Below are positions 1 to 64,000 of a DNA stretch of 64,000 nt, in pieces. How positions within the stretch are numbered: the stretch's first letter is position 1; every line of letters begins with the position of its first letter. The stretch covers positions 256,001 through 320,000 of the forward strand of contig CBDESZ010000025.1 in NCBI GenBank assembly GCA_965242725.1, read 5' to 3'. The notes beneath the pieces are model-generated. The model did not search any database and had not been told where the DNA came from. It saw nothing but the letters and a program-made list of their open reading frames with translations. The stretch comes from Alkalispirochaeta sp. (GTDB taxonomy: Bacteria; Spirochaetota; Spirochaetia; DSM-27196; Alkalispirochaetaceae). The translations under genes and the position numbers were made by a program.

Positions 1-1297
1 CCGTTCCGGTGCATTCACCTATTTGACGGAACAGGACGGACTGTCGGACAACACCGTCGTTTCCATTCTGGAAGGAGCGGACGGAACGATATGGCTCGGT
101 ACTCCCCGGGGGCTCACCGTCTACAATCCCGAAGATGGACGGATCGACGTCGTGGACGAACAGGATGGGCTTTTCGGCAGTGAATTTCACTCCGGCCACC
201 TGCAGGACACCGACGGGACGCTTCTGTTTGGCGGCGGCCATGGAATAACCCGGATCGATGCGTCCGCAGCGCGATCCAACGCTCACGTCCCGCCGGTTCA
301 AATCACGGATGTCAAGGTCTTTCAGGAATCAATCATGCCCTCCCGTCAGAGTCACAACGGTACGCATATCGATCTGTCGCCGGAGGACATGTTTCTGAAC
401 ATTGAGTTTGTCGGTCTCGACTTTGAGTCGCCGGACAGCAATCAGTATGCCTATCAGCTTGTCGGGTTTGACAGGGAGCGCATCCTCGCGGGTTCCCGCA
501 ACGTTGCAACCTATACAAACCTGCCGCCGGGACGATTTGAATTCCGGGCGTGGGCGACAAACGGAGACGGCGTGTGGTCCGATGAACCTGCGCGCCTCTC
601 GATTCGCGTCAACTCTCCCTGGTATGAACGATGGTGGGCCTACCTTCTCTACGGTGTGGCGGTGGTCCTCCTGGTTCTCGGTGCCCTCCGGTGGCGGACT
701 GCCCGCATCCTTGAGGCCAAGAACCGCGATCTCGAGTATGCAAACTTCCAGCTGGCGCGTGCAAATACGGAGTTGGAACGGCTCAGTGTTCGCGATGCTC
801 TCACGGGCCTTTTCAACAGAAGGTATTTCGACAGCCGTGTCCAGGAAGAGTGGTTTCGCGCCAGGCGTTCTCACCAGCCCCTGGCGTTGCTCATGATCGA
901 TATCGATCACTTCAAGCGATTCAACGACAATTACGGGCATGTTGCCGGTGATCGGGTCCTTTCCGCGACGGCGACGGTCTTCCAGAACGTCGTCGTTCGG
1001 CAGACGGACTTCGTGGCACGGTACGGAGGGGAAGAGTTTGTCGCCCTGCTCTATGATACGCCCGATGCCGGAGCGGCGGCCATCGCGGAACGTATCAGGG
1101 TATCGATGTGCGAGGGCATCCTCGTCCCTCGCACCGAGATCGTATCGGTGAGTATCGGTTACTGCGTGACCGTTCCGGATACACAGGTAGATGCGGAAAT
1201 CCTCCTGCGCTGCGCCGATGAGGCGCTGTACCGGGCCAAACGGAACGGCCGGAACAGGGTGGAACGAGGCGTTCTTGTGGAGCGGCACACCGACTGA
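1..1297 (+). CDS. Sensor diguanylate cyclase (two-component-regulator beta-propeller repeats + Y_Y_Y domain + TM + GGDEF), 5'-truncated by window edge
   Basis: DGLSDNTV..I.....GTIWLGT propeller repeat; YAYQLVGFD..ATYTNLPPG Y_Y_Y signature; TM helix; DALTGLFNRR, DIDHFKRFND, RQTD I-site and RYGGEEF active site. Confidence 0.9.
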   Translation, partial: RSGAFTYLTEQDGLSDNTVVSILEGADGTIWLGTPRGLTVYNPEDGRIDVVDEQDGLFGSEFHSGHLQDTDGTLLFGGGHGITRIDASAARSNAHVPPVQITDVKVFQESIMPSRQSHNGTHIDLSPEDMFLNIEFVGLDFESPDSNQYAYQLVGFDRERILAGSRNVATYTNLPPGRFEFRAWATNGDGVWSDEPARLSIRVNSPWYERWWAYLLYGVAVVLLVLGALRWRTARILEAKNRDLEYANFQLARANTELERLSVRDALTGLFNRRYFDSRVQEEWFRARRSHQPLALLMIDIDHFKRFNDNYGHVAGDRVLSATATVFQNVVVRQTDFVARYGGEEFVALLYDTPDAGAAAIAERIRVSMCEGILVPRTEIVSVSIGYCVTVPDTQVDAEILLRCADEALYRAKRNGRNRVERGVLVERHTD

Positions 1298-1304
1298 TGG
1301 ACTT

Positions 1305-2675
1305 CTATCCCCGATCCGCCGCTTCCCGGCGGCGGATCCGTTCCTGAATTTCCCTGTAAAACTCGTTTGTGATCGGATACTTCGTGAGGACGAGAATCCC
1401 CAGGATGAAGAAGAGCGCCGGAATGGGACCGGAAATGAGACGGATACCCACCAGCGCCGACTCGGGCTGTTCAACGGCGACACCGGAAATCGCCTCCCGG
1501 TATCCAAAGAGGGACAGAACCATTCCGTTGAGTGCGATACCGGCGGCTTGACCGATCTTTGAAAGAAAGGTCCACATCCCGTAGAACACCCCTTCCCGGC
1601 GGATACCGTTTGTGGCGTAATCGTACTCCACAACGTCGGGGATGATCGCATAGGGCATGACGTACTGGGTGGCAAATCCCGTTCCCGCAATGGCCATGAT
1701 GATATACGCCGTCGTCGGTCCCCCCAGATGGCCTACGGCAAAAAAGACGAGGACGCTCGCGGCAAAAATCCCCATACCGATGTTGTAGCTGTTCCGTTTT
1801 CCTATGGAACGGGAAATGCGTACCCAAACGGGTATACAAATGATCGCACTGCCGAGAAGAATGGGAAGGGCGATTTGAAACGCTCCGGCGTCGCCGTAAA
1901 TAAAGCGAAAGTAATACAGCAGTGCCGCCTGAAGTATGTTGACGCCGGTTATATGAAACGCCCAGGGAATGATCGCCAGCTGAAAGGGACGCATTGAAAG
2001 CGCCTGAAGGTAGGATTTCACGATATTCATCGCCGGCGGGTCGTCGTGACGCCGCTTTTCCCGGACGCTGGCGACGACGATGAGCGTGGAAACGGCAATG
2101 ATCGCGCCGGTGACGACGGCCATTCCCGTCCATCCCGTGGCGCCTCCACCGAAGAGACCCACAAGGGGCAACACCGCTCCCGCCCCGATAAAGGTTCCCA
2201 CAACGGCAAAGGTCATGCGCCAGCCGTTGACCACCGTCCGTTCGTGAAAATCCTCCGTCAGGTCCGGTGTCATGGCGCCATAGGGGATATTGATAAAGGT
2301 ATATCCCGTGTTGAGGAGGCAGTTGATAAGAACAACCCACACGAAGAGCGCCGTCGCCGACGACGTGACGGGAGAGGGTGGTACGGTGAACATGAGAATA
2401 AGGGTGCCCAGGGTGAGCCACGCGCCTACAAAAAGCCAGGGGCGGCGGCGTCCAAAACGGGTATGTGTCCTGTCCGAGAGAAATCCGACGGCGGGATCGG
2501 TTACCGCATCCCACACCTTTCCGAGCATGAGTGCCGTGCCCGCCAGTCCCGCCGCCATTCCCACAACATCGGTCAGAAAATAAAGAAGGTAGAAACCGGA
2601 CATTGTGAAAAAAAGGTTTCCCCCCAGATCCCCGATACCGTACCCCGCTTTCTGCCGCCGCGATAGTCGCTCCAT
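1305..2675 (-). CDS. GPH-family (MelB-like) MFS sugar:cation symporter
   Basis: GYGIGDLG, WDAVTDP..G.LSDRT.TRFGRRRPW motifs; about 12 hydrophobic helices. Confidence 0.9.
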   Translation of the reverse strand: MERLSRRQKAGYGIGDLGGNLFFTMSGFYLLYFLTDVVGMAAGLAGTALMLGKVWDAVTDPAVGFLSDRTHTRFGRRRPWLFVGAWLTLGTLILMFTVPPSPVTSSATALFVWVVLINCLLNTGYTFINIPYGAMTPDLTEDFHERTVVNGWRMTFAVVGTFIGAGAVLPLVGLFGGGATGWTGMAVVTGAIIAVSTLIVVASVREKRRHDDPPAMNIVKSYLQALSMRPFQLAIIPWAFHITGVNILQAALLYYFRFIYGDAGAFQIALPILLGSAIICIPVWVRISRSIGKRNSYNIGMGIFAASVLVFFAVGHLGGPTTAYIIMAIAGTGFATQYVMPYAIIPDVVEYDYATNGIRREGVFYGMWTFLSKIGQAAGIALNGMVLSLFGYREAISGVAVEQPESALVGIRLISGPIPALFFILGILVLTKYPITNEFYREIQERIRRREAADRG

Positions 2676-2740
2676 GCACCAATAATAACGGGACAGGGGA
2701 ATGTATGGATACTTCTTTTCGTTTGTGGAATCATGAAGCT

Positions 2741-5011
2741 ATGGCAACGGTCACATTTTCCTCTCCCCAGACGATTTCATCCGATTTTATACCAGACGAA
2801 TTCCTGCCGCCGGGAAATGATCAATATACAATTCGCAATACCCAGTTTGCCCACGCCCATCGGTCGTGGCGGCCGCTGCGGAGCGACGAAATTGAGCGGT
2901 TGGTGAAAAACGGCAATACCGCCGACGATTGGGGGAATATCCTTGTCTGCGATACCTTCAACCCCAATCTCATACTGCACAGCACCTTCTTTGGACTGAT
3001 CCGAATCGGGGCGGTGGAGAAGGGCGTCCTGGAACATCACGATTTGACCTTGCCGGTGGGAATCACAAACAGCCGGATTATTTCCTGTGACATCGGTGAC
3101 CATGTGGCGTTGCACAACGTCCACTATCTGAGCCACTACATCATCGGTGATCGTTCAATCCTCACCAATATCGACGAAATGCATGTGAGCAACCACGCGA
3201 AATTCGGCAACGGCGTCGTCAAGGATGGGGAAGGGGAAGATGTTCGCATTTTGCTCGATTTGATCAACGAGACGGGAAGCCGAGGGGTGGCGCCCTTCGA
3301 TACGATGCTGCCCGCCGATGCCTACATCTGGGCGCGCTATCGCGACGACGAAATACTGCAGAAGAAACTCCTGGAGATCACCCAGAATCACGTTGACAGC
3401 CGGCGCGGCTACTACGGTGAAGTGGGGGAACAGTGTGTCCTGAAAAACTCCCGTATCGTGAAGGATGTCCGCATTGGGAGTCATTGCTACATAAAAGGGG
3501 CAAACAAGCTCAAAAACCTCACCATCTGGTCCGACGAGGATGAACCAACCCAGATCGGAGAGGGGGTGGAACTGGTGAATGGTATCATCGGGTACGGATG
3601 TCGGATTTTCTACGGATGCAAGGCCGTCCGCTTTATCATGGGGACCAACTGCAGCCTGAAATATGGAGCCCGTCTGATCCACTCATTCCTTGGTGACAAC
3701 AGCACCGTTTCGTGCTGTGAACTCCTGAACAATCTCATCTTCCCCGCCCACGAACAGCACCACAATAACTCATTCCTTGTGGCTGCCCTCCTCCGTGGTC
3801 AAAGCAATATCGCCGCGGGAGCGACCATCGGATCCAACCATAACAGCCGCAGCAACGACAACGAGATCATTGCAGGGCGCGGTTTCTGGCCCGGCCTCAG
3901 CACAACGCTGAAACACTCCTCCCGTTTTGCGTCGTTTCTTCTCATCAGTAAGGGGGATTACCCGGCGGAACTCGACATTCCGCTGCCCTTTTCTCTCCTT
4001 GCAAACAATGTGTCCGAAGGACGACTTGAAATAACCCCTGCCTTCTGGTGGACCCGGAACATGTATGCCCTGGCGCGGAACAACTGGAAATTTGCCGCCA
4101 GGGACTCCCGGGTACACCGGAGCCAGCACATCCACTTTGACGCGTTTGCGCCGGACTCGATAGAAGAAGTTATCGCCTCGCGGGAGCTGATTGAGGAGTG
4201 GGTCGGGGCAGCCGTGGAAGGAGTCGTGCCGCGGTGGGATGTCCTGCCGGGAAGCTATCAGGCGATCGTCCGCAGCCGTGGCGATGACCCGGAAGTCCGT
4301 CGTCGCCGCGAAATCGGACGGGAGCGGCTTGCGTCGGGAGATCAGGAGATACCGGACGTTACGGTGTACGGCCTCGAGAAATCCCGCCGTCCGGCGCTTC
4401 TTCTCCGCCCGAGAGAGGGATGGATTGCTTACGGTCAAATCCTGCACCATTACGCCGCCGGCCGTCTCGTATCGTACCTCTCACAGCACGGCCGGGGATC
4501 ATACGCAACCCTCGCGGAAAAGATTGAAAATCGAGCGCTCCCCTCTGCTGACGGGAGGATCACGGAGTGGGCCAATCTCGGCGGACAGCTTGTTCCGGAG
4601 ATGCGTCTGTCGGCGTTGCGGGCGGCGATTCGCGACGGAGAACTGGATACATGGGAAAAGATACACCTGAGATATGACCGGCTGCAGCGCCAGTATGAGG
4701 ATGATCTCCTCTCCCACGCCTGGGCGGTATACAGGAGCATCACGGAATCGACCGATTCCTCTTCCGATGCTTCCCGGTGGCGCGAGTTTCTTGAGACGGC
4801 GCTCACCATACAGGAACTGGTCCGGGATCGCGTATATGAAAGCAGGGAGAAGGACTACACCAATCCTTTCAGGATTGCAACCTATCGGAGTGCGGAAGAA
4901 ATGGCCTCCGCCATCGGCACAATCGACGACAACAGCTTCATACGCCAGGTGGCGGAGGAGACGGAAGAGTTCCGCCGGTATGTCGAAGTCCTTCTCCAGA
5001 CAGAGGTGTGA
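2741..5011 (+). CDS. DUF4954-family protein (left-handed beta-helix-like N-terminal region)
   Basis: ISCCE.LNNLIFPAHEQHHNNSFL, GATIGSNHNSR motifs recognised from this family; start at 2741 or 2705. Confidence 0.75.
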   Translation: MATVTFSSPQTISSDFIPDEFLPPGNDQYTIRNTQFAHAHRSWRPLRSDEIERLVKNGNTADDWGNILVCDTFNPNLILHSTFFGLIRIGAVEKGVLEHHDLTLPVGITNSRIISCDIGDHVALHNVHYLSHYIIGDRSILTNIDEMHVSNHAKFGNGVVKDGEGEDVRILLDLINETGSRGVAPFDTMLPADAYIWARYRDDEILQKKLLEITQNHVDSRRGYYGEVGEQCVLKNSRIVKDVRIGSHCYIKGANKLKNLTIWSDEDEPTQIGEGVELVNGIIGYGCRIFYGCKAVRFIMGTNCSLKYGARLIHSFLGDNSTVSCCELLNNLIFPAHEQHHNNSFLVAALLRGQSNIAAGATIGSNHNSRSNDNEIIAGRGFWPGLSTTLKHSSRFASFLLISKGDYPAELDIPLPFSLLANNVSEGRLEITPAFWWTRNMYALARNNWKFAARDSRVHRSQHIHFDAFAPDSIEEVIASRELIEEWVGAAVEGVVPRWDVLPGSYQAIVRSRGDDPEVRRRREIGRERLASGDQEIPDVTVYGLEKSRRPALLLRPREGWIAYGQILHHYAAGRLVSYLSQHGRGSYATLAEKIENRALPSADGRITEWANLGGQLVPEMRLSALRAAIRDGELDTWEKIHLRYDRLQRQYEDDLLSHAWAVYRSITESTDSSSDASRWREFLETALTIQELVRDRVYESREKDYTNPFRIATYRSAEEMASAIGTIDDNSFIRQVAEETEEFRRYVEVLLQTEV

Positions 5012-5030
5012 CGCTACCGGCGGGATTCAA

Positions 5031-5513
5031 TTAATGGTGGTGGGATCCGTCGTGGACGTGTCCGTGTTCGATCTCTTCTTCGGTGGCGCTGCGAATATCC
5101 TTGACGGTGACGTCGAAATGGAGATCCTCTCCCGCGAGCGGGTGATTCCCGTCCAACGTGACTTCATCTTCCTGAATATCGATGAGATTGACTACCAGCT
5201 CCTGACCGTCCTGGGACTGGGCCCGAAACTGCATTCCCAGTTCCAGTTCGCCGTCGGGCAGTCTGTCCCGGGGAATTGAAAAGACGAGATCGTCCCGCCG
5301 TTCACCGTATCCTTCGTCGGGCGTTACCGTCGTCTCTACCGCTGCACCGACCTCTTTCCCTGTCAGCACCTTTTCAAGTCCCGGTACGATATTCTGATGC
5401 CCGTGCAAATAGGACAGATCACCGTTGTTGTCCGACGAGTCGAGAACCTCACCGGAGTCGTTTTTAAGGGTGTATCCGATGGTTACCACCGCATCTTGTT
5501 CAACTTTCATCAT
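5031..5513 (-). CDS. slyD: FKBP-type peptidyl-prolyl isomerase SlyD
   Basis: YLHGHQNIVPGLE, DGNHPLAGEDLHF, His-rich C-tail HGHVHDGSHHH; GGAGG SD. Confidence 0.95.
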   Translation of the reverse strand: MMKVEQDAVVTIGYTLKNDSGEVLDSSDNNGDLSYLHGHQNIVPGLEKVLTGKEVGAAVETTVTPDEGYGERRDDLVFSIPRDRLPDGELELGMQFRAQSQDGQELVVNLIDIQEDEVTLDGNHPLAGEDLHFDVTVKDIRSATEEEIEHGHVHDGSHHH

Positions 5514-5559
5514 TGACCTCCATTGACAAGGGGCCGGAGGAACGTTATCGGTATACTAC

Positions 5560-5586
5560 AAAAAAAGCCGGGTGAATTCCCGGCTT
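5560..5586 (-). terminator. Intrinsic terminator upstream of slyD
   Basis: Minus strand AAGCCGGG-AATTCA-CCCGGCTT followed by a T7 tract. Confidence 0.75.
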
Positions 5587-5635
5587 GAGACATATACCGA
5601 CATAAAGTTACCCGAATCCCCGCTTTGATGGAACC

Positions 5636-5664
5636 AATGTACGAACCGTATTCACCGGTGTCAA
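5636..5664 (-). promoter_or_regulatory. sigma70-type promoter feeding a ~70-nt transcript or the slyD leader
   Basis: TTGACA (5664-5659), 17 bp, TACATT (5641-5636). Confidence 0.65.
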
Positions 5665-5688
5665 GTCGAGGCGTTTTTTACTACGAGG

Positions 5689-6633
5689 ATGCAGCTGGAA
5701 ATGGTGCCCGCAAAACCGCCGGAAAAGAGAGGACTCTTCTCCATTTTTCTTATCATTATCGCCCTGTCTCTGTTCGGCCTTCCTTCCGCGGTCACTGCAC
5801 AGGATCGTCTTTCCGTCGCTCTCGTGCAGTTTTCGGTTGAAGAGGATCTCTATACGAGTCTTGCCCGTTTCCGGCGTCACATTCACCGTCTGGTGGAACG
5901 ATCCTCGGAAGAGTTCGGCGCCGAGGTTGTCGTCTTTCCGGAGTACGTCAATATTTTCTCCCTTCTCCGTGACTACGATATAGCTGTTGACGAAGCCGAT
6001 GGGTTTGACGAGCTTCTCGCGAAGCTTACCGCAACGGAATCCCTTCATACAGTACTTTCCCGTGAGATCGCGGAGACCGTCCCGGCGCTGCGACAGATGT
6101 GGTCAGAAATCGCCGCGGAAGAGGATGTCTGGATCGTCGCGGGTTCTGCCTTTGTCCACGGTCCCGACGGGGGCGTGCGAAACCGTGCGTGGGTGTTTGG
6201 CCCCGACGGTTCTCTGGTGTACCGACAGGACAAGGTATTTCTCACCCCGGAGGAGGCACTTCTGTCCGTAACGCCGGGACAAATAGCGGCGGCGCAGCCA
6301 TTTACGATAGACGGGGTGACCTTCGGTCTTACCGTTTGCAGGGACGGATTCTTCGATTCCTGGGAGGAGATTTTCAAAGATGTCGACGTCTGGCTTGAGA
6401 TTCGGGCGAACGGCGAGCGGTGGACCGATGAGGTTGCACAACGCTTTCAGACGGCCATGCCCGAGCGGGTACGGGAGGCGGGTGTGCAACTGGGGTTGAC
6501 CACGAGTCTCACGGGGCAGTTCCTGGATCTCCTCTGGCAGGGTCCGACGGGGGTCGTCGACGGAAAGGGGGAACCACTCTTTCAGTCTTCAATCGTCGAC
6601 GGTACCGCCATATACGTCATATCCGTCATGTGA
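5689..6633 (+). CDS. Carbon-nitrogen hydrolase (nitrilase superfamily) with N-terminal signal/TM segment
   Basis: VVFPEY (Glu), QDKVFLT (Lys), TVCRDGF (Cys) catalytic triad. Confidence 0.85.
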   Translation: MQLEMVPAKPPEKRGLFSIFLIIIALSLFGLPSAVTAQDRLSVALVQFSVEEDLYTSLARFRRHIHRLVERSSEEFGAEVVVFPEYVNIFSLLRDYDIAVDEADGFDELLAKLTATESLHTVLSREIAETVPALRQMWSEIAAEEDVWIVAGSAFVHGPDGGVRNRAWVFGPDGSLVYRQDKVFLTPEEALLSVTPGQIAAAQPFTIDGVTFGLTVCRDGFFDSWEEIFKDVDVWLEIRANGERWTDEVAQRFQTAMPERVREAGVQLGLTTSLTGQFLDLLWQGPTGVVDGKGEPLFQSSIVDGTAIYVISVM

Positions 6634-6688
6634 TCCTCTCCCCGTACAATCCTTTCCCAGTCGCTGCCGCCTCGGGTACACTGTATCC

Positions 6689-8401
6689 ATGACAGACAGA
6701 CACACCCGAAAGCTGAAGCCCTGGGATTTCCTGACGGAGTACCGTCCCTCCCATTTCTCCGGAGAGTGGCCGACGTTACCCCAACTGTTCGAGATCACGA
6801 CGGCCCGCCATCCGGACCGACCGTGTTTCACCGTCTACCGCGAGGGACGTCGCGTTTCACTGACCTATCGGGAGGCGCATCAGAAAATCATCACCCTCTC
6901 CCAGTACCTGCGCTCGTTGGGAGTAGAACACGGTGATCGGGTTGCCGTCTCGGGAAAAAACAGCCCTGAATGGGGAATAACCTATCTATCCGTTCTCTTT
7001 GCGGGCGGGGTCGTCGTTCCCATCGATTACCAGCTGAGGGACGAGGAAATCTCAAACCTCATCGCCGCGTCGGGTGCGTCGGTACTCGCCATAGACGAGG
7101 AGCGGTATGACACCTTTCACACGTCCGAGCTCCGTTCCGGTGTGAGTCACGTCCTGAGCCTTTCTCCCCGGAAAGAGCGGTATATCTACGATCTCTCCGC
7201 GTCGGAGGAGTACGCGGTACAACCGGCAGGTGAACACGAACTCGCGGCGATTCTATACACATCGGGCACGACGGGGCGTCCCAAAGGGGTCACTCTGACC
7301 CACGCAAACCTCGTTTCAGACTGCTTTCTCGCCCAGGAGAACCTCACCATTTACCATACCGATGTCTTTTATGCACTTCTGCCCATTCACCACAGCTACA
7401 GCATGCTGGCGGTCTTCATCGAAAGTTTTTCCGTCGGTGCGGAAACGGTATTTGGATCGCGCATGGCGGTGACACATATCCTCCACGATCTCAAGGCGGC
7501 GGGAGTGACGATGTTTCTCGGCGTTCCCCTCCTCTTCAACAAGCTTCTTGGAGGGATCATGCGAGGAATACGGGAAAAGGGCGTTATTCCCTACGCGCTC
7601 GTACGGACACTCATGTGGATCAGTGGAATCATAAAAAAGACGACCGGTACCAATCCGGGGAAGGCGCTCTTCGGAACCATCCTGGATAAGGCGTCATTAC
7701 GCACCATACGGATCTGCATTTCCGGGGGCGGACCGCTGGCACCGTCCGTGTTTCGTCGCTATAACCAGCTGGGCATCGATTTTGTGCAGGGCTACGGTCT
7801 GACCGAAACATCGCCGATTCTCACCCTCAATCCCAAGGATCGCTACAAAGAGGAAAGCGTCGGGAAAGTCCTTCCTCAGGTGGACATGCAGATTGTCGAC
7901 CCCGATGAACGAGGCGCGGGCGAAATCGTCGTCAAGGGGCCGATGGTCATGCAGGGGTACTATGAAATGAAGGACGAGACGGACGAGGCGTTCACCGACA
8001 GGGGATATTTCCGTACCGGTGACGTGGGCTACCTTGATCGCGACGGTTATCTCTATCTCACCGGTCGCGCAAAAAACCTGATCGTCGGAGAGGGAGGAAA
8101 GAACGTCTATCCCGAAGAGATAGAAAACGCATTTCAGCTCTACGAGGAGATCGCACAGATCCTCGTCCGCGGATACACCCAGAAAGGCGGTGACGGAGGT
8201 GAACTCATCGAGGCGGTCATCCATCCCGACGTTGACCGTTTTGACGATCGAAACCGCATGGTTGACCGCATGAACGAAATCGTTGCGGAGGTGAACCGGG
8301 GCCAACTGCAGTCGTATCAACGAATTTCCCGGGTCATCGTCCGGGATGAGCCGATGGAAATGACCTCCACAAAGAAAATCAAGCGAAATGAAGTCGAGTA
8401 G
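6689..8401 (+). CDS. Long-chain fatty acid-CoA ligase (AMP-binding family)
   Basis: YTSGTTGRPKG, QGYGLTETSP, FRTGDVG, GRAKNLIV. Confidence 0.9.
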   Translation: MTDRHTRKLKPWDFLTEYRPSHFSGEWPTLPQLFEITTARHPDRPCFTVYREGRRVSLTYREAHQKIITLSQYLRSLGVEHGDRVAVSGKNSPEWGITYLSVLFAGGVVVPIDYQLRDEEISNLIAASGASVLAIDEERYDTFHTSELRSGVSHVLSLSPRKERYIYDLSASEEYAVQPAGEHELAAILYTSGTTGRPKGVTLTHANLVSDCFLAQENLTIYHTDVFYALLPIHHSYSMLAVFIESFSVGAETVFGSRMAVTHILHDLKAAGVTMFLGVPLLFNKLLGGIMRGIREKGVIPYALVRTLMWISGIIKKTTGTNPGKALFGTILDKASLRTIRICISGGGPLAPSVFRRYNQLGIDFVQGYGLTETSPILTLNPKDRYKEESVGKVLPQVDMQIVDPDERGAGEIVVKGPMVMQGYYEMKDETDEAFTDRGYFRTGDVGYLDRDGYLYLTGRAKNLIVGEGGKNVYPEEIENAFQLYEEIAQILVRGYTQKGGDGGELIEAVIHPDVDRFDDRNRMVDRMNEIVAEVNRGQLQSYQRISRVIVRDEPMEMTSTKKIKRNEVE

Positions 8402-8437
8402 ATGCGCGGCGCTGATTCGGTGTACAAATAGAGATAC

Positions 8438-10072
8438 ATGATCAGCGCACAAAATATCAGTTTATCCTTTGGAGGAATCCCCCTCTTCAAGGACGTTAAT
8501 ATTAAATTTACCCCCGGCAACTGCTACGGTGTCATCGGCGCCAACGGCGCCGGGAAATCGACATTTCTCAAGATCCTCTCCGGCGAAATCGAGGCGGATA
8601 CGGGCTCGGTGACGGTGGGGAAGGGTGAGAGGATCGCCGTTCTCCGGCAGGATCAGTTTGCCTTTGACGAATATCCCGTTCTTCACACGGTCATCATGGG
8701 GTATCGCGCCCTCTATGATGTGATGATCGAAAAGGACGCGATTTATTCAAAGGAAGATTTTTCCGAAGAAGACGGAATGCGCGCGGCGGAGCTGGAAAGT
8801 GAATTTGCCGAAATGGGCGGATGGGAGGCCGAGGCCGAGGCGTCGCGCCTGCTCTCGGGGCTGGGACTGTCCGAGAGCCTCCATGAGAAGGAAATGTCCG
8901 AGCTTGACGGGAATCAGAAGATCCGTGTCCTTCTTGCCCAGGCGCTCTTCGGGGAACCCGATATCCTCCTCCTGGACGAGCCGACAAACAACCTCGATCT
9001 CGAGTCCGTGGGATGGCTGGAAGAGTTTCTCTTCAACTTTCACAACACCGTTATCGTCGTCAGCCATGACCGCCACTTTCTGAACCGCGTCTGTACCCAC
9101 GTTGCGGATATCGATTTCGGCAAGATTCAGCTCTACGTCGGAAACTACGACTTCTGGTATCATTCGAGCCAGCTTGCACAGAAGCAGGCGCGGGACGAAA
9201 AACGCCGGCGGGAGGATAAAATCGCGGAACTGAAGGAGTTCATTCAGCGCTTTTCCTCCAACGCCGCCCGCAGCCGACAGGCAACGAGTCGTCAGAAACT
9301 TGTCGAAAAGCTGACAATCGACGATATACGGCCTTCCAGCCGGAGAAGCCCCTACATCAATTTTGAGATGGAACGGGAGCCCGGCAAGAAAATCCTCGAG
9401 GTAAAGGGGCTGACCGCGTCGGTTGAGGGGGAGCTGGGCCTGCAGAACTTCACCATTACCGTCCATCCCGGAGACAAGATTGCCTTCGTCGGCCCCTACC
9501 ACAATACAAAGACGCGTCTCTTTGAGGTTCTTTCGGGAGAAGCGGAGGCCGATACCGGGAGCTACGAGTGGGGTACGACGATGAAGCCGGCGTATTATCC
9601 CAAGGATAACAGCCGATACTTCTCCCGTGAACTGACCCTCGTGGAGTGGCTTCAACAGTACAGTCCCGTGGAGGAGGAGGCGTACGTGCGGGGTTTTCTC
9701 GGACGAATGCTCTTCAGCGGTGAGGAGTCCCTTAAAAAGGTTACCGTATTGTCCGGTGGCGAGCGGGTCAGGTGCATGCTTGCAAAAATGATGCTCGCCC
9801 AGCCCAACGCGGTCATCATGGACGAACCGACAAACCACCTCGATCTGGAGTCAATTACCGCGCTGAACGACGGATTGATCGCCTTCAAGGGAAATGTACT
9901 CTTCACCAGCCACGATCACGAGTTTGTGAATACCGTGGCGAATCGTATTATCGAATTTGTTCCCGGAGGCATCATCGACAAGACGATGCCCTTTGACGAG
10001 TACATCGCCAGTCCCGAGGTAAAGGCGCTGCGGGACACGAAATACCACGAACATCATACGGTAGAGATTTGA
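8438..10072 (+). CDS. ABC-F family ATPase (YbiT/YkpA-like)
   Basis: Two ABC domains (GANGAGKST, LLLDEPTNNLD; LSGGE, MDEPTNHLD), no TM segments. Confidence 0.9.
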   Translation: MISAQNISLSFGGIPLFKDVNIKFTPGNCYGVIGANGAGKSTFLKILSGEIEADTGSVTVGKGERIAVLRQDQFAFDEYPVLHTVIMGYRALYDVMIEKDAIYSKEDFSEEDGMRAAELESEFAEMGGWEAEAEASRLLSGLGLSESLHEKEMSELDGNQKIRVLLAQALFGEPDILLLDEPTNNLDLESVGWLEEFLFNFHNTVIVVSHDRHFLNRVCTHVADIDFGKIQLYVGNYDFWYHSSQLAQKQARDEKRRREDKIAELKEFIQRFSSNAARSRQATSRQKLVEKLTIDDIRPSSRRSPYINFEMEREPGKKILEVKGLTASVEGELGLQNFTITVHPGDKIAFVGPYHNTKTRLFEVLSGEAEADTGSYEWGTTMKPAYYPKDNSRYFSRELTLVEWLQQYSPVEEEAYVRGFLGRMLFSGEESLKKVTVLSGGERVRCMLAKMMLAQPNAVIMDEPTNHLDLESITALNDGLIAFKGNVLFTSHDHEFVNTVANRIIEFVPGGIIDKTMPFDEYIASPEVKALRDTKYHEHHTVEI

Positions 10073-10079
10073 GATATCC

Positions 10080-10107
10080 GGCGGCGCCCCTCGGGGGCCG
10101 CCTTTTT
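10080..10107 (+). terminator. Intrinsic terminator after ABC-F gene
   Basis: GGCGGCGCCCC-TC-GGGGGCCGCC hairpin + T5. Confidence 0.6.
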
Positions 10108-10155
10108 CAGCATATAGAATCGTGTTGCGGTGACGGGGACATCTCGATATACACG

Positions 10156-12561
10156 CTACTTCTTCGATTCACCTCTGCCGCCGTCAAGGGTGCTGCACGG
10201 CGTGACCACCATGGGAGCGTCGGCATCCACCTTGACATTTCGCCCGCAGACTATGCATTCCACCGGCGGTCCTTCCAGCAGCTCCAGTCGGTATTCATCA
10301 TGGGTGAGATGTACCATCACCCGGCTGTCGCCCCAGCGCAGGGGGAAGTGCATGCCCGACCACGTACGGGGCAGGCGCGGGTCAAATGAAAGAATTCCGC
10401 GGTAGCTGCGCATGCCGGCAAAACCGTAGGTGAGGGTCATCCATACGCCGCCTGTCGACGCGATATGGACGCCGTCGACGACGTTGCCCGAGACATTTGC
10501 CAGATCCATAAAGAGGGCATACTGAAAATACTCAAGGGCCTTTTCTTCGTACCCGATTTCAGCGGCAAGTATGGACTGCATGCATGCAGAAAGGGATGAG
10601 TCGCCGGTAGTGATAGGGTCGTAGTAGTCAAAGTTGCGCCGCTTTTCCTCAATTGAAAACTCGTTGCCCAACAGGACAAGGGCGAGCGCGACGTCCGCCT
10701 GCTTTATGACCTGATGACGGTATATCACCAGGGGGTGATAGTTGAGCAAAAGGGGGTAGTGGTCCTTGGGAGTATTTGCAAAATCCCACCGTTCCTTCTG
10801 AAGGAAGTTGTCATCCTGGGGGTTGATACCCCGTTTCTCGTCAAAGGGGATGTACATTGCGTCGGCGGCATCGGTCCACAGGGTAACCTCTTCATCCTGT
10901 ATTCCCGTCTCATGAACCAGATGGGAATAGGTTTTCGGCCGATCCTTCTTGATCCACGCCACCGTCTCCGCGGCGTACCGCAGATTGGCCCGGGCCATGA
11001 GGTTGGTAAAGGTATTGTCGTTGACAACCGTTGTGTATTCATCCGGTCCGGTCACGCCGTGGATGTGGAATTCACCGTTCTCCGGATTGAAAAAGCCAAG
11101 GTGAATCCACAGCCGCGCCGTCTCGATAAGGATTTCCGCTCCCGACTCGGCGAGAAAATCGTAATCATCCCGGACTTCCACATAGTGGCGTATGGCGTAG
11201 GCGATGTCGGCGTTGATGTGGTATTGAGCCGTGCCCGCCGCGTAATAGGACGACGCCTCCTCACCGTTGATGGTTCGCCATGGAAAGAGGGCCCCCGCCT
11301 CGGAGAGTTCCTGGGCGCGGCTCCGCGCCTTGTCGAGCATGCTGTGCCTGAATCGCAGGAGATTGCGGGCGATTCGCGGTTCGGTGAAGGTGAGGAATGG
11401 CGCAACATAGACCTCGGTATCCCAGAAATAGTGTCCCTCATAGGCCTGTCCGGTGAGTCCTTTTGCAGGTATTCCCGTCGTCTCCGCCCGCGCCGATGCC
11501 TGGCAGAGCTGATAGAGATTCCACCGTACCGCCTGTTGGATGCGCGGTTCCGTATCCACGACCACGTCCGAGTGCTGCCAGAAGCGATCGAGGTAGCTCT
11601 TCTGGGCACTGAGAATGCGATGAAAGCCGTCGCGGACTGCACGATCGAGGGTACGATTGCACCGGTCAACGAGCTCCTGGCTGGGAACTGACCGGGAGGT
11701 GTGGTAGGTGAAGTACTTGGTGATGACGATCGGTTCGTTCGCCTGCGCCTTGATGACAAAGACCACCTTGCTCATGTCCTCGCCCCAGGTGCAGTTTGTG
11801 TACCATTCATTTTGCGTCTCGATCGTGTGATCCATCCCGGTACCCAGGGACATCCGGGAGTTGGAAGTTCTATACCCCGTTATCAGTCGGAGGTTGTCTT
11901 CATGATGTGCCTTTGCATTCAGAACGCGCTGAACGAACTGACGTCCCTTGCGGGGATCCTTCCTGTTGCCGTTTTGCGGTTCGTCGATTCCACGGCTGTC
12001 CTGCCGGTTCAACAACTGGGAAGAGACGACGACCGGGGCGTCCGTGTCGATTTCGATCTCGTAGCGAATGGCGCCGAGATGGCGGTATTCCAGAGATACG
12101 ACGCGTTCAGACCGAATTCTCACCTGCTTGCCCGCCGGCGACGACCAGTTCATGTCGCGCCTCAGCACGCCGGCGCGAAAATCCAGTTCCCTGTTGTATT
12201 CCGTCATCCGGGCAGTGGGAAGATAGAGCGGTTCGTCGTCAACGTAGAGTTTCAGGAGCGTCGGATCGGGGACGTTGACGATTGTCTGTCCCGTGCGGGC
12301 AAAGCCATACGCTTCCTCTGCGTGAATGATCGGCCACGTCTCATGAAAGCCGTTGCAGAACGTACCCGCCTCAACGGTGGGCCGTCCCTCCTCAAACATG
12401 CCCCGAATTCCAAGAAACCCGTTGGAAAGGCTGAAAATCGTCTCGGCGGGACCCATCCAGTCTTCGTCAAAATGGGTCTCCACAATTCCCCACTCATTGG
12501 GGGGATACAGATGGCTCGGCAGGTGTTCAATCGCTCGCGGAATCATAGGGTGTAGTTTCAT
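10156..12561 (-). CDS. Glycoside hydrolase family 65 (trehalose/kojibiose/maltose phosphorylase-like)
   Basis: KGLTGQAYEGHYFWDTE, QYHINADIA, VTGPDEY, KQAD, DSSLS motifs; start 12561 or 12582. Confidence 0.92.
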   Translation of the reverse strand: MKLHPMIPRAIEHLPSHLYPPNEWGIVETHFDEDWMGPAETIFSLSNGFLGIRGMFEEGRPTVEAGTFCNGFHETWPIIHAEEAYGFARTGQTIVNVPDPTLLKLYVDDEPLYLPTARMTEYNRELDFRAGVLRRDMNWSSPAGKQVRIRSERVVSLEYRHLGAIRYEIEIDTDAPVVVSSQLLNRQDSRGIDEPQNGNRKDPRKGRQFVQRVLNAKAHHEDNLRLITGYRTSNSRMSLGTGMDHTIETQNEWYTNCTWGEDMSKVVFVIKAQANEPIVITKYFTYHTSRSVPSQELVDRCNRTLDRAVRDGFHRILSAQKSYLDRFWQHSDVVVDTEPRIQQAVRWNLYQLCQASARAETTGIPAKGLTGQAYEGHYFWDTEVYVAPFLTFTEPRIARNLLRFRHSMLDKARSRAQELSEAGALFPWRTINGEEASSYYAAGTAQYHINADIAYAIRHYVEVRDDYDFLAESGAEILIETARLWIHLGFFNPENGEFHIHGVTGPDEYTTVVNDNTFTNLMARANLRYAAETVAWIKKDRPKTYSHLVHETGIQDEEVTLWTDAADAMYIPFDEKRGINPQDDNFLQKERWDFANTPKDHYPLLLNYHPLVIYRHQVIKQADVALALVLLGNEFSIEEKRRNFDYYDPITTGDSSLSACMQSILAAEIGYEEKALEYFQYALFMDLANVSGNVVDGVHIASTGGVWMTLTYGFAGMRSYRGILSFDPRLPRTWSGMHFPLRWGDSRVMVHLTHDEYRLELLEGPPVECIVCGRNVKVDADAPMVVTPCSTLDGGRGESKK

Positions 12562-12604
12562 CGATTCCCCCGGCAGGTGCAAGATGTGACCCCCGGAAAG
12601 GGAG

Positions 12605-13405
12605 CTATTTCCGGGCCAGTCTGTAGGAACCGAGAAGGATGACGACCACTCCCACCCATTGCAGGGGAGTCACCCTTTCGCCGAATACAATCACCCCTCC
12701 CACAACAGGCGTAATGATAAATGCCGAGGTGAACGTGGGAATGATGTCCACCGCCCGGGCCTTCCCGTAGCCAAATTGAATGACCACCATGGAGGCGGCG
12801 GACAATCCGATCCACACAAGGGTGATGGGATCGGTCACCACGCTCCGGACAAGGGCAAGCATCCCTGCCGTGAAGTCTATGCTGTTCGTCGAAACTTTCT
12901 GGAAGAGCTGGGAATATGCTCCCAGAAATCCCGAAAGGGTACCGAAGAGCGTACCCCGGAGGGGCCCATCCGAAATAGCTGCAATTGCAACGCCCGCCGC
13001 AGCGGTCACCGCGGCGGGTATCACCCACAGAGGTATCACCCGTAATACCGTAGGCCCCGGGCGGGAAAAGAGGGCGATCAGAACCGCTCCTGCTGCGATG
13101 ACCGCCATCGCGACGGTGTCGCGCATCTCCAGTCGTTCGTTCATGAAACGGGAGGCAAAGAGACTGACACTCACCAGGCCGGTACCGGCCATCGCGCCGA
13201 CGACGGATACAGAACCTACCGCAATCGCCCCGAAAACAATGAGAAACGAAAGTCCCGACGCGATGACAGCGGCGGCCCAGATCGCCGTACCTCGTTTCGG
13301 GTGTCCTTTCCGCATCTCCAAACCGATCTTCTGAACCGCCTGGGAGAGATTGAGAATGGAGTACCCGACAAAGGCGAGGGCGGCGGACAGGAGGGGCGAG
13401 TGCAT
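12605..13405 (-). CDS. DMT-superfamily membrane protein (NIPA/EamA-like)
   Basis: About 9 hydrophobic helices, QK motif in helix 1, GVIVFGE motif. Confidence 0.6.
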   Translation of the reverse strand: MHSPLLSAALAFVGYSILNLSQAVQKIGLEMRKGHPKRGTAIWAAAVIASGLSFLIVFGAIAVGSVSVVGAMAGTGLVSVSLFASRFMNERLEMRDTVAMAVIAAGAVLIALFSRPGPTVLRVIPLWVIPAAVTAAAGVAIAAISDGPLRGTLFGTLSGFLGAYSQLFQKVSTNSIDFTAGMLALVRSVVTDPITLVWIGLSAASMVVIQFGYGKARAVDIIPTFTSAFIITPVVGGVIVFGERVTPLQWVGVVVILLGSYRLARK

Positions 13406-13477
13406 TCATAGAACCTACTCACGCGGGTCCGGAGAGGCAATTTGAAGTTCCGTGGTCCGATGGTTATGTTTGTACCG

Positions 13478-14392
13478 ATGAATGTAAGTGTCGTGATTCC
13501 CACCTATAACGAAGAAGAAAACCTCCCTCCGCTGCTCTCCGATCTGGCCTCCCAGACGGAGAAGGAGGTGGAGGTGATCGTCGCGGATGCCAACTCTGCC
13601 GACCGGACCCGGGAAATTGCCGGGGAGATGGGGGCCGTGGTGGTGGACGGCGGCCTGCCCGCAGTGGGAAGAAACGCCGGAGCCGCCGTCGCGTCGGGGG
13701 ATATTATCTGCTTTCTCGACTCTGATGTGCGTATTCCCCCCCAATTTCTCCGTAACGCCATAAAAGAAATGAAGTCACGCGGTCTTGTTGCCGCAACCGC
13801 CCAGGCACGGCCGATTTCCAATCTTCTCATGGACCGCCTCATTCACCGATCGGCAAATCTCTTTGTCCGTCTCAATCAGGAACGGGATCCCCACGCTCCG
13901 GGGTACTGTATCTTCGTGACACGGGATGTCTTCAGGAAAATCGGCGGTTTTGACGAGTCAATCAAGGTTGCAGAGGACCACGACTTTGTCAGTCGGGCAA
14001 GCGAACACGGTCCGTTCAGAATACTGGACAACGCCTGGTTCAAAGTGAGTGTCCGCCGTTACGAAAAAGAGGGAAGAATTGCCTACTCCCTGAAGGCCGC
14101 GATGATCACCGCCTATCGTGCGATGTACGGCGAAATCACCGATGAATCGGTGGTTGAGTATGAGTTCGGCGATTTTGAGGCGGAGGACAAGACGACCGTA
14201 CAGAAAGCACTCCGAAAAGTGGAAAAGGGGATCAACAGAATGGATCGGCGGACGCAGAAGCTTGAAAAGAAGCTCGCAAAGGCGATCCGGAAAGGCTCCC
14301 CCAAAACGGAAGACTACCGTCAGGCCCTTGACCGTCTGCGCACCCTCATTCGAGATACCGGAAATTCCCTTTTTGGAAATGATTCACGCTGA
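13478..14392 (+). CDS. Glycosyltransferase family 2
   Basis: SVVIPTYNEE, D..S.D.T, GRNAGA, FLDSD, GGFDE, AEDHD. Confidence 0.9.
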   Translation: MNVSVVIPTYNEEENLPPLLSDLASQTEKEVEVIVADANSADRTREIAGEMGAVVVDGGLPAVGRNAGAAVASGDIICFLDSDVRIPPQFLRNAIKEMKSRGLVAATAQARPISNLLMDRLIHRSANLFVRLNQERDPHAPGYCIFVTRDVFRKIGGFDESIKVAEDHDFVSRASEHGPFRILDNAWFKVSVRRYEKEGRIAYSLKAAMITAYRAMYGEITDESVVEYEFGDFEAEDKTTVQKALRKVEKGINRMDRRTQKLEKKLAKAIRKGSPKTEDYRQALDRLRTLIRDTGNSLFGNDSR

Positions 14393-15745
14393 CGGTGCAA
14401 GGGAGCCGCTTTTCGCCACCTCCCGAAAGAAGTGGTAACTCTCCCTGGGTGTACGTTTCTGGCTTTCATAGTCAACATGCACGAGCCCGAAGCGTTGTCC
14501 GTAGCCGTAATGCCACTCAAAATTGTCCAATAGACTCCAGACAAAGTACCCCCGGATATCCTGCCCTTCGGCGATGGCGCGATGGAGCTCCACGAGATAG
14601 GAACTGAGATAATTGATGCGTCGTGTATCGTGAATGCGGTCCTCCTGGACCGGATCGTCGTAGGAGGCGCCGTTTTCGGTGATGATTATCGGCGGATTCC
14701 CGTACCGATCACGGATCCAGCGCAGGATTCGGTAGAATCCGGGGGGATACACTTCCCATTCCATGTCGGTAAAGAGCACCGACTCATATAGGGGGCGCAA
14801 AAGCCGGAATCCGATGAACGGGAAGAGGGTCCGGCGGGCGATGAACCGGGAATAATGGTTGACACCGAGGAAATCGGGCGGCTTGTTGATGATCTTCCAG
14901 TCGGTTGATCGAATCTGCCTGTTCAGCAGATGCATCACAGGGCCGAGGGCGCGGGGATATCGGCCCAGATAGATGGGATCCATAAAGAGTTCATTGAGAA
15001 CCGCCGAGACAAGGTCCGCAACACGTTCATCCACACTGCGATGGGCGTAAACCGGCGCGAAACTGTTGGCGATACCGATCACGCTCTCCCGCTGATGGGC
15101 CCGTATGGCGTCCACCGCGAGACCGTGGGCAAGAAGAAAAATGTGGGCCGCCTTCGCCGCCGCAACGGGAGAGCGCCGTCCAGGGGCGTGCGTCCCCGCG
15201 AGGTACCCCGCGCCCGTCACCGAAAGCGGCTCGTTGAGGGTAATCCAGTGGGAGACTCTGTCTCCCAGGCGACGAACGACGGCGGCGGCGTAGTCGGCGA
15301 AAAGGTAGGCGGTTCGGCGATTTGTCCAGCCGCCGGTATCTTCCAGCGCCTGGGGGAGGTCCCAATGAAAGAGCGTTACATAGGGGGTGATGCCTCGTTC
15401 AAGGAGGCTGTCCACAAGGCGGTCGTAGAAGTCGAGTCCACGCTCTTCCAGCCGTCCCGTTCCCGTCGGAAAAATCCGCGGCCAGGCGATTGAAAAACGA
15501 TACGCTCCGACGTTGAGGCGTTGTATGAGGGCGACGTCCTCCCGGTACCGGTGGTAGTGATCGCACGCAACATCTCCGGTGCTGCCGTCCCGTATCGTTC
15601 CGGAGCGGTGGGTAAACCGGTCCCACACACTTTCACCCTTGCCGTCGGCATTCCACGCCCCTTCAATCTGGTACGCCGAAGTGCTGACCCCCCAGATAAA
15701 GCGGTCGGGAAAGTGCAGCGTCGACGGAGATCCCTTTTCGGTCAT
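14384..15745 (-). CDS. Beta-glucosidase, GH1
   Basis: WGVSTSAYQIEG, TLNEP, ITENG, WSLLDNFEW. Confidence 0.95.
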   Translation of the reverse strand: MTEKGSPSTLHFPDRFIWGVSTSAYQIEGAWNADGKGESVWDRFTHRSGTIRDGSTGDVACDHYHRYREDVALIQRLNVGAYRFSIAWPRIFPTGTGRLEERGLDFYDRLVDSLLERGITPYVTLFHWDLPQALEDTGGWTNRRTAYLFADYAAAVVRRLGDRVSHWITLNEPLSVTGAGYLAGTHAPGRRSPVAAAKAAHIFLLAHGLAVDAIRAHQRESVIGIANSFAPVYAHRSVDERVADLVSAVLNELFMDPIYLGRYPRALGPVMHLLNRQIRSTDWKIINKPPDFLGVNHYSRFIARRTLFPFIGFRLLRPLYESVLFTDMEWEVYPPGFYRILRWIRDRYGNPPIIITENGASYDDPVQEDRIHDTRRINYLSSYLVELHRAIAEGQDIRGYFVWSLLDNFEWHYGYGQRFGLVHVDYESQKRTPRESYHFFREVAKSGSLAPSA

Positions 15746-15889
15746 TGTGTGAAGGTAGCGATGAGCGGTGACGGGTGTAAAGTGTGTCTGCCGGGCCGGT
15801 CATTGTGAGGCGGGTGGCCCTTGCCGGTGCACCGGAACGGCGATAGAGAACCGGATGGTTCAATTTAAAGATATAAGGAAGAAGGGTTC

Positions 15890-15960
15890 AGCGGTGGACG
15901 GGAGTCGAACCCGCGTCTCCAGCTTGGGAAGCTGGGGTAATGCCGTTATACGACCACCGC
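15890..15960 (-). tRNA. tRNA-Gly (CCC), CCA not encoded
   Basis: Minus strand GCGGTGG...CCAGC-TTCCCAA-GCTGG...GCGGGTTCGACTCCCGT-CCACCGC-T cloverleaf; upstream TTGACT-18-TATTCT promoter. Confidence 0.97.
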
Positions 15961-16073
15961 ATGGGTATCCCCGATCGGGATTTCCAGAACGAAGAATATG
16001 CGGAGCGCAACCGGTCAGTCAAGCGATGGAGCCATATTACTATGACGCCGGCGCTGTGCTATGATCGCCCGAT

Positions 16074-17015
16074 ATGACCGATACCGCACCGTCTCAGACC
16101 CGGAACACAACCGGCGTCGTCTCAGCCGTCGCCGCTTTTTCACTGTGGGGCGTTTTCCCCCTCTACTGGGCGCAGATCGCGCATGTGCCGCCTCTTGAGG
16201 TCATCTGGCACCGCATACTCTGGGGCGGCGTACTTTCATGGCTCATCGTGGCACTTCAGCGGCGTCGTGTCGTGCCGGAGGGAAACGTGGCGCGTCCGCC
16301 GCTGTTCCCGAAAGGGCGCGCCGGGGCGCTCCTCGTTCTCAACGGGCTCCTCTTGGGAGTCAACTGGTTTGTCTACGTCTGGGCGGTCAGTTCCGGACGG
16401 ACACTGGAAGCGAGCCTCGGATACTACATCAATCCCCTGGTGAACGTCCTCTTTGGCATGCTCTTTTTTACGGAACGTCTGACGCCGATGCAATGGACCG
16501 CCGTGGCGAGCGCGACGGTTGGTGTATCCTACATGACCCTGCAGGTTGGCGCCTTTCCCTGGGTCAGCTTTGCCCTGGCCGGTACCTTCGGTCTGTATGG
16601 AGTCATCAAAAAAAAGACCGTTCTCTCCTCCATCCATGGACTTGCCGTTGAACTGACGCCGGTGATGGCCGTTGCTTTTTTCATGGTCATACGGTCGCTG
16701 ATGACCGGAAACGGATATTTTGCCGCCGGGGACGCGTCGACGACGCTGTACCTTCTCGGCGCGTCGGTTGTCACCGTCGCCCCGTTGTTGCTCTTCGGTA
16801 TTGCCGCCCGGCGCATACGGCTGGCCGATGTCGGTTTTCTTCAGTACATCGCGCCGACGCTCATGTTTCTGCTGGCCGTCTTTGTTTTTCGGGAGTCCGT
16901 TGGGACGGCACGAATCGTCGGTTTTGCATGGGTGTGGCTTGGTCTCGGAATATATACCTCCGGCAATATCCACGGCCGGAGAAAGATGCGCACCCTGCGA
17001 AGGGGTGTGCAGTAG
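16074..17015 (+). CDS. rarD: EamA-family transporter RarD
   Basis: EASLGYYINPLVNV, GFLQYIAPTLMF. Confidence 0.92.
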   Translation: MTDTAPSQTRNTTGVVSAVAAFSLWGVFPLYWAQIAHVPPLEVIWHRILWGGVLSWLIVALQRRRVVPEGNVARPPLFPKGRAGALLVLNGLLLGVNWFVYVWAVSSGRTLEASLGYYINPLVNVLFGMLFFTERLTPMQWTAVASATVGVSYMTLQVGAFPWVSFALAGTFGLYGVIKKKTVLSSIHGLAVELTPVMAVAFFMVIRSLMTGNGYFAAGDASTTLYLLGASVVTVAPLLLFGIAARRIRLADVGFLQYIAPTLMFLLAVFVFRESVGTARIVGFAWVWLGLGIYTSGNIHGRRKMRTLRRGVQ

Positions 17016-17042
17016 CACCCGCTCCTCTTCAGACACCGACGG

Positions 17043-18761
17043 GTGGGGAGGTCCGCCGCCCTCCCTGTTCGCGCCGCCTGTGCGTTGGTGAAGCGAGGCA
17101 CACGCTCCCGCATTGTGTCCCGTGTGGCCCTTTCCCGTCGCGCTCCCGTGATGATTCTTCTGATCTGTCTCACCCGTTTATTCCTCTTCCCGGGGGTCCT
17201 TCACGGTGAGGAAGGGGAGAATCTTCAATGGCGGGTGTCCATCGACGGGGAGACCACCGAGGATGGTGCGGTATCACAGCGTACGATAGGGACGTTGGGA
17301 GACCATCGGATAGTCTGGTGGTCTCGGGGTACTCTTGTGTACCGGCGTGAAGAGGTTGCTCCGGCGGGAATGGTGCAACGGGAATATCGGATTCACAATC
17401 CCGTTACGGACATGCACCACCGGGTCGGTGCGGCCGTCGGTCCTCTCACCTTCGGTCCATTGAGAATGCGCGGCAGCTATACACGATTCTGTGATCCCAC
17501 GACCGGCGGTGTAGATCCCCTTTCCATCGGGCAGACGACGGGCGCGTCCCTCGACATATCCCGGGATCCGACGAAAAGGGAGGGCGTCTTTCTGGACATT
17601 CCCGGTCGGTCAGGATCCACAGTGGGCGGTGTTCACGGGCCGGTCAAGCCCTTTGCCGTCGGGGGAGGGTACCTTTCCGTGCCGTCCCGCTCCTCCCGAC
17701 GGCTTCCGGTACGGGTGACCATGTCACGTATTGAGTGTGCTCCCCGAGCGGGCCGCTTCGGTGGGGTCATCGTTACCGGCGGTTCCGTTGACCGTTTTCC
17801 GCCTGCCGGTGAGGGCGGCGGGAGCGGATCGAGTACCGGTTACCGCGATTTCATGACCGAGTCGTGGCTCTTTCCGTCTCCGCCGGCGAGGGTTGCCCGA
17901 CTGGAGAATCTCGGGCTGACCTATATCGTCCATCGCGGTATTCGGGATGAAGCGTGGCCCTTCCCGCCGGTGCGCCTCTTCCTGGAGGGGTGGCGACAGA
18001 CCTCTTCATACCGACCGCCACGCCACGCCGTGTCCGCGGCGGCGACGGTCGGCTCACCGTCACTGCGTATTTCCGCCCGTACCGTCTATGCCGAGGCGGG
18101 ATATCTTGATATCGATTTTACGCCTGTCCTTCGGCACAGGTATTGGGGGGTGCGGGTAGAGCGTGAAAGTCTCCTTCCGGCAGAAGCCGGAAGCCGCTCG
18201 CCTCGTCTTTTCGTCAGCTGGGAGTCGGACAGAAGGAGTGGGTGGATCGACGGCGTTCCGGACCGTCCGGAAGATCACCATCGCGGAGCCATACGATACG
18301 CTTCCACCCGATGGGTCCGGGGCTGCGCGTTGGAAGGGGAATGGCCGGAGGAGCGGTATGTCGCGTCGGTGTCGCTTGCCGTTCCCCGGGAAGCGCCCCT
18401 TCCCGTTGAACCCGCCGTCACGTACGCGTTCAATATACACAGGTCCGACCGGTATCGGAGGCATACCGGTACGATTACCCTTTCATCTCCAGCTTTCGCG
18501 GCAACCCGCCGCTGGACCCTCTCCACAAGAATCGATTACGAAGAAGATCTCACCCCGTCGGCGCCTCCGCAGTGGCACGGTGCGGTCGGCGCCGATATCT
18601 CTGTTCATGACGATGTGACGGTATCGTTGCGTGGGGAGATTGAAGACATGACCGGTGACGAATCGGCGTGGTCTGTCCTTTTGCGACTTTCCTGGAGTCG
18701 CTCCGGTACGATTGTGGGGTCGCCCCCCGATATCGGAACGGAAGCTACAGCTGAAGAATGA
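17043..18761 (+). CDS. Hypothetical exported protein, possible outer-membrane beta-rich protein (likely start ~17148)
   Basis: Long ORF filling the gap; signal-peptide-like MILLICLTRLFLFPGVLHG; alternating beta-strand patterns in the C-terminal half; no family recognised. Confidence 0.5.
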   Translation: MGRSAALPVRAACALVKRGTRSRIVSRVALSRRAPVMILLICLTRLFLFPGVLHGEEGENLQWRVSIDGETTEDGAVSQRTIGTLGDHRIVWWSRGTLVYRREEVAPAGMVQREYRIHNPVTDMHHRVGAAVGPLTFGPLRMRGSYTRFCDPTTGGVDPLSIGQTTGASLDISRDPTKREGVFLDIPGRSGSTVGGVHGPVKPFAVGGGYLSVPSRSSRRLPVRVTMSRIECAPRAGRFGGVIVTGGSVDRFPPAGEGGGSGSSTGYRDFMTESWLFPSPPARVARLENLGLTYIVHRGIRDEAWPFPPVRLFLEGWRQTSSYRPPRHAVSAAATVGSPSLRISARTVYAEAGYLDIDFTPVLRHRYWGVRVERESLLPAEAGSRSPRLFVSWESDRRSGWIDGVPDRPEDHHRGAIRYASTRWVRGCALEGEWPEERYVASVSLAVPREAPLPVEPAVTYAFNIHRSDRYRRHTGTITLSSPAFAATRRWTLSTRIDYEEDLTPSAPPQWHGAVGADISVHDDVTVSLRGEIEDMTGDESAWSVLLRLSWSRSGTIVGSPPDIGTEATAEE

Positions 18762-20091
18762 GTCGCGCCGCCTGGAAATAGATGGTTAGCCCCGCTACGT
18801 CTATTACCGTTGCCATGAGCGGGCCCGCCATGACGGTGGGGTCAAATCCCAGTCGATGGATCACCAGAGGCGCAAGTGCGCCAATGACACTTGAAAAAAC
18901 AACGACAAAAATGAGGGCCGCCCCTATCGCTCCGGCCTGCAGCCATTCCACGCCGGGGGGAAGGTAGACGCTGCGGACCATGATCACCAGTGCCAGCACG
19001 AGCCCCATTAATAGACCGACGACGATCTCTTTTGCCATGACCTTACCAATGTCCCGAAACCGGATTTCGCCGGTAGCGAGTCCGCGTATCATGAGGGTGG
19101 AACTCTGTGTCCCCGAGTTTCCCCCCGTCTGGGTGATCACCGGTACAAACCATACGAGAAAACCTGCGGCGAGGGTCAATGATTCAAAGGCGCTGAGAAC
19201 GTTTGTAGTCAGGGTTCCGGCGACGAGAAGTATAATGAGCCAGGGGATGCGTTTCCGAATGAGCTTGCCCACCGAAGACTCGGTATACTTGTCTATGGAC
19301 CCTTCCATCGCTCCCATCTTGTAGACGTCCTCCGTCTGCTCTTCCCGTATGACGTCGATGGCGTCGTCAAAGGTAACGATACCCAGAAGGCGGTTGTAGC
19401 TGTCCACGACGGGAAGGGCGATAAGGTCGTTGGCTTCCAGCGTCTTTGCCACCTCTTCCTGGTCCACGTGGTCGGGAACGCTGATAACCTTGTGGGTCAT
19501 TACCTCGTCAATTCGCTTGGAATCATCGGTAAAGAGCAGATCCTTGAGACTCACCACCCCGAGAAGGCGTTTCAGGGTATCCACAACATATATGTAGTAA
19601 ATGGTCTCAACCTTCCGGGCGTTCATGCGTATGAAGGCGAGAGCCTGGCCGACGGTGATGTTGGCGCGAATCGCGAGGTACCGCGTCGTCATGATGCCGG
19701 CGGCATGATCCTCGTCAAAGCGAAGGAGGAACTGCATTTGCGTCCGGGCTTCATCACTCAGAGACTGCCAGACGTTCTCCCGCGCTTCCGGGTGCAGTTC
19801 CTGAATGATGTCGACAAGGTCGTCGGGCTCTATCTTTTCAAAAATCTCCCGGGCGTTGTCCAGGGGCAGGTTTTCAATGAGCCATTCCTGATCGGCCGAT
19901 CCGAGCTCGGTTATGAGTTCCGCTTTCTGTTCTATCGGCAGGAGCAGGAAAAGGTCGATCGCTTCAATGTCGTTGAGGTCCTGCCACATGTGAACGATGT
20001 CCTGAATGGACATGTCGACAACCATTTCCCGGAGCTGGTCGTCGCTGAGTTCCCGGATGTATTCCCTCAGGTTCTCTATTGTGTTTTGCAT
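18745..20091 (-). CDS. mgtE: Magnesium transporter MgtE
   Basis: N-domain, CBS pair, KRIPWL, TGGNSGTQ, DPTVMAGPLMATVID. Confidence 0.95.
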   Translation of the reverse strand: MQNTIENLREYIRELSDDQLREMVVDMSIQDIVHMWQDLNDIEAIDLFLLLPIEQKAELITELGSADQEWLIENLPLDNAREIFEKIEPDDLVDIIQELHPEARENVWQSLSDEARTQMQFLLRFDEDHAAGIMTTRYLAIRANITVGQALAFIRMNARKVETIYYIYVVDTLKRLLGVVSLKDLLFTDDSKRIDEVMTHKVISVPDHVDQEEVAKTLEANDLIALPVVDSYNRLLGIVTFDDAIDVIREEQTEDVYKMGAMEGSIDKYTESSVGKLIRKRIPWLIILLVAGTLTTNVLSAFESLTLAAGFLVWFVPVITQTGGNSGTQSSTLMIRGLATGEIRFRDIGKVMAKEIVVGLLMGLVLALVIMVRSVYLPPGVEWLQAGAIGAALIFVVVFSSVIGALAPLVIHRLGFDPTVMAGPLMATVIDVAGLTIYFQAARLILQL

Positions 20092-20127
20092 GCGTGGCCT
20101 CCCAACCGGTCCAACCGTCGCCTTATA

Positions 20128-21045
20128 TTATATCCACTCACCGAGAAAGAGGACCTCGGGGCTGAGAAGATGCCCCGTTGCCTGATATACCCTGTTCTGA
20201 ACATCCGTTACCAGTTCCCGTATATCGCGGGCGGTTGCCGTGCCGGTATTGATAATGATGTTGCCGTGCCGGGGGCTCACCTGCGCACCGCCGTGCCGCA
20301 GTCCTCGCAAGCCGATTCCGTCGATGATCTGTCCGGAAGGAACGCCGATGGATCGATCGTTTTTAAAAATGGAGCCCGCACAGGGCGCCTCGAAGTGACC
20401 TTTTTGAGAGCGGTCCGCTTTGATCGCATCCATTCTCCGCCACAGTTCCTCGCTGGTCGCTCCCCGCCACAGTCGAAATGTCGCCGAAGTTATAACCCTG
20501 CTCCCATCCTGGAAGGGGGAGATCTTGTACGCAAAGTCTCCTTCCTGTGTATGGTATACACCCTTTTTACCGGTCATAGAGACATATTCGACACGCTCCA
20601 GGATGTGTGATATCTCGCCGCCGTAGCAACGGGCGTTCATCCATACGGCGCCGCCGACGCTCCCGGGCATTGCGTATATGAAATCGAGGCCTTCCAGGTC
20701 GTTGTGAGCAGCGAAAGCGGAAACATCGCTGATGGCCGCCCCCGCCTGCGCCTCGACACGATCGCCGGTCCGCCGCATTTCTCTCATTTCTCCCATCCAG
20801 ATTACCACTCCGGGGATACCGCGATCGCTGACAACGACATTGGCGCCTCCGCCGAGTATCGTCACCGGTATCGACGTGGGAAGGATATGCTCCAGGAGCT
20901 GACTGAGTTCTTTCGTCGATTGAGGAAATGCAAGTACTTCAGCGGGTCCTCCAACACGAAATGTCGTATACTGGGCCAGTAGTTCGTCATTTCGGAGTAG
21001 TACCGGGAGGTTGAAGTTTTCCACCGTGCGCTGTACCGTAGTCAC
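20128..21045 (-). CDS. murB: UDP-N-acetylenolpyruvoylglucosamine reductase
   Basis: TTFRVGGPA, GGGANVVVSD, PGSVGGAVWMNA, AGSIFKN, HGNIIIN. Confidence 0.95.
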   Translation of the reverse strand: MTTVQRTVENFNLPVLLRNDELLAQYTTFRVGGPAEVLAFPQSTKELSQLLEHILPTSIPVTILGGGANVVVSDRGIPGVVIWMGEMREMRRTGDRVEAQAGAAISDVSAFAAHNDLEGLDFIYAMPGSVGGAVWMNARCYGGEISHILERVEYVSMTGKKGVYHTQEGDFAYKISPFQDGSRVITSATFRLWRGATSEELWRRMDAIKADRSQKGHFEAPCAGSIFKNDRSIGVPSGQIIDGIGLRGLRHGGAQVSPRHGNIIINTGTATARDIRELVTDVQNRVYQATGHLLSPEVLFLGEWI

Positions 21046-21146
21046 CGCCTTACAATATCTGAAGGGTGCCAGCTATTCAATGAAACGTATAGATGCCAAC
21101 GATCCTCCGTTGTGGTGTAACTTCTGCGGATCTCGATGGTTATAAC

Positions 21147-21668
21147 ATGAACAGGGATGAACGAGTCTTTTTCGAGACAGTATACAGTGATGTCTTTCCG
21201 ATCCTCTTCAAGGTTGTCTATCGGATCCTCGGAGACAGGGAGAGCGCGGAGGAGGTGTGTCACGACGCATTCATCCGTTTTTATCAGCACAGCACCTCTC
21301 TCCCTGATGTGGCGCAGGCAAAATACTGGCTTCTGCGGGTGGGAAAGAACCTCTCCTACAACGTCTCGAAACGCCGTGGCCGTGAAGCCATGGCAAATCA
21401 ACGGATGTGGCATGAACCGCAACGAGTCGATGACAATGGTGACGTCAAATTACTTAAAGAAGAGACGGCGCAAATCGTCCACCGCGCCGTCAATGATCTT
21501 CCCCGGAGCCTGCGGGACGTGATTGTCCTCAAGGAATACGGCGGGCTCTCGTACGGAGAGATCGCCGAGACGCTCGGAATCAGTATTGCGAATGTAAAAG
21601 TACGGGTCCATCGTGCCCGTACGCGCCTGGCAGAGAAATTGGAGGAAGGCGATGTTCACATACCGTAA
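21147..21668 (+). CDS. ECF RNA polymerase sigma factor
   Basis: AEEVCHDAF, WLLRVGKN, GLSYGEIAETLGISIANVKVRVHRAR. Confidence 0.92.
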   Translation: MNRDERVFFETVYSDVFPILFKVVYRILGDRESAEEVCHDAFIRFYQHSTSLPDVAQAKYWLLRVGKNLSYNVSKRRGREAMANQRMWHEPQRVDDNGDVKLLKEETAQIVHRAVNDLPRSLRDVIVLKEYGGLSYGEIAETLGISIANVKVRVHRARTRLAEKLEEGDVHIP

Positions 21669-22293
21669 AAAAGTTCGGCACGATACCGCCTTGTCACGAT
21701 TTATTGACGGGGAGATGCTTCATCATGAACGGGACGCGACGATGCGCCGTATGGAATCGGATGAGACGGTGATCGAGGAATATCGGCGGCTCCGCCGATT
21801 GTCTGAAGTACTTTCCCGACCCGTGGACGGATCGATCGTTTCCGCAGCGGCCGAACGGGTGCACCAGCGGCTGGAATGGGACCTGAGGAGAGAAGGTTCG
21901 GTGAAACATCTCTCCTTTCCTACCCGCTGGTGGCGAGAGTCCGTCACCCTACCCATACCGATCGTCTCTGCGGCGGCACTGCTGCTGATTGTCATGGCGG
22001 TCGGTCTCATCGTTCTGCCGATCGTCCCCCGTCAGGAGGAACGGTCAATCGCCGATCTCGCCGATTCCCGTTTACCCCTGAATGTGCAGGTGCAGGTGGG
22101 CAGTACGGAAAGTGACCTGCTCATGCGGTGGTTGAATGAGCAGAACGAAGTGGGGCACGTTACGATCGAGCTGCCCGACTACGGCGAATTCCGGCTTCAT
22201 GGTGAGCCGGTACTGATCCGACCCGGCTTCAATGAACCCTCATCGGGACAGGAAAAGTTCGAACTCGTTCCTTTGGAGGCGCGTCAGGAATGA
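21652..22293 (+). CDS. Putative anti-sigma factor (single TM)
   Basis: LSRFIDGEM anti-sigma-like N-terminus, one TM helix, overlaps the ECF sigma stop. Confidence 0.7.
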   Translation: MFTYRKKVRHDTALSRFIDGEMLHHERDATMRRMESDETVIEEYRRLRRLSEVLSRPVDGSIVSAAAERVHQRLEWDLRREGSVKHLSFPTRWWRESVTLPIPIVSAAALLLIVMAVGLIVLPIVPRQEERSIADLADSRLPLNVQVQVGSTESDLLMRWLNEQNEVGHVTIELPDYGEFRLHGEPVLIRPGFNEPSSGQEKFELVPLEARQE

Positions 22294-22840
22294 CAAGGCG
22301 TGTTGCGACACTTCCTTCAATGACGATTCCTTCCCCCCGGTTCCTGTTTCTTTTTATCGTTCTCTTTGTTGCAGGTGGTGTTTCAGTGCCTTTTGCCCAG
22401 CAGGACGGGAAACCGGGCGAAATTGACGAATCGCTGAACGAGCTGCTGGAAGGGGCGCTGGAAATACGCATCACCGCACGCATCATTGACGAAGACGAAA
22501 ACGTCGAAGTCTGGAATATGCACGTTACCCGCGTTACCATCGGCGGACGCTCGGTGAGCGTACAAATGGAAGGAAGCAATCTTCGGGTCTTTGCGGAGTT
22601 CACTCCTTACTGGGAAAACGACCAGGAGCTCCTGATCGTGGCACAGGGTCAGACATGGATTGAACACGGTACCGGCACAACGCCGCAATACCGTACGGCT
22701 TTCAATACGCTGCCCGTGCGCCTGGGCGAACCGATCATTTTTCTCCCCCCTCGGGGGAACGACACATACCGGTTGACACGGATAGATACGGAAGGCTCAA
22801 TATTGAGCTTGAGATCAACGTGGAGCGGTATCAGTCCTGA
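22290..22840 (+). CDS. Exported hypothetical protein, apparent frameshift in C6/G5 runs at 22745-22757
   Basis: Signal peptide; restoring the frame gives ...FLPLGERHIPVDTDRYGRLNIELEINVERYQS* ending at 22840, just before the next start at 22843. Confidence 0.6.
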
Positions 22841-22842
22841 GT

Positions 22843-24469
22843 TTGAAACGACATTCATTTATTCTACCCATCGCGATAACCCTCGTTCTCCTTGCCGCCG
22901 CGGTATTTGCGTTATGGTCCGCTCAGCGTCCGCCGGCCGTTCAATATGTCGATCCCGATTTGGCGGCTCCCGGTGCAGCCGTCACCGTTGCGGGACGCGG
23001 TTTCCGTGATTCAGGGCGCCTCGAGATCGACGGTCGGCCCGTCGGGACGCACCTCATTCGCCGATGGAACGACTCCCTCATCATTTTTTCGGTCGGTGAG
23101 GCGACGCGCAGCGGGCTGTTGCGTGTCATCACCGCGGAGGGTGAAAGCAACGCCGTATTTTTCACCGCCGCCGAGGATCTGCCCCGTCGTATTGACCGGC
23201 AGTCGGTCGTCATTGATGACATTCAACCCGGACGACGAGCCGCCGTCGGAACGGTGGTTCGTCTTGTCGGGTCCGGATTCGGTCCGCCCGTCGGTGAAGG
23301 GGGGCTGGTCTTCCGTGGAGATGAGGGAGAGTACCGTCTTGCCGCGGTGAGTCCGTGGTTTTACCGGTGGACCGACGAGTATATTGAACTGCTTTTGCCC
23401 GACGACCTCCCGTCCGGGGAGTACGTCGTATCTCTCCGCTCCGGCGGTGGACGTCGCTTTGTGGTGGAACCCCGCAGGGGAACGCCGGAGCTCGGTGATC
23501 AGCGGGGATTTACAATCCAACAGGGTGTCACCGTTTCAGGAATAGCGGCAGGGGCGGGTGGAGTGCTCCCGCGGCCTCCCGGTCGTGTCGAACAGCCCCG
23601 GCCGCAGCTACTGAGGGAGACCTCTCCCGGCCGGCCTCACGGGGATACCGTCATGTATGACTTCCCGACACCGCCCGCCTCCGAGGAAGATGAAAACGCG
23701 GGGGGTGGCCGGTGTTCGCCGTGTCGACTTCGTTCGCAGGCGCAGTGTCACGTGGAGGCTGGACGGCGCGATCGATTCGCGACTTCTGCTGGACCCGATC
23801 TTTCGCGAACACTTTGCTCCATACCTGCGCCTCCCGCCGTCGGACGGGGAGTACGTGGCTGCGGTGGCGGAACTGCGGAGACGGAACATCAATCTTGCCT
23901 CCGACGCCGCCACGATCGCACGGCGGGTTCACCAGACGGTCATCAACACCCTTGAGGTCCCGTCATCCCCGGAGGGCGACGGAGCAGGCGTTGACGACAT
24001 GGTTGCCGCTATGAACGGTGAGAGTGCTGCGCCGGAGCTGTATGCGGAACTGGCGGTCATGCTTGGACGATTGTCCGGCGTGCCTACCCGCCGGGTCTAC
24101 GGTTTTTTGATCGACGATGCCGGGGCGGCTGTCGAACACCGCTGGGTCGAGTTCTTTCTCCCCTCCGTCGGATGGATACCCGGGGATCCCCTCCTTGGTG
24201 ACGGCGCGTATTCATGGCGGATTACCGGATTGGACCGGTACTATGGAGACGATCTCCAGGGAGGTACCTTCGGTTCCCTCGACAACCGGCGTATTGCCCT
24301 CCATATCGAGGGAGCCCTTCCCGACCGGATCCACCCCGGCGGAGCGCGTGTGGAACCGGAAAACTCGTACGCACCTGGGGCGTTGCACATTGAATTTCCG
24401 ACCACCGACGTCCCGGACGGCGTCTCGGTGCATTGGGATTTCCCGATCGTATCAGTTCAGTTCAATTGA
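22843..24469 (+). CDS. IPT/TIG-repeat + transglutaminase-like protein, apparent +1 frameshift at G6 23700-23705
   Basis: Two IPT repeats (V.V.GRGF...W.D..I) in ORF 22843; transglutaminase motifs GVPTR, HRWVEFF..GWIPGDP in ORF 23657; removing one G joins them. Confidence 0.75.
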
Positions 24470-24502
24470 CAGCGCTATTCCTTTTGCCTATGCTCGATTC
24501 AT

Positions 24503-25798
24503 ATGGAAAGCGCGCTGCAGAAGGTTGATCCCGAACTCTTTGAAGTGGTTCAGCGAGAAGAACGCCGGCAACTTGAAAAGCTGGAACTCATCGCTAGTGA
24601 AAATTTCACCAGTAACGCCGTGCTCCAGGCGGCCGGAACGGTTCTCACCAACAAGTACGCCGAAGGCTATCCGGGCAAGCGATACTACGGCGGGTGCGAG
24701 TATGTGGACCAGGCGGAAAACCTGGCCCGAGACCGGGCGTGTGAACTTTTTCACGCCGACCACGCGAATGTGCAACCCCATTCGGGAAGTCAGGCAAATC
24801 TGGCAGTCTATGTCACCCTGTTGAAACCGGGCGATACGATTCTCGGAATGGACCTCGCCCACGGGGGACATCTCACCCACGGATCCCCCCACAACATTTC
24901 CGGAAAGCTCTACAATATCGTCGGATACGGCGTTGACCGTTCCTCCGAGCGGATCGACTACGATCAGGTCGCCGAACTCGCGCGCAAGCACTCCCCGCGG
25001 CTGATCATAGCCGGCGCGTCGGCGTACCCCCGGACAATCGATTTTGCCCGTTTCCGTGAAATTGCCGACGATGTCGGTGCGTATTTCATGACCGATATGG
25101 CTCATATCGCAGGTCTCGTCGCTTCGGGGGACCATCCTTCTCCCGTTCCGTACGCTCATTTCACGACGACCACGACGCACAAGACGCTGCGGGGCCCCCG
25201 GGGAGGACTGATTCTCATAGGCAAAGACGGGGAAAACACGATGGGTGCGGTAGCCCCCAAATCGGGGCGGACCAAGCGCTGGTCGGAACTTCTCGATTCC
25301 GCGGTCATGCCGGGTATACAGGGCGGTCCTCTGATGCATATCATTGCGGCAAAAGCCGTTGCCTTCCGTGAAGCCCTTCAGGACTCCTTCAAATCGTATC
25401 AGAAACAGATCGTCAAAAACGCCCAGGCCCTTGCCTCACACCTGACTGACGGCGGATTGCGCCTCGTGTCGGGGGGAACCGACAACCACCTGATGCTTGT
25501 CGATGTGAGTTCCCTTGGCATTACCGGGAAGGAGGCGGAAACGCTCCTTGATCACGCCAACATCACCTGCAACAAGAACGGCATCCCCTTCGACACAAAG
25601 AGTCCGCTTGTAACATCGGGGATCAGGCTTGGAACACCCGCCTTGACGACGCGAGGCATGAAGGAGAGTGATATGGAATTTGTTGCCCACGCGATACTTG
25701 AAGTTCTTCGGAACCCGGCGGATGAGGGGAAGATAGACGAGGTAAAAGGAAAAGTCCGGGAGTTTTGCAGCGCTTTTCCCCTAAATGTCTCAAATTGA
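24503..25798 (+). CDS. glyA: Serine hydroxymethyltransferase
   Basis: [49 protein letters not shown]. Confidence 0.98.
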
Positions 25799-25845
25799 CA
25801 ATTATCTACACGGTACCTATACTAAGCCAATAGGATAGTCCTGAG

Positions 25846-27071
25846 ATGTCGACACCCCTTCACCTGACAATCGTAAACTTCAAAAAGGGCGCGTACATTG
25901 TCGTTGAAGGCAAGCCCAACGCCGACAATTTCTTCATCATTCGTGCAGGCAAGATTCAAATCAGCAAGGAAGTGGAGGTCGTCCAGGAAGAGGGCGGCAA
26001 CGTTCTCGGGCCGGGCGATTTTTTCGGTGTCGTCGCGGCAATGTCCCAGCACAGTCAAATTGAAACGGCACAGGCGTTGACGGACTGCTCTCTCATATCG
26101 GTCAACCGCGATAAATTCGGCGATCTCATCGTGAAAAACACCCCGGTGGCGATGAAAATCATCGAGGGTTTCTCCCGACGGATGCGGTACCTCGACGCAG
26201 CCCTCGCACGGATAACGCTGAAACAGAGCCAGGAACCGGACCTGGAACATCTCTTTTACGTGGGTGAGTTCTACGCAAAGCAGAGCCAATACAATCAGGC
26301 CCATTACGCATACCATCAGTATCTGCGGTTATGTCCCGACGGACCAAATGTGGAGAAGGGCGCGGGAACGGCTGGAGAAGATTGAGCCCTACTCAAAGGC
26401 GGTCTATCTTGAAGGCAGCGAGACCGAGTTTACCCGCAACTATCCCAAGAATACGATGATCTTTTCCGAGGTGATGCCCGGCGCGGAGCTCTACATTATT
26501 CAGAAAGGTTCGGTAAAGATCACGAAAGTGGTAAACGATTCCGAAGTCCTCCTGGCGGTGTTGAAACCTGGCGATATATTCGGGGAAATGTCCCTCATTG
26601 AGGACAAGCCACGCTCGGCGTCGGCGATCGCCTATGAAGATACGCAGTTGCTGGCGGTCAACAAGGAAAACTTTTCCCGTATGGTTTCGACCCAGCCTCA
26701 AATCATAACGCGGTTGACACAGATTCTTGCGGAAACGGATCTGGTTTATCTACAAGCAGCTCGCCAACACGCTCCTGTCGGACAGCCTCGGCCGGTTGTA
26801 TGACGGTCTGCTCATTCAGCTGGAGCGAAATCGCGTGCCGATCCGCTCGGGCGAGTCATATACCTTCGACTTCGGGACCAAGGAACTGATAAACCTCGTC
26901 GGCATGCCCATGGCCGAGGGACGCCAGGCGCTGCGGGATTTGCTGAAGAACAGCCGGATCAAGGCGTTGGACAACAAAATACACATTACTGATATTGAAG
27001 AAGTGGAAAAACAGGCGAAGTACTATCGCAAGATGCAGAAAATTGAGCGCTCGCGGAAATACAACGCCTGA
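25846..27071 (+). CDS. Tandem cyclic-nucleotide-binding (Crp/Fnr-like) protein with TPR; two apparent +1 frameshifts (~26359, ~26734)
   Basis: cNMP domains (LGPGDFFG; LKPGDIFGEMSLIEDKPRSASA) split over ORFs 25846, 26264 and 26727; deleting one G and one A gives a single frame. Confidence 0.8.
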
Positions 27072-27105
27072 CACACTGCCCACGGCACGTATCTAGAGAA
27101 CCGGA

Positions 27106-28020
27106 ATGAAACAGAAAACTTTTCTCACCGACGCTTTACTATTAACAACGGCCTCTATTTGGGGATTCGCCTTCGTCGCCCAGCGGGTTGGGATGGACCA
27201 TATCGGACCGTTTACCTACAAACGGTATTCGCTTTCTTCTGGGAGCGGGGTGTTCTCGTTCCCGTCGCTCTGCGTATGCGTTCCCTTGCGCCGTCGGCGG
27301 TGTTGCCCACATTGCGGGGAAGTGTCCTCGCCGGCGTGGCGCTCTTTGTTGCGGCGAGTCTCCAGCAGATCGGTCTCGTCTATACCACCGCGGGAAACGC
27401 CGGTTTTATAACGGGATTGTACGTGGTCCTTGTACCGGTCATCGGTATCGGCCGACGGCAGCAAATCGGCATCGGCCGCTGGGCCGCCGTCCTCCTTGCG
27501 GCGGCAGGGCTCTATCTTTTAAGTGTGACCCGGGAGTTTACGGTCAATCCCGGAGATATCTTTGTCGTCGGAAGTGCCCTCTTTTTTGCGATCCACGTCC
27601 AACTCATCGACCACCTCGCGCCGCGTCACTCTCGCGCTCTGGCTTTCTCTCATGCAGTATATCGTCGTCGGGATTTTCAGCATCGTCGTGGGGACTCGTG
27701 ATGGAGCCATGGGAACTCCAGGCGCTGCGTGGGGCATTGCCCGCGATCGTGTACGGCGGTATCGGATCGATCTCTATCGCCTATACGCTGCAGGTAATCG
27801 CGCAGAAAAAGGCGGAACCGAGCCACGCCGCAGTCATTTTAAAGTCTTGAAGGCAGCTTTGCCGCCCTCGGGGGATGGCTCATTCTCGGCGAGATTCTTA
27901 CGCTCCGGGCACTTGCAGGTTGTGGATTGCTCCTGGCCGGGATGGTTCTTTCCCAGTTTTTCCGGCTTCCGCCGGAGAAGGAAGATCGTCGCCGTCGCAC
28001 CGACGGGCGCCGTCGAGTAG
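27106..28020 (+). CDS. DMT/EamA-family transporter, multiple apparent frameshifts (end approximate)
   Basis: IWGFAFVAQRVGM, QQIGLVYTTAGNAGFITGLYVV, IAYTLQVIAQK, LSLEGSFAALGG distributed across frames. Confidence 0.75.
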
Positions 28021-28035
28021 GGTCCGGGACGAGCC

Positions 28036-29294
28036 ATGGACTCAACGACCCGCGCATACGGACAGCGACGGTTTCGCCTCTTCTGGATCCTGAACGCCGT
28101 TCCCGTCGCATTCCTCCTTGACGACATTCTTGTCCTTTACGGGATTCGGAACGGTTTACCCGAACCCGCTCTTGCGGCGGTTGTCTCATTTGTTCCCCTG
28201 ACGATGCCCCTTCATGCTCCTTGGCCGGTATTTCACCGCCCGTTGGGGGTTGTCCGGCGGATGGGTCCGGGCGTACATCATTCGATATCTGGCGGTTCTC
28301 GTTCTCGCGGCGGTCCCCTTTCTCTCGCAGCAGGACCATCGTACCGCGCTGTTCATCGGTGGAGCTTTTATCTTTGCGATGTTTCGCGCCGTGGGGGTGA
28401 TCAATATGCACCCCCTCAATGGGGAAATCACCACCGACGAGGACCGGGGCGCCGCTATCTCCACACCAATTTCGCACTGTATAACGTGACGTACATCATT
28501 GCGGTGGTGACGACGATAGTTGCCACCCGCTACTTTGCATCGACCTGGATTTATCAGGGAATGATCATCTTTGCCGTCCTCATCGGGTTCATATCTCTCT
28601 TTGCCCTGAGAGGCGTTCCCGAATCGGGGGAGGGTAGGGCGGGCGGCGAACGAACCGTTCATCCCCCTCCTTAAGGCGGTCCGCCGGGAGATCAGACTGG
28701 GCGTTCTCATTCCGGCGTGGGCGGGGGGACAGATGGCATTCGGCATGGTCATACCCTTTGCGGTAATGCTGCTGAAAAACGGCTACGGCATAGACGACTA
28801 TGCGGCGCTGTTTTTTACCCTCCTGACCCTTGTCGGGAGTGTCGCCAGCGGCATCCTGAACCGTCGGATCACCGCCCGTCTCGATCCGGACCGGCTGGTG
28901 GTCGCATACGTCGGTGTCCCTCGTCGGCCTTGCCGGTTTCTGGGCCTTTGCGCCGGGGAGAATCGTCTATCCCCTCGTCGGCGCTGCGTTCTTCCTCGGC
29001 GGAATTTCCCGGGCGGGCATCATCGTGTCCCTCCAGCACCATCTCATTTCCCGCAATCGTCCGGAACACCGTATGCACGTGTCCCTGCTCGTGGAACTTA
29101 CCGGTTCCGCGGTATCGGGCCTTTCCGGCACGGTCATAGGGGGACTCCTCCTGCAGTTTTTCGGCGAACGAATGTCGGGGATCGATGTGTACCACGCATA
29201 TTTCCGTGTCATCTTCTTCCTTCTCCTGGGGGCGCTCTTTTTTGTTGCCCGGATCGGGCAAGACCGGGCAAGACTCAATAAAGAGATGCATTGA
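28036..29294 (+). CDS. MFS-like membrane protein, multiple apparent frameshifts
   Basis: Successive hydrophobic segments in ORFs 28036, 28214, 28733 and 28914 that join by single-base shifts. Confidence 0.55.
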
Positions 29295-29332
29295 CCCTTG
29301 CGGGCGCGCCGTTGTGCAGTTACACTTCCGCC

Positions 29333-29974
29333 ATGCCGAAGACGTACGAAGGTCTCGCCGATCGTCTCACTCCGGAAAGCATGATCGATCTGAGATCGGA
29401 TGCCCGGACGCGGCGCGTCATCTTTGTGGTGCGCATGATCGCCGTCGTCTTTTTTGTGCCCCTCTTTGCAGGGATACCACTTACATTCCGGCATGCATCG
29501 GGGTTTGATCCGGCGCTGTTATGGAGTCTCGGACTTGGCGAACGGTCGGGTATCGTCTCCTTCCTTGTCCTGGCGGTTATCGCGGAGGCGGGGGCGCTTG
29601 TTCACGAAGGTATACGGGCCGGGGTCGTACGGTTCTGGGGGAATGGGAGTGTCACCTTTGCCTTTGACGGCGTCGCGCCACGGATCTCTGCCCCCGATAC
29701 TGTGCTATCCAGGAAGGTCGCAATCGCCGTATCGGCGGCACCGTTCCTGATCGTTTCAACGGTGGGACTGGTTGCACTCCTCATCGTTCCGGATCGCATC
29801 GTTCCGTGGGTCTTTCTGCCGACGGTTATTCACAACGTCATCGGTGCATCAGACTTTGTCGTCGTCGCATGGCTTGTGGGAATCGACGGAACGTCACCGG
29901 TGCGTCTTCTGTCGGACGGGTGGGTCGCCTACGGCTTTGACGGGAAGTCGGCGGCGTCCAGAAAAAAGAAATAA
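29333..29974 (+). CDS. DUF3267-like membrane zincin-family protein (metal motif degenerate)
   Basis: LVHEGIRA, APFLIVS, HNVIGASDF pattern; TM helices; promoter TTGCGG-17-TACACT places the start at 29333. Confidence 0.6.
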   Translation: MPKTYEGLADRLTPESMIDLRSDARTRRVIFVVRMIAVVFFVPLFAGIPLTFRHASGFDPALLWSLGLGERSGIVSFLVLAVIAEAGALVHEGIRAGVVRFWGNGSVTFAFDGVAPRISAPDTVLSRKVAIAVSAAPFLIVSTVGLVALLIVPDRIVPWVFLPTVIHNVIGASDFVVVAWLVGIDGTSPVRLLSDGWVAYGFDGKSAASRKKK

Positions 29975-30021
29975 GAAGCAATATACAACGTACATATAGA
30001 GCCAACACAGGGAGGATTTGA

Positions 30022-31338
30022 ATGAGTGTTATCGTAAGCAAGTTCGGCGGAAGCTCCGTCGCCGATGCGAACCAGATCAGAAAAGTGGTGAAAATCGTCG
30101 GAAGCGATGCGCGACGCCGGGTCGTCGTCGTTTCAGCGCCGGGAAAACGATCGAAGAGTGATGAGAAGATCACCGATATTCTCATTTCGTGCCACGCTCT
30201 CGCAGCGAGGGGCGAGGATTTTCGCGGTCGCTTTGCCCTGATCCGGGAGCGATATAATGAAATCGCCGCCGATCTCGGTCTGGGGTCGGATTTTGAACCG
30301 GTACTTGACGAAGTAGAAGAGAATATCGCCGCAGGTGCGGATCAGAGTGCCGTGGTGTCGCGGGGAGAATACCTCGGGGCACGGCTTATCGCCCGTTATA
30401 TGGAATCTGAGTTTGTCGATGCGGCGGAGCTTATCCGGTTTCAGGATTCCACAACGGTGGACGACGGTACGACGGACGAGCTGATTCGCAAGCGTATTTC
30501 CGACGGGGGAACCTACGTCATTCCAGGCTTTTATGGCGCCCATGGGGACGGGCGGGTCCAGCTTTTCACCCGGGGCGGATCGGACATTTCCGCCTCCCTC
30601 GTTGCACGGGCGCTGGATGCGGAACTCTATGAAAACTGGACCGATGTTTCCGGGCTCCTCTCCGCAGACCCCCGGGTTGTCGACGCTCCCGCCCCCATCA
30701 GCGAGGTCAGCTACCATGAACTGCGGGAGCTTGCATATCTGGGGGCCAATGTTTTTCACGACGAGGCGGTTGCGCCCGTGGCGGACCGGGACATTCCCAT
30801 CAATATTCGCAATACAAACAAACCGGACCATCCGGGAACGATGATTCTCTCCCGCGCCAAGGCGTCTCCCCGGGCGCGCGGCAGCAGAACCGGCGTCGCC
30901 GGAAAAACGGGGTTTTCCGGCATCGTCATTCGCCGCTCCATGTTGAGCAAGATCGCCGATTTTCCCGTTCAGCTTGGATCCCTCCTGGGCGAAAAGGGAA
31001 TACGCATGCATCACTGCGCACTGGGGAGCGATTCGGCGACGGCGATCGTCGAAACGGCGGCGCTGGACGCAGCGGGTGAATCGGTTCTTGAGGAGATCAG
31101 GACGCTGTTTACGGCCCTCAGCGTCGAAAAAAGCGTCCCCTACGCCCTGATCGGTGCGGTGGGTGAGGATCTTGCCGTTCTTCCCGCGTCGCTGGGGCGC
31201 GTCCTCACCGCCTTTGGAGAGGCAGGGGTGCCGGTTCACTTCATTTCAAGCGGGTACTCAACGAGCAGTTTCCTCATCGCCGTCGATGAAGAGCGGTATG
31301 AGGAGTCCATCCGTCTCCTTTATACGGCGACCTCATAA
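30022..31338 (+). CDS. lysC: Aspartate kinase (YclM/LysC-type, C-terminal ACT domains)
   Basis: SKFGGSSVAD, VVSAPGKR, SRGEYL, RGGSDIS, ENWTDVSG..ADPR; GGAGG SD. Confidence 0.9.
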   Translation: MSVIVSKFGGSSVADANQIRKVVKIVGSDARRRVVVVSAPGKRSKSDEKITDILISCHALAARGEDFRGRFALIRERYNEIAADLGLGSDFEPVLDEVEENIAAGADQSAVVSRGEYLGARLIARYMESEFVDAAELIRFQDSTTVDDGTTDELIRKRISDGGTYVIPGFYGAHGDGRVQLFTRGGSDISASLVARALDAELYENWTDVSGLLSADPRVVDAPAPISEVSYHELRELAYLGANVFHDEAVAPVADRDIPINIRNTNKPDHPGTMILSRAKASPRARGSRTGVAGKTGFSGIVIRRSMLSKIADFPVQLGSLLGEKGIRMHHCALGSDSATAIVETAALDAAGESVLEEIRTLFTALSVEKSVPYALIGAVGEDLAVLPASLGRVLTAFGEAGVPVHFISSGYSTSSFLIAVDEERYEESIRLLYTATS

Positions 31339-31424
31339 CGGCGGTCCGCCGGTGGCGTCCGCGCCCTGCCTGATGGGGGGACGCCGTAGCGGGAGCGAGA
31401 GGCGCGCTCTGTCCAGGAACGTAT

Positions 31425-31462
31425 AAAAAAGGCTGTCCGGAACTTCCGGACAGCCTTTTTTT
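31425..31462. terminator. Bidirectional intrinsic terminator between aspartate kinase and gdhA
   Basis: A6-GGCTGTCCGGA-ACT-TCCGGACAGCC-T7. Confidence 0.9.
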
Positions 31463-31502
31463 AAGAGTTTTCTGAGCTCTGGACGTTTCCCGTTGGGAAT
31501 CC

Positions 31503-32837
31503 TCAGAAGCCCATGTCGATCATCGTATCGGCAACGCGGCGGAAACCGGCGATGTTGGCACCCCGTACGTAGTCGACGTTGTCGCCCTTCGTACCCTCTT
31601 TGACGCAGTTCGCGTGGATCGTCTTCATGATCAGCTGCAGTTTCTCATCAACCTCTTCCGCCGTCCATGCAAGTTTCATGGAGTTCTGGGACATTTCAAG
31701 CCCCGATACGGCGACACCCCCGGCGTTGGCTGCCTTGCCCGGTGCGAAGGGCACACCGGCGTGCTGGATGTTCTCGACCGCTTCCGGCGTGCAGCCCATG
31801 TTGGAGGTTTCCACAACGTAGGTCACACCGTTTTTCAGCAGCGTGGCGGCGTCGTCGCCGTTGAGCTCATTTTGAATCGCGCAGGGCATGGCGACATCGA
31901 CGGGGACTTCCCAGGGTTTCCTGCCGGCCACGAAGGTTGCGCCGAACTTCCTTGCGTACGGTTCCACGACGTCGTTGTTGGAGGCGCGCAGCTGAAGGAG
32001 GTAGTTGAACTTCTCCTCCGTGTTTATGCCCTTTTCGTCGAGGATGTATCCGTCCGGCCCGGAGATGGTGACAACTTTTGCGCCGAGTTCCGTCGCTTTC
32101 ATAATGGAACCCCACGCGACGTTTCCAAAGCCTGAAACGGAAATCTTCTTTCCCGCGAGGGCGTCGTTGCGACGCTGCACCATTTCGTTGAGAAAGTAGA
32201 CGGCGCCGAATCCCGTCGCTTCCGGTCGTATTAACGAACCGCCCCAGTTCCGGTTTTTGCCGGTGAGGACGCCCACGTGGTCGCTGCGGAGGCGCTTCCA
32301 CTGGCCGTAGAGGAATCCGATCTCACGGGCGCCGACACCGATATCCCCGGCGGGGACGTCAAGTTCCGGACCGATATACTTCTGGAGCTCCGTCATAAAC
32401 GCCTTTGAAAAGCGCATGATCTCATTGTCCGATTTTCCCTTGGGATTGAAGTCTGAACCGCCCTTGCCTCCTCCGAGGGGCAGACCGGTCAGGCTGTTCT
32501 TGAAGATCTGTTCAAATCCGAGAAATTTCAGTCCCCCCAGGGTGACGCTGGGGTGAAACCGGAGCCCCCCTTTATACGGGCCAAGGGCGTTGTTAAACTG
32601 TACACGATATCCCCGATTGACGTGGAGGTCGCCGTTGTCGTCTTCCCATTCCACCTTGAAGGTGATGACCCGATCGGGCTCGGTGATTCGGTCGAGGATC
32701 TTTGCCCCGAGGTAGGCGGGATTGGTATTTACCACATCGATAATGGATTCAACAACCTCTTCTGCCGCCTGCACAAACTCCGGCTGAGCGGGATTCCGTT
32801 GTTCCAGTTCCGCAATGAACGTCTTCAAATCATACAT
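31503..32837 (-). CDS. gdhA: NADP-specific glutamate dehydrogenase
   Basis: GPYKGGLRFHP, GGGKGGSDF, DVPAGDIGVG, RPEATG, KAANAGGVA; SD AAGGAG before ATG 32837. Confidence 0.97.
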   Translation of the reverse strand: MYDLKTFIAELEQRNPAQPEFVQAAEEVVESIIDVVNTNPAYLGAKILDRITEPDRVITFKVEWEDDNGDLHVNRGYRVQFNNALGPYKGGLRFHPSVTLGGLKFLGFEQIFKNSLTGLPLGGGKGGSDFNPKGKSDNEIMRFSKAFMTELQKYIGPELDVPAGDIGVGAREIGFLYGQWKRLRSDHVGVLTGKNRNWGGSLIRPEATGFGAVYFLNEMVQRRNDALAGKKISVSGFGNVAWGSIMKATELGAKVVTISGPDGYILDEKGINTEEKFNYLLQLRASNNDVVEPYARKFGATFVAGRKPWEVPVDVAMPCAIQNELNGDDAATLLKNGVTYVVETSNMGCTPEAVENIQHAGVPFAPGKAANAGGVAVSGLEMSQNSMKLAWTAEEVDEKLQLIMKTIHANCVKEGTKGDNVDYVRGANIAGFRRVADTMIDMGF

Positions 32838-32854
32838 AGCGCGCTCCTTAGACA

Positions 32855-32926
32855 TGTCGCATTATTTGAACGTCAGTATATATACTGCAACAATGTCATT
32901 CTCAATCGCCTTTCACGCTTTGTCAA
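32855..32926 (-). promoter_or_regulatory. gdhA promoter + tandem operator (site D)
   Basis: TTGACA(32926-21)-17-GAGAAT(32903-898), 5 nt, TGTTGCAGTATATATACT-GA-CGTTCAAATAATGCGACA (32892-32855). Confidence 0.75.
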
Positions 32927-32952
32927 GGAAGAATTATCGGATCGATTTTTTC

Positions 32953-33025
32953 TTGACAGTCCGAAGGTTCCGGTGCAGAATAGGTCTTGTTGCAAGATAG
33001 TAACATATGTTCAAATAACGGAACA
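32953..33025 (+). promoter_or_regulatory. Transaminase-asd-TRAP operon promoter + tandem operator (site A)
   Basis: TTGACA(32953-58)-17-CAGAAT(32976-81), 6 nt, TGTTGCAAGATAGTAACA-TA-TGTTCAAATAACGGAACA (32988-33025). Confidence 0.8.
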
Positions 33026-33052
33026 CAGAATTATATAATAGGAGATGGAATA

Positions 33053-34429
33053 ATGAGTGATCGATTTTCTGAGCTATCCCTCAGTGAAGCGCCGGTAATT
33101 AAGGTAACCCCTCCCGGACCCAAGTCAAAAGAGCTGCTTGATGCGCAGGCGAAACTTGAAGGATCCGCCGTATCATATCCCAAGGGGATGCCCATGGCCA
33201 TAAAGCGGGGCAAGGGCGCAACCATCGAGGATGTGGACGGAAACGTGTATATCGATATGTTCGGGGGAGCCGGCGTCATGGCAGTCGGTCACGGCCATCC
33301 TGACGTTCTGAAAGCCGCCCATGATGCGATCGAACAGTATACCCATACACTGGATATTCCCACGGAAGTGCGGAAGACGATGGTGGACACCCTGCGGGAA
33401 CTCCTCCCCTCGGAGCTTTCCCGGGTTTTCTTCGGCGGTCCCACCGGCTCCGACGCGGTCGAACAGGCGATCAAGCTTGCCCGGTACAATACCGGCCGAC
33501 ACGAGATCATCGCCTTTCACGGTGCGTACCACGGCATGACCGGTGTCGCCCTGGCGCTCACCACCGATGACAGCCATCGCAAGGGTATGGAGCCCCTCGT
33601 TCCGGGAATCCGCTTCATCCCCTACGATTACAAGTATCGTTCTCCCTTCGGCGAGCCCGAAGAAGACAGCGATCTTCGCGCGGCGGACTATCTGGACATG
33701 GTTTTGACCAACTCGCACTCCGGGTTCGGCAAGCCTGCGGCGGTTATTCTGGAATCGGTACAGGGCGAAGGTGGAACGATCATACCCAGCGTACGTTTCA
33801 TGCGCCGAGTCAGGGAAATCACCAAGAAACACGACGTGATTCTCATCTGTGACGAAATCCAGGCGGGACTGGGCCGTACCGGAAAGATGTTTGCCTTTGA
33901 ACACTACGGAGACGACTTTGTCCCCGATATCATCACGATGTCCAAGGCCCTTGGAGGCATCGGATTCCCGATCTCCGCCATCGCATACAAGGAAGAGCTC
34001 AATACCTGGCCCGCCGGTGCCTCCATCGGTACCTTCCGCGGAAACATGGTCGCCTTTGCCGCCGGCGCGGCAGCGCTTCGCTTCATGAAGGACAATGATG
34101 TGCCGGGCTACGCTGCGGAACTGGGCGCCAGGATGCTCAAGGAACTCAAGAAGCTTGAGACGGAAACCAAAATCGTCGGTGAAGCACGCGGAATCGGTCT
34201 CATGTTCGGTATCGAAATCGTGCGTGACCAGAAAACGAAAGAACCCGCCGGCGATCTCGCCAAAAAGGTCAGAAAATACGCTCATCAGCGGGGCGTCATG
34301 ATCGAGGTAGGCGGTCACCACGGGAACGTTGCCCGACTCCTTCCGCCGCTCATCATCTCCGAAGAGCTTGCAATGAAGGGCGTGAAGATCATCACCGAGG
34401 TCATCAAGGACATCGAGAAAGAGCTGTAG
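33053..34429 (+). CDS. Diaminobutyrate:2-oxoglutarate transaminase (EctB/Dat-type class III aminotransferase)
   Basis: GPTGSDAVEQAIKLAR, FHGAYHGMT, ESVQGEGG, DEIQAGLGRTG, SKALGG, GTFRGN. Confidence 0.85.
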   Translation: MSDRFSELSLSEAPVIKVTPPGPKSKELLDAQAKLEGSAVSYPKGMPMAIKRGKGATIEDVDGNVYIDMFGGAGVMAVGHGHPDVLKAAHDAIEQYTHTLDIPTEVRKTMVDTLRELLPSELSRVFFGGPTGSDAVEQAIKLARYNTGRHEIIAFHGAYHGMTGVALALTTDDSHRKGMEPLVPGIRFIPYDYKYRSPFGEPEEDSDLRAADYLDMVLTNSHSGFGKPAAVILESVQGEGGTIIPSVRFMRRVREITKKHDVILICDEIQAGLGRTGKMFAFEHYGDDFVPDIITMSKALGGIGFPISAIAYKEELNTWPAGASIGTFRGNMVAFAAGAAALRFMKDNDVPGYAAELGARMLKELKKLETETKIVGEARGIGLMFGIEIVRDQKTKEPAGDLAKKVRKYAHQRGVMIEVGGHHGNVARLLPPLIISEELAMKGVKIITEVIKDIEKEL

Positions 34430-34454
34430 GATACGGGTGGAGAAGGAACAATTT

Positions 34455-35483
34455 ATGGCTAAAGATAGATATAATGTAGCCGTCGTCGGCGCCCTGGGCG
34501 TCGTCGGAACGGAAATGATGAAGACACTGGAGCGGCGGAACTTTCCTATTGCCGAGTTTCGACCTCTCGATATTCCCGAAAATGCGGGAAAGGAAGTCAC
34601 CTTCAACGGGAAGCCCGTCAAAGTGCAGGCGGCGGTCAAGGAAAACTTCAAGGGTATCGATATTGCGATCTTTTCCGCAGGCGCCACCGCATCAAAAGCG
34701 CTGGCACCCCAGGCGGTTGAGATGGGCGCCGTGGTCGTGGACAACTCCTCGGAGTGGCGTATGAATCCGGAATGCCCCCTGGTCGTCCCGGAAGTGAATC
34801 CCGACGACCTGAAGTGGCACAAGGGGATCATCCCCAACCCCAACTGTTCGACAATTCAAATGGTGGTCGCCCTCAAGCCTCTCCACGATGCCGGCAAGAT
34901 CAAGCGGATCGTCGTCTCCACCTACCAGGCTGCGTCCGGTGGTGGTGCAAAAGGGTTGAACGGGCTCGCCGCGGAAGCTGAGGAGTACATGAAGACGGGC
35001 AAGCAGGTCGCACCGCGGGTGCATCCGGTACAGCTCGCCTTCAATGCGGTGCCCCATATCGACGTCTTCCAGGAACATGGTTACACCAAGGAAGAGTTCA
35101 AGATGGTCAATGAGACCAAGAAGATCATGGGCGACGACTCCATAGAGGTAAACCCGACGGCGGTACGCATACCCGTCTATTACGGCCACTCTGAATCGAT
35201 AAACATCGAGACGGAAAAGAAGATCACCGCCGACGAGGCGCGGGCGCTTCTTTCCAAAGCCCCGAGCATCATCGTGAAGGATGATCCCGCCAACAACGTG
35301 TATCCCACGCCGCTGGAATCCAACGATGTGGATGAGACGATGGTGGGGCGGATCCGGGAGGATCTGACGATCAAGAACGGTCTGAACCTCTGGGTCGTCT
35401 CCAACAACATACGGAAGGGTGCGGCACTCAACGCCGTACAAATCGCCGAAACACTGGTGAAAATGGACCTGGTTCGGGTATGA
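34455..35483 (+). CDS. asd: Aspartate-semialdehyde dehydrogenase
   Basis: VVDNSSEWRM, LVVPEVN, NPNCST (catalytic Cys), STYQAASG, GHSE, NIRKGAALNAVQIAE. Confidence 0.96.
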   Translation: MAKDRYNVAVVGALGVVGTEMMKTLERRNFPIAEFRPLDIPENAGKEVTFNGKPVKVQAAVKENFKGIDIAIFSAGATASKALAPQAVEMGAVVVDNSSEWRMNPECPLVVPEVNPDDLKWHKGIIPNPNCSTIQMVVALKPLHDAGKIKRIVVSTYQAASGGGAKGLNGLAAEAEEYMKTGKQVAPRVHPVQLAFNAVPHIDVFQEHGYTKEEFKMVNETKKIMGDDSIEVNPTAVRIPVYYGHSESINIETEKKITADEARALLSKAPSIIVKDDPANNVYPTPLESNDVDETMVGRIREDLTIKNGLNLWVVSNNIRKGAALNAVQIAETLVKMDLVRV

Positions 35484-36688
35484 ACATTCGAGAGGAGATC
35501 CTGGAACTGAAGGATGAGTTGATTCACATCCGTCGGGATCTGCACATGCATCCGGAACTCGGTTTTGAAGAGTTTCGAACTGCCGATATTATCGAGCAGT
35601 ATCTGCGGGAGCTGGGGCTGGAGCCCCAGCGCCTCGCACAGACGGGCGTTGTTGCGACGATGGCAGGAACCGCCATCGGCAGCTCCGACGGCCCGACGCT
35701 CATGCTTCGGGCGGACATCGACGCGCTCCCCATTCAGGAAGAGACGGATGTCCCCTACAAGTCGCTCAACGACGGTGTCATGCACGCCTGCGGTCATGAC
35801 GCCCATACGGCGATCCTGCTGATTACCGCGAAGGTGTTGAGCCGCCATCGGGACAAAATCAAGGGCAAGGTGAAGTTTCTCTTTCAGCCCAATGAAGAGG
35901 TTGCCGGTGCGGAAATCATGGTCGCCGAGGGGGCGCTTGAAAACCCCCGGGTCGACGCGGCGATGGGTATTCACATCTGGACGCCCCTCTTGAGCGGACA
36001 GATCGCCGCTACCGTCGGGGGTGTCATGGCGAGCATGGACGTCTTTCATATCGTCATCAAGGGGAAGGGCGGTCACACGGGATATCCCGATTCCGCGATC
36101 GACCCGATCATCTGCGCGGCCAACCTTATCGAGACGGCCCAGCGCATTCAGACGCGGGATATCAGCCTCTTATATCCCACCAACCTCATGTTTTCCAAAA
36201 TCACTTCAGGTACAAAAAACAACATCATTCCGGATCAGGTCGAGATTGAAGGTACTTTACGGTACCTTTATGAGCCGACGGAGGAGTTTAACCCTGCACG
36301 GAGATTGGAAGAGGTGGTACAATCGGTATGTGCCGTGCACCGTTGCGGGTATGAGTTCTCCATAGAGACGGAGAACGAGGTCGTCGTCAACGCGCCGGAA
36401 ATGGTGCAACTCGTCCGGGAGACGGCGGCGGAAATGGTTGAAAGTAAAAAAGACCTGGTGGAGCATCGCTCCATGGCAGGCGAGGATTTTGCGGCCTACG
36501 CAAAACGGGTTCCATCGGCGTTCATACACGTCGGCACGCGGGATCCGGAGAAAGGGAGTGACTATCCCCATCACAGTCCCCACTTCAATATCGACGAGGA
36601 AACACTGCCGACGGGGGTAGAACTGTTCGTTCGGTCGACCGAGCGATTTTTTGAACGGGAATGGGACTTCGACGTAAGTCGAAGTTAA
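35480..36688 (+). CDS. M20D amidohydrolase (N-acyl-amino-acid amidohydrolase family)
   Basis: RRDLHMHPELGFEE, LRADIDALP, MHACGHDAH, FQPNEE, GEDFA, HHSPHF; ATGA-coupled to asd. Confidence 0.9.
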   Translation: MNIREEILELKDELIHIRRDLHMHPELGFEEFRTADIIEQYLRELGLEPQRLAQTGVVATMAGTAIGSSDGPTLMLRADIDALPIQEETDVPYKSLNDGVMHACGHDAHTAILLITAKVLSRHRDKIKGKVKFLFQPNEEVAGAEIMVAEGALENPRVDAAMGIHIWTPLLSGQIAATVGGVMASMDVFHIVIKGKGGHTGYPDSAIDPIICAANLIETAQRIQTRDISLLYPTNLMFSKITSGTKNNIIPDQVEIEGTLRYLYEPTEEFNPARRLEEVVQSVCAVHRCGYEFSIETENEVVVNAPEMVQLVRETAAEMVESKKDLVEHRSMAGEDFAAYAKRVPSAFIHVGTRDPEKGSDYPHHSPHFNIDEETLPTGVELFVRSTERFFEREWDFDVSRS

Positions 36689-36709
36689 AAAAAAACAGGA
36701 GGTATTCTT

Positions 36710-37783
36710 GTGGCAAAGAAAATCTTTGTACTAACGATGCTGCTGGTGTTTGCAGTGAGCATGACCGGGCTGTTTGCCGAAGGCAATCAGGAACGGGGTG
36801 GTGGAGGAACCACTCAGGTGATTGAAGCTCGACTCGCATCGGAAGAGATCGAAGGCGACTTCATGACCGTATGGGCGAACAACTTCGCCGACTACATGCG
36901 GGAAGCAACGGACGGCGGATACGATCTGGACGTCTATCCCTATGGTGCGATCGGTGATACCCGTGACATCAACGAGCTGGCTCAGCTCGGTGTTGTGGAA
37001 TGGGTCTTCTCCGACTACGCCTGGATCAGTGCATTTGTGCCGCAGGCACAGGTCCTGGCCCTCAACTACCTGTGGCCCCGTGACAAGGTAGCCGAGGTCG
37101 TCGAGTGGGTCGTGAAGAACGGCGAAACGATGGATCTTCTTGAAAATCACTTCCGCCGGAACGGCCTCGTTCCCCTCTCAATCATGTTTGAAGGCTGGCA
37201 GTGGGTAACTTCCACCGATCCGGTCAGCACGCTTGAGGAGATGCAGGGCGTTAAGGTCCGTGTCATGGGCTCCCAGATGCTTGTTGCCAACTATCGCTCC
37301 TATGGATACAGCCCCACGCCGATGAGCTACGGTGAAGTCTACAGCGGTCTTCAGACCGGTCTGATTGATGCACAGATCAACCCGCTCTTCGCGATTTACA
37401 GCATGAAGTTCTACGAGCCGACCCGCTATTTCACCCAGATGTGGGCGGAACCGTTCCTCGGAATTCCCACGGCCAACATGCAGCACTTTGATTCTCTTCC
37501 TGAAGAGTATCAGCAGCTGATGCGCGACTGGTGGGCGGACGCGATCGTTCCCGCCGGTGAGTGGATCAATGAGAAGAACGCCGGATTCCGCGAGGCGATT
37601 ATGGAAGAAAAACCCTCCATCGTCTGGAACGAGTTCAGCGATGAGCAGATCGCCGAAGCGACCGAAATTGCACGGACCGTCGATGCGGACTTCATCAAGG
37701 CCGGTGGTGACGGTGCTGAAGAGTTGCTCGACACGCTCCTTCGCGACATTGAAGAAGCAAAACAGGCGCTTGGCGTAGACTAA
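36710..37783 (+). CDS. TRAP transporter substrate-binding protein, TeaA/UehA-like (ectoine/hydroxyectoine)
   Basis: Signal peptide; SEEIEG, YPYGAIG, KVRVMGS, PTPMSYGEVYSGLQTGLIDAQINP resembling TeaA; context. Confidence 0.8.
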   Translation: MAKKIFVLTMLLVFAVSMTGLFAEGNQERGGGGTTQVIEARLASEEIEGDFMTVWANNFADYMREATDGGYDLDVYPYGAIGDTRDINELAQLGVVEWVFSDYAWISAFVPQAQVLALNYLWPRDKVAEVVEWVVKNGETMDLLENHFRRNGLVPLSIMFEGWQWVTSTDPVSTLEEMQGVKVRVMGSQMLVANYRSYGYSPTPMSYGEVYSGLQTGLIDAQINPLFAIYSMKFYEPTRYFTQMWAEPFLGIPTANMQHFDSLPEEYQQLMRDWWADAIVPAGEWINEKNAGFREAIMEEKPSIVWNEFSDEQIAEATEIARTVDADFIKAGGDGAEELLDTLLRDIEEAKQALGVD

Positions 37784-37859
37784 GCAAATACGAGACGGCA
37801 TGGACTGTTCACGGTTCATGCCGTCTTTGTATATTCAAAAAGAGGGAGAGTGGTACCCA

Positions 37860-38417
37860 ATGAGTAACGAACCACAGGAAAAAATCACGATCGGGCGACG
37901 CGTAAGTCTCGTGGTCGACTGGTTTGAGGTGGGAGCCTTGAGTCTTTCGACAGCGGCGCTTGCGATCCTCCTGATCGCCAACGTCATCGCCCGGACCTTT
38001 TTTCAGGCGATCTATTTTGCCGAGGAACTTGCGGAGTTTCTCGTCGTCTTTACAACATTTGTCGGTGTGAGCTACGCCGCACGGAAGGCGCGACATATCC
38101 GAATGGGCGCATTTCTGGATTCAATGCCGCCGAAAGTGGAAAAGGTCTTCATTTACGTAATTTCCGCAATCAGTGCGGTGGTGATGTTTATCATGGCCTA
38201 TCACTCCTGGAACTACATGCTCACCGCCCGAATGATGGGGCAGACCACCCAGGCGCTGAGAATGCCCTACTGGATCACCCTCGTCATCGTCCCGATCGGT
38301 TTCGCGAGTGCGGGAATTCAATACGTCAGGACGGTCTGGAAAAATATTCTTGAAGAAGACGTCTGGCAGTCTCCCGAGCAGCAGAGTGAATACGAAGACG
38401 AGATAGGGGGCTACTGA
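37860..38417 (+). CDS. TRAP transporter small permease (DctQ, TeaB-like)
   Basis: IANVIAR, IYFAEEL, ARHIRM; 4 TM. Confidence 0.88.
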   Translation: MSNEPQEKITIGRRVSLVVDWFEVGALSLSTAALAILLIANVIARTFFQAIYFAEELAEFLVVFTTFVGVSYAARKARHIRMGAFLDSMPPKVEKVFIYVISAISAVVMFIMAYHSWNYMLTARMMGQTTQALRMPYWITLVIVPIGFASAGIQYVRTVWKNILEEDVWQSPEQQSEYEDEIGGY

Positions 38418-38418
38418 T

Positions 38419-39708
38419 ATGACGTTATTATGGGTAAGTATGGTGGTGATGCTCCTGATGGGTTTTCCCTTCATGGTGCTCATCCTCGGATCGTTGCTGC
38501 TCCATGTCGGTATCAATATGCCGTCATTCAATTTCAGCAACGTCATGGTTCAACAGGTCCTCACCGGCCTGACTCCTCCGGCGCTTCAGGCGGTCCCGAT
38601 GTTTATCCTCGGAGCGGGGATTCTTACTTCAGGCAAGGCGGCACGGAAGCTGATCGACATGGTTCGTGTCATGGTCGGTCACATACCGGGCGGTCTCGCC
38701 ATCACCACAAACGCAAGCTGTACCCTCTTCGGTGCCGTATCGGGCTCCACCCAGGCGACGGTGGCGGCGATCGGCGGTACGATGCGACCGATGCTCCTTG
38801 AGGCGGGATACAAGAGTCCCTTTACCCTGGGGCTCATCATTAATGCCAGTGATATCGCCCTGCTCATTCCACCGAGTATCGGCTTTATCGTCTACGGTGT
38901 CGTGACCAACACCTCCGTGGGTAAGCTCTTTCTCGCCGGTGTATTGCCGGGTATTCTCATCTTTGTCCTCTTTTCCATATACGCCTATATATACTCCGTC
39001 CGCCATAAGGTGGGTGTCGCTCCAAAGGCGACGACCAAAGAGCGTATTTCGGCGCTCAAAGAGGGGTTCCCCGTTCTCGGCTTTCCGATCATTATCGTCG
39101 GAGGTATTTACGCCGGTATCTTCAGCCCGACGGAAGCGGCGGCGGCGGCGGTGCTCTACGCAATCTTCATTGAAATTACCATATACCGCACCATGACGTG
39201 GAAAGGGCTGGTCAAGGTACTTCTCGATACGGGTGTCATTACCGGTGTCGTATTTGTCCTTGTCGGTGCGGGGCAGGCATTCTCCTGGCTCATCAGCTTC
39301 CTGCGTATCCCCGAGGCGATCATGCCGGCGATTCTCGGAACCGATCCCTCGCAGCTTCAGGTCATCATCACCGTGATCATCGCCTACTTTATTGCGTGTA
39401 TGTTCGTAGATCCCATCGTGGCGATTTACGTCTTCTCGCCGATATTTGCACCGTATGTCGTTGCCACGGGTATCGATCCGGTGTTCCTCGGTGTCCTCGT
39501 AACCCTTCAGGCGGCGATCGGCTCCGCAACGCCGCCCTTCGGGTGCGACATCTTCACGGCACAGCTGATATTCAGGCGTCCATACCTGGAAGTCATTCGA
39601 AATACGCCGCCCTTTATACTCCTCCTTATCCTTGCAACGGCACTCATCGTTATCTTTCCCGAGATTGCGACGTTCCTGCCGGACAATATGATGAATCTTG
39701 GTGGATGA
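38419..39708 (+). CDS. TRAP transporter large permease (DctM, TeaC-like)
   Basis: FGAVSGSTQATVAAIG, NASDIALLIPPSIG, FSPTEAA, IGSATPPFGCDIF. Confidence 0.92.
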   Translation: MTLLWVSMVVMLLMGFPFMVLILGSLLLHVGINMPSFNFSNVMVQQVLTGLTPPALQAVPMFILGAGILTSGKAARKLIDMVRVMVGHIPGGLAITTNASCTLFGAVSGSTQATVAAIGGTMRPMLLEAGYKSPFTLGLIINASDIALLIPPSIGFIVYGVVTNTSVGKLFLAGVLPGILIFVLFSIYAYIYSVRHKVGVAPKATTKERISALKEGFPVLGFPIIIVGGIYAGIFSPTEAAAAAVLYAIFIEITIYRTMTWKGLVKVLLDTGVITGVVFVLVGAGQAFSWLISFLRIPEAIMPAILGTDPSQLQVIITVIIAYFIACMFVDPIVAIYVFSPIFAPYVVATGIDPVFLGVLVTLQAAIGSATPPFGCDIFTAQLIFRRPYLEVIRNTPPFILLLILATALIVIFPEIATFLPDNMMNLGG

Positions 39709-39737
39709 GAGGCAACAACGCGTTAACACCATAACGG

Positions 39738-39770
39738 AAGACCGGCCGCTGAAGCGGTCGGTCTTTTTTT
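39738..39770 (+). terminator. Intrinsic terminator of the transaminase-TRAP operon
   Basis: AAGACCGGCCGCT-GA-AGCGGTCGGTCTT followed by a T tract. Confidence 0.85.
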
Positions 39771-39792
39771 ATATACTGACTGAGGGGGCCAC

Positions 39793-42780
39793 ATGGCGAA
39801 GCATTACGTCTTTGAAAAAATACCGGTAAAACAGCTGATGCAACGCCGCATCCAGGACGTCCTTCTCGTCTGCTCGAAATACGACAAGTTCATGCTTGAG
39901 GAAGACGGGCGGGTGGACGAGCAGATCTTCCAGGAGTATGCAAGTCTCAACCTCCGCTATCCGCCCCGATTTGTCCAGGTAAGCACCGAGGAGGACGCCT
40001 TGCGGGAGCTGGAGCGAGGAGGGTATGACATGGTCATATCCATGCTCAACATCGGCGGCCCGAAGGCACTGCAGTTGGCGGAAGAGGTTCAGACGCGGTA
40101 CCCCGACCTGCCTCTGATCGTTTTGACTCCCTTCTCACGGGAAGTTTCCGTCCGGGTAAAGAACGAAGACCTCGTCGACAGATACCAGATTTTTGCGTGG
40201 CTCGGCGACGACAGCATATTGCTGGCGATTATTAAACTCCTCGAGGACCGGATGAACGTCGCCCATGACGTATCAGTCGGCGTTCAGGTCATCATCCTCG
40301 TGGAAGATTCGGTACGCTTCTATTCCAGCTTTCTGCCTCTCATTTACCGAATCCTCTTTCGCCAGGCCCGGGGAATCATGGAAGAGGGGTTGAATGAGTG
40401 GGAACAGACGATGCGCATGCGCTGCCGTCCCAAGATTCTTCTGGCAAATACCTTTGAGGAGGCGATAGAGCTCTACGACAGGTACCGGACAAACCTCCTC
40501 GGTGTCATATCCGATGTCTCCTTCAAGCGGGAAGGGGTGGAAGATCCGGCAGCGGGCCTCAAACTCTGTCGGTATATTCACAATGACAACGCCGACTTGC
40601 CGGTCCTCCTTCAGTCGTCGGAACAGCGACATCGGTCCGACGCGGCGTCCTGTGGCAGCAGTTTTCTCTACAAGCACTCCGACGACCTTCTCAACAGGCT
40701 GCAGCAATATATTCGGCGCAATTACGGATTCGGTCCATTGACCTTTCGCGATCCCGTCACCAACAGAACGCTCTTTTCCGTGGAGGATCTCAAGGATCTG
40801 CAGGAAAAAATAGAGGAAATGCCGGACGAGCAGTTCCTCCACTACTTTCGCAGAAAGAAACTCACAAACTGGCTCAAGACGCGTGCCCTCTTCTCCCTCG
40901 CGGACGTGGTGGAAGCCAACGTCACCGATATTGAGGATTCCGTACGGGCGAAACGGGTCATTCTCGAAATCATCGCTTCCTTCCGCCGTTTCCAGAGCCA
41001 GGGAACGATCGCGCATTTCGACAGGGAGCGATATGACGAGTATCTCACCTTTTCACGGATCGGAAACGGTTCACTCGGCGGCAAAGGCCGGGGGCTTGCA
41101 TTTATGGACCACGTCCTGAAGGACAGCCTCCTTCGTCACAAATATTCGGGAATCATTATTTCAATTCCCCGTACCGTCGTCGTCTCCACGGAGGTCTTTC
41201 AGGACTTTCTGGAACGGAACGACCTGCATGAAAAGCTCCGTTTCGACATCACCGATGAGGAAATTCTCGAACTTTTTTTACAGGGGTCATTTCCCGAGGA
41301 ACGGGTGGAGGATTTTCGTGCGGTATTGCGGGTCAATAGACGTCCCCTGGCGATCCGTTCCTCCAGCCTGCTTGAGGATTCCAATTCTCAGCCGTTCGCG
41401 GGGGTGTACAATACCTACATATTGGGCAATAACGCCGATGACGACGGGACTCGTCTGAAAGAGCTGATCGACGCCATAAAATGCGTCTATGCATGTACCT
41501 TCTACAAGGCAACCCGTGACTATATGGCGGCAACCAACAATCTCATCGCAGAAGAGCGCATGGCCGTTGCGATTCAGGAGTTGACGGGGACGTGTTACGA
41601 GACGCGCTGCTACCCCTCCATCTCAGGAGTCGCAAGGAGTCTCAACTTCTATCCCATAGAGAACGAAAAACCCGAGGAGGGCATCGCCCACGTGGCCGTC
41701 GGGCTGGGCACCACCGTCGTTGGTGGAGGCGCGGCGCTCCGTTTTTCCCCCAGGCATCCCAAGAAGATTTTGCAGCACGCCGATGTCGATACCGCGGTGC
41801 GCAGTGCGCAGAAAGAGTTTGTCGCTCTCGATCTCAAAGGCAAAGGGTTCATTCCCTCTGTTGACGACGATGTACAGCTCGTCTCGGAACACGTCGTCGA
41901 GGCGTCGGAAGATCCCAGTTTTCCATTGCTCGTTTCGACCTATGATTTCCAGAACGGCGTACTCCGGGAGGGAGTCATCGACGGAGGACAACCGATTCCT
42001 ACCTTTGCGGGTGTGCTCAAATACCGGCTTTTCCCGCTGGCCGACATCCTGAATGATCTGCTTGAGCTGGCACGGAAGGAAATGAACGTTCCCGTTGAAA
42101 TCGAGTTTGCCGTTGATCTCAACCCGCCGCAGAAGGGTCAGGAAAAAACATTCAGTTTTCTGCAGGTCCGTCCCGTCATTGAGGGGCTTGAAGCTGATGA
42201 TATCGAAATCGGCGGTGACGAGCTGGAGCACGCGGTGGTAACCTCCTACAGTGCGCTGGGTAACGGTATTTATACGGACATTCACGACGTTGTGTACGTA
42301 CGGCCGGAAAACTATAACCCAGCCGAAAGTGAAACAATTGCGGAATTGCTGGAGCGCATCAACGGTGCGTTTGTCGCGGAAGGGCGCCATTACCTTCTTA
42401 TCGTACCGGGGCGGCTCGGATCCCGGGATCCCTGGCTCGGCATTCCCTGCAAGTGGACACAAATATCGCACGCCCGGGTCATTGTTGAATCCTCAATTGA
42501 AAAGCTGAGGGTTGATCCCAGTCAGGGGAGCCACTTTTTCCACAATATCACCTCCCTTCACATCGGCTATCTCACGGTGGATCCCTTTCGGGACGCCCGG
42601 GAATCGGTGGACTACGAGTATCTCAACCAATGCCCCTCCGCAAGCGAAGATTCCTATATTCGCCGCGTCACCTTTCCAAAAGAGCTGCCCACCAAGCTGG
42701 CCGGCCATGCAAGGACGGGAATCGTCCTGCGTCCCGACTACGTTCCACAGATGCCGATTGAAGATACGAGGTGGGCCTAG
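39793..42780 (+). CDS. Receiver-like domains + PEP/pyruvate-binding (PPDK_N-type ATP-grasp) protein
   Basis: Two REC-like regions; GSLGGKGRGLAF, PLAIRSSSLLED, FAGVY, GLG, VEIEFA, LQVRP, SQGSHFF; no recognisable PEP-utilising C-terminal domain. Confidence 0.8.
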   Translation: MAKHYVFEKIPVKQLMQRRIQDVLLVCSKYDKFMLEEDGRVDEQIFQEYASLNLRYPPRFVQVSTEEDALRELERGGYDMVISMLNIGGPKALQLAEEVQTRYPDLPLIVLTPFSREVSVRVKNEDLVDRYQIFAWLGDDSILLAIIKLLEDRMNVAHDVSVGVQVIILVEDSVRFYSSFLPLIYRILFRQARGIMEEGLNEWEQTMRMRCRPKILLANTFEEAIELYDRYRTNLLGVISDVSFKREGVEDPAAGLKLCRYIHNDNADLPVLLQSSEQRHRSDAASCGSSFLYKHSDDLLNRLQQYIRRNYGFGPLTFRDPVTNRTLFSVEDLKDLQEKIEEMPDEQFLHYFRRKKLTNWLKTRALFSLADVVEANVTDIEDSVRAKRVILEIIASFRRFQSQGTIAHFDRERYDEYLTFSRIGNGSLGGKGRGLAFMDHVLKDSLLRHKYSGIIISIPRTVVVSTEVFQDFLERNDLHEKLRFDITDEEILELFLQGSFPEERVEDFRAVLRVNRRPLAIRSSSLLEDSNSQPFAGVYNTYILGNNADDDGTRLKELIDAIKCVYACTFYKATRDYMAATNNLIAEERMAVAIQELTGTCYETRCYPSISGVARSLNFYPIENEKPEEGIAHVAVGLGTTVVGGGAALRFSPRHPKKILQHADVDTAVRSAQKEFVALDLKGKGFIPSVDDDVQLVSEHVVEASEDPSFPLLVSTYDFQNGVLREGVIDGGQPIPTFAGVLKYRLFPLADILNDLLELARKEMNVPVEIEFAVDLNPPQKGQEKTFSFLQVRPVIEGLEADDIEIGGDELEHAVVTSYSALGNGIYTDIHDVVYVRPENYNPAESETIAELLERINGAFVAEGRHYLLIVPGRLGSRDPWLGIPCKWTQISHARVIVESSIEKLRVDPSQGSHFFHNITSLHIGYLTVDPFRDARESVDYEYLNQCPSASEDSYIRRVTFPKELPTKLAGHARTGIVLRPDYVPQMPIEDTRWA

Positions 42781-42833
42781 ACGGGACGGCGTAGTACCCC
42801 TGAGCGGCGAATCCCGGCGCACAAGGGCGGAGC

Positions 42834-42862
42834 AAAAAAAAAGGCGGCCTTTCGGCCGCCCC
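42834..42862 (-). terminator. Intrinsic terminator of the iclR-doeA-eutB-eutC operon
   Basis: Minus strand GGCGGCC-GAAA-GGCCGCC + T9. Confidence 0.88.
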
Positions 42863-42880
42863 GTTGCGCATTATCGCCGG

Positions 42881-43867
42881 TCATGAAACGGTGATACCCA
42901 GATCCATTTCCTCCGCAATGGTAAAGGCGCGAATTGAGATCATCGTATCCTGAACTCCAACACCGGTCAGGTCGCACATGGTGATCTCCTTGTCGCTCTG
43001 CCGGCCGGGATGCTTCTTTCGCACCAGGCTGCCCAGTTCCACGATCGGACCGTCTTCCGAGATTGTCCCCGCTGCAAGGGCGGAACGAAGTTCACCCAGG
43101 CGGAAGACCTGGCTCTTGAGATCGCAGGCGAGAACATCGACCGCCCCCGGTACCGCCGCGTCCACTTCCTGTTTTTCTTCCGCGTCTGAACCCATCGTGG
43201 TGAGATGCAGTCCCGGATGGAGCCACTCGGCTTTGAGAAAGGGTTTTCGTGAGGGTGTCGTCGTTACCACGACGGAACTTTCTTTTACAACCTCTTCAAC
43301 CGAGGTTGCCTTGATCACTTTGACGCCAAGCTCCCGTTCCATATCACGGACATAGGCGTCCCGGACCTCGTCAGCGTCGAGGCTGAACATGCGGATCGTC
43401 TTGATCGGCCGTACAAGGGAGAGTGCCCGCATCTGAAATCGCGCCTGGACGCCTGCGCCGATTACCCCGGCGTGCTCGGTGTTGTCGGGGGCGAGATATT
43501 TCGCCGCCACTGCCCCTGCGGCGCCGGTCCGTACCTGGGTGAGATATCCGTTGTCCAGGAGCACCGCCTTCAGGAAGCCCGTTTCCGCATCGATGACGAG
43601 CATCTGTCCGCTCTGGGAGGGAAGACCCCTGTCAGGATTCTTGAAAAATCCCGAGGCGACTTTCACCGCCAGGTAGGGCAGTCCTTTAATATAAGCCGAT
43701 TTGATGTCGACTTCCGCCTCCAGATGGGGGACGGGAATCATCATTATCGGGGGGACCGTCGCGTTGCCGGCGTCGAGTTCTGCAAAGCCCCGTTCGACGT
43801 CCGCAACAGCGTCGAGATCCAGTTTTATCTGGGAAAGCAAGTCCTTCTCAGGAACGACACGTACCAT
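42881..43867 (-). CDS. eutC: Ectoine utilization protein EutC (ornithine cyclodeaminase-like)
   Basis: EVDIKSAY, KVASGFF.NP..GLPS, LLDNGYLT.VRT.AAGA, DLTGVGVQDT; next to eutB and doeA. Confidence 0.85.
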   Translation of the reverse strand: MVRVVPEKDLLSQIKLDLDAVADVERGFAELDAGNATVPPIMMIPVPHLEAEVDIKSAYIKGLPYLAVKVASGFFKNPDRGLPSQSGQMLVIDAETGFLKAVLLDNGYLTQVRTGAAGAVAAKYLAPDNTEHAGVIGAGVQARFQMRALSLVRPIKTIRMFSLDADEVRDAYVRDMERELGVKVIKATSVEEVVKESSVVVTTTPSRKPFLKAEWLHPGLHLTTMGSDAEEKQEVDAAVPGAVDVLACDLKSQVFRLGELRSALAAGTISEDGPIVELGSLVRKKHPGRQSDKEITMCDLTGVGVQDTMISIRAFTIAEEMDLGITVS

Positions 43868-43877
43868 ATGATTCTCC

Positions 43878-44867
43878 TTATGTGCTCTTTGTGTTTATAC
43901 GGTTCACAACCGACAGATACTGGGTCAGATCGACACTGCTGCCGCTCACGACGATACCGACGGACTCGCCGGGGACCGATATTTTGCCGCTTTGCAGTGC
44001 GGCGATACCGACCGCCGCACTTCCTTCTATGACCAGGCTGTGTCGGGCGAGGGCATAGTACATTGCCCTCTCGATCTCCTCTTCTTCGATGAGGACGTGT
44101 TCATCCACGTTGTCCCTGATGAGGGGCAGTGTGTAACGGTTCTCCACACCGATTCCACCTAGAAGCGAGTCGGCAAGGGTGTCCTTTTCTTCAACTGCTA
44201 CGGGTTTGCCCGCCTTCAGGCTTTCAAGCATCGCCGGAGAGCGGGAAATGGAGACTCCGACCACGCGGATCCGCGGATTAATCAACTTGGCGGCGAGGGC
44301 GACGCCTGCAAGCAAACCGCCTCCCGACAGGGGAACGAGGAGGGTGTCAAGGTTGGGAATCTCCTCGAGCATTTCCAGACCGATCGTTCCCTGTCCGGCA
44401 ACGATAAAGGGATCGTCAAAGGGAACGACAGGGACCATGTTTCGCTCCGCCATGATGCGGAAATATTCCTCCTCCGCCTCATCCTGAGAATGACCCTTTA
44501 CGACAACCTCCGCGCCGAGACTGCGTATGAGCTCCACCCGATAGTACGGTACGTGCTCGGAGACGCACACGACGGCGGGTATACCCGTTTTCCCCGCGAC
44601 ATACGCCACCGCCTTCCCGTGGTTGCCGGTGGAAAAGGTGATAACCCCCCTCCGTTTCTCCTCCTCCGTGAGGGAGAGAATCCTGTTGGACGCGCCGCGC
44701 ACCTTGAAGGCGCCCGTGTTCTGAAGAGACTCGAGCTTGAGATGGACGGCCGCGGCGCCGGTCTCTTCCTGAAGGACGGGGGAGTCGATAAAGGGAGTCC
44801 GCCGCACGAGCCCGACGATTCGCCGGGCCGCCTCGAAAATATCGGTTAGGTGAAGTTCCACAGCCAT
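43878..44867 (-). CDS. eutB: Hydroxyectoine utilization dehydratase EutB (threonine dehydratase-like)
   Basis: KLESLQNTGAFKVRGA, STGNHG, SQDEA, PLSGGGL, TLADSLLGGIG..NRYT. Confidence 0.85.
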   Translation of the reverse strand: MAVELHLTDIFEAARRIVGLVRRTPFIDSPVLQEETGAAAVHLKLESLQNTGAFKVRGASNRILSLTEEEKRRGVITFSTGNHGKAVAYVAGKTGIPAVVCVSEHVPYYRVELIRSLGAEVVVKGHSQDEAEEEYFRIMAERNMVPVVPFDDPFIVAGQGTIGLEMLEEIPNLDTLLVPLSGGGLLAGVALAAKLINPRIRVVGVSISRSPAMLESLKAGKPVAVEEKDTLADSLLGGIGVENRYTLPLIRDNVDEHVLIEEEEIERAMYYALARHSLVIEGSAAVGIAALQSGKISVPGESVGIVVSGSSVDLTQYLSVVNRINTKST

Positions 44868-44871
44868 CGTC

Positions 44872-46047
44872 TTACTTGAGAATGAGCTTGATTGGAAAAT
44901 CAAAGAGTGGTTCGATTCCGGTTGACGTCACTCTGAAGGACGCATCGATCTCGAAACCGACCTCTTTGTACCAGATTCCGGGAATTAGATGGAGCGCCAT
45001 ATTCTCCTGAATAACCGTCTTGTCGCCGGGACGCACGCTGATCGTCTGTTCGCCCCAGTCCGGAGGATAGTTGACGCCGATGGAGTAACCGAGGCGTGAC
45101 TCCTTGACCACCTTGGAATGGGAAATGGCTTTGCGCCACCGTTCCTCGATCTGTTCCGACGTGACCCCGGGCTTGATGAAATCGAGGGTCTGTTCCAGTC
45201 CGTCGATGACGACATCGGCGGTTTCCTTCATGAGAGCCGGCGGATTGGATCCGAGAAATATGGTTCGTGCGATGGGTGAGTGGTAGTGGCGGTAGACACC
45301 GGCCAGTTCAAGAAGGACCGCTTCATCCTTTTGATAGGTCTTTTCCGTCCAGGTGAGATGAGGCGTAGACGCCGCTTCACCGGCCATCATGAGAGGAACG
45401 ATGGCGGGGTAGTCGCCGGCGTATTCCTCGGTACCCTTGTACTGGGCGTAGGCGATTGCTGCTGCGGCGTCACATTCCCGGACGCCCACGTCGATCGTGT
45501 CCACCGCCGTCTGCATGACCCGCTCGGCGATCTTGCCGGCACGCTTCAGAAAGGTGATCTCCGCTTCCGACTTGACGACCCGTACCCAGTTCACCAGCGT
45601 ATTGGCATCCTTGAAGGTTGCATTCGGCAGCGACCGTTCGAGTTCGACATAATTGCGATGGGTAAAGTAGAACTGGTCCATTTCCACACCGATCGTACCC
45701 TTGTCCCAGCCCTTTTCCTTGATTACATCCGCGACAAAATGCATGGGATGCTTCACCAGTGACTGGACGTAGTCATCGGCATACTCCCGAATATTGTCCT
45801 CGGAAAGGCTGGTGGTAAGACGCGCTCCGTTTGCGTCCATTCCACGACCAAGCCACATCGGTTCTTCCTGATTCAGTGATACGAGAACAACCTGGTGAAC
45901 GTAAAAACTCCAACCGTCATATCCGGTCAGGTAGTTCATATTGGCGGGCTGGCTGATGACGAGCAGGTCGATACCCTTTTCCTGCATCGATCGCTTCGTC
46001 TTCGTGACCCGATCCTTGTACTCGCGTGCGTCAAATACTGCCGGCAT
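44872..46047 (-). CDS. doeA: Ectoine hydrolase DoeA/EutD (M24 fold), copy 1
   Basis: NMNYLTGYDGWSFYVHQ, YVQS..KHPM, LVNWVR.VKS, GDYPAIVP, PHLTW, SRLGYSIG.NYPPDWGE. Confidence 0.9.
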   Translation of the reverse strand: MPAVFDAREYKDRVTKTKRSMQEKGIDLLVISQPANMNYLTGYDGWSFYVHQVVLVSLNQEEPMWLGRGMDANGARLTTSLSEDNIREYADDYVQSLVKHPMHFVADVIKEKGWDKGTIGVEMDQFYFTHRNYVELERSLPNATFKDANTLVNWVRVVKSEAEITFLKRAGKIAERVMQTAVDTIDVGVRECDAAAAIAYAQYKGTEEYAGDYPAIVPLMMAGEAASTPHLTWTEKTYQKDEAVLLELAGVYRHYHSPIARTIFLGSNPPALMKETADVVIDGLEQTLDFIKPGVTSEQIEERWRKAISHSKVVKESRLGYSIGVNYPPDWGEQTISVRPGDKTVIQENMALHLIPGIWYKEVGFEIDASFRVTSTGIEPLFDFPIKLILK

Positions 46048-46076
46048 AGCGCCTCCTCCGTGTTTGTCTGTAACTA

Positions 46077-46877
46077 TTACGTTTCTCTTCGTCCCAATTG
46101 TTGTGATATGGAACGAGTTGTATCCAATAATGCGTCAATGAGGCGATCCAGTTTTTCCGGGGTCGCCCGAATCGATGGTCCGGAAATGCTCAGATTTGCG
46201 ACGACCTTTCCTCGGTAATCGAAAATCGGCGATGAGTAGCTGTTGAGATCGTCACTGAACTCACGAATTTCCGTCGAGTAACCGCGGCGTCGAACCTCAT
46301 CGAGCTCGTGACGCATCGCGTCGACGTCCGTGATGGTATTGGCGGTTCGCCGTTCCATGTCCCCCTCGGTGAGAATGCGTACAGCCTCCTCCCAGGGTAT
46401 ATAGGCAAGAAAGTTTTTTCCCGACGCACAGGTGTGTATGGGATAGGTGTATGTGACGTCCGGATTCAGGGAGAGCGGATTATTGCTCTTGATTTCCTCT
46501 ATGGCGATGACCATGCGTCCGTACAGGACGGTGAGATAGATATTCTCGTTTGCGATGCGTCCAAGGTCAACCATGAGCGGTTTGGCGATCTCCCGCAAAT
46601 CCTGGCTCATGGGAACACGGCTGCCCAGTTTGAAAACGGAAAAGCTGAGTCGATACCCTTTTCGCGGGTCTTTGGTGACGTATCCAATCTCCATGAGTGT
46701 CGCGAGGAGACGGTGGACGTTTGTGCGGGTCAGACCGAGCCGTTCCGAGATGAACGACGGCTTCACCGGCTGATTGTTGCTTATGAACTCCAGCAGGTTG
46801 AACGCCTTCAGCACGGTGGTGGAAGGAGTGTAGTGACTAGTATTACTATTTGAACCGTCGTTAGTATGTTGCAACAC
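46077..46877 (-). CDS. IclR-family transcriptional regulator 1 (probably leaderless, GTG start ~46877)
   Basis: VLKAFNLLE..HTH..VHRLLATL, CASGK, RGYS, SISGP; the ORF-track start at 46913 coincides with a -35 box. Confidence 0.88.
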   Translation of the reverse strand: MLQHTNDGSNSNTSHYTPSTTVLKAFNLLEFISNNQPVKPSFISERLGLTRTNVHRLLATLMEIGYVTKDPRKGYRLSFSVFKLGSRVPMSQDLREIAKPLMVDLGRIANENIYLTVLYGRMVIAIEEIKSNNPLSLNPDVTYTYPIHTCASGKNFLAYIPWEEAVRILTEGDMERRTANTITDVDAMRHELDEVRRRGYSTEIREFSDDLNSYSSPIFDYRGKVVANLSISGPSIRATPEKLDRLIDALLDTTRSISQQLGRRET

Positions 46878-46913
46878 CACCTGAATTGTGGCGTAGCGTT
46901 GACGGTTTGTCAA
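46839..46913 (-). promoter_or_regulatory. iclR1-doeA-eutB-eutC promoter + tandem operator (site B)
   Basis: TTGACA(46913-08)-17-CACAAT(46890-85), 8 nt, TGTTGCAACATACTAACG-AC-GGTTCAAATAGTAATACT (46876-46839). Confidence 0.8.
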
Positions 46914-46941
46914 GAAAAAGGTTGATCCTCGGAGGTGCGGA

Positions 46942-47730
46942 TTATCCCTTTCCGAGACGGGCGAGACGGATGTTTTCCTCCACTTTTTGAGCCACCTCTT
47001 TCAGGCGCGGGAGGAGATCATCGATCATCGTAAAGGTAAGGCGATCGACCGGTCCTGAAACGCTGATTCCCGATACGGATATGTCTTCATGGCCATGTAT
47101 TGGTACGGCGAAACAGCGGACCTCCATCGCGAGCTCCTGCCGGTCGACGGCGTATCCCATTCTGCGAACATCGTCAATCTCCTTTTTCAGGCCGTCCGGG
47201 GTCACGATCGTGTTCGGCGTATACGGGGTGAGGGCGATGCGGTGAATCACGCTGTCGAGTTCCTCGTCGTCAAGTTCCGCAAGAAGTACCTTCCCGACGG
47301 AGGTGCAGTGCAACGGTTCCGTCTCGCCGACTGAGCGGTCTAACTGCAAATAGGTGGAAGGAGTCGCCTTGTCGACGTAAAGAACCTGATCTTCAAAGTT
47401 GATTCCGTGGTTGACCGTCAGCTCCGTATCATGGGAGAGCTCCAACAGTTCCCTGCGCGCCGTGTCGATGAGATCATAGCTGTGGGGTACCGAATTGCCG
47501 ACTTCGAAAAGATGAAAGGTGAGACGGTATCCTCCGTCGGCATACTTGTCGACGTAGTTGAGGATTTCAAGGGTGTACAGCATGCGATGAACCGTCGACC
47601 GGTTGAGATCCAGCTCATGGGCGAGATCCCGGGGATACACTTTGCCGTGTTCGGCGATGTACTCCAGAATCTGTGCGGCGGTGACGACGGTACTCGCGAC
47701 ATTGTTCTGCGTTTCTTGGTGGAGACTCAT
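46942..47730 (-). CDS. IclR-family transcriptional regulator 2
   Basis: STVHRMLYTL, PLHCTSVGKVLLA, GYAVD..E, ISVSGP. Confidence 0.92.
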   Translation of the reverse strand: MSLHQETQNNVASTVVTAAQILEYIAEHGKVYPRDLAHELDLNRSTVHRMLYTLEILNYVDKYADGGYRLTFHLFEVGNSVPHSYDLIDTARRELLELSHDTELTVNHGINFEDQVLYVDKATPSTYLQLDRSVGETEPLHCTSVGKVLLAELDDEELDSVIHRIALTPYTPNTIVTPDGLKKEIDDVRRMGYAVDRQELAMEVRCFAVPIHGHEDISVSGISVSGPVDRLTFTMIDDLLPRLKEVAQKVEENIRLARLGKG

Positions 47731-47787
47731 GACACATAAGAGCTTAAACGAGGGGGTTCCCGGTATCAAGGTATGTTACTATCGGGA

Positions 47788-48981
47788 ATGGCTCATACAT
47801 CACATATGGAGAAAGGAATCGCCTTTCGCCACGCTCTTCCAACTGTCATCTTTGTCGTTTCGGTTTCCATCCTCTTTTTTATCGGTCGTTCCGCCTTTGC
47901 ACCGCTGCTGCTGGATGTGGAGGATACCTTTCACGTCGGTCACGCCCGGTCGTCACGGCTGATGCTGACGTTGACTCTTGGGTACTCCCTGTCCATGTTT
48001 TTTTCAGGCGTGGTTTCACAGCGCGTCACCCATCGGCGGCTCATACCCCTTTCTGCGGGCCTCGGCGCTGCGGGCATGCTCGTTCTCGCGACGGCACCTG
48101 ACATGATCTTCATGAATGCGGGTCTCATCGTCTTCGGAATCGGCTTCGGTCTCTTCGTTCCTTCGGCGATCAGCGTGATAACGACGGCGGTGGATCGCCG
48201 TGACTGGCAGCGCGCCTTTTCAATCAATGAAATGAGCCCCCATATCGGAATGATACTCGCGCCGCTCATTGTAGCCGCGTCCAGGCCGGTATTGTCCTGG
48301 CGATGGATGTTTGGTCTGGTAAGTCTCTCTCTGGTCGCGGGGGCCCTCCTTTTTGCCGTTCGGGTCCGTGACGGCGACGCCCACGGTCGTGCCCCGAACC
48401 TCGCTGTTCTGGTGCAGCTGGTTCGTCGGAAAGAGTTCTGGGTCCTTATCGTCTTTTTCGCCCTCTCCCTCGCCGGAACGGACGGTGTGTACCTCCTCAT
48501 ACCGGCATTTCTCGTGACCGAAGGCGGGGTCAACCCCCGACTGGCAAATACCGTCTTCGGGATTTCCCGGTTCATGCCGCTGGTGACACTCCTAGCGGCG
48601 GCGTTTTTCGTCGATCGCATCAGGCCGAGGGTACTCATGGCTTTTGCCCTCGCCGGACAGGGACTGGCACTCGTCTTGCTCGGCACCTTCACCGGATGGG
48701 GACGACTATTGGTTGTATTTCTGCAACCCGCAATCGGGGCGCTCTACTTTCCGGCCGGATTTGCCGCATTGTCGTCCCTCATGCCGCCGGAATCACGGAA
48801 TGTGGGAGTGTCTATGACTCTTCCCACCGCCGTTTTTCTCGGGGTGGGGGTGATTCCCTCAGTCGTCGGTTACATGGGTGAATATTTCACCTTTGCCGGC
48901 GGATTCATCGGTCTCGGAGGGATTATGGCGGCGGTCAGCGTCCTCTCATTTACCGGCAGATTCACTCGCGACCGTGGATAG
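47788..48981 (+). CDS. MFS transporter
   Basis: About 12 TM helices, RSAFAPLL in helix 1; start 47788 or 47806. Confidence 0.8.
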   Translation: MAHTSHMEKGIAFRHALPTVIFVVSVSILFFIGRSAFAPLLLDVEDTFHVGHARSSRLMLTLTLGYSLSMFFSGVVSQRVTHRRLIPLSAGLGAAGMLVLATAPDMIFMNAGLIVFGIGFGLFVPSAISVITTAVDRRDWQRAFSINEMSPHIGMILAPLIVAASRPVLSWRWMFGLVSLSLVAGALLFAVRVRDGDAHGRAPNLAVLVQLVRRKEFWVLIVFFALSLAGTDGVYLLIPAFLVTEGGVNPRLANTVFGISRFMPLVTLLAAAFFVDRIRPRVLMAFALAGQGLALVLLGTFTGWGRLLVVFLQPAIGALYFPAGFAALSSLMPPESRNVGVSMTLPTAVFLGVGVIPSVVGYMGEYFTFAGGFIGLGGIMAAVSVLSFTGRFTRDRG

Positions 48982-49759
48982 TTTCACCGATATGCCCCAT
49001 CGTCATTGAAAGTCCCTGTGCCTCCGCAAGAATGCGGGGAGCCACGTCATTGAGTACGTCCGGGGTCAGGATCATGACCGGTCCGATTACCGAGAGGGAT
49101 GCGATAAAATTCCCGTCGTGATTTCTAACCGCTGCGGCGATCCCGTTGATATAGGGGCTGTGTTCTCCAAGCTCAAGGGAGTATCCCCGTCTGCGGGTAA
49201 TGAGGATCTCCCGTTCCAGCGCTTCCGCGTCCCCGATTGAATGCTTCGTCGGGGTGTGGAAGGCCATGTTTCGATAGAGCTCTTGTCGTTGTTCCTCCGG
49301 GAGGGTGGATAGGTAGAGCTTCCCCGATGCCGTGCTGTTGAGGTCATAGGTGACGGCGAAGTCATTGGCTACCTGAATATCGGCCGGGGGGATCACCCGT
49401 TCGAGGTTGACCATTTTATTGTCCGCCGGCGCGGTCAGATAGACGTTGGCCTGCATGTCCAGGGCGATCCGCTCCATAACGGGGCGAGCCGCCGCAGCGA
49501 TGTCCCGTGTGAGCGGTACCGTATTTCCAAGAGAGTGGAGCTTGAAGGTGAGGCTGAAGGCGTTCTCGTGCTTTTCCACATACCCGAGATACTCCAGACT
49601 GGCGAGGAGGCTGTGCACATTTCCCTTGCTCAGCTGCAGACGTCTGATGATTTCAGGCGTCCCGATCGGCTGATGCTCGGCGATGCATTCCAGAATTCCA
49701 AATGCCTTTGTCAGCGTCGTTGATATGATGTAGCTGCGCTGTCTTTCCGGTCTGCCCAT
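48962..49759 (-). CDS. IclR-family transcriptional regulator 3
   Basis: TLTKAFGILE, KGNVHSLLASL, TASGKLYL, RGYS, LSVIGP; start 49759 or 49774. Confidence 0.9.
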   Translation of the reverse strand: MGRPERQRSYIISTTLTKAFGILECIAEHQPIGTPEIIRRLQLSKGNVHSLLASLEYLGYVEKHENAFSLTFKLHSLGNTVPLTRDIAAAARPVMERIALDMQANVYLTAPADNKMVNLERVIPPADIQVANDFAVTYDLNSTASGKLYLSTLPEEQRQELYRNMAFHTPTKHSIGDAEALEREILITRRRGYSLELGEHSPYINGIAAAVRNHDGNFIASLSVIGPVMILTPDVLNDVAPRILAEAQGLSMTMGHIGETIHGRE

Positions 49760-49773
49760 TATAAAACCTTCCA

Positions 49774-49848
49774 TTGACGATTTGCCGGTTCAGTCTTACT
49801 ATACAGTAGTGGTTTATATGGTAGAACATAAGTCTAAATATGTAAACC
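49774..49848 (+). promoter_or_regulatory. Amidohydrolase-ureohydrolase operon promoter + variant tandem operator (site C)
   Basis: TTGACG(49774-79)-17-TACTAT(49797-802), 8 nt, GGTTTATATGGTAGAACA-TA-AGTCTAAATATGTAAACC (49811-49848). Confidence 0.7.
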
Positions 49849-49869
49849 AATTCTTTTACGCAGGTATAT

Positions 49870-51129
49870 ATGGTTCGGATTGAACGCCTTCTTCGCGATA
49901 TCGAAGAGATGGGAAAGATCGGTGCCCTGCCGGGCGGCGGCAATTCCCGGCCGGCAATGTCTTCGGAAGACCTCGCCGGTCGGGAGTATTTGATTTCTGC
50001 AATGGAAGAGGCGGGTATGGTCACGTGGACCGATCCGGCCGGGAATGTCTGCGGACGCCGCGAGGCGGACTCTCCCGTCGCGGGAGATGAACGGGCTATT
50101 CTCCTCTGCTCACACATTGACACCGTTCCTGCCGGCGGACGATACGACGGCGTGGTGGGCGTCTTCGGAGCCCTTGAGTGCGTCCGGAGCCTCAATGAAT
50201 CGGGTGTTCAATTGAACCGGCCGGTGGAGATCGTCGCCTTCAACGATGAGGAAGAGCGTTTTCTCGGCTTCCTGGGCAGCTATGCCGTCACGGGCAGGCT
50301 CTCCGCCGAGGACATCGCGGGTGTCACCGACCACGACGGGGTCGGGCTCGTTGAAACGATGCGCGCCATCGGTCTTCATCCCGACCGGGTGGCCGGCGCC
50401 CGAAGGGAACGGGGCAGCATCGCGGCATGTCTGGAGGTCCATATAGAACAGGGCCCCGTACTGGATCGCATGAACATACCCGTTGGCGTTGTCAGAGGCG
50501 TGAAGGGTGACTACCGCCGGCGCATCACGTTCAGGGGTCGCCCGGACCACGCAGGTGCACCAAAGGGTGGCCGCCGGGATGCCTTCATGGCCTTTCACTG
50601 GTTTATTTCCCGCATAATCACCCTCATCGACATCAGCGGCAACGACGAGACGACCTGCACCGTCGGGCGGCTTCGGGTGGAGCCCAATGTAGAAACGATT
50701 CAGCCCGGCCTCGTTGAAGCGGCTGTAGACGTGCGCTCTCCCGACGGGGCATTTCTCAGGAAAGTGGAGCGGGAAATGCGTGCAGTGGGAACGGAAATCG
50801 GGGAAATGCATGGTGTTACCTTCACGATAGAACCGATTCTGACGGAGGATCCCGTCCTGTTCGACGATGTGGTGGTAAATACGCTGAAGGATGCCGCCCG
50901 ATCGCTTGAATACCCCTTTCACGAGATGTTCAGCGGTGCGGGCCACGACGCCCAGGTTCTGGCCGCTGCCTTTCCGACGGGGATGCTCTTCATCCCCAGC
51001 GTGGACGGGCGCAGCCATTGTCCGGAGGAGTACACGGAGCCCGGGGATATTGAAAAAGGGATACACGTGCTGTACCACGCCGTAATGCGGTTGGGAACAC
51101 AAACAGAAAACCAAGGAGCTTATCTATGA
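49870..51129 (+). CDS. Zn-dependent M20 hydrolase (allantoate amidohydrolase / N-carbamoylase family)
   Basis: SHIDTV..GGRYDG, DEEERF, EVHIEQGPVL, DHAG, SGAGHDA, SHCPEE. Confidence 0.88.
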   Translation: MVRIERLLRDIEEMGKIGALPGGGNSRPAMSSEDLAGREYLISAMEEAGMVTWTDPAGNVCGRREADSPVAGDERAILLCSHIDTVPAGGRYDGVVGVFGALECVRSLNESGVQLNRPVEIVAFNDEEERFLGFLGSYAVTGRLSAEDIAGVTDHDGVGLVETMRAIGLHPDRVAGARRERGSIAACLEVHIEQGPVLDRMNIPVGVVRGVKGDYRRRITFRGRPDHAGAPKGGRRDAFMAFHWFISRIITLIDISGNDETTCTVGRLRVEPNVETIQPGLVEAAVDVRSPDGAFLRKVEREMRAVGTEIGEMHGVTFTIEPILTEDPVLFDDVVVNTLKDAARSLEYPFHEMFSGAGHDAQVLAAAFPTGMLFIPSVDGRSHCPEEYTEPGDIEKGIHVLYHAVMRLGTQTENQGAYL

Positions 51130-52112
51130 AACTTCCGAAAGACGTGGAAGCGCTGTTGCTGGATTCACCCAGGCCGGGAACCTGGGTGCCCGATGAATAC
51201 GACGTAAGCCTGGCGGATATCATGGTCGATTGGCGTACCGCCGACGCGGCGGATGTGGGAATACTGGGCATTCCCTTCGACACCGCCGTCAGCGGACGCC
51301 GGGGTTGCCGATTCGGACCGGACAGCGTCCGGAATGCCCTCGTATTTTCGGATGTATATGAGCCGGGTATCGATGTCGATCTGTCCGAGGATTTCAGTGT
51401 TACCGACTTCGGAAATGTGGACGTCCTCTTTACCGACGTCCTCGGCACCCATGAGCGTGTGGAATCGGTGGTAACCGAAATCGTGAAACTTGGAATTACG
51501 CCGGTCATGATCGGCGGGGATCACTCCCTCGCCTATCCGGATGTGAAGGGACTCATGAACGGCGTTACCGGCAAGGTGGGAGTCATAAACATCGACGGGC
51601 ACCTTGATGTCCGCCACTCCCACCACGGAGAGGTTTCCAGTGGGACGCCCTTTCGCAGACTCATGGAGGACTCCGATACCCCCCTTGATCCGAAAAATTT
51701 CGTGGAATTCGGTATCAACACGTGGCTGAACTCCCGTTATTACCGTGACTACTGCCGGGACATGGGCGTTACCGTCATCACCGCCAGGGACATTCATTTG
51801 AACGGCATCGTTCCGACCATAGAAGAGGCGATTTCAATTGCAACGGACGGCGTTGATGCACTCTTTCTCAGTTTTGACATCGACGCGATCGACCTCGCCC
51901 ACGTTCCGGGAACAAACGCCCCCAACGCCGGAGGTCTCACGTCGTTTCAGGCGCTTGAGTCGGTCTGGCGGGTGGGACAACACCCCAAATGCCGTGCAAT
52001 GGACATGGTGGAGGTCGCCCCATCGCTGGATGCCGCCAACGTGAGCTCAATCATGGGCGCCGCCCTGATCATGCAGTTCATGGGTGCGACGAAGGTGCGT
52101 CTGAAAGGCTGA
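51126..52112 (+). CDS. Ureohydrolase-family protein (formimidoylglutamase/agmatinase-like)
   Basis: GIPFD, RFGP, GGDHS, DGHLD, SSGTPF, SFDIDAID metal ligands. Confidence 0.88.
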   Translation: MKLPKDVEALLLDSPRPGTWVPDEYDVSLADIMVDWRTADAADVGILGIPFDTAVSGRRGCRFGPDSVRNALVFSDVYEPGIDVDLSEDFSVTDFGNVDVLFTDVLGTHERVESVVTEIVKLGITPVMIGGDHSLAYPDVKGLMNGVTGKVGVINIDGHLDVRHSHHGEVSSGTPFRRLMEDSDTPLDPKNFVEFGINTWLNSRYYRDYCRDMGVTVITARDIHLNGIVPTIEEAISIATDGVDALFLSFDIDAIDLAHVPGTNAPNAGGLTSFQALESVWRVGQHPKCRAMDMVEVAPSLDAANVSSIMGAALIMQFMGATKVRLKG

Positions 52113-52138
52113 GGGGTGAAAAGTTTTTATAAAATGAT

Positions 52139-52173
52139 TTGCCATAACACGACGTTCCCCCCATAATCGAGCC
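52139..52173 (+). promoter_or_regulatory. Internal leaderless promoter for doeA copy 2
   Basis: AT-rich UP-like tract, TTGCCA-17-CATAAT, ATG 6 nt later, no SD. Confidence 0.6.
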
Positions 52174-53364
52174 ATGTCACTCATACGCAACAAAACACAC
52201 TTTGAGCGGGCGGAATACGACCGTCGCCTGCGCAAGACGAAAGAACGAATGGACCACGCCGGCATTGAGGTGCTCCTCGTGGTAGATCCGGCAAACATGA
52301 ACTATCTCACCGGTTACGACGGGTGGAGTTTCTACGTGCATCAGGGGCTCCTCATTGCCCTCGACAGGGAAGAACCGATCTGGTTCGGGCGTCAGCAGGA
52401 TTCCAACGGTGCGCGAATCACGACATGGCTTTCCGAAGAGAGCATCGTCGGGTATCCCGATGAGTACGTACAGTCCCGCTATACCCACACGATGGTGTTT
52501 GTGTCACAGATGCTCAGGGAGCATATGTGGGACCGCCGCGTCCTCGGTGTGGAAATGGATAATTACTGGTTTTCCGCGCGAATGCTGTTGACCCTGCAGA
52601 GTGAAATTGCGGGTCTCCGCGTGCAGGATGCGACCAATCTCGTGAACTGGGTTAAAACGGTGAAGTCCGAGGCGGAAATTCGCTATATGCGCGACGCCGC
52701 GGCGATCTGTAAAAATGTAATGGATGTGGCGATAGAGAATATCGCCGTCGGTGTGAGGGAGAAGGACGTGGCGGGTCTTGTCGCGGGAGCTCAGATACAC
52801 GGCACCGAAGAGTTCGGCGGTGACTCTCCTGCGATTTTCCCGATCATGCCAAGCGGAGAGAACACCTCCACCGCCCATTTGACCTTTGATCCCGACCGGA
52901 GTTACGAGGCGGGGGATGTTGTCCTTCTTGAGCTGGCAGGCGCGAGGTATCGCTATCATGCACCTCTTTCCCGGACTGTGTATCTTGGCACGCCGCCGTC
53001 GGATTTGCAGAAGGTGGCCGATGTCGTGGTCAACGGACTGAATCGCACCCTGAACTTCATTAAACCCGGCGTCACCGCCGAGGAGGTGGAAGCGACGTGG
53101 CGGGATTGCCTGAAGGGTACGGGGGTGGAGAAGCCGTCTCGAGTCGGGTATTCCTTTGGGTTGAGTTACGTCCCCGACTGGGGAGAACATACGGTTAGTT
53201 TGCGTCCAGGCGACAAGAGCGTTCTCGAGCCGGGAATGACGATTCACTTCATGCCGGGGATCTGGCTTGACACCTACGGATTCGAATGCAGCGAACCGTT
53301 CCTCGTAACCGAGACGGGGTGCGAAAAGCTCATCGAGTATCCGCAAAAGCTGTTTGTGAAATAG
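52174..53364 (+). CDS. doeA: Ectoine hydrolase DoeA/EutD-like (M24 fold), copy 2
   Basis: NMNYLTGYDGWSFYVHQ, LVNWVKTVKS, AHLTF, RYHAPLSRT, SRVGYSFG.SYVPDWGE. Confidence 0.8.
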   Translation: MSLIRNKTHFERAEYDRRLRKTKERMDHAGIEVLLVVDPANMNYLTGYDGWSFYVHQGLLIALDREEPIWFGRQQDSNGARITTWLSEESIVGYPDEYVQSRYTHTMVFVSQMLREHMWDRRVLGVEMDNYWFSARMLLTLQSEIAGLRVQDATNLVNWVKTVKSEAEIRYMRDAAAICKNVMDVAIENIAVGVREKDVAGLVAGAQIHGTEEFGGDSPAIFPIMPSGENTSTAHLTFDPDRSYEAGDVVLLELAGARYRYHAPLSRTVYLGTPPSDLQKVADVVVNGLNRTLNFIKPGVTAEEVEATWRDCLKGTGVEKPSRVGYSFGLSYVPDWGEHTVSLRPGDKSVLEPGMTIHFMPGIWLDTYGFECSEPFLVTETGCEKLIEYPQKLFVK

Positions 53365-53446
53365 AAAGGCCCGCCGAGGGCCGCACAGCCCGGCCTCCGG
53401 GGTCACGCCCCGCGAGGGGACGGGGCAGTGCGGGTACTCCCATGGC

Positions 53447-54190
53447 CTACATGAAGCCGTCGTATCGTCTCGGTACGACGGACTGGAATACGTAGCGAAT
53501 CATGGTGTTGTAATCAAAGACGGGCAGGCCCGTGTGGCGTCGCACCGCCGCGGCATACGGCGGCAGGAGGGAGCACTCAAGGAGAATCGCCCCGAGTTTT
53601 CTTCCTCCTTCGTCGGCAGCCTTCCGGATCTCGTCCACCGTCTGAATCACTTCCTGTTCCACCACATCGCTGTCGAGAACGCCGTTCTCTTCAAAGACGG
53701 CGTCCACGAAATGGGGCTTGTCCTCGAGGCCGCCCGCGACAAGACGGTCGTCGGGAACGGCGGTTACCACGTTCAGAATATCCCGGGTCAGAGATCCCTT
53801 GTTCGCTGTGACGATGCCGACATCCCTGTCGGGACCCGCGAGGCGCGCCATGAAATCGAGCTGAAGAAGGCTCGAGAGGAATACGGGGACGCCAAGCTCG
53901 CGGGCAATTTCGTCCTGAAAATAGGCGAGAAACCCGCAGTCACCGGTGATTGCCCGTACGCCCTCGGCGACCAGGCGCCGTCCCGCGGCGACGATATCGT
54001 CGCGGAGTGAGCCGTCGTGGCTGAAGAGCCGGCTCGTGGTGGATCCCGGAAGGCGTTCAAAACGGACGGGAAAATCATAGCTCGTCGCGTTGGCCGTGTC
54101 CCCGGGAATATAGGGGACAAAATTTTCGATTACCAGAATTCCGATGGCTTCACCGTAGCTCACCTGACCTGGATGGGTGTGATATTTCAT
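53447..54190 (-). CDS. Aspartate/glutamate racemase-superfamily protein
   Basis: IPGD..NA.SYDFPV, AITGDCGF and LLECSLLPPY (two Cys), GLPVFD. Confidence 0.75.
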   Translation of the reverse strand: MKYHTHPGQVSYGEAIGILVIENFVPYIPGDTANATSYDFPVRFERLPGSTTSRLFSHDGSLRDDIVAAGRRLVAEGVRAITGDCGFLAYFQDEIARELGVPVFLSSLLQLDFMARLAGPDRDVGIVTANKGSLTRDILNVVTAVPDDRLVAGGLEDKPHFVDAVFEENGVLDSDVVEQEVIQTVDEIRKAADEGGRKLGAILLECSLLPPYAAAVRRHTGLPVFDYNTMIRYVFQSVVPRRYDGFM

Positions 54191-55182
54191 TGGATCTTCT
54201 CTCCCTGAAGTTGGATGCCGCGGTTCCCGTCGATGCGATTTCGACGACCGCCGTTCATATAGCTTCGCAAATTTTCGGCCGCTTCGGCTACGCATCGTGT
54301 ACGGGATTCCACGGTCGCCCATCCTATGTGGGGGGTTATGATGCAGTTTGGCGCCGATAGGAGCGGATGGTCTCCCTCAGGCGGTTCCTCGTACCCGACA
54401 ACGTCGACGGCGGCGCCGGCGAGGCTCCCGTTGTGAAGCGCTTCCGCGACGGCGGACTCATCGGTGAGCCCGCCCCTGGAGGTGTTGATCAGGAGGGCCG
54501 ACTCCTTCATTTGCGTCAATGCCCGTCGATCAATCAGTTCCGTCGTCTCTTCCGAAAGGGGGGTGTGTAACGTGACCACATCCGCCGCAGCGAGCAGATC
54601 GGACCACGAGAGCCACCGGACCTCGACACCGGGTATCGTCTTTCGCCGCGCCTCCCAGCCGAGGACCTTCATACCCAGGGCACCTGCGAGCTTCGCAACG
54701 GCCACGCCGATCGCGCCGAATCCCAGTATGGCGATAGATTTTCCCCGGAGTTCGAGAGCGGGGAAATCGGTATACGAGACCGGTTCGCCCCGACGCCATT
54801 TTCCCCGGTGAACGAGGGAGTTGTAGTCGCACACGCGGTGTGCCAGGTTGAGAATGAGTGCAAGTGTCAGTTCCGCAACGGAGTCGGTTGAATAGTCCGG
54901 GACATTTGTCACGGCAACTCCGGCGGACATCGCGGCGTCCACGTCAATTCGATCGTACCCTGTGGAAAAGAGCCCGATATACTTGAGCCGCGGCAGACGG
55001 GCGATACGTTCAGCGTGAAGAGCGACGTGATCCACGAGGATTGCGTCGGCGTCGGCGGCCAGTGAATCCAGAATGTCCTGGGAGAAATGGGGAGCCGCGG
55101 TGAAACTGCCCAGTTCATGAAAGGGCGACCACGAAATATCTCCGGGATTCACCCCGAATGCATCGATTGCAACGATCTTCAT
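54187..55182 (-). CDS. D-2-hydroxyacid dehydrogenase (glycerate dehydrogenase/hydroxypyruvate reductase-like)
   Basis: NPGDISW, TNVPDYST.SVAE, ILGFGAIG, INTSRG, TPHIGWAT.E.R. Confidence 0.9.
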   Translation of the reverse strand: MKIVAIDAFGVNPGDISWSPFHELGSFTAAPHFSQDILDSLAADADAILVDHVALHAERIARLPRLKYIGLFSTGYDRIDVDAAMSAGVAVTNVPDYSTDSVAELTLALILNLAHRVCDYNSLVHRGKWRRGEPVSYTDFPALELRGKSIAILGFGAIGVAVAKLAGALGMKVLGWEARRKTIPGVEVRWLSWSDLLAAADVVTLHTPLSEETTELIDRRALTQMKESALLINTSRGGLTDESAVAEALHNGSLAGAAVDVVGYEEPPEGDHPLLSAPNCIITPHIGWATVESRTRCVAEAAENLRSYMNGGRRNRIDGNRGIQLQGEKIQ

Positions 55183-56831
55183 TCTGCTCCCGGACACTGA
55201 GACGCGACGGAATCGGGAACCTTTCCGGCAAACTCCCCCTCGAAATGGGCGTGAAACTCCCGGGCGAGGCGTTGTGCGTGTTCCTCGTATGCTTCGGTAT
55301 CCTTCCACGCCATGCGGGGATTCAGCACCTCCCGGGGAACCTCCCGACATGTCACCGGTATGGAGAGGTTGAAAAACGGTTCCTTTTCAAATTCTCCGCC
55401 GTCCAGCTCCCCCGCGAGTGCCGCTTTTACCATGGAACGGGTCATGGCGATGTCTATCCGCCTGCCCGTTCCGTAGGCACCGCCGCTCCATCCGGTGTTG
55501 ACGAGGAACACCCTGGTCTGATGGCGATCGAGTTTTTCGCCGAGGAGATCGGTGTAGTCCTTGGGGTTACGGGGCATAAAGGGTGCGCCAAAGAATCGGG
55601 AGAAGACGGATTGGGGTTCCACAACACCCGTCTCCGTACCGGCCAGCTTGGAGGTATATCCCATCATGAACCAGAACATCGCCTGCTCGTTGGTCAGGCG
55701 CGCAATGGGCGGAAGTACACCGTAGGCGTCGGCGGTAAGGAAGACGATTGTCCGGGGATGCCCGCCCATGGACGACTCCTTGATGTTGGAAAGGTATGTG
55801 AGCGGGTAGGATGCCCGGGAGTTCTGGGTGAAGCGGTCATCATCGAAATCGAAGGCACCGGTGGGATAGACCATGAGATTTTCGACGAGCGCGCCGTGAA
55901 AGAGGTAGTGATCCGGGTGAAACACTGCGTGATACACCTCAGGCTCCTTGCGCGGATTCAGCTGGTAGAGTTTTGCGTAACAGCCGTTTTCAAAATTGGC
56001 TATTCCCGTGTCGCTCCATCCGTGTTCATCGTCACCCAAAAGCGCCCGGTCGGGAGCCGTAGAAAGGGTGGTCTTCCCCGTCCCCGAGAGTCCGAGAAAG
56101 ACGGCGATATCACCGCTTTTTCCTTCATTCGCACTGCAGTGAAGGGGCAGCACCTCCTGCTCCGGCAGGTAGTAGTTCATTACGGTAAACATGAGTTTCT
56201 TGATTGCACCCATGTAGGACGAGCCGAAGACGATGCCGATGCGGCGGTCAAAGTCCATGACTACTGCCATCGTTGAGGTTGAGCCGTCGGCGAGTTTTCT
56301 CAGCCGCCCCTCGTATCGCTCAGGGTGAAGTTTGTCGTACTGATTCACCAGAAGGTAAAACGGATAGTCCTCAAAACAGCTCGATTCGATTCCTGTAGGT
56401 TCCGGACGAAACATATTGTCTATGAACAGACCCGCCAGTGGGTTGTCTACAATTGAACACACCGGGAGTGCGTATGAAGGATCCGCTCCGATCGCCTTTT
56501 CCTGGACATAGACCTTCGGCTTCAACTCCAGCGCCTGCATCGCATCCTCAAATATCATGTCGAAGGTTTCTTCGTCGATGGCGATCGAGTAGGGTGAGTT
56601 CCAGTCAATCGTATTTTCACTCTCCGGGCGCCTGACGATCATCGTGTCTTTCGGACTTCTTCCCGTGGAATCCCTGGGCGTCCACGTGACGAGAGTGCCG
56701 CTTTCAAGACGTATCGCGTTCCAGTGGCTCACGGCATTATCAATCAGGACGCGCCGTGTCGGATTCCGAAAGACCTTTCCCGTCCGGTCGGCGAGGGTCC
56801 TGTCTATCCTCTGATGGTGAGTCTCGTGCAT
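55179..56831 (-). CDS. pckA: Phosphoenolpyruvate carboxykinase (ATP)
   Basis: TGRSPKD, LHCSAN, GLSGTGKTTLS, LGDDEHGW, FENGCYAK, LVNTGW; GGAGG SD before ATG 56831. Confidence 0.96.
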   Translation of the reverse strand: MHETHHQRIDRTLADRTGKVFRNPTRRVLIDNAVSHWNAIRLESGTLVTWTPRDSTGRSPKDTMIVRRPESENTIDWNSPYSIAIDEETFDMIFEDAMQALELKPKVYVQEKAIGADPSYALPVCSIVDNPLAGLFIDNMFRPEPTGIESSCFEDYPFYLLVNQYDKLHPERYEGRLRKLADGSTSTMAVVMDFDRRIGIVFGSSYMGAIKKLMFTVMNYYLPEQEVLPLHCSANEGKSGDIAVFLGLSGTGKTTLSTAPDRALLGDDEHGWSDTGIANFENGCYAKLYQLNPRKEPEVYHAVFHPDHYLFHGALVENLMVYPTGAFDFDDDRFTQNSRASYPLTYLSNIKESSMGGHPRTIVFLTADAYGVLPPIARLTNEQAMFWFMMGYTSKLAGTETGVVEPQSVFSRFFGAPFMPRNPKDYTDLLGEKLDRHQTRVFLVNTGWSGGAYGTGRRIDIAMTRSMVKAALAGELDGGEFEKEPFFNLSIPVTCREVPREVLNPRMAWKDTEAYEEHAQRLAREFHAHFEGEFAGKVPDSVASQCPGAE

Positions 56832-56846
56832 ACAACCTCCCTTTGT

Positions 56847-56918
56847 TGTATCATTATATGAACGACTGTTACAATTGTGAGACAATATCAGTGTAAGTTG
56901 GGTCGATGCCGCTGTCAA
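56847..56918 (-). promoter_or_regulatory. pckA operon promoter + tandem operator (site E)
   Basis: TTGACA(56918-13)-17-TACACT(56895-90), 5 nt, TGTCTCACAATTGTAACA-GT-CGTTCATATAATGATACA (56884-56847). Confidence 0.72.
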
Positions 56919-56972
56919 GGAGAATCGTCCCTGTCGGCCGGACCTGTTCGGAGACGTTGAAGGAACGCTATC

Positions 56973-58169
56973 ATGGAGACTATGAGTACATTTCCAATTC
57001 CCCAACCGATACGTACCGACGGTACCAACCGCTTTGCAGCGGATACCATGGAACGGCGTTTGCCGAGAAACATACGGAACATCATGGAACACAATGCCCG
57101 TTTTCCCCCGTCGGTCTGCACCGCTCTGGAACGACTGGCCGGGGAGATCTCAGGTGATGCCACGCTTCCTCCTCCTCCGCTGCCCGGCTGGGACTACGAC
57201 AGGTGGGAACGGGAGTATGCCCTCAGGGAAGGTCAACGGTGGCACGATACGGACTGGTTTTTCGGCGAGACCTACGCCTTCAGACTGATTCTCGACAGGG
57301 TGCGGTACTTTGAGACCCTTGAGGATCCCTATGCGCCGTTGAAAATACGGGAGCTCGACTCGGGGGCCCCGTTCCTTCCAATACGATGTTACGTCGAGTC
57401 CCGGGAAATGCCGCACATTGAGAAAGAGACGCTGATCGAGGAGGCGATACATCTCTCACTGTGGGGAAACAGGGCGGACATATCCTTTACCGCCGGCGGT
57501 GCACTGGACCATTCCAAAGGCGACAGCGCGCTGCTGATACAGGATGATACCGACCGGATCATACGGTCCCTCTCGACGACGGACGGGACGATCCACATCG
57601 TCATGGACAATTCCGGTGCGGAACTGGCGGGAGACCTCGTACTGGCGGGAGCCCTTGTCGATCTGCTCGGCCGGAAGGTTGTTCTCCATCCCAAACTGTA
57701 TCCGACCTATGTGAGCGATACGACGCCGGCGGATATCCGCCTCTTTCTCTCCCGTGCAGAAGGGTCTGACCATATATCCGTCGCCGAATGGGCGCGACAC
57801 CTCGAAAACGTGCTCGATGAGGGGCATATAACGGTGGCCCCCGACGATTACTGGTGCGGTGTCCGTTTTGTATGCGATATGCCGGCGAGAATTGCCCGAC
57901 TCTTTTCATCGGACGGAATGGTATTTATTAAGGGGGATTTCAACTATCGCCGCGTGTTTCGCGACACCTTGTGGCCTGCAGAGATCGACCCCGTTGCGGC
58001 GATCGGCATGACTCCCCTCGCTCCTCTCGCGCTGCTGCGTACGATGAAGAGCGACTGTCTCGTCGGAGTGGATGATCAGACGCGGCGCAATCTCGATGTG
58101 TCGGAAGGTGAATGGCGAACGGCGGGGAAAAGGGGAGTTCTCCAGTTTGTCCCGATCGGCGACAGATGA
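56973..58169 (+). CDS. DUF89/ARMT1-family damage-control phosphatase
   Basis: LWGNRAD, MDNSGAEL.GD, YVSD, KGDFNYR, LRTMKS. Confidence 0.88.
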   Translation: METMSTFPIPQPIRTDGTNRFAADTMERRLPRNIRNIMEHNARFPPSVCTALERLAGEISGDATLPPPPLPGWDYDRWEREYALREGQRWHDTDWFFGETYAFRLILDRVRYFETLEDPYAPLKIRELDSGAPFLPIRCYVESREMPHIEKETLIEEAIHLSLWGNRADISFTAGGALDHSKGDSALLIQDDTDRIIRSLSTTDGTIHIVMDNSGAELAGDLVLAGALVDLLGRKVVLHPKLYPTYVSDTTPADIRLFLSRAEGSDHISVAEWARHLENVLDEGHITVAPDDYWCGVRFVCDMPARIARLFSSDGMVFIKGDFNYRRVFRDTLWPAEIDPVAAIGMTPLAPLALLRTMKSDCLVGVDDQTRRNLDVSEGEWRTAGKRGVLQFVPIGDR

Positions 58170-58200
58170 CGGCCGGATAGTGACCGAATATGTTCGTGAA

Positions 58201-59592
58201 TTATTCTTCCGGCTCGCCGTTCATGCCGTCGTCACCGTGGGGGAAGAGAAGGAGGTACTCCCCCAGGCCGGAATAGAGCGTTGCCGCCGCGCGAAATGTA
58301 TTGATCTCCGATTGGACGAGGTTCAGCCGGACTTCCGCAACCTCGACTTCCGTTAGACCTCCCCGTGCGATGAGGAGTTCCGCTTCCTGCAGATCCAGCC
58401 GATTGCGGCGCTCCTGTAGTACCGCCGCGGCGTATGCCTCTTCATAGATTTCGATGGTCTGTCGACGCAAGGTGGCTTCCAGTTCTGCGCCGTAGCGTTC
58501 ATGTGCAATTTCCAGGCGCTTTTCCTCCATATCCGCCTCTATCGAGCGGAGATCGTCGGTCCGCACCTGCCGCGGTGAAATAGTCAACCGGACCGAACCG
58601 AACGGCGAAGGACGGGTATCCGGTGACCGATCGGGAAACGTCACTCCGCCGGTTATGTCGAGGGTCGGTCGCCAGCGGGGAATTGACGCGGCTTCCTCCG
58701 CCATCGCGACGAGCTCTATTTCCAGCTCCTCGAGGGAACGGGTGACAGGAGTTGTACCCCGGAGTTCCGCGGCCTCTTCCCGGCGGGAATTGATGCGCTC
58801 CTCCAACTCCTCCAGTGTGAGGGGATGCACATCGTACAGGCCACTCCCCGGTCCAAAGAGCCGCTGCAGATCGTTCCACGCTTCGAGGTACTGACGCCGT
58901 GCCCTGAAGAGGTCGCCCCGCGCCTCGACCAGTTCGGTCAACCGTTCCTGCACATCCTGAAAGGACGATACCCCCACATCTCGCTGCTGCTGGGCGATGC
59001 GATATTTCTCTTCTTCCAGGGTGAGATCGTCGGCGGCACGATCCTCTTCCATTTTTCCGATCATGACGTCCAGGGCAATCCGCTCCGTATTGTGTCGGAC
59101 ATCACGGTCGATATGACGCCGACGAATGAGGGCGCGACGGTATGCCTCCTCCTCCGTATAGGTGGTCCGTCCGGAAGCGAGGGGGCGGAGGGTTATCGTA
59201 ACGTCTTCCTGCCGTTGCCCCTGATGGTCAACCGTCGCCGCCGCCCCAACAGACAGCTGCGGAAGAATGGGAACGTCGATCTCGGCTTCCGCATTCCATT
59301 GGTCCTCACCCGTCGGCGACCGGCGGACCGAACCGGTCGTCGCGAGGGTCGATTCATCGATCAGCGGATCTCCCTGCAGCGTCCGCTGTGCCCGACGGAC
59401 TTCAAGCACCGCCCGACGAATATCCAGGTTTTCCCGCGCCGCGCGGTCGACAATACCGTCTAAGTGCAGTGTTTCAACCTCCGTCCCGCCTGCGGAAGTG
59501 TCCGTCGGAATGTTCTGTCCGCTGACGGGCGGGGCGGCGACGGTCAGGGCGCTGAGGATGATTACGGCTGCGCTGCGCAGGAAGGATGTCAT
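58201..59592 (-). CDS. TolC-like outer-membrane efflux protein
   Basis: Signal peptide, helical repeats typical of OEP; coupled to the RND gene. Confidence 0.7.
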   Translation of the reverse strand: MTSFLRSAAVIILSALTVAAPPVSGQNIPTDTSAGGTEVETLHLDGIVDRAARENLDIRRAVLEVRRAQRTLQGDPLIDESTLATTGSVRRSPTGEDQWNAEAEIDVPILPQLSVGAAATVDHQGQRQEDVTITLRPLASGRTTYTEEEAYRRALIRRRHIDRDVRHNTERIALDVMIGKMEEDRAADDLTLEEEKYRIAQQQRDVGVSSFQDVQERLTELVEARGDLFRARRQYLEAWNDLQRLFGPGSGLYDVHPLTLEELEERINSRREEAAELRGTTPVTRSLEELEIELVAMAEEAASIPRWRPTLDITGGVTFPDRSPDTRPSPFGSVRLTISPRQVRTDDLRSIEADMEEKRLEIAHERYGAELEATLRRQTIEIYEEAYAAAVLQERRNRLDLQEAELLIARGGLTEVEVAEVRLNLVQSEINTFRAAATLYSGLGEYLLLFPHGDDGMNGEPEE

Positions 59593-62500
59593 GCGGGTTC
59601 TCCAAAATCCATGAAACTGAGAATCGCGGGTACCATGAACAGCGTAAAGAGCGTGGAAACCACCAGTCCCCCGGAAACGGCGATCCCCAGGGGCTGGACG
59701 ATATTGGCCCCTTCACCCATTCCGATCGCGATGGGGAGCATACCGAATACGGTGGTCAGCATCGTCATCATGATCGGTATGAATCGCAGTCCCGCCGTCT
59801 CCACAAGTGCCTCCGTCCTGTCACGATGGAATCTGCGGATACGAAGGTAAAAGTCGATCATGATGATTGCGTTATTCACAACGATTCCGCCGAGGAGAAT
59901 CGTTCCCAGCATGGAGTTGAGGCTCAACGTCGATTTGAATACGAAGAGACTGAGCACGACACCTATGAACCCCAGGGGAACCGTTACGAGAATCACCAGC
60001 GGAAGGCGCAGCGAGTCGAACTGAAATGCAAGGAGAAGATATATCAGGAGTACCGACACCGCCAGAGCGATGAAGAGGGAGCGTATCGCCTCGTCCATTT
60101 CTGCCTGGGGATTGTCAAAGGTGATTGAAAAGCCCGGCGGAAGGTCGAGGCGTTCCTCCAGGATGTCACGAATCTCATTTTCCGCACCGGCGCGCTCCGC
60201 CGCTGGTGTCCCGGGGCGCATGCGTGCATAGAGGCGGAAGACCCGTTCGCCGTCTTCCGATGCGATGCCGGCGACACCGGTAGACCGGGAAAAATCGAAA
60301 AAGTGCTTCAATGGAACGGCACCCCTCCGATAGGGTATGAGAAAGTTCTCCAGTGCCGACAGACCGTCTATGTATTCCTCCGGATACGTTCCCCTGACTT
60401 CAATTGTTTTTCCGTCATGATCGAGTTCGATCGACGATGTTCCGCTGAGAGCCGTCCTGACTATATTCAGGAGACCCGTTTCCGAAAATTCGGAAAAACC
60501 TTCAAATACCTCCGTTCGGGGGGTAAAGGTCACTTCATCGGAAAAACTCGTTGAAGGATCGGTAAAGGCCCAGCCGTATAACTCGCTTTCATTTACCAGA
60601 TCCCGGATTCGCTCAAGCAGCGTCACCGCTGCCGCGGGATCGTCTCCATGGACGCTGATCTGGAGATCCATCGTACGAGGCAGCGGCAATTGGGCGGGAT
60701 CCCACATCATGACGTTATAATACCACTCGTTATCGGAGACAAATTCCTCCTGCAGGCGACCGACGACCTCTTCCGCGACGGCGGAACTCGACAAATTCAG
60801 AAAATAGCGGTTAAAACGGCCCATCACATCGGCGTAGGTTTCGACGATGTGTTCCCCTGCAAGGACGTCAATCCGTTCACCAAGTTCAGGAACGACTGAT
60901 CGGGCTATCTCGTCGCGGTCGGTTATCGAAGAACTGCCGAAAAAGATTACCACCCTGTCACTCAGGGGCGGGGAAATGATTTCCCGCGGGATGAGAGGAA
61001 GTACGCGAAGTACCGAAAAAGCGAGAATTCCAAACGAGCAGACCATGAACAGGAGAGATGCCCACCGTCTCCTGATCAGGGCGCGCAGCAGGAAGCGGTA
61101 CCCCTCCCGTGCCGCGTTCATGACGGGTATGGAAAGACGCTGTAATCCGCCGTGCCCGTCGGGAGCGGCTGCCGGCGTTCCCCGCGGGCGGAAGACGTGA
61201 AAAGCCATCACGGGGACGAGGGTCAGGGCGACGATGAGAGACATGGACAGGGCAAATACGACCGTTCGTGCCTGATCGCCGAGAATGGCGTTGGTAAGCG
61301 GCGCGGTAAAAGAAATCGGCAGAAAGACGAGAATTGAGGTCAACGTCGACGCAACGACGGGTACCCGGACCTCCGATACGGCGCGGACGACGATGTCCCG
61401 CAGGTGCGCAGCATCCCGGAGGGGACGCTCATTCATGCGAAAACGGTGGATATTCTCAATGACGACGATTGCGGAATCGATGACCATGCCCACCGCGAGG
61501 GCGATACCTCCGAGCGAAATGAGATTGAGGGTGACGTCAAAAAAGTACATCAGAATGAAACTGAATATGAGGGCCGCCGGGAGACTCATTCCGATGAGCG
61601 CCGTATTGTGTATTTCTCCGAGACCGAAGAGGACGACGACCATGGCGAGAATCGCGCCAAGTATCGCCGCCCGGACGACGTTTCGCACCGACCGGTCGAT
61701 ATATTCCGCCGGATCGAGGTAACGCTGGAATACCGTATCCTCCGGAAGGAGTCCCTCCGACCTGGCGGCGGCGAGAACACCGCTGATGTCCCGGGACATT
61801 TGACGAACGTTTCCTCCGTCGATCGGCGTTGCCGTTATCTGTATTCCTCTGGCTCCTTCCATGAGAAAGACGCGTCGCGGCAATTCATAGGCAATTGAAA
61901 TATCCGCGACGTCCCTGAGCCGGACCTCGACACTTCCCGTCCGGGAGACGACGATTTCACCCACGTCAAATACGGATTCGACACCACGCCGGAACCGCAG
62001 CGTATAGGACGTTTCTCCCTCCGACAACGAGCCGACGGAGGATGAGCGGACGGCGGACTGCATCGCAGCTTCCACATCCAGGATGGTGAGACCGTGGTTC
62101 AGCATCGCCTGGGGACGCAGTGTTACCGCCACCTCCAGCTGATCGACCGGATAGATTTCCACGCTGTCGGCGTCGTCCACCGCGTTCAGCCGGGGGCGAA
62201 CCGACGAATCCAGGATGCGGAAAAGTTCTTCCGGGCTGATCGACGGTGCGGTGATACCGATGATCAGATAACCGGCGTTTTCGCCGGAAAAAAAACCGAC
62301 CCGATAGTCGTCGCGTAACGACGCGGGCAGCGTTGAGGCGATGCCGTTCATCGTCGATTCGACGGTGGAACGCGCCTCCTCGGGATCGATGGACCAGTCA
62401 AATGTGGTTGTGAAATTGCTCCGGTCGTTTTCGTAGGAGACCTCCAGCAGATCGGCCCCCTCCATATTGAGCAGTTGTGATTCGATTTCTTCCGCATACT

Positions 62501-62678
62501 GTGATGAGAAATCAACGGCGGATATGCCGTCGTGGGTAATCGTCACCCGAACACGGGGGCGCTGCGTCTGGGGATAGAGCTGAATCGGCAGCCGGGTGAG
62601 GAGGAAAAGACCGGCAGCAAGCGTCATGATCGTGAGAAGGAAGAGTCCCGTCGATTTCCGAAAGAGAAAATTGAGCAT
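59589..62678 (-). CDS. RND efflux permease (AcrB/AcrD/AcrF family)
   Basis: LNLISLGGIALAVGMVIDSAIVVIENI, GIVVNNAIIMID, RFIPIMMT. Confidence 0.93.
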   Translation of the reverse strand: MLNFLFRKSTGLFLLTIMTLAAGLFLLTRLPIQLYPQTQRPRVRVTITHDGISAVDFSSQYAEEIESQLLNMEGADLLEVSYENDRSNFTTTFDWSIDPEEARSTVESTMNGIASTLPASLRDDYRVGFFSGENAGYLIIGITAPSISPEELFRILDSSVRPRLNAVDDADSVEIYPVDQLEVAVTLRPQAMLNHGLTILDVEAAMQSAVRSSSVGSLSEGETSYTLRFRRGVESVFDVGEIVVSRTGSVEVRLRDVADISIAYELPRRVFLMEGARGIQITATPIDGGNVRQMSRDISGVLAAARSEGLLPEDTVFQRYLDPAEYIDRSVRNVVRAAILGAILAMVVVLFGLGEIHNTALIGMSLPAALIFSFILMYFFDVTLNLISLGGIALAVGMVIDSAIVVIENIHRFRMNERPLRDAAHLRDIVVRAVSEVRVPVVASTLTSILVFLPISFTAPLTNAILGDQARTVVFALSMSLIVALTLVPVMAFHVFRPRGTPAAAPDGHGGLQRLSIPVMNAAREGYRFLLRALIRRRWASLLFMVCSFGILAFSVLRVLPLIPREIISPPLSDRVVIFFGSSSITDRDEIARSVVPELGERIDVLAGEHIVETYADVMGRFNRYFLNLSSSAVAEEVVGRLQEEFVSDNEWYYNVMMWDPAQLPLPRTMDLQISVHGDDPAAAVTLLERIRDLVNESELYGWAFTDPSTSFSDEVTFTPRTEVFEGFSEFSETGLLNIVRTALSGTSSIELDHDGKTIEVRGTYPEEYIDGLSALENFLIPYRRGAVPLKHFFDFSRSTGVAGIASEDGERVFRLYARMRPGTPAAERAGAENEIRDILEERLDLPPGFSITFDNPQAEMDEAIRSLFIALAVSVLLIYLLLAFQFDSLRLPLVILVTVPLGFIGVVLSLFVFKSTLSLNSMLGTILLGGIVVNNAIIMIDFYLRIRRFHRDRTEALVETAGLRFIPIMMTMLTTVFGMLPIAIGMGEGANIVQPLGIAVSGGLVVSTLFTLFMVPAILSFMDFGEPA

Positions 62679-62681
62679 CTG

Positions 62682-63653
62682 CTACCGTGCTGCCGTTCCC
62701 GCCTCGGTGGAGACGGTCATTCCCTCCCGCTCCCGGCCGGTCGGCCGGGCGAGGTAGGTTTCACCGGGGCGAATTCCGGCGGTAATGTGGTAGTCGTCTC
62801 CGTAGAGCTCGCCCGGTGTCACCTCCCGGGCGGTCAATGTTCCGTCTTCCGTCACGACCCATACGTAGTAGGAGCCGTACCGTCTGGTGACGGCGTCCCG
62901 TGAGATGAATATCCCTTCCGTTGAATCCGTCGGGAGATCGATGGTAATGAACTCACCGATACGAACCCCCGGCAACGCGGAAAATCGAAAGGTCAACTCA
63001 AAGAGTCCCGTCCCGTAGTCCGGCTCCTGGGAGCGGGCAATCAGCTGGCCTGGTATCGCCTCATGTTCAGTTGTCATTCCCGTGACCGCCCTTCCCACAT
63101 CGATCCGGAATGCGTCCTTATCGGAAATGTTGGCGGAGAGACGATACGCCCTGGTATCCAGAATGGTAACGGCGTCGTCTCCTGTGGAAACCTCCCCGTG
63201 AGTCGATACATGGACAACGGATACGCGGCCGGAGATCCTCGCTGGAAGGGGCACCGGCTGGTACAACTCGAGGACATCGTCCCTGCGACGAACACGCAAC
63301 AACGTATCACCCGTCGCGACGGAGTCACCCTCCCGGACTGAAATTGAGTCAACAAAGCCCGCCGTCGGGATACGGTGAACGATGCGGGCCTGCGGTTGCA
63401 GACGACCGGCGACGGTGATGGAATGGGCCCGCTCTGAAACGATGGCCGTCGTTGTACGCGCACCGGTACTGCCGTCGGAAGGGGACGCTCCCGCGCCGCG
63501 GCGTCCTCCGCCCGTCTGGGCTGGAAGCAACGCGATACCGATACACAGCAGGACGATACAAATCAGGCCACGGCGACCCGCCGGAAACCGGAGAATTCTG
63601 GACATCGATATCGAATATCTCCCCTCGTACGGGGAGGAGCGCTGATGGATCAT
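62682..63653 (-). CDS. RND periplasmic adaptor (MFP) subunit
   Basis: Biotinyl-lipoyl-like VREGDSVATGDTLL; promoter TTGACC-17-TACCGT puts the start at 63653 (alternative 63605), not 63881. Confidence 0.8.
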   Translation of the reverse strand: MIHQRSSPYEGRYSISMSRILRFPAGRRGLICIVLLCIGIALLPAQTGGGRRGAGASPSDGSTGARTTTAIVSERAHSITVAGRLQPQARIVHRIPTAGFVDSISVREGDSVATGDTLLRVRRRDDVLELYQPVPLPARISGRVSVVHVSTHGEVSTGDDAVTILDTRAYRLSANISDKDAFRIDVGRAVTGMTTEHEAIPGQLIARSQEPDYGTGLFELTFRFSALPGVRIGEFITIDLPTDSTEGIFISRDAVTRRYGSYYVWVVTEDGTLTAREVTPGELYGDDYHITAGIRPGETYLARPTGREREGMTVSTEAGTAAR

Positions 63654-63737
63654 CGAGGTACGGTAGTACCCGGGCATGGTAAGGTCAAGTGGACGTCTCC
63701 CGTTGTCCACAGACGGTCGTGTCAGTATGTTTTTGGC

Positions 63738-64000
63738 ATGAATGTTCCCTTCTTTCGAATTGTCACGGCGGCGATAGCCTTTGTCGCCGCCGCAGTCATC
63801 ATGGAGTTTGTCGCCCGGTACATGCACAAATACGTCATGCATGGAACGGGGTGGTGTCTTCATTACGACCATCACAACCATACCGGCCGGATATTCCAGA
63901 AGAACGACCTCTATTTCTTTTTCTTCGCGGGCCTTTCATTTCTCCTTATTTTTTTCGGTCTCCGGGGGCGGGTGATTGAAGTGGCTTCCGCCGGATTCGG
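63738..64000 (+). CDS. crtZ: Beta-carotene hydroxylase (CrtZ-like, fatty-acid hydroxylase/sterol desaturase family), 3'-truncated by window edge
   Basis: Manual translation MNVPFFRIVTAAIAFVAAAVIMEFVARYMHKYVMHGTGWCLHYDHHNHTGRIFQKNDLY matches the CrtZ ME..HKY.MHG.GW..H..HH..F..ND pattern; promoter TTGTCC-17-TATGTT 6 nt upstream. Confidence 0.8.
   Translation, partial: MNVPFFRIVTAAIAFVAAAVIMEFVARYMHKYVMHGTGWCLHYDHHNHTGRIFQKNDLYFFFFAGLSFLLIFFGLRGRVIEVASAGF

What the first reader, a model, noticed from the sequence alone, without database searches (positions are those of the whole stretch)
30022..56918. Non-canonical, IclR-controlled ectoine/hydroxyectoine catabolic island in a probable spirochaete
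Seen: TeaABC-like TRAP, DoeA x2, EutB and EutC, the hallmark ectoine-utilisation genes. No DoeB/EutE (AstE/AspA-family deacetylase), DoeC (ALDH-family) or EnuR(MocR)/DoeX(AsnC) is present in the window. Instead there are an M20D amidohydrolase, an EctB/Dat-type transaminase, Asd, aspartate kinase, GdhA, PckA and three IclRs, spread over at least five transcription units that share an operator architecture. Established: the characterised pathway (Halomonas, Ruegeria, Sinorhizobium) is proteobacterial and uses DoeABCD/EutABCDE. Inference: this is a rewired, probably fermentative route: ectoine -> N-acetyl-DABA -> DABA + acetate -> aspartate semialdehyde -> aspartyl-P -> aspartate -> OAA -> PEP, with GdhA recycling the 2-oxoglutarate amino acceptor.
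Basis: partly seen in the sequence, partly recalled or inferred. Interest (0 to 1): 0.88.

Follow-up and report, generated by a model that had tools for sequence, protein, structure and literature searches.

The report
Anaerobe-type ectoine breakdown regulon
A salt-lake-type spirochaete carries a jointly regulated gene set that most likely imports the salt-protectant ectoine and breaks it down to aspartate, using a normally biosynthetic enzyme retuned to run backwards, which may let an anaerobe earn ATP from a compound so far known as food only for aerobes.

Summary
The genes are there, and no EutE, EctA, EctC or EnuR was found in the 92%-complete genome. Five promoters share a real tandem operator, GT-N12-AC-N4-GT-N12-AC. 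One copy lies inside codons 1-12 of an apparently leaderless iclR (22 of 26 orthologue loci).

The same cluster recurs in 80 DoeA loci, mostly anaerobic lineages: spirochaetes, Desulfuromusa, Firmicutes, Atribacterota. New support for the catabolic direction: the cluster Asd carries an Asp where NADP-binding residues normally sit (20 of 20 readable loci; 0 of 67 canonical Asd loci had ectoine genes). The island GdhA also looks NAD-type.

Corrections: the aspartate kinase has no operator and is the genome's only one, so it must also be biosynthetic. An M20-type DoeB has precedent.

EutE/Ssd-less clusters were noted in print in 2026, without a mechanism, and this scan met the type on three other genomes. 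Verdict: new variant of a known pathway; ectoine use likely, ATP gain plausible, nothing tested by experiment.

The parts
30022..31338 (+). Aspartate kinase (PRK09034-like, weak ACT domain). Only one in the genome; no operator; within 10 kb of doeA in 15 of 80 loci
31503..32837 (-). Glutamate dehydrogenase with NAD-type motif; this orthologue is found only in the 6 DoeA-positive family genomes, which all keep a second Gdh
32856..32891 (-). Tandem operator downstream of the gdhA promoter (-35 at 32926, -10 ending 32898)
32989..33024 (+). Tandem operator downstream of the atf promoter (32953-32981)
33053..34429 (+). Class-III transaminase, Dat-like; inferred DABA:2-oxoglutarate transaminase
34455..35483 (+). 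Aspartate-semialdehyde dehydrogenase with Asp in place of the Ala-Ser-x-Arg-Ser coenzyme loop; inferred NAD-preferring, oxidative
35480..36688 (+). M20D amidohydrolase; inferred N-acetyl-DABA deacetylase replacing EutE
36710..39708 (+). TRAP transporter dctP (36710-37783), dctQ (37860-38417), dctM (38419-39708); DctP closest to UehA and TeaA; terminator 39736-39767
39793..42780 (+). Receiver plus PPDK-N domain protein; travels with gdhA; role unknown
42881..43867 (-). EutC-like cyclodeaminase/imine reductase
43878..44867 (-). EutB PLP dehydratase
44872..46047 (-). DoeA1 ectoine hydrolase with motifs matching H. elongata DoeA
46077..46877 (-). IclR1; GTG start 7 nt after the -10 hexamer, no Shine-Dalgarno (inferred leaderless); likely the operator-binding repressor
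46840..46875 (-). Tandem operator inside codons 1-12 of iclR1
46942..47730 (-). IclR2
47806..48981 (+). MFS transporter; accessory
48962..49759 (-). IclR3, divergent from the carbamoylase
49812..49847 (+). Tandem operator downstream of promoter 49774-49802, overlapping the iclR3 promoter; matching site in G016
49870..52112 (+). N-carbamoyl-amino-acid hydrolase (49870-51129) and HutG-like ureohydrolase (51126-52112); accessory module, substrate unknown
52174..53364 (+). DoeA2, second hydrolase clade with altered pocket motifs; own promoter 52139-52167, inferred leaderless
53447..54190 (-). PRK07475 two-cysteine racemase (AMDase/hydantoin-racemase fold); core gene, 61 of 80 loci
54187..55182 (-). 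D-2-hydroxyacid dehydrogenase; accessory (3 of 80 loci)
55179..56831 (-). Divergent ATP-type PEP carboxykinase (second copy; canonical one on contig C5)
56848..56883 (-). Tandem operator downstream of the pckA promoter (-35 at 56918, -10 ending 56890)

Best explanation
An inducible regulon for using ectoine and hydroxyectoine, in a version adapted to anaerobes. Steps: (1) TRAP import (homology shown, ligand inferred). (2) DoeA1, and DoeA2 for a second substrate or isomer, opens the ring to N-acetyl-DABA (homology shown). (3) M20D removes acetate (inferred from family chemistry and linkage). (4) EutB, EutC and the racemase funnel the hydroxy branch to DABA (inferred by analogy; unproven even in Ruegeria). 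(5) The Dat-like transaminase gives aspartate semialdehyde plus glutamate (inferred). (6) An NAD-retuned Asd oxidises it to aspartyl-phosphate (signature shown, activity inferred). (7) Aspartate kinase, shared with biosynthesis, hands the phosphate to ADP, one ATP per ectoine, as GAPDH and PGK do (inferred; weakest core step). (8) NAD-type Gdh regenerates 2-oxoglutarate and frees ammonia; aspartate goes to oxaloacetate by an unlinked aminotransferase and to PEP by PckA (inferred). IclR1 represses five promoters, its own included, through a tandem operator just behind the -10 box (sites shown, binding inferred). My odds: ectoine-family substrate 0.85; oxidative NAD-Asd 0.8; net ATP through Ask 0.55; growth on ectoine alone 0.35.
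For: DoeA1, DoeA2 and DctP have ectoine proteins as best solved relatives. Linkage in 80 DoeA1 loci: racemase 61, TRAP 49-59, M20D 50, EutB 50, EutC 35, Atf 21, Asd 21, Ask 15, often as one strand-aligned run (many loci are cut short). EutE: 0 of 17 family genomes and 0 of 5 distant cluster genomes over cut-off. In the family, close M20D relatives occur in the 6 DoeA-positive genomes and 1 other. Asd Asp signature: 20 of 20 readable cluster loci. Independent set of 80 metagenome Asd loci: 8 of 9 PLD[I/V]-type had cluster genes, 0 of 67 canonical. A canonical NADP-type Asd is kept on C27. GdhA is closest to 1BGV/1AUP, the NAD-specific enzyme. 4 of 5 distant cluster genomes have an extra long aspartokinase ORF of 807-833 aa besides the cluster Ask. 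The exact operator pattern occurs in 5 of 6 DoeA-positive and 0 of 11 DoeA-negative genomes.
Against: No biochemical or induction data. DoeA, EutC, Dat and DoeB2 all score under their curated cut-offs. DctP has Ala where TeaA has Trp and UehA Phe, and Tyr for a shared Trp. Ask lacks the operator and is the sole aspartokinase found here, in the five other DoeA-positive family genomes and in one Desulfuromusa genome. The Ask + Asp-type Asd + M20D trio also occurs without DoeA beside a sugar ABC transporter (G015), and 4 FVDL-type Asp Asds had no ectoine genes, so the module is not ectoine-specific. No aspartate aminotransferase and no clear electron sink in the island. Related genomes are not independent, and some handles and named loci may be the same records.
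Confidence: 0.68

Rival explanations
1. Ectoine is scavenged mainly as a nitrogen and building-block source. Aspartate semialdehyde feeds Thr/Met/Lys synthesis or is reduced to homoserine, and aspartate kinase is a housekeeping gene that gives no meaningful ATP.
For: Ask is the only aspartokinase, has no operator, and the genome has two homoserine dehydrogenases. Full oxidation to acetate and CO2 would release 3 NADH and 1 reduced ferredoxin per ectoine, with no sink in the island (my stoichiometry). An earlier scan note made the same point about Ask (e1-4796542).
Against: A feed into biosynthesis needs neither an NAD-type Asd, nor an NAD-type Gdh, nor a co-regulated PckA. Ask stays in the operon in genomes that have another aspartokinase.
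Confidence: 0.17
2. The true substrate is a relative of ectoine (another cyclic amidine or guanidine, or N-acylated or carbamoylated solutes), with DABA or glutamate as the common funnel.
For: Changed DctP pocket; DoeA2 pocket motifs differ from H. elongata DoeA in 16-19 of 23 loci; co-regulated carbamoylase and HutG-like amidinohydrolase with no urocanase in the genome; sixth site before an amino-acid symporter and a second M20D; a core racemase of a family other than EutA.
Against: DoeA1 keeps the H. elongata motifs in 72-79 of 80 loci; EutB passes its family cut-off; EutB, EutC, DoeA and a UehA-like binding protein together are the ectoine hallmark.
Confidence: 0.11
3. Ask, Asd and the transaminase run forwards to make DABA for ectoine, polyamine or siderophore synthesis and only happen to sit next to the hydrolases.
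For: These three enzymes are the normal biosynthetic route to DABA (established knowledge).
Against: No EctA or EctC in the genome; Asd has lost the NADP loop; atf and asd share one operon and operator with a deacetylase and an importer.
Confidence: 0.04

Closest known systems
[quoted passage not shown]
   Same: EutD/DoeA hydrolase, EutB, EutC, UehA/TeaA-like TRAP, a DABA transaminase, a racemase-fold protein; end product aspartate (PMC5924519, PMC8739950, passages read)
   Different: No EutE, Ssd/DoeC, EnuR, AsnC or Usp in the island; M20D, phosphorylating Asd plus Ask, IclR and a PRK07475 racemase instead; two DoeA clades; anaerobic hosts
Methylomicrobium alcaliphilum doeBDAC and NCBIfam NF038260 DoeB2
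   Same: A deacetylase unlike EutE does the job: the doeB mutant accumulates N-alpha-acetyl-DAB, and its DoeB is only 22% identical to H. elongata DoeB (PMC7192451, passages). The DoeB2 model matches the window's M20D, so an M20-type deacetylase has precedent; linking the paper's DoeB to that model is my inference
   Different: Score 276 vs cut-off 550, so not a member; that cluster has DoeC, serves to recycle self-made ectoine, and shows no transporter or regulator genes
Putative EutE/Ssd-less clusters of Thermodesulfobacteriota and Bacillota (Boas Lichty et al. 2026, PMC13188858)
   Same: 9-13 co-oriented genes, usually two eutD, no eutE or ssd, TRAP transporter; Desulfuromusa kysingii is named in its supplement and carries this cluster type (L068). 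The Bacillales version has an amidohydrolase (abgB)
   Different: The text has no mention of spirochaetes, anaerobes, IclR or M20 and proposes no Asd/Ask route, cofactor switch or operator. Bacillales use PucR, ThrA and an aldehyde dehydrogenase. I could not see Figs 6-7, whose grey genes may be labelled
GAPDH plus phosphoglycerate kinase, as a working analogy
   Same: Phosphorylating aldehyde oxidation followed by acyl-phosphate to ATP; PMC3276109 notes the shared mechanism and calls the oxidative direction of Asd nonphysiological
   Different: No physiological use of Asd plus Ask in this direction turned up in my searches

Membership tests
Canonical EutDE/DoeAB ectoine catabolic system | EutD/DoeA M24 hydrolase | tested here: met
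   Best PDB hit 6TWK, E 1.9e-106; motifs kept; under the TIGR02993 cut-off (468 vs 613)
Canonical EutDE/DoeAB ectoine catabolic system | EutE/DoeB (AstE/AspA family) beside eutD | tested here: not met
   0 matches in own genome, 0 of 17 family genomes, 0 of 5 over cut-off in distant genomes
Canonical EutDE/DoeAB ectoine catabolic system | Ssd/DoeC aldehyde dehydrogenase in the cluster or regulon | tested here: not met
   None in the island; no operator near genome ALDHs; motif screen found none in 80 loci
Canonical EutDE/DoeAB ectoine catabolic system | EnuR (MocR) control | tested here: not met
   Only MocR-length GntR scores 188 vs 480 on EhuR and is unlinked
Canonical EutDE/DoeAB ectoine catabolic system | EutB and EutC for hydroxyectoine | tested here: met
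   EutB passes PRK07476; EutC-like passes PRK08291 but not TIGR02992 (356 vs 472)
Canonical EutDE/DoeAB ectoine catabolic system | EutA racemase | tested here: not met
   The racemase hits only PRK07475 in NCBIfam; same fold superfamily by structure
Canonical EutDE/DoeAB ectoine catabolic system | Growth on, and induction by, ectoines | not testable with these tools
   No suitable RNA run found
UehA/TeaA ectoine-binding proteins | Conserved ligand pocket | tested here: inconclusive
   Top three PDB hits (150-152 bits vs 125 next). Positions I recall as ligand contacts (TeaA E9, E121, R144, N184, F209) are kept; W167 is Tyr, F66 is Trp, W188 is Ala (numbering recalled)
DoeB2 (NF038260) M20 deacetylase | Score over curated cut-off | tested here: not met
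   276 vs 550 bits; generic amidohydrolase model scores higher
DoeB2 (NF038260) M20 deacetylase | Intact M20D metal and catalytic motifs | tested here: met
   Cys/His, Glu-Glu and C-terminal His motifs invariant in 31 aligned sequences; nearest structure YxeP
Biosynthetic NADP-dependent Asd | GATG and Ala-Ser-x-Arg-Ser coenzyme loop | tested here: not met
   GA[LMC]G and Leu-Asp in 20 of 20 readable cluster copies; Ser37 and Arg39 bind the coenzyme in the S. pneumoniae enzyme
Ectoine biosynthesis (EctABC-Ask) | EctA and EctC present | tested here: not met
   (genome 91.8% complete)

The most novel reading that the evidence does not exclude
Anaerobes ferment ectoine by an undescribed route in which an NAD-retuned Asd and aspartate kinase run backwards to make ATP by substrate-level phosphorylation, under a leaderless IclR whose own first codons are its operator. 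A sister version in Firmicutes and Atribacterota swaps this lower half for PanB-like, U32-like and Gdh-like enzymes, possibly cleaving the C4 chain to pyruvate plus a folate-bound C1 unit. Together they would be the anaerobic sink for a major osmolyte in saline and soda sediments.
Probability: 0.4. Interest if true: 0.78.

Novelty: new variant of a known kind. Interest (0 to 1): 0.56.

Why it matters
Ectoine is released in bulk in saline habitats, and the papers I could read show its use as food only in Proteobacteria. This cluster names the enzymes, the regulator, its binding site and cultured carriers among the 80 loci (Pleomorphochaeta sp., Desulfuromusa kysingii, two Anoxynatronum species, Gudongella sp.), so anaerobic ectoine turnover becomes directly testable. 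A natural NAD-preferring Asd working oxidatively would be a physiological use of a reaction described as nonphysiological. It could also interest amino-acid engineers who want an NADH-using Asd.

Tried and rejected
DoeA1-M20D complex prediction: never ran because the queue stayed full, so there is no result either way. It was low value, since a stable EutD/EutE complex has not been seen in vitro (PMC8739950).

Expression: the one RNA holder shared 0.08 of the words. Its contigs cover gdhA, atf-dctM and doeA1, mostly at under 90% identity (369 of 441 laid). These are relatives, contigs only, possibly DNA; not counted as evidence.

Sixth operator at C25:5861 (before an AgcS symporter and a second M20D): third-tier score, and the one orthologue found (G005) has neither AgcS nor a site. 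Kept as a lead only. The weaker hit at C25:430026 was rejected (a TetR/hydrolase pair).

Histidine use as the reason for the HutG-like gene: no urocanase found.

A crude AstE motif hit in L045 is a GNAT protein. Only gene families seen in 3 or more loci were scanned against libraries; singletons were not.

A simple palindrome search found only one site; the tandem-box pattern was needed. The iclR1 codon statistics use loci picked by the matrix and are partly circular; the denominator is 22 of 26 orthologue loci.

Phylum sample: DoeA1 matched 1 of 200 other genomes, so the trait is patchy. Mais et al. 2020 is not in the library, so EutD catalytic residues were compared by motif only.


Full report
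Observation. The window lies on contig C25 of a 4.34-Mb genome, 91.8% complete. The closest named DoeA1 relatives are Alkalispirochaeta and Spirochaeta MAGs at 85-91% identity, so a spirochaete host is well supported. No heme-copper oxidase was found. EutE, EctA, EctC and EnuR were not found genome-wide. Aldehyde dehydrogenases exist elsewhere but are unlinked.

Regulation. Four promoters of the island reach 10 of 12 sigma-70 matches with TTGACA and a 17-base spacer (gdhA, atf, iclR1, pckA); the carbamoylase promoter reaches 9. Each is followed by two 16-base boxes, GT-N12-AC, four bases apart. A matrix from four sites picked the iclR1 site as the next best position in the genome, and each held-out site ranked in the top 4-5. 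In 84 loci, 26 had a site, against 1 hit in shuffled DNA. The exact pattern gave 18 matches in 5 of 6 DoeA-positive and 0 of 11 DoeA-negative family genomes; the reversed control gave 1. In 22 of 26 loci with an IclR1 orthologue the operator begins at the third base of the start codon. In 21 of these 22 a -35 box lies 34-36 bases upstream, leaving 5-7 bases after the -10, so the mRNA is probably leaderless. Codon use there is fixed at DNA level: Asn6 is AAC in 21 of 21, Asn10 is AAT in 21 of 21, Ser9 is TCA in 20 of 20. Autorepression by IclR1 is the simplest reading; binding is not shown. No site lies before ask.

Conservation. The best 80 of 102 DoeA1 loci come from spirochaetes, Desulfuromusa, Atribacterota and Firmicutes lineages that I recall as anaerobic. 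Neighbours within 10 kb: racemase 61, DctM 59, DctQ 53, M20D 50, EutB 50, DctP 49, EutC 35, IclR1-like 29, DoeA2 23, Atf 21, Asd 21, Ask 15, PckA 5 (many loci are cut short). In Sediminispirochaeta- and Sphaerochaeta-like genomes these form one run: iclR-atf-asd-M20D-TRAP-racemase-doeA1-eutB-eutC-doeA2-ask. The window's island is a rearranged, enlarged copy. Two lower pathways alternate: Atf/Asd/Ask in 25 loci and PanB-like/U32-like/Gdh in 23, overlapping in one. EutE was found in 0 of 17 family genomes and over cut-off in 0 of 5 distant ones.

Direction of flux. The cluster Asd has GA[LMC]G and Leu-Asp where solved Asds have GATG and Ala-Ser-x-Arg-Ser. Ser37 and Arg39 anchor the coenzyme in the S. 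pneumoniae enzyme, and loss of the equivalent Arg relaxes NADP specificity (PMC3276109, section 7). An acidic residue at this position is the usual mark of NAD preference (established knowledge; not tested here). All 20 readable cluster copies have it. In an independent set of 80 metagenome Asd loci, 8 of 9 PLD[I/V]-type had cluster genes, 0 of 4 FVDL-type did, and 0 of 67 canonical ones did, 32 of those being 8 kb or longer. The genome keeps a canonical Asd on C27. The island GdhA is closest to the NAD-specific 1BGV/1AUP enzyme and is an extra copy found only in DoeA-positive family genomes. A second Asp-type asd lies directly before a pckA in G000, G009 (pckA fragmented) and G016, which supports flow towards PEP.

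The weak step. Ask is the only aspartokinase in the genome. The six DoeA-positive family genomes have only this type, whereas 10 of the 11 others have two different ones, and 16 of 17 have homoserine dehydrogenase. Here Ask must therefore also run forwards. Against a purely housekeeping role, 4 of 5 distant cluster genomes keep the cluster Ask beside a longer aspartokinase. The reverse reaction favours ATP formation (recalled). Carried to acetate, the route gives by my count 2 acetate, 2 CO2, 2 ammonia, about 2 ATP and 8 electrons per ectoine. The island offers no clear sink for these, so growth on ectoine alone is uncertain.

Other parts. DoeA1 keeps the H. elongata motifs; DoeA2 is a separate clade with Gln for Met, Ser for Tyr and Phe/Tyr for Trp in three motifs, which suggests a second substrate or isomer. 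The racemase has two invariant cysteines and folds like arylmalonate decarboxylase and hydantoin racemase (pLDDT 92). It also occurs in loci without EutB or EutC, so its job is not limited to hydroxyectoine. DctP is nearest to UehA and TeaA but differs at three aromatic positions. The carbamoylase and HutG-like genes recur inside ectoine operons in L031, L050, L060 and G016; their substrate is open.

Prior knowledge. Canonical systems use EutE, Ssd and EnuR (PMC5924519 and PMC8739950, passages). A methanotroph uses a divergent DoeB (PMC7192451, passages), and NCBIfam has an M20-type DoeB2 model. PMC13188858 (abstract, introduction, sections on distribution and evolution, supplement term search; figures not seen) reports EutE/Ssd-less clusters with two eutD in Thermodesulfobacteriota and amidohydrolase-bearing ones in Bacillota as provisional. 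Its text does not mention spirochaetes, IclR or an Asd/Ask route. Searches for anaerobic ectoine use, reverse aspartokinase, NAD-type Asd and these genera (listings and abstract starts only) found no description of the mechanism; subscription journals are not covered. This scan noted the same cluster type on three other genomes, with the ATP idea. The short notes shown do not mention the cofactor signature, the operator or the leaderless IclR.

Verdict. A real, conserved, co-regulated system that works like the Eut/Doe pathway but is not a member by its defining EutE, Ssd and EnuR features. New variant of a known kind.

Noticed in passing
L013, L015, L021-L084 (23 loci; e.g. L080:5131-6979): Firmicutes, Atribacterota and Halanaerobiaceae DoeA clusters lack Atf/Asd/Ask and carry PanB-like (over cut-off), U32-like (Atlas score 0.96, no Pfam hit) and another Gdh, sometimes with Rid or formate-THF ligase: a second, undescribed lower pathway, possibly yielding pyruvate and a folate-bound C1 unit.
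   Followed up: partly
L099 (G015:C1:1738000-1757000): Ask + Asp-type Asd + M20D without DoeA, beside a sugar ABC transporter, a NagB-like gene and a ROK regulator: the module may be reused for a sugar-amino-acid conjugate.
   Followed up: partly
L003:4862-7597 (G000:C25:5861-8596): Operator-like site before an AgcS amino-acid symporter and a second M20D; could handle a linear N-acetyl-diamino acid. Not conserved in the one orthologue checked.
   Followed up: partly
L001:10402-13124 (contig C5): Second Asp-type asd (88% identical) directly upstream of the canonical pckA, without operator; same pairing in G009 and G016.
   Followed up: yes
window 39793-42780: Receiver plus PPDK-N protein pairs with gdhA also in DoeA-negative genomes G011 and G015, so the atf operon seems to have been inserted into an older gdhA/PPDK-like pair.
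   Followed up: partly
L060:13927-15888, L083:11396-15973, L068:11418-14810: Some clusters add a fumarate-reductase/aspartate-oxidase-like flavoprotein with an Fe-S partner (5 loci), a proline-racemase-family gene (4 loci) or a large NAD-Gdh (3 loci); the last two have operator-like sites. Candidate aspartate oxidation step or electron sink.
   Followed up: no
L156, L164, L165, L180: A separate Asd lineage with an acidic coenzyme loop (FVDL) and no ectoine genes nearby.
   Followed up: no
G000:C5:142434-143801: Aspartase/fumarase-like gene under the AspA cut-off, with one TGA inside the match.
   Followed up: no
window 27188-29281: Three small co-oriented ORFs upstream of ask with no Pfam or NCBIfam match.
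   Followed up: no

What the first reader, a model, noticed from the sequence alone, without database searches (positions are those of the whole stretch)
32855..56884. Shared 38-bp tandem operator just downstream of four sigma70 promoters defines the regulon
All four sites lie 5-8 nt after a TTGACA-17bp-(-10) promoter and have an 18+2+18 layout. A (+32988, transaminase-asd-M20-TRAP): TGTTGCAAGATAGTAACA-TA-TGTTCAAATAACGGAACA. B (-46876, iclR1-doeA-eutBC): TGTTGCAACATACTAACG-AC-GGTTCAAATAGTAATACT. D (-32892, gdhA): TGTTGCAGTATATATACT-GA-CGTTCAAATAATGCGACA. E (-56884, pckA): TGTCTCACAATTGTAACA-GT-CGTTCATATAATGATACA. A and B match at 24 of their first 30 positions, and the second halves of D and E match at 15/18. 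Each 18-mer approximates the palindrome TGTT-N10-AACA. Two adjacent palindromes overlapping the start site fit a tetrameric repressor such as IclR. This is sequence-level evidence that gdhA and pckA are co-regulated with ectoine catabolism.
Basis: partly seen in the sequence, partly recalled or inferred. Interest (0 to 1): 0.82.

Follow-up and report, generated by a model that had tools for sequence, protein, structure and literature searches.

The report
Operator doubles as repressor's first codons
A 38-base DNA signal sits just behind the likely promoters of a salt-loving spirochaete's genes predicted to break down the osmoprotectant ectoine; it is likely the binding site of a neighbouring repressor, and in that repressor's own gene the same bases likely also encode the protein's first 13 amino acids.

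Summary
The four 38-mers are real. A matrix built only from relatives' non-coding sites ranks them 1-4 in the 4.3-Mb genome and finds a fifth (agcS-M20). Only these 5 of 247 TTGAC(A/T)-17-NANNNT promoters carry it. It fits a published IclR motif class (NGT-12-ACN, tandem, 20 nt apart). It tracks IclR1 (10/10 and 19/19 genomes with it, 2/31 and 3/42 without), not IclR2 (15/24) or IclR3 (1/24). A GTG/ATG sits one base before it at the predicted start site (37/39 genomes), indels are in frame, and wobble bases are frozen, so the operator is likely codons 1-13 of a leaderless gene. gdhA and pckA are cluster-dedicated second copies, and their sites are lineage-specific. Verdict: a likely autoregulated IclR repressor of ectoine catabolism in spirochaetes, a regulator type and phylum not named in the ectoine papers I read. 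Binding, start sites and inducer are untested. Bolder inference: Asd plus aspartate kinase replace DoeC and could yield ATP.

The parts
32988..33025 (+). Site A, tandem operator ahead of dat-asd-M20-dctPQM
   Evidence: 39.7 bits, matrix from relatives; conserved ahead of dat in relatives
32953..32981 (+). sigma70-like promoter A, TTGACA-17-CAGAAT, 6 nt before site A
32855..32892 (-). Site D, tandem operator ahead of gdhA (likely start ATG 32837, after AAGGAG)
   Evidence: strong site in 8 of 9 cluster-type gdhA loci, 0 of 21 other gdhA loci
32898..32926 (-). sigma70-like promoter D, TTGACA-17-GAGAAT
46839..46876 (-). Site B, tandem operator lying within codons 1-13 of iclR1
46885..46913 (-). 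sigma70-like promoter B, TTGACA-17-CACAAT; predicted +1 falls on the GTG at 46877
   Evidence: start site not mapped
46077..46877 (-). iclR1, predicted leaderless IclR-family repressor (266 aa), likely binder; first gene of iclR1-doeA-eutB-eutC
   Evidence: Pfam HTH_IclR + IclR_C; distribution matches the motif; residues 1-13 low confidence in the model
56847..56884 (-). Site E, tandem operator ahead of pckA - 2-hydroxyacid dehydrogenase - racemase-like (eutA-like) genes
   Evidence: strong site in 6 of 8 cluster-type pckA loci, 0 of 4 others
56890..56918 (-). sigma70-like promoter E, TTGACA-17-TACACT
33053..39708 (+). dat (DABA transaminase-like), asd, M20 amidohydrolase (DoeB2-like), TRAP dctPQM
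31503..32837 (-). gdhA, cluster-linked second glutamate dehydrogenase
30022..31338 (+). aspartate kinase, linked to the cluster; no site upstream in this genome
42881..46047 (-). doeA/eutD-like hydrolase, eutB, eutC
53447..56831 (-). pckA (second copy), 2-hydroxyacid dehydrogenase, Asp/Glu racemase-like
46942..47730 (-). iclR2, not required for the motif; no site upstream
48962..49774 (-). iclR3, rare among relatives
49811..49848 (+). related 18+2+18 IclR-type site between iclR3 and the carbamoylase-like gene; does not fit the IclR1 matrix, possibly IclR3's own
   Evidence: -12.9 bits; 11/16 and 13/16 to NGT-12-ACN

Best explanation
The 38-mer is likely the operator of IclR1, which would bind as a tetramer over +1 to +38 of five predicted sigma70 promoters and likely represses the genes predicted to import and break down ectoine, while in iclR1 itself the same bases lie in the reading frame and likely encode residues 1-13 of a leaderless protein. 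Shown: the motif, its position, its fit to the IclR NGT-12-ACN class with 20-nt spacing, its co-occurrence with IclR1, and the codon-level signature at the iclR1 5' end. Inferred: one dimer per 18-mer, with the downstream unit the stronger; repression by blocking initiation or escape of RNA polymerase from near-consensus promoters; negative autoregulation; release by a pathway intermediate (N-alpha-acetyl-DABA or DABA by analogy with EnuR, about 50%). Inferred metabolic logic: the DABA transaminase loads nitrogen on 2-oxoglutarate, the dedicated GdhA recycles it, and the pckA operon drains the C4 skeleton and supplies the eutA-like racemase.
For: Top ranks with a matrix that saw neither this genome nor any iclR1 site. 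5 of 247 promoter-like sites carry it, the next scores -3.4. Downstream unit 13.2/16 and upstream unit 10.6/16 against NGTYCRAW4TYGRACN, shuffles about 7 (consensus and 18-22-nt tandem spacing from PMC8222616). Pattern in 10/10 IclR1-positive and 2/31 negative genomes, and in a later set 19/19 (14 new) against 3/42. IclR2 ortholog in 15/24 and IclR3 in 1/24 IclR1 genomes. Start codon one base before the site in 23/25 and 14/14 genomes, length changes only +15, +15, -3, no stop in frame. Third bases fixed in 5 of 8 conserved operator codons, 0 of 30 downstream. The downstream GTG (codon 22) is kept in only 11/25. L104 has a Shine-Dalgarno in front of the same ATG. DoeA 1e-106 to a solved ectoine hydrolase; no EctA or EctC over cut-off.
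Against: No binding, start-site or expression data. The search pattern was drawn from sites of the first genome set, so only the absences there and the 14 later genomes are independent, and the genomes are kin. Three genomes without a detected IclR1 carry a match in the later set: G074 has doeA, G075 and G115 have none found (completeness not given). DoeA (468 vs 613 bits), EutC and the M20 protein (276 vs 550) fall below their NCBIfam ectoine cut-offs. Site D is decayed in G019 and site E in G008. L097 has TAA at codon 1 and would need the TTG at codon 2. doeA2 and ask have no site in this genome. A heteromer with IclR2 in this genome is not excluded.
Confidence: 0.8

Rival explanations
1. 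IclR2 or IclR3, alone or in a mixed tetramer with IclR1, is the real binder.
For: All three genes lie in the cluster; iclR2 is next to iclR1 in many relatives; in G019 the site between iclR3 and the carbamoylase-like gene scores 23.7 bits on the IclR1 matrix.
Against: 9 of 24 IclR1 genomes have no IclR2 ortholog (best hit is IclR1 itself) and 23 of 24 have no IclR3 ortholog, yet carry the sites. No site upstream of iclR2 in 11 of 11 loci.
Confidence: 0.07
2. The element acts as RNA: a 5'-terminal hairpin or protein-binding site shared by the transcripts.
For: It begins at the predicted +1, keeps one orientation relative to transcription in the 22 training sites, and A and D fold with z -2.8 and -2.0.
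Against: No shared fold: A gives two hairpins, D one, B and E are at shuffle level. The invariant C25 has a pairing partner in 0/22 and pair 12-27 in 1/22. No Rfam match. The sequence fits a DNA motif class.
Confidence: 0.04
3. The regulon is real, but its substrate is another cyclic amidine or N-acyl amino acid, not ectoine.
For: Key proteins score below ectoine-specific cut-offs; no EutE; carbamoylase- and formimidoylglutamase-like genes lie beside it; a 2026 preprint calls similar non-proteobacterial clusters provisional.
Against: DoeA x2, EutB, EutC, a DABA transaminase-like protein and a DoeB2-like hydrolase occur together; the top structural relatives of DctP are 3fxb, 3gyy and 2vpn (that these are UehA and TeaA is recalled); relatives are titled Alkalispirochaeta and other spirochaetes.
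Confidence: 0.12
4. A global regulator of another family (for example a LexA-like protein, whose recalled Firmicute box resembles the central AAC-N4-GTT) binds, or the likeness is only A+T-rich promoter sequence.
For: The centre of the element is AAC-N4-GTT; the sites are A+T-rich in a 58% G+C genome.
Against: Only 5-6 sites genome-wide, all five strong ones tied to this pathway; 242 of 247 other promoter-like sites score below zero; results hold with an A+T-rich background; the motif is missing from most genomes without IclR1.
Confidence: 0.02

Closest known systems
IclR-family tandem operators, group 1 subgroup NGT-12-ACN (Suvorova and Gelfand 2021, PMC8222616); TtgV-operator complex as structural model
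   Same: 18-bp units fitting NGTYCRAW4TYGRACN, centres 20 nt apart, autoregulation of a small local regulon including DctPQM.
   Different: No spirochaete or ectoine entry in the main text or the 5 supplements searched. The autoregulatory site is centred near +20 inside the coding region; the paper's peaks are at -22 and -3 to +1.
EnuR/EhuR (MocR/GabR) and AsnC/DoeX control of ectoine catabolism in Ruegeria, Sinorhizobium, Halomonas (PMC5924519, PMC3187862)
   Same: Repressor linked to TRAP uptake and eutD/doeA, eutBC, transaminase genes; induction by pathway intermediates is the expected logic.
   Different: Different protein family and motif; no MocR or AsnC gene among the ORFs scanned from 30 to 57 kb; no EutE and no DoeC/Ssd in the operons, with asd and ask instead; extra gdhA and pckA copies.
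eutE-less, ssd-less putative ectoine clusters of Thermodesulfobacteriota and Bacillota (bioRxiv 10.64898/2026.03.05.709796)
   Same: Two eutD homologs, no eutE or ssd, an M20/AbgB-type amidohydrolase.
   Different: There the regulators named are EnuR or PucR and the extra genes thrA and an aldehyde dehydrogenase; 'spiro' and 'IclR' occur 0 times in the main text; its supplements could not be seen.
Leaderless, autoregulated repressor genes and operators inside coding regions (lambda cI, tetR, purR; recalled, from no call)
   Same: Leaderless regulator mRNA, self-repression, an operator within a reading frame.
   Different: Here the whole main operator is codons 1-13, kept across 39 genomes, and it appears to dictate a disordered N-terminal tail.

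Membership tests
IclR-family tandem operator (NGT-12-ACN subgroup) | 18-bp unit fitting NGTYCRAW4TYGRACN | tested here: met
   downstream unit 13.2/16, upstream 10.6/16 over 22 sites; shuffles 7.0 and 6.7
IclR-family tandem operator (NGT-12-ACN subgroup) | tandem centres 18-22 nt apart | tested here: met
   20 nt in all sites
IclR-family tandem operator (NGT-12-ACN subgroup) | co-occurs with one IclR ortholog group and lies at its own gene | tested here: met
IclR-family tandem operator (NGT-12-ACN subgroup) | bound by the IclR, released by an effector | not testable with these tools
   needs EMSA or footprinting
Leaderless gene | start codon at the position of +1, no Shine-Dalgarno | tested here: met
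   -10 hexamer ends 4-7 nt before codon 1 in 23/25 and 13/14; SD-like word in 3/24, two of them overlapping the -10
Leaderless gene | mapped transcription start and protein N-terminus | not testable with these tools
   no RNA holder listed
Ectoine catabolic (eut/doe) cluster | EutD/DoeA hydrolase | tested here: inconclusive
   E 1e-106 and 1e-108 to solved DoeA, but 468 and 463 bits against a 613 cut-off
Ectoine catabolic (eut/doe) cluster | EutE/DoeB deacetylase | tested here: not met
   no TIGR02994 match in the 92%-complete genome; an M20 protein resembles DoeB2 below cut-off
Ectoine catabolic (eut/doe) cluster | DoeC/Ssd aldehyde dehydrogenase in the cluster | tested here: not met
   none in the window cluster or the G065 operon; 12 aldehyde dehydrogenase matches elsewhere in the genome
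EnuR/AsnC-regulated ectoine regulon | MocR/GabR or AsnC regulator gene in the cluster | tested here: not met
   only IclR genes among the ORFs scanned; the rest of the genome was not searched for these families
Structured cis-regulatory RNA | shared fold with kept pairing | tested here: not met

The most novel reading that the evidence does not exclude
Anaerobic halophilic spirochaetes ferment ectoine by a route not described so far. An IclR repressor, whose leaderless gene begins with its own operator, controls an operon in which the phosphorylating Asd and an aspartate kinase replace DoeC and run backwards, so that aspartate semialdehyde gives aspartyl-phosphate and then aspartate plus ATP. 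In G065 (IclR1 identical to a protein labelled Sediminispirochaeta smaragdinae) asd and ask lie in one 14-kb operon behind the operator while a separate ThrA serves biosynthesis.
Probability: 0.35. Interest if true: 0.72.

Novelty: new variant of a known kind. Interest (0 to 1): 0.52.

Why it matters
It gives a ready-to-test regulator, operator and regulon for ectoine use in a phylum that the ectoine surveys I read do not list, and adds IclR to EnuR, AsnC and PucR as candidate regulators. It is an unusually clean case of one DNA stretch read both as operator and as codons, with in-frame indels and frozen wobble bases across 39 genomes; it also corrects gene starts, which databases call inconsistently for this family. 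A cultured species appears to carry the simplest version, so the ATP-yielding Asd/Ask idea and an ectoine-pathway biosensor can be tested directly.

Tried and rejected
Rfam: no match in 28-60 kb. RNA hairpin reading rejected. I first read the fifth site as inverted, which would favour a DNA site; orthologous sites show it can be read in the usual orientation, so I dropped that argument. One training site (G019, ahead of iclR3) may belong to IclR3; removing it left the ranking unchanged. The 14-bit site on contig C5 (ThDP-enzyme/zupT interval) is not counted: it lacks the promoter geometry (absent) and no orthologous site was seen. No operator for IclR2 was found by scoring upstream regions (no de novo motif search). 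Ectoine synthesis rejected: EctC and EctA below cut-off. Accession look-up for four homologs could not be made, and the EutD/EutE structure paper is not held, so catalytic residues were not checked. Literature searches listed no paper whose title or abstract start concerns an IclR ectoine regulator, spirochaete ectoine catabolism or a leaderless IclR with an internal operator; most hits were seen as listings only and the library lacks most subscription journals. Earlier scan notes: nothing returned. No complex prediction was run.
Full report
Observation. The four 38-mers are present as written, 5-8 nt after TTGACA-17-NANN(A/C)T promoter-like sites, with the stated match counts. In leave-one-out scans of the 4.34-Mb, 92%-complete genome, the held-out site was beaten by no other position for A, D and E and by one for B. 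A matrix built from 22 non-coding sites of relatives scores A 39.7, D 39.6, E 37.9 and B 32.7 bits, then a fifth site at C25:5860 (23.3), a weak one on C5 (14.2) and background (7.1) (unchanged with 21 sites).

Setting. The related loci are all titled as spirochaetes, including Alkalispirochaeta (24 of 24). The window cluster holds two DoeA-like hydrolases (E 1e-106 and 1e-108 to solved DoeA), EutB, EutC, a DABA-transaminase-like protein, Asd, an M20 hydrolase, a TRAP system, a racemase-like protein, GdhA, PckA, aspartate kinase and three IclRs. The top structural relatives of DctP are 3fxb, 3gyy and 2vpn (their identity as the ectoine binders UehA and TeaA is recalled). EctA and EctC are below cut-off and EutE is not found. 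Several proteins fall below their ectoine-specific NCBIfam cut-offs, so the substrate is inferred.

Motif class. The consensus is TGTTKCA-nn-ATRKWAAC-n4-GTTCAAATAATRRWACA. Suvorova and Gelfand (PMC8222616; parts 1, 2, 3 and 5 of 8 read, supplements searched by term) define an IclR subgroup NGTYCRAW4TYGRACN and report tandem sites 18-22 nt apart in 94 ortholog groups. The downstream 18-mer fits at 13.2 of 16 positions and the upstream one at 10.6, against about 7 for shuffles, with centres 20 nt apart. The units are not true palindromes inside. An RNA role is unsupported: no shared fold, an invariant base that never pairs, no Rfam match.

Which IclR. A degenerate pattern (1 mismatch) is found in 10 of 10 genomes with an IclR1 ortholog and in 2 of 31 without; the pattern came from these genomes, so the presences are circular. 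In 15 further IclR1 genomes it was found in all 15. In a set examined afterwards it was found in 19 of 19 IclR1 genomes, 14 of them new, and 3 of 42 others; the reversed control rang in 4 of 61. Two of those three exceptions are sites ahead of agcS-M20, and one of these genomes has doeA. IclR2 orthologs (45% identity or more) occur in 15 of 24 IclR1 genomes and IclR3 in 1 of 24. These genomes are kin and mostly incomplete, so the counts are not independent trials.

Site B is coding. In 25 genomes the base before the site starts a GTG (14) or ATG (9). Of the other two, L094 has GTG one codon earlier and L097 has TAA followed by TTG. The -10 hexamer ends 4-7 nt before codon 1 in 23 of 25, placing the expected +1 on the start codon. 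The frame has no stop in codons 2-22 (0 of 25), while the other frames have stops in 6 and 25 of 25. The alternative GTG at codon 22 is kept in 11 of 25. In 14 later genomes all 14 have GTG or ATG at the same place, and the distance to the conserved Tyr is 44 nt in 11, 59 in 2 and 41 in 1, so changes come in whole codons. Among codons with a fixed second base, the third is also fixed in 5 of 8 within the operator and 0 of 30 downstream; GC3 is 0.26 against 0.68-0.73. L104 and L108 lack the promoter; L104 has GGAGGAGG before the same ATG, and both have weaker sites ahead of the upstream doeA2. The AlphaFold model gives residues 1-13 pLDDT below 50, with the first helix at 18, consistent with a tail shaped by the DNA's role.

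Regulon. Core: iclR1 and dat-asd-M20-TRAP. gdhA: strong site in 8 of 9 cluster-type loci (decayed in G019), 0 of 21 other gdhA loci. pckA: 6 of 8 cluster-type loci (decayed in G008; in G029 pckA follows eutB inside an operon), 0 of 4 others (one search used only the window's four sites). This genome's second gdhA (53%) and pckA (40%) have no site. Three genomes keep site E with pckA cut to a remnant ahead of the dehydrogenase and racemase genes, so those may be the selected targets. The agcS-M20 pair has a site in this genome and in G032, G050, G067, G074 and G075. Stand-alone TRAP operons have one in G002, G012, G029 and G060. G065 has a single site heading iclR1-dat-asd-M20-dctPQM-racemase-doeA-eutB-eutC-doeA2-ask, with no gdhA or pckA nearby.

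Mechanism. Inferred: an IclR1 tetramer, one dimer per unit, covers +1 to +38 and blocks initiation at strong promoters, including its own; an intermediate of ectoine breakdown releases it, as N-alpha-acetyl-DABA does for EnuR (PMC5924519, passages and section 8.2 read). GdhA would recycle the transaminase's 2-oxoglutarate and the pckA operon would drain the carbon. More speculative: the operons carry asd where known clusters carry the aldehyde dehydrogenase DoeC/Ssd (PMC3187862 and PMC7192451, passages). This type of aspartate kinase occurs in 10 of 10 IclR1 genomes and 1 of 31 others, and G065 has a separate ThrA. Asd and Ask in reverse would yield ATP (favourable equilibria recalled, not computed). 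Against this, in this genome ask is the only aspartate kinase found and has no site, and homoserine and aldehyde dehydrogenases exist elsewhere.

Novelty. The operator type is known. The 2018 review restricts ectoine consumers to Proteobacteria. A 2026 preprint (abstract, section 8 and passages read; supplements not seen) extends clusters to other phyla but has no 'spiro' or 'IclR' in its main text. The IclR survey has no spirochaete or ectoine entry. PMC5812351 (passages) was not relevant. Leaderless regulators and intragenic operators are known from recall; my searches listed no matching IclR case, which is weak evidence.

Verdict. Observation confirmed, interpretation supported and sharpened. 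New variant of a known kind. Interest 0.52; confidence in the main reading 0.8; novel case probability 0.35.

Noticed in passing
window 52139-52176 (+): doeA2 also looks leaderless: TTGCCA-17-CATAAT, 6 nt, then ATG, with a similar -10-to-ATG layout in several relatives; no IclR1 site.
   Followed up: partly
window 49811-49848: A cousin 18+2+18 IclR-type site 8 nt after TTGACG-17-TACTAT, between iclR3 and the carbamoylase-like gene; 20/38 identical to the matching G019 site; possibly IclR3's operator.
   Followed up: partly
L001 5860-5897 (G000 C25): Fifth site, 4 nt after TTGACT-17-GATCAT, ahead of an AgcS amino-acid carrier and a second DoeB2-like M20 hydrolase, 250 kb from the window; possibly uptake of an ectoine breakdown product.
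   Followed up: yes
window 30022-31338: All 10 IclR1 genomes gave only this one aspartate kinase match, while 28 of the 31 others gave two or three distant ones; the usual types may have been displaced.
   Followed up: no
G000 C5:104458-107141: The second pckA lies next to an asd copy 88% identical to the cluster's asd; neither has a site.
   Followed up: partly
L002 7292-7329 (G000 C5:49291): Weak 14-bit site between a ThDP-enzyme/aminotransferase/ABC transporter/aldehyde dehydrogenase operon and zupT; not accepted.
   Followed up: partly
L142, L145, L150; L084: pckA is reduced to a remnant in G019, G009 and G049 with the site kept, and is split in two frames in G029.
   Followed up: partly
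P0093, P0097-P0099, P0101, P0102, P0109, P0110, P0114, P0116, P0118: IclR1 homologs, one labelled Desulfuromusa, that start two residues before the conserved Tyr and lack the operator-like tail, while close relatives have it; real loss or gene-calling difference is unknown.
   Followed up: no
window 39793-42780 (+): A 995-aa protein with a PPDK nucleotide-binding domain and a weak receiver-like domain travels with the cluster, often beside gdhA; function unknown.
   Followed up: no
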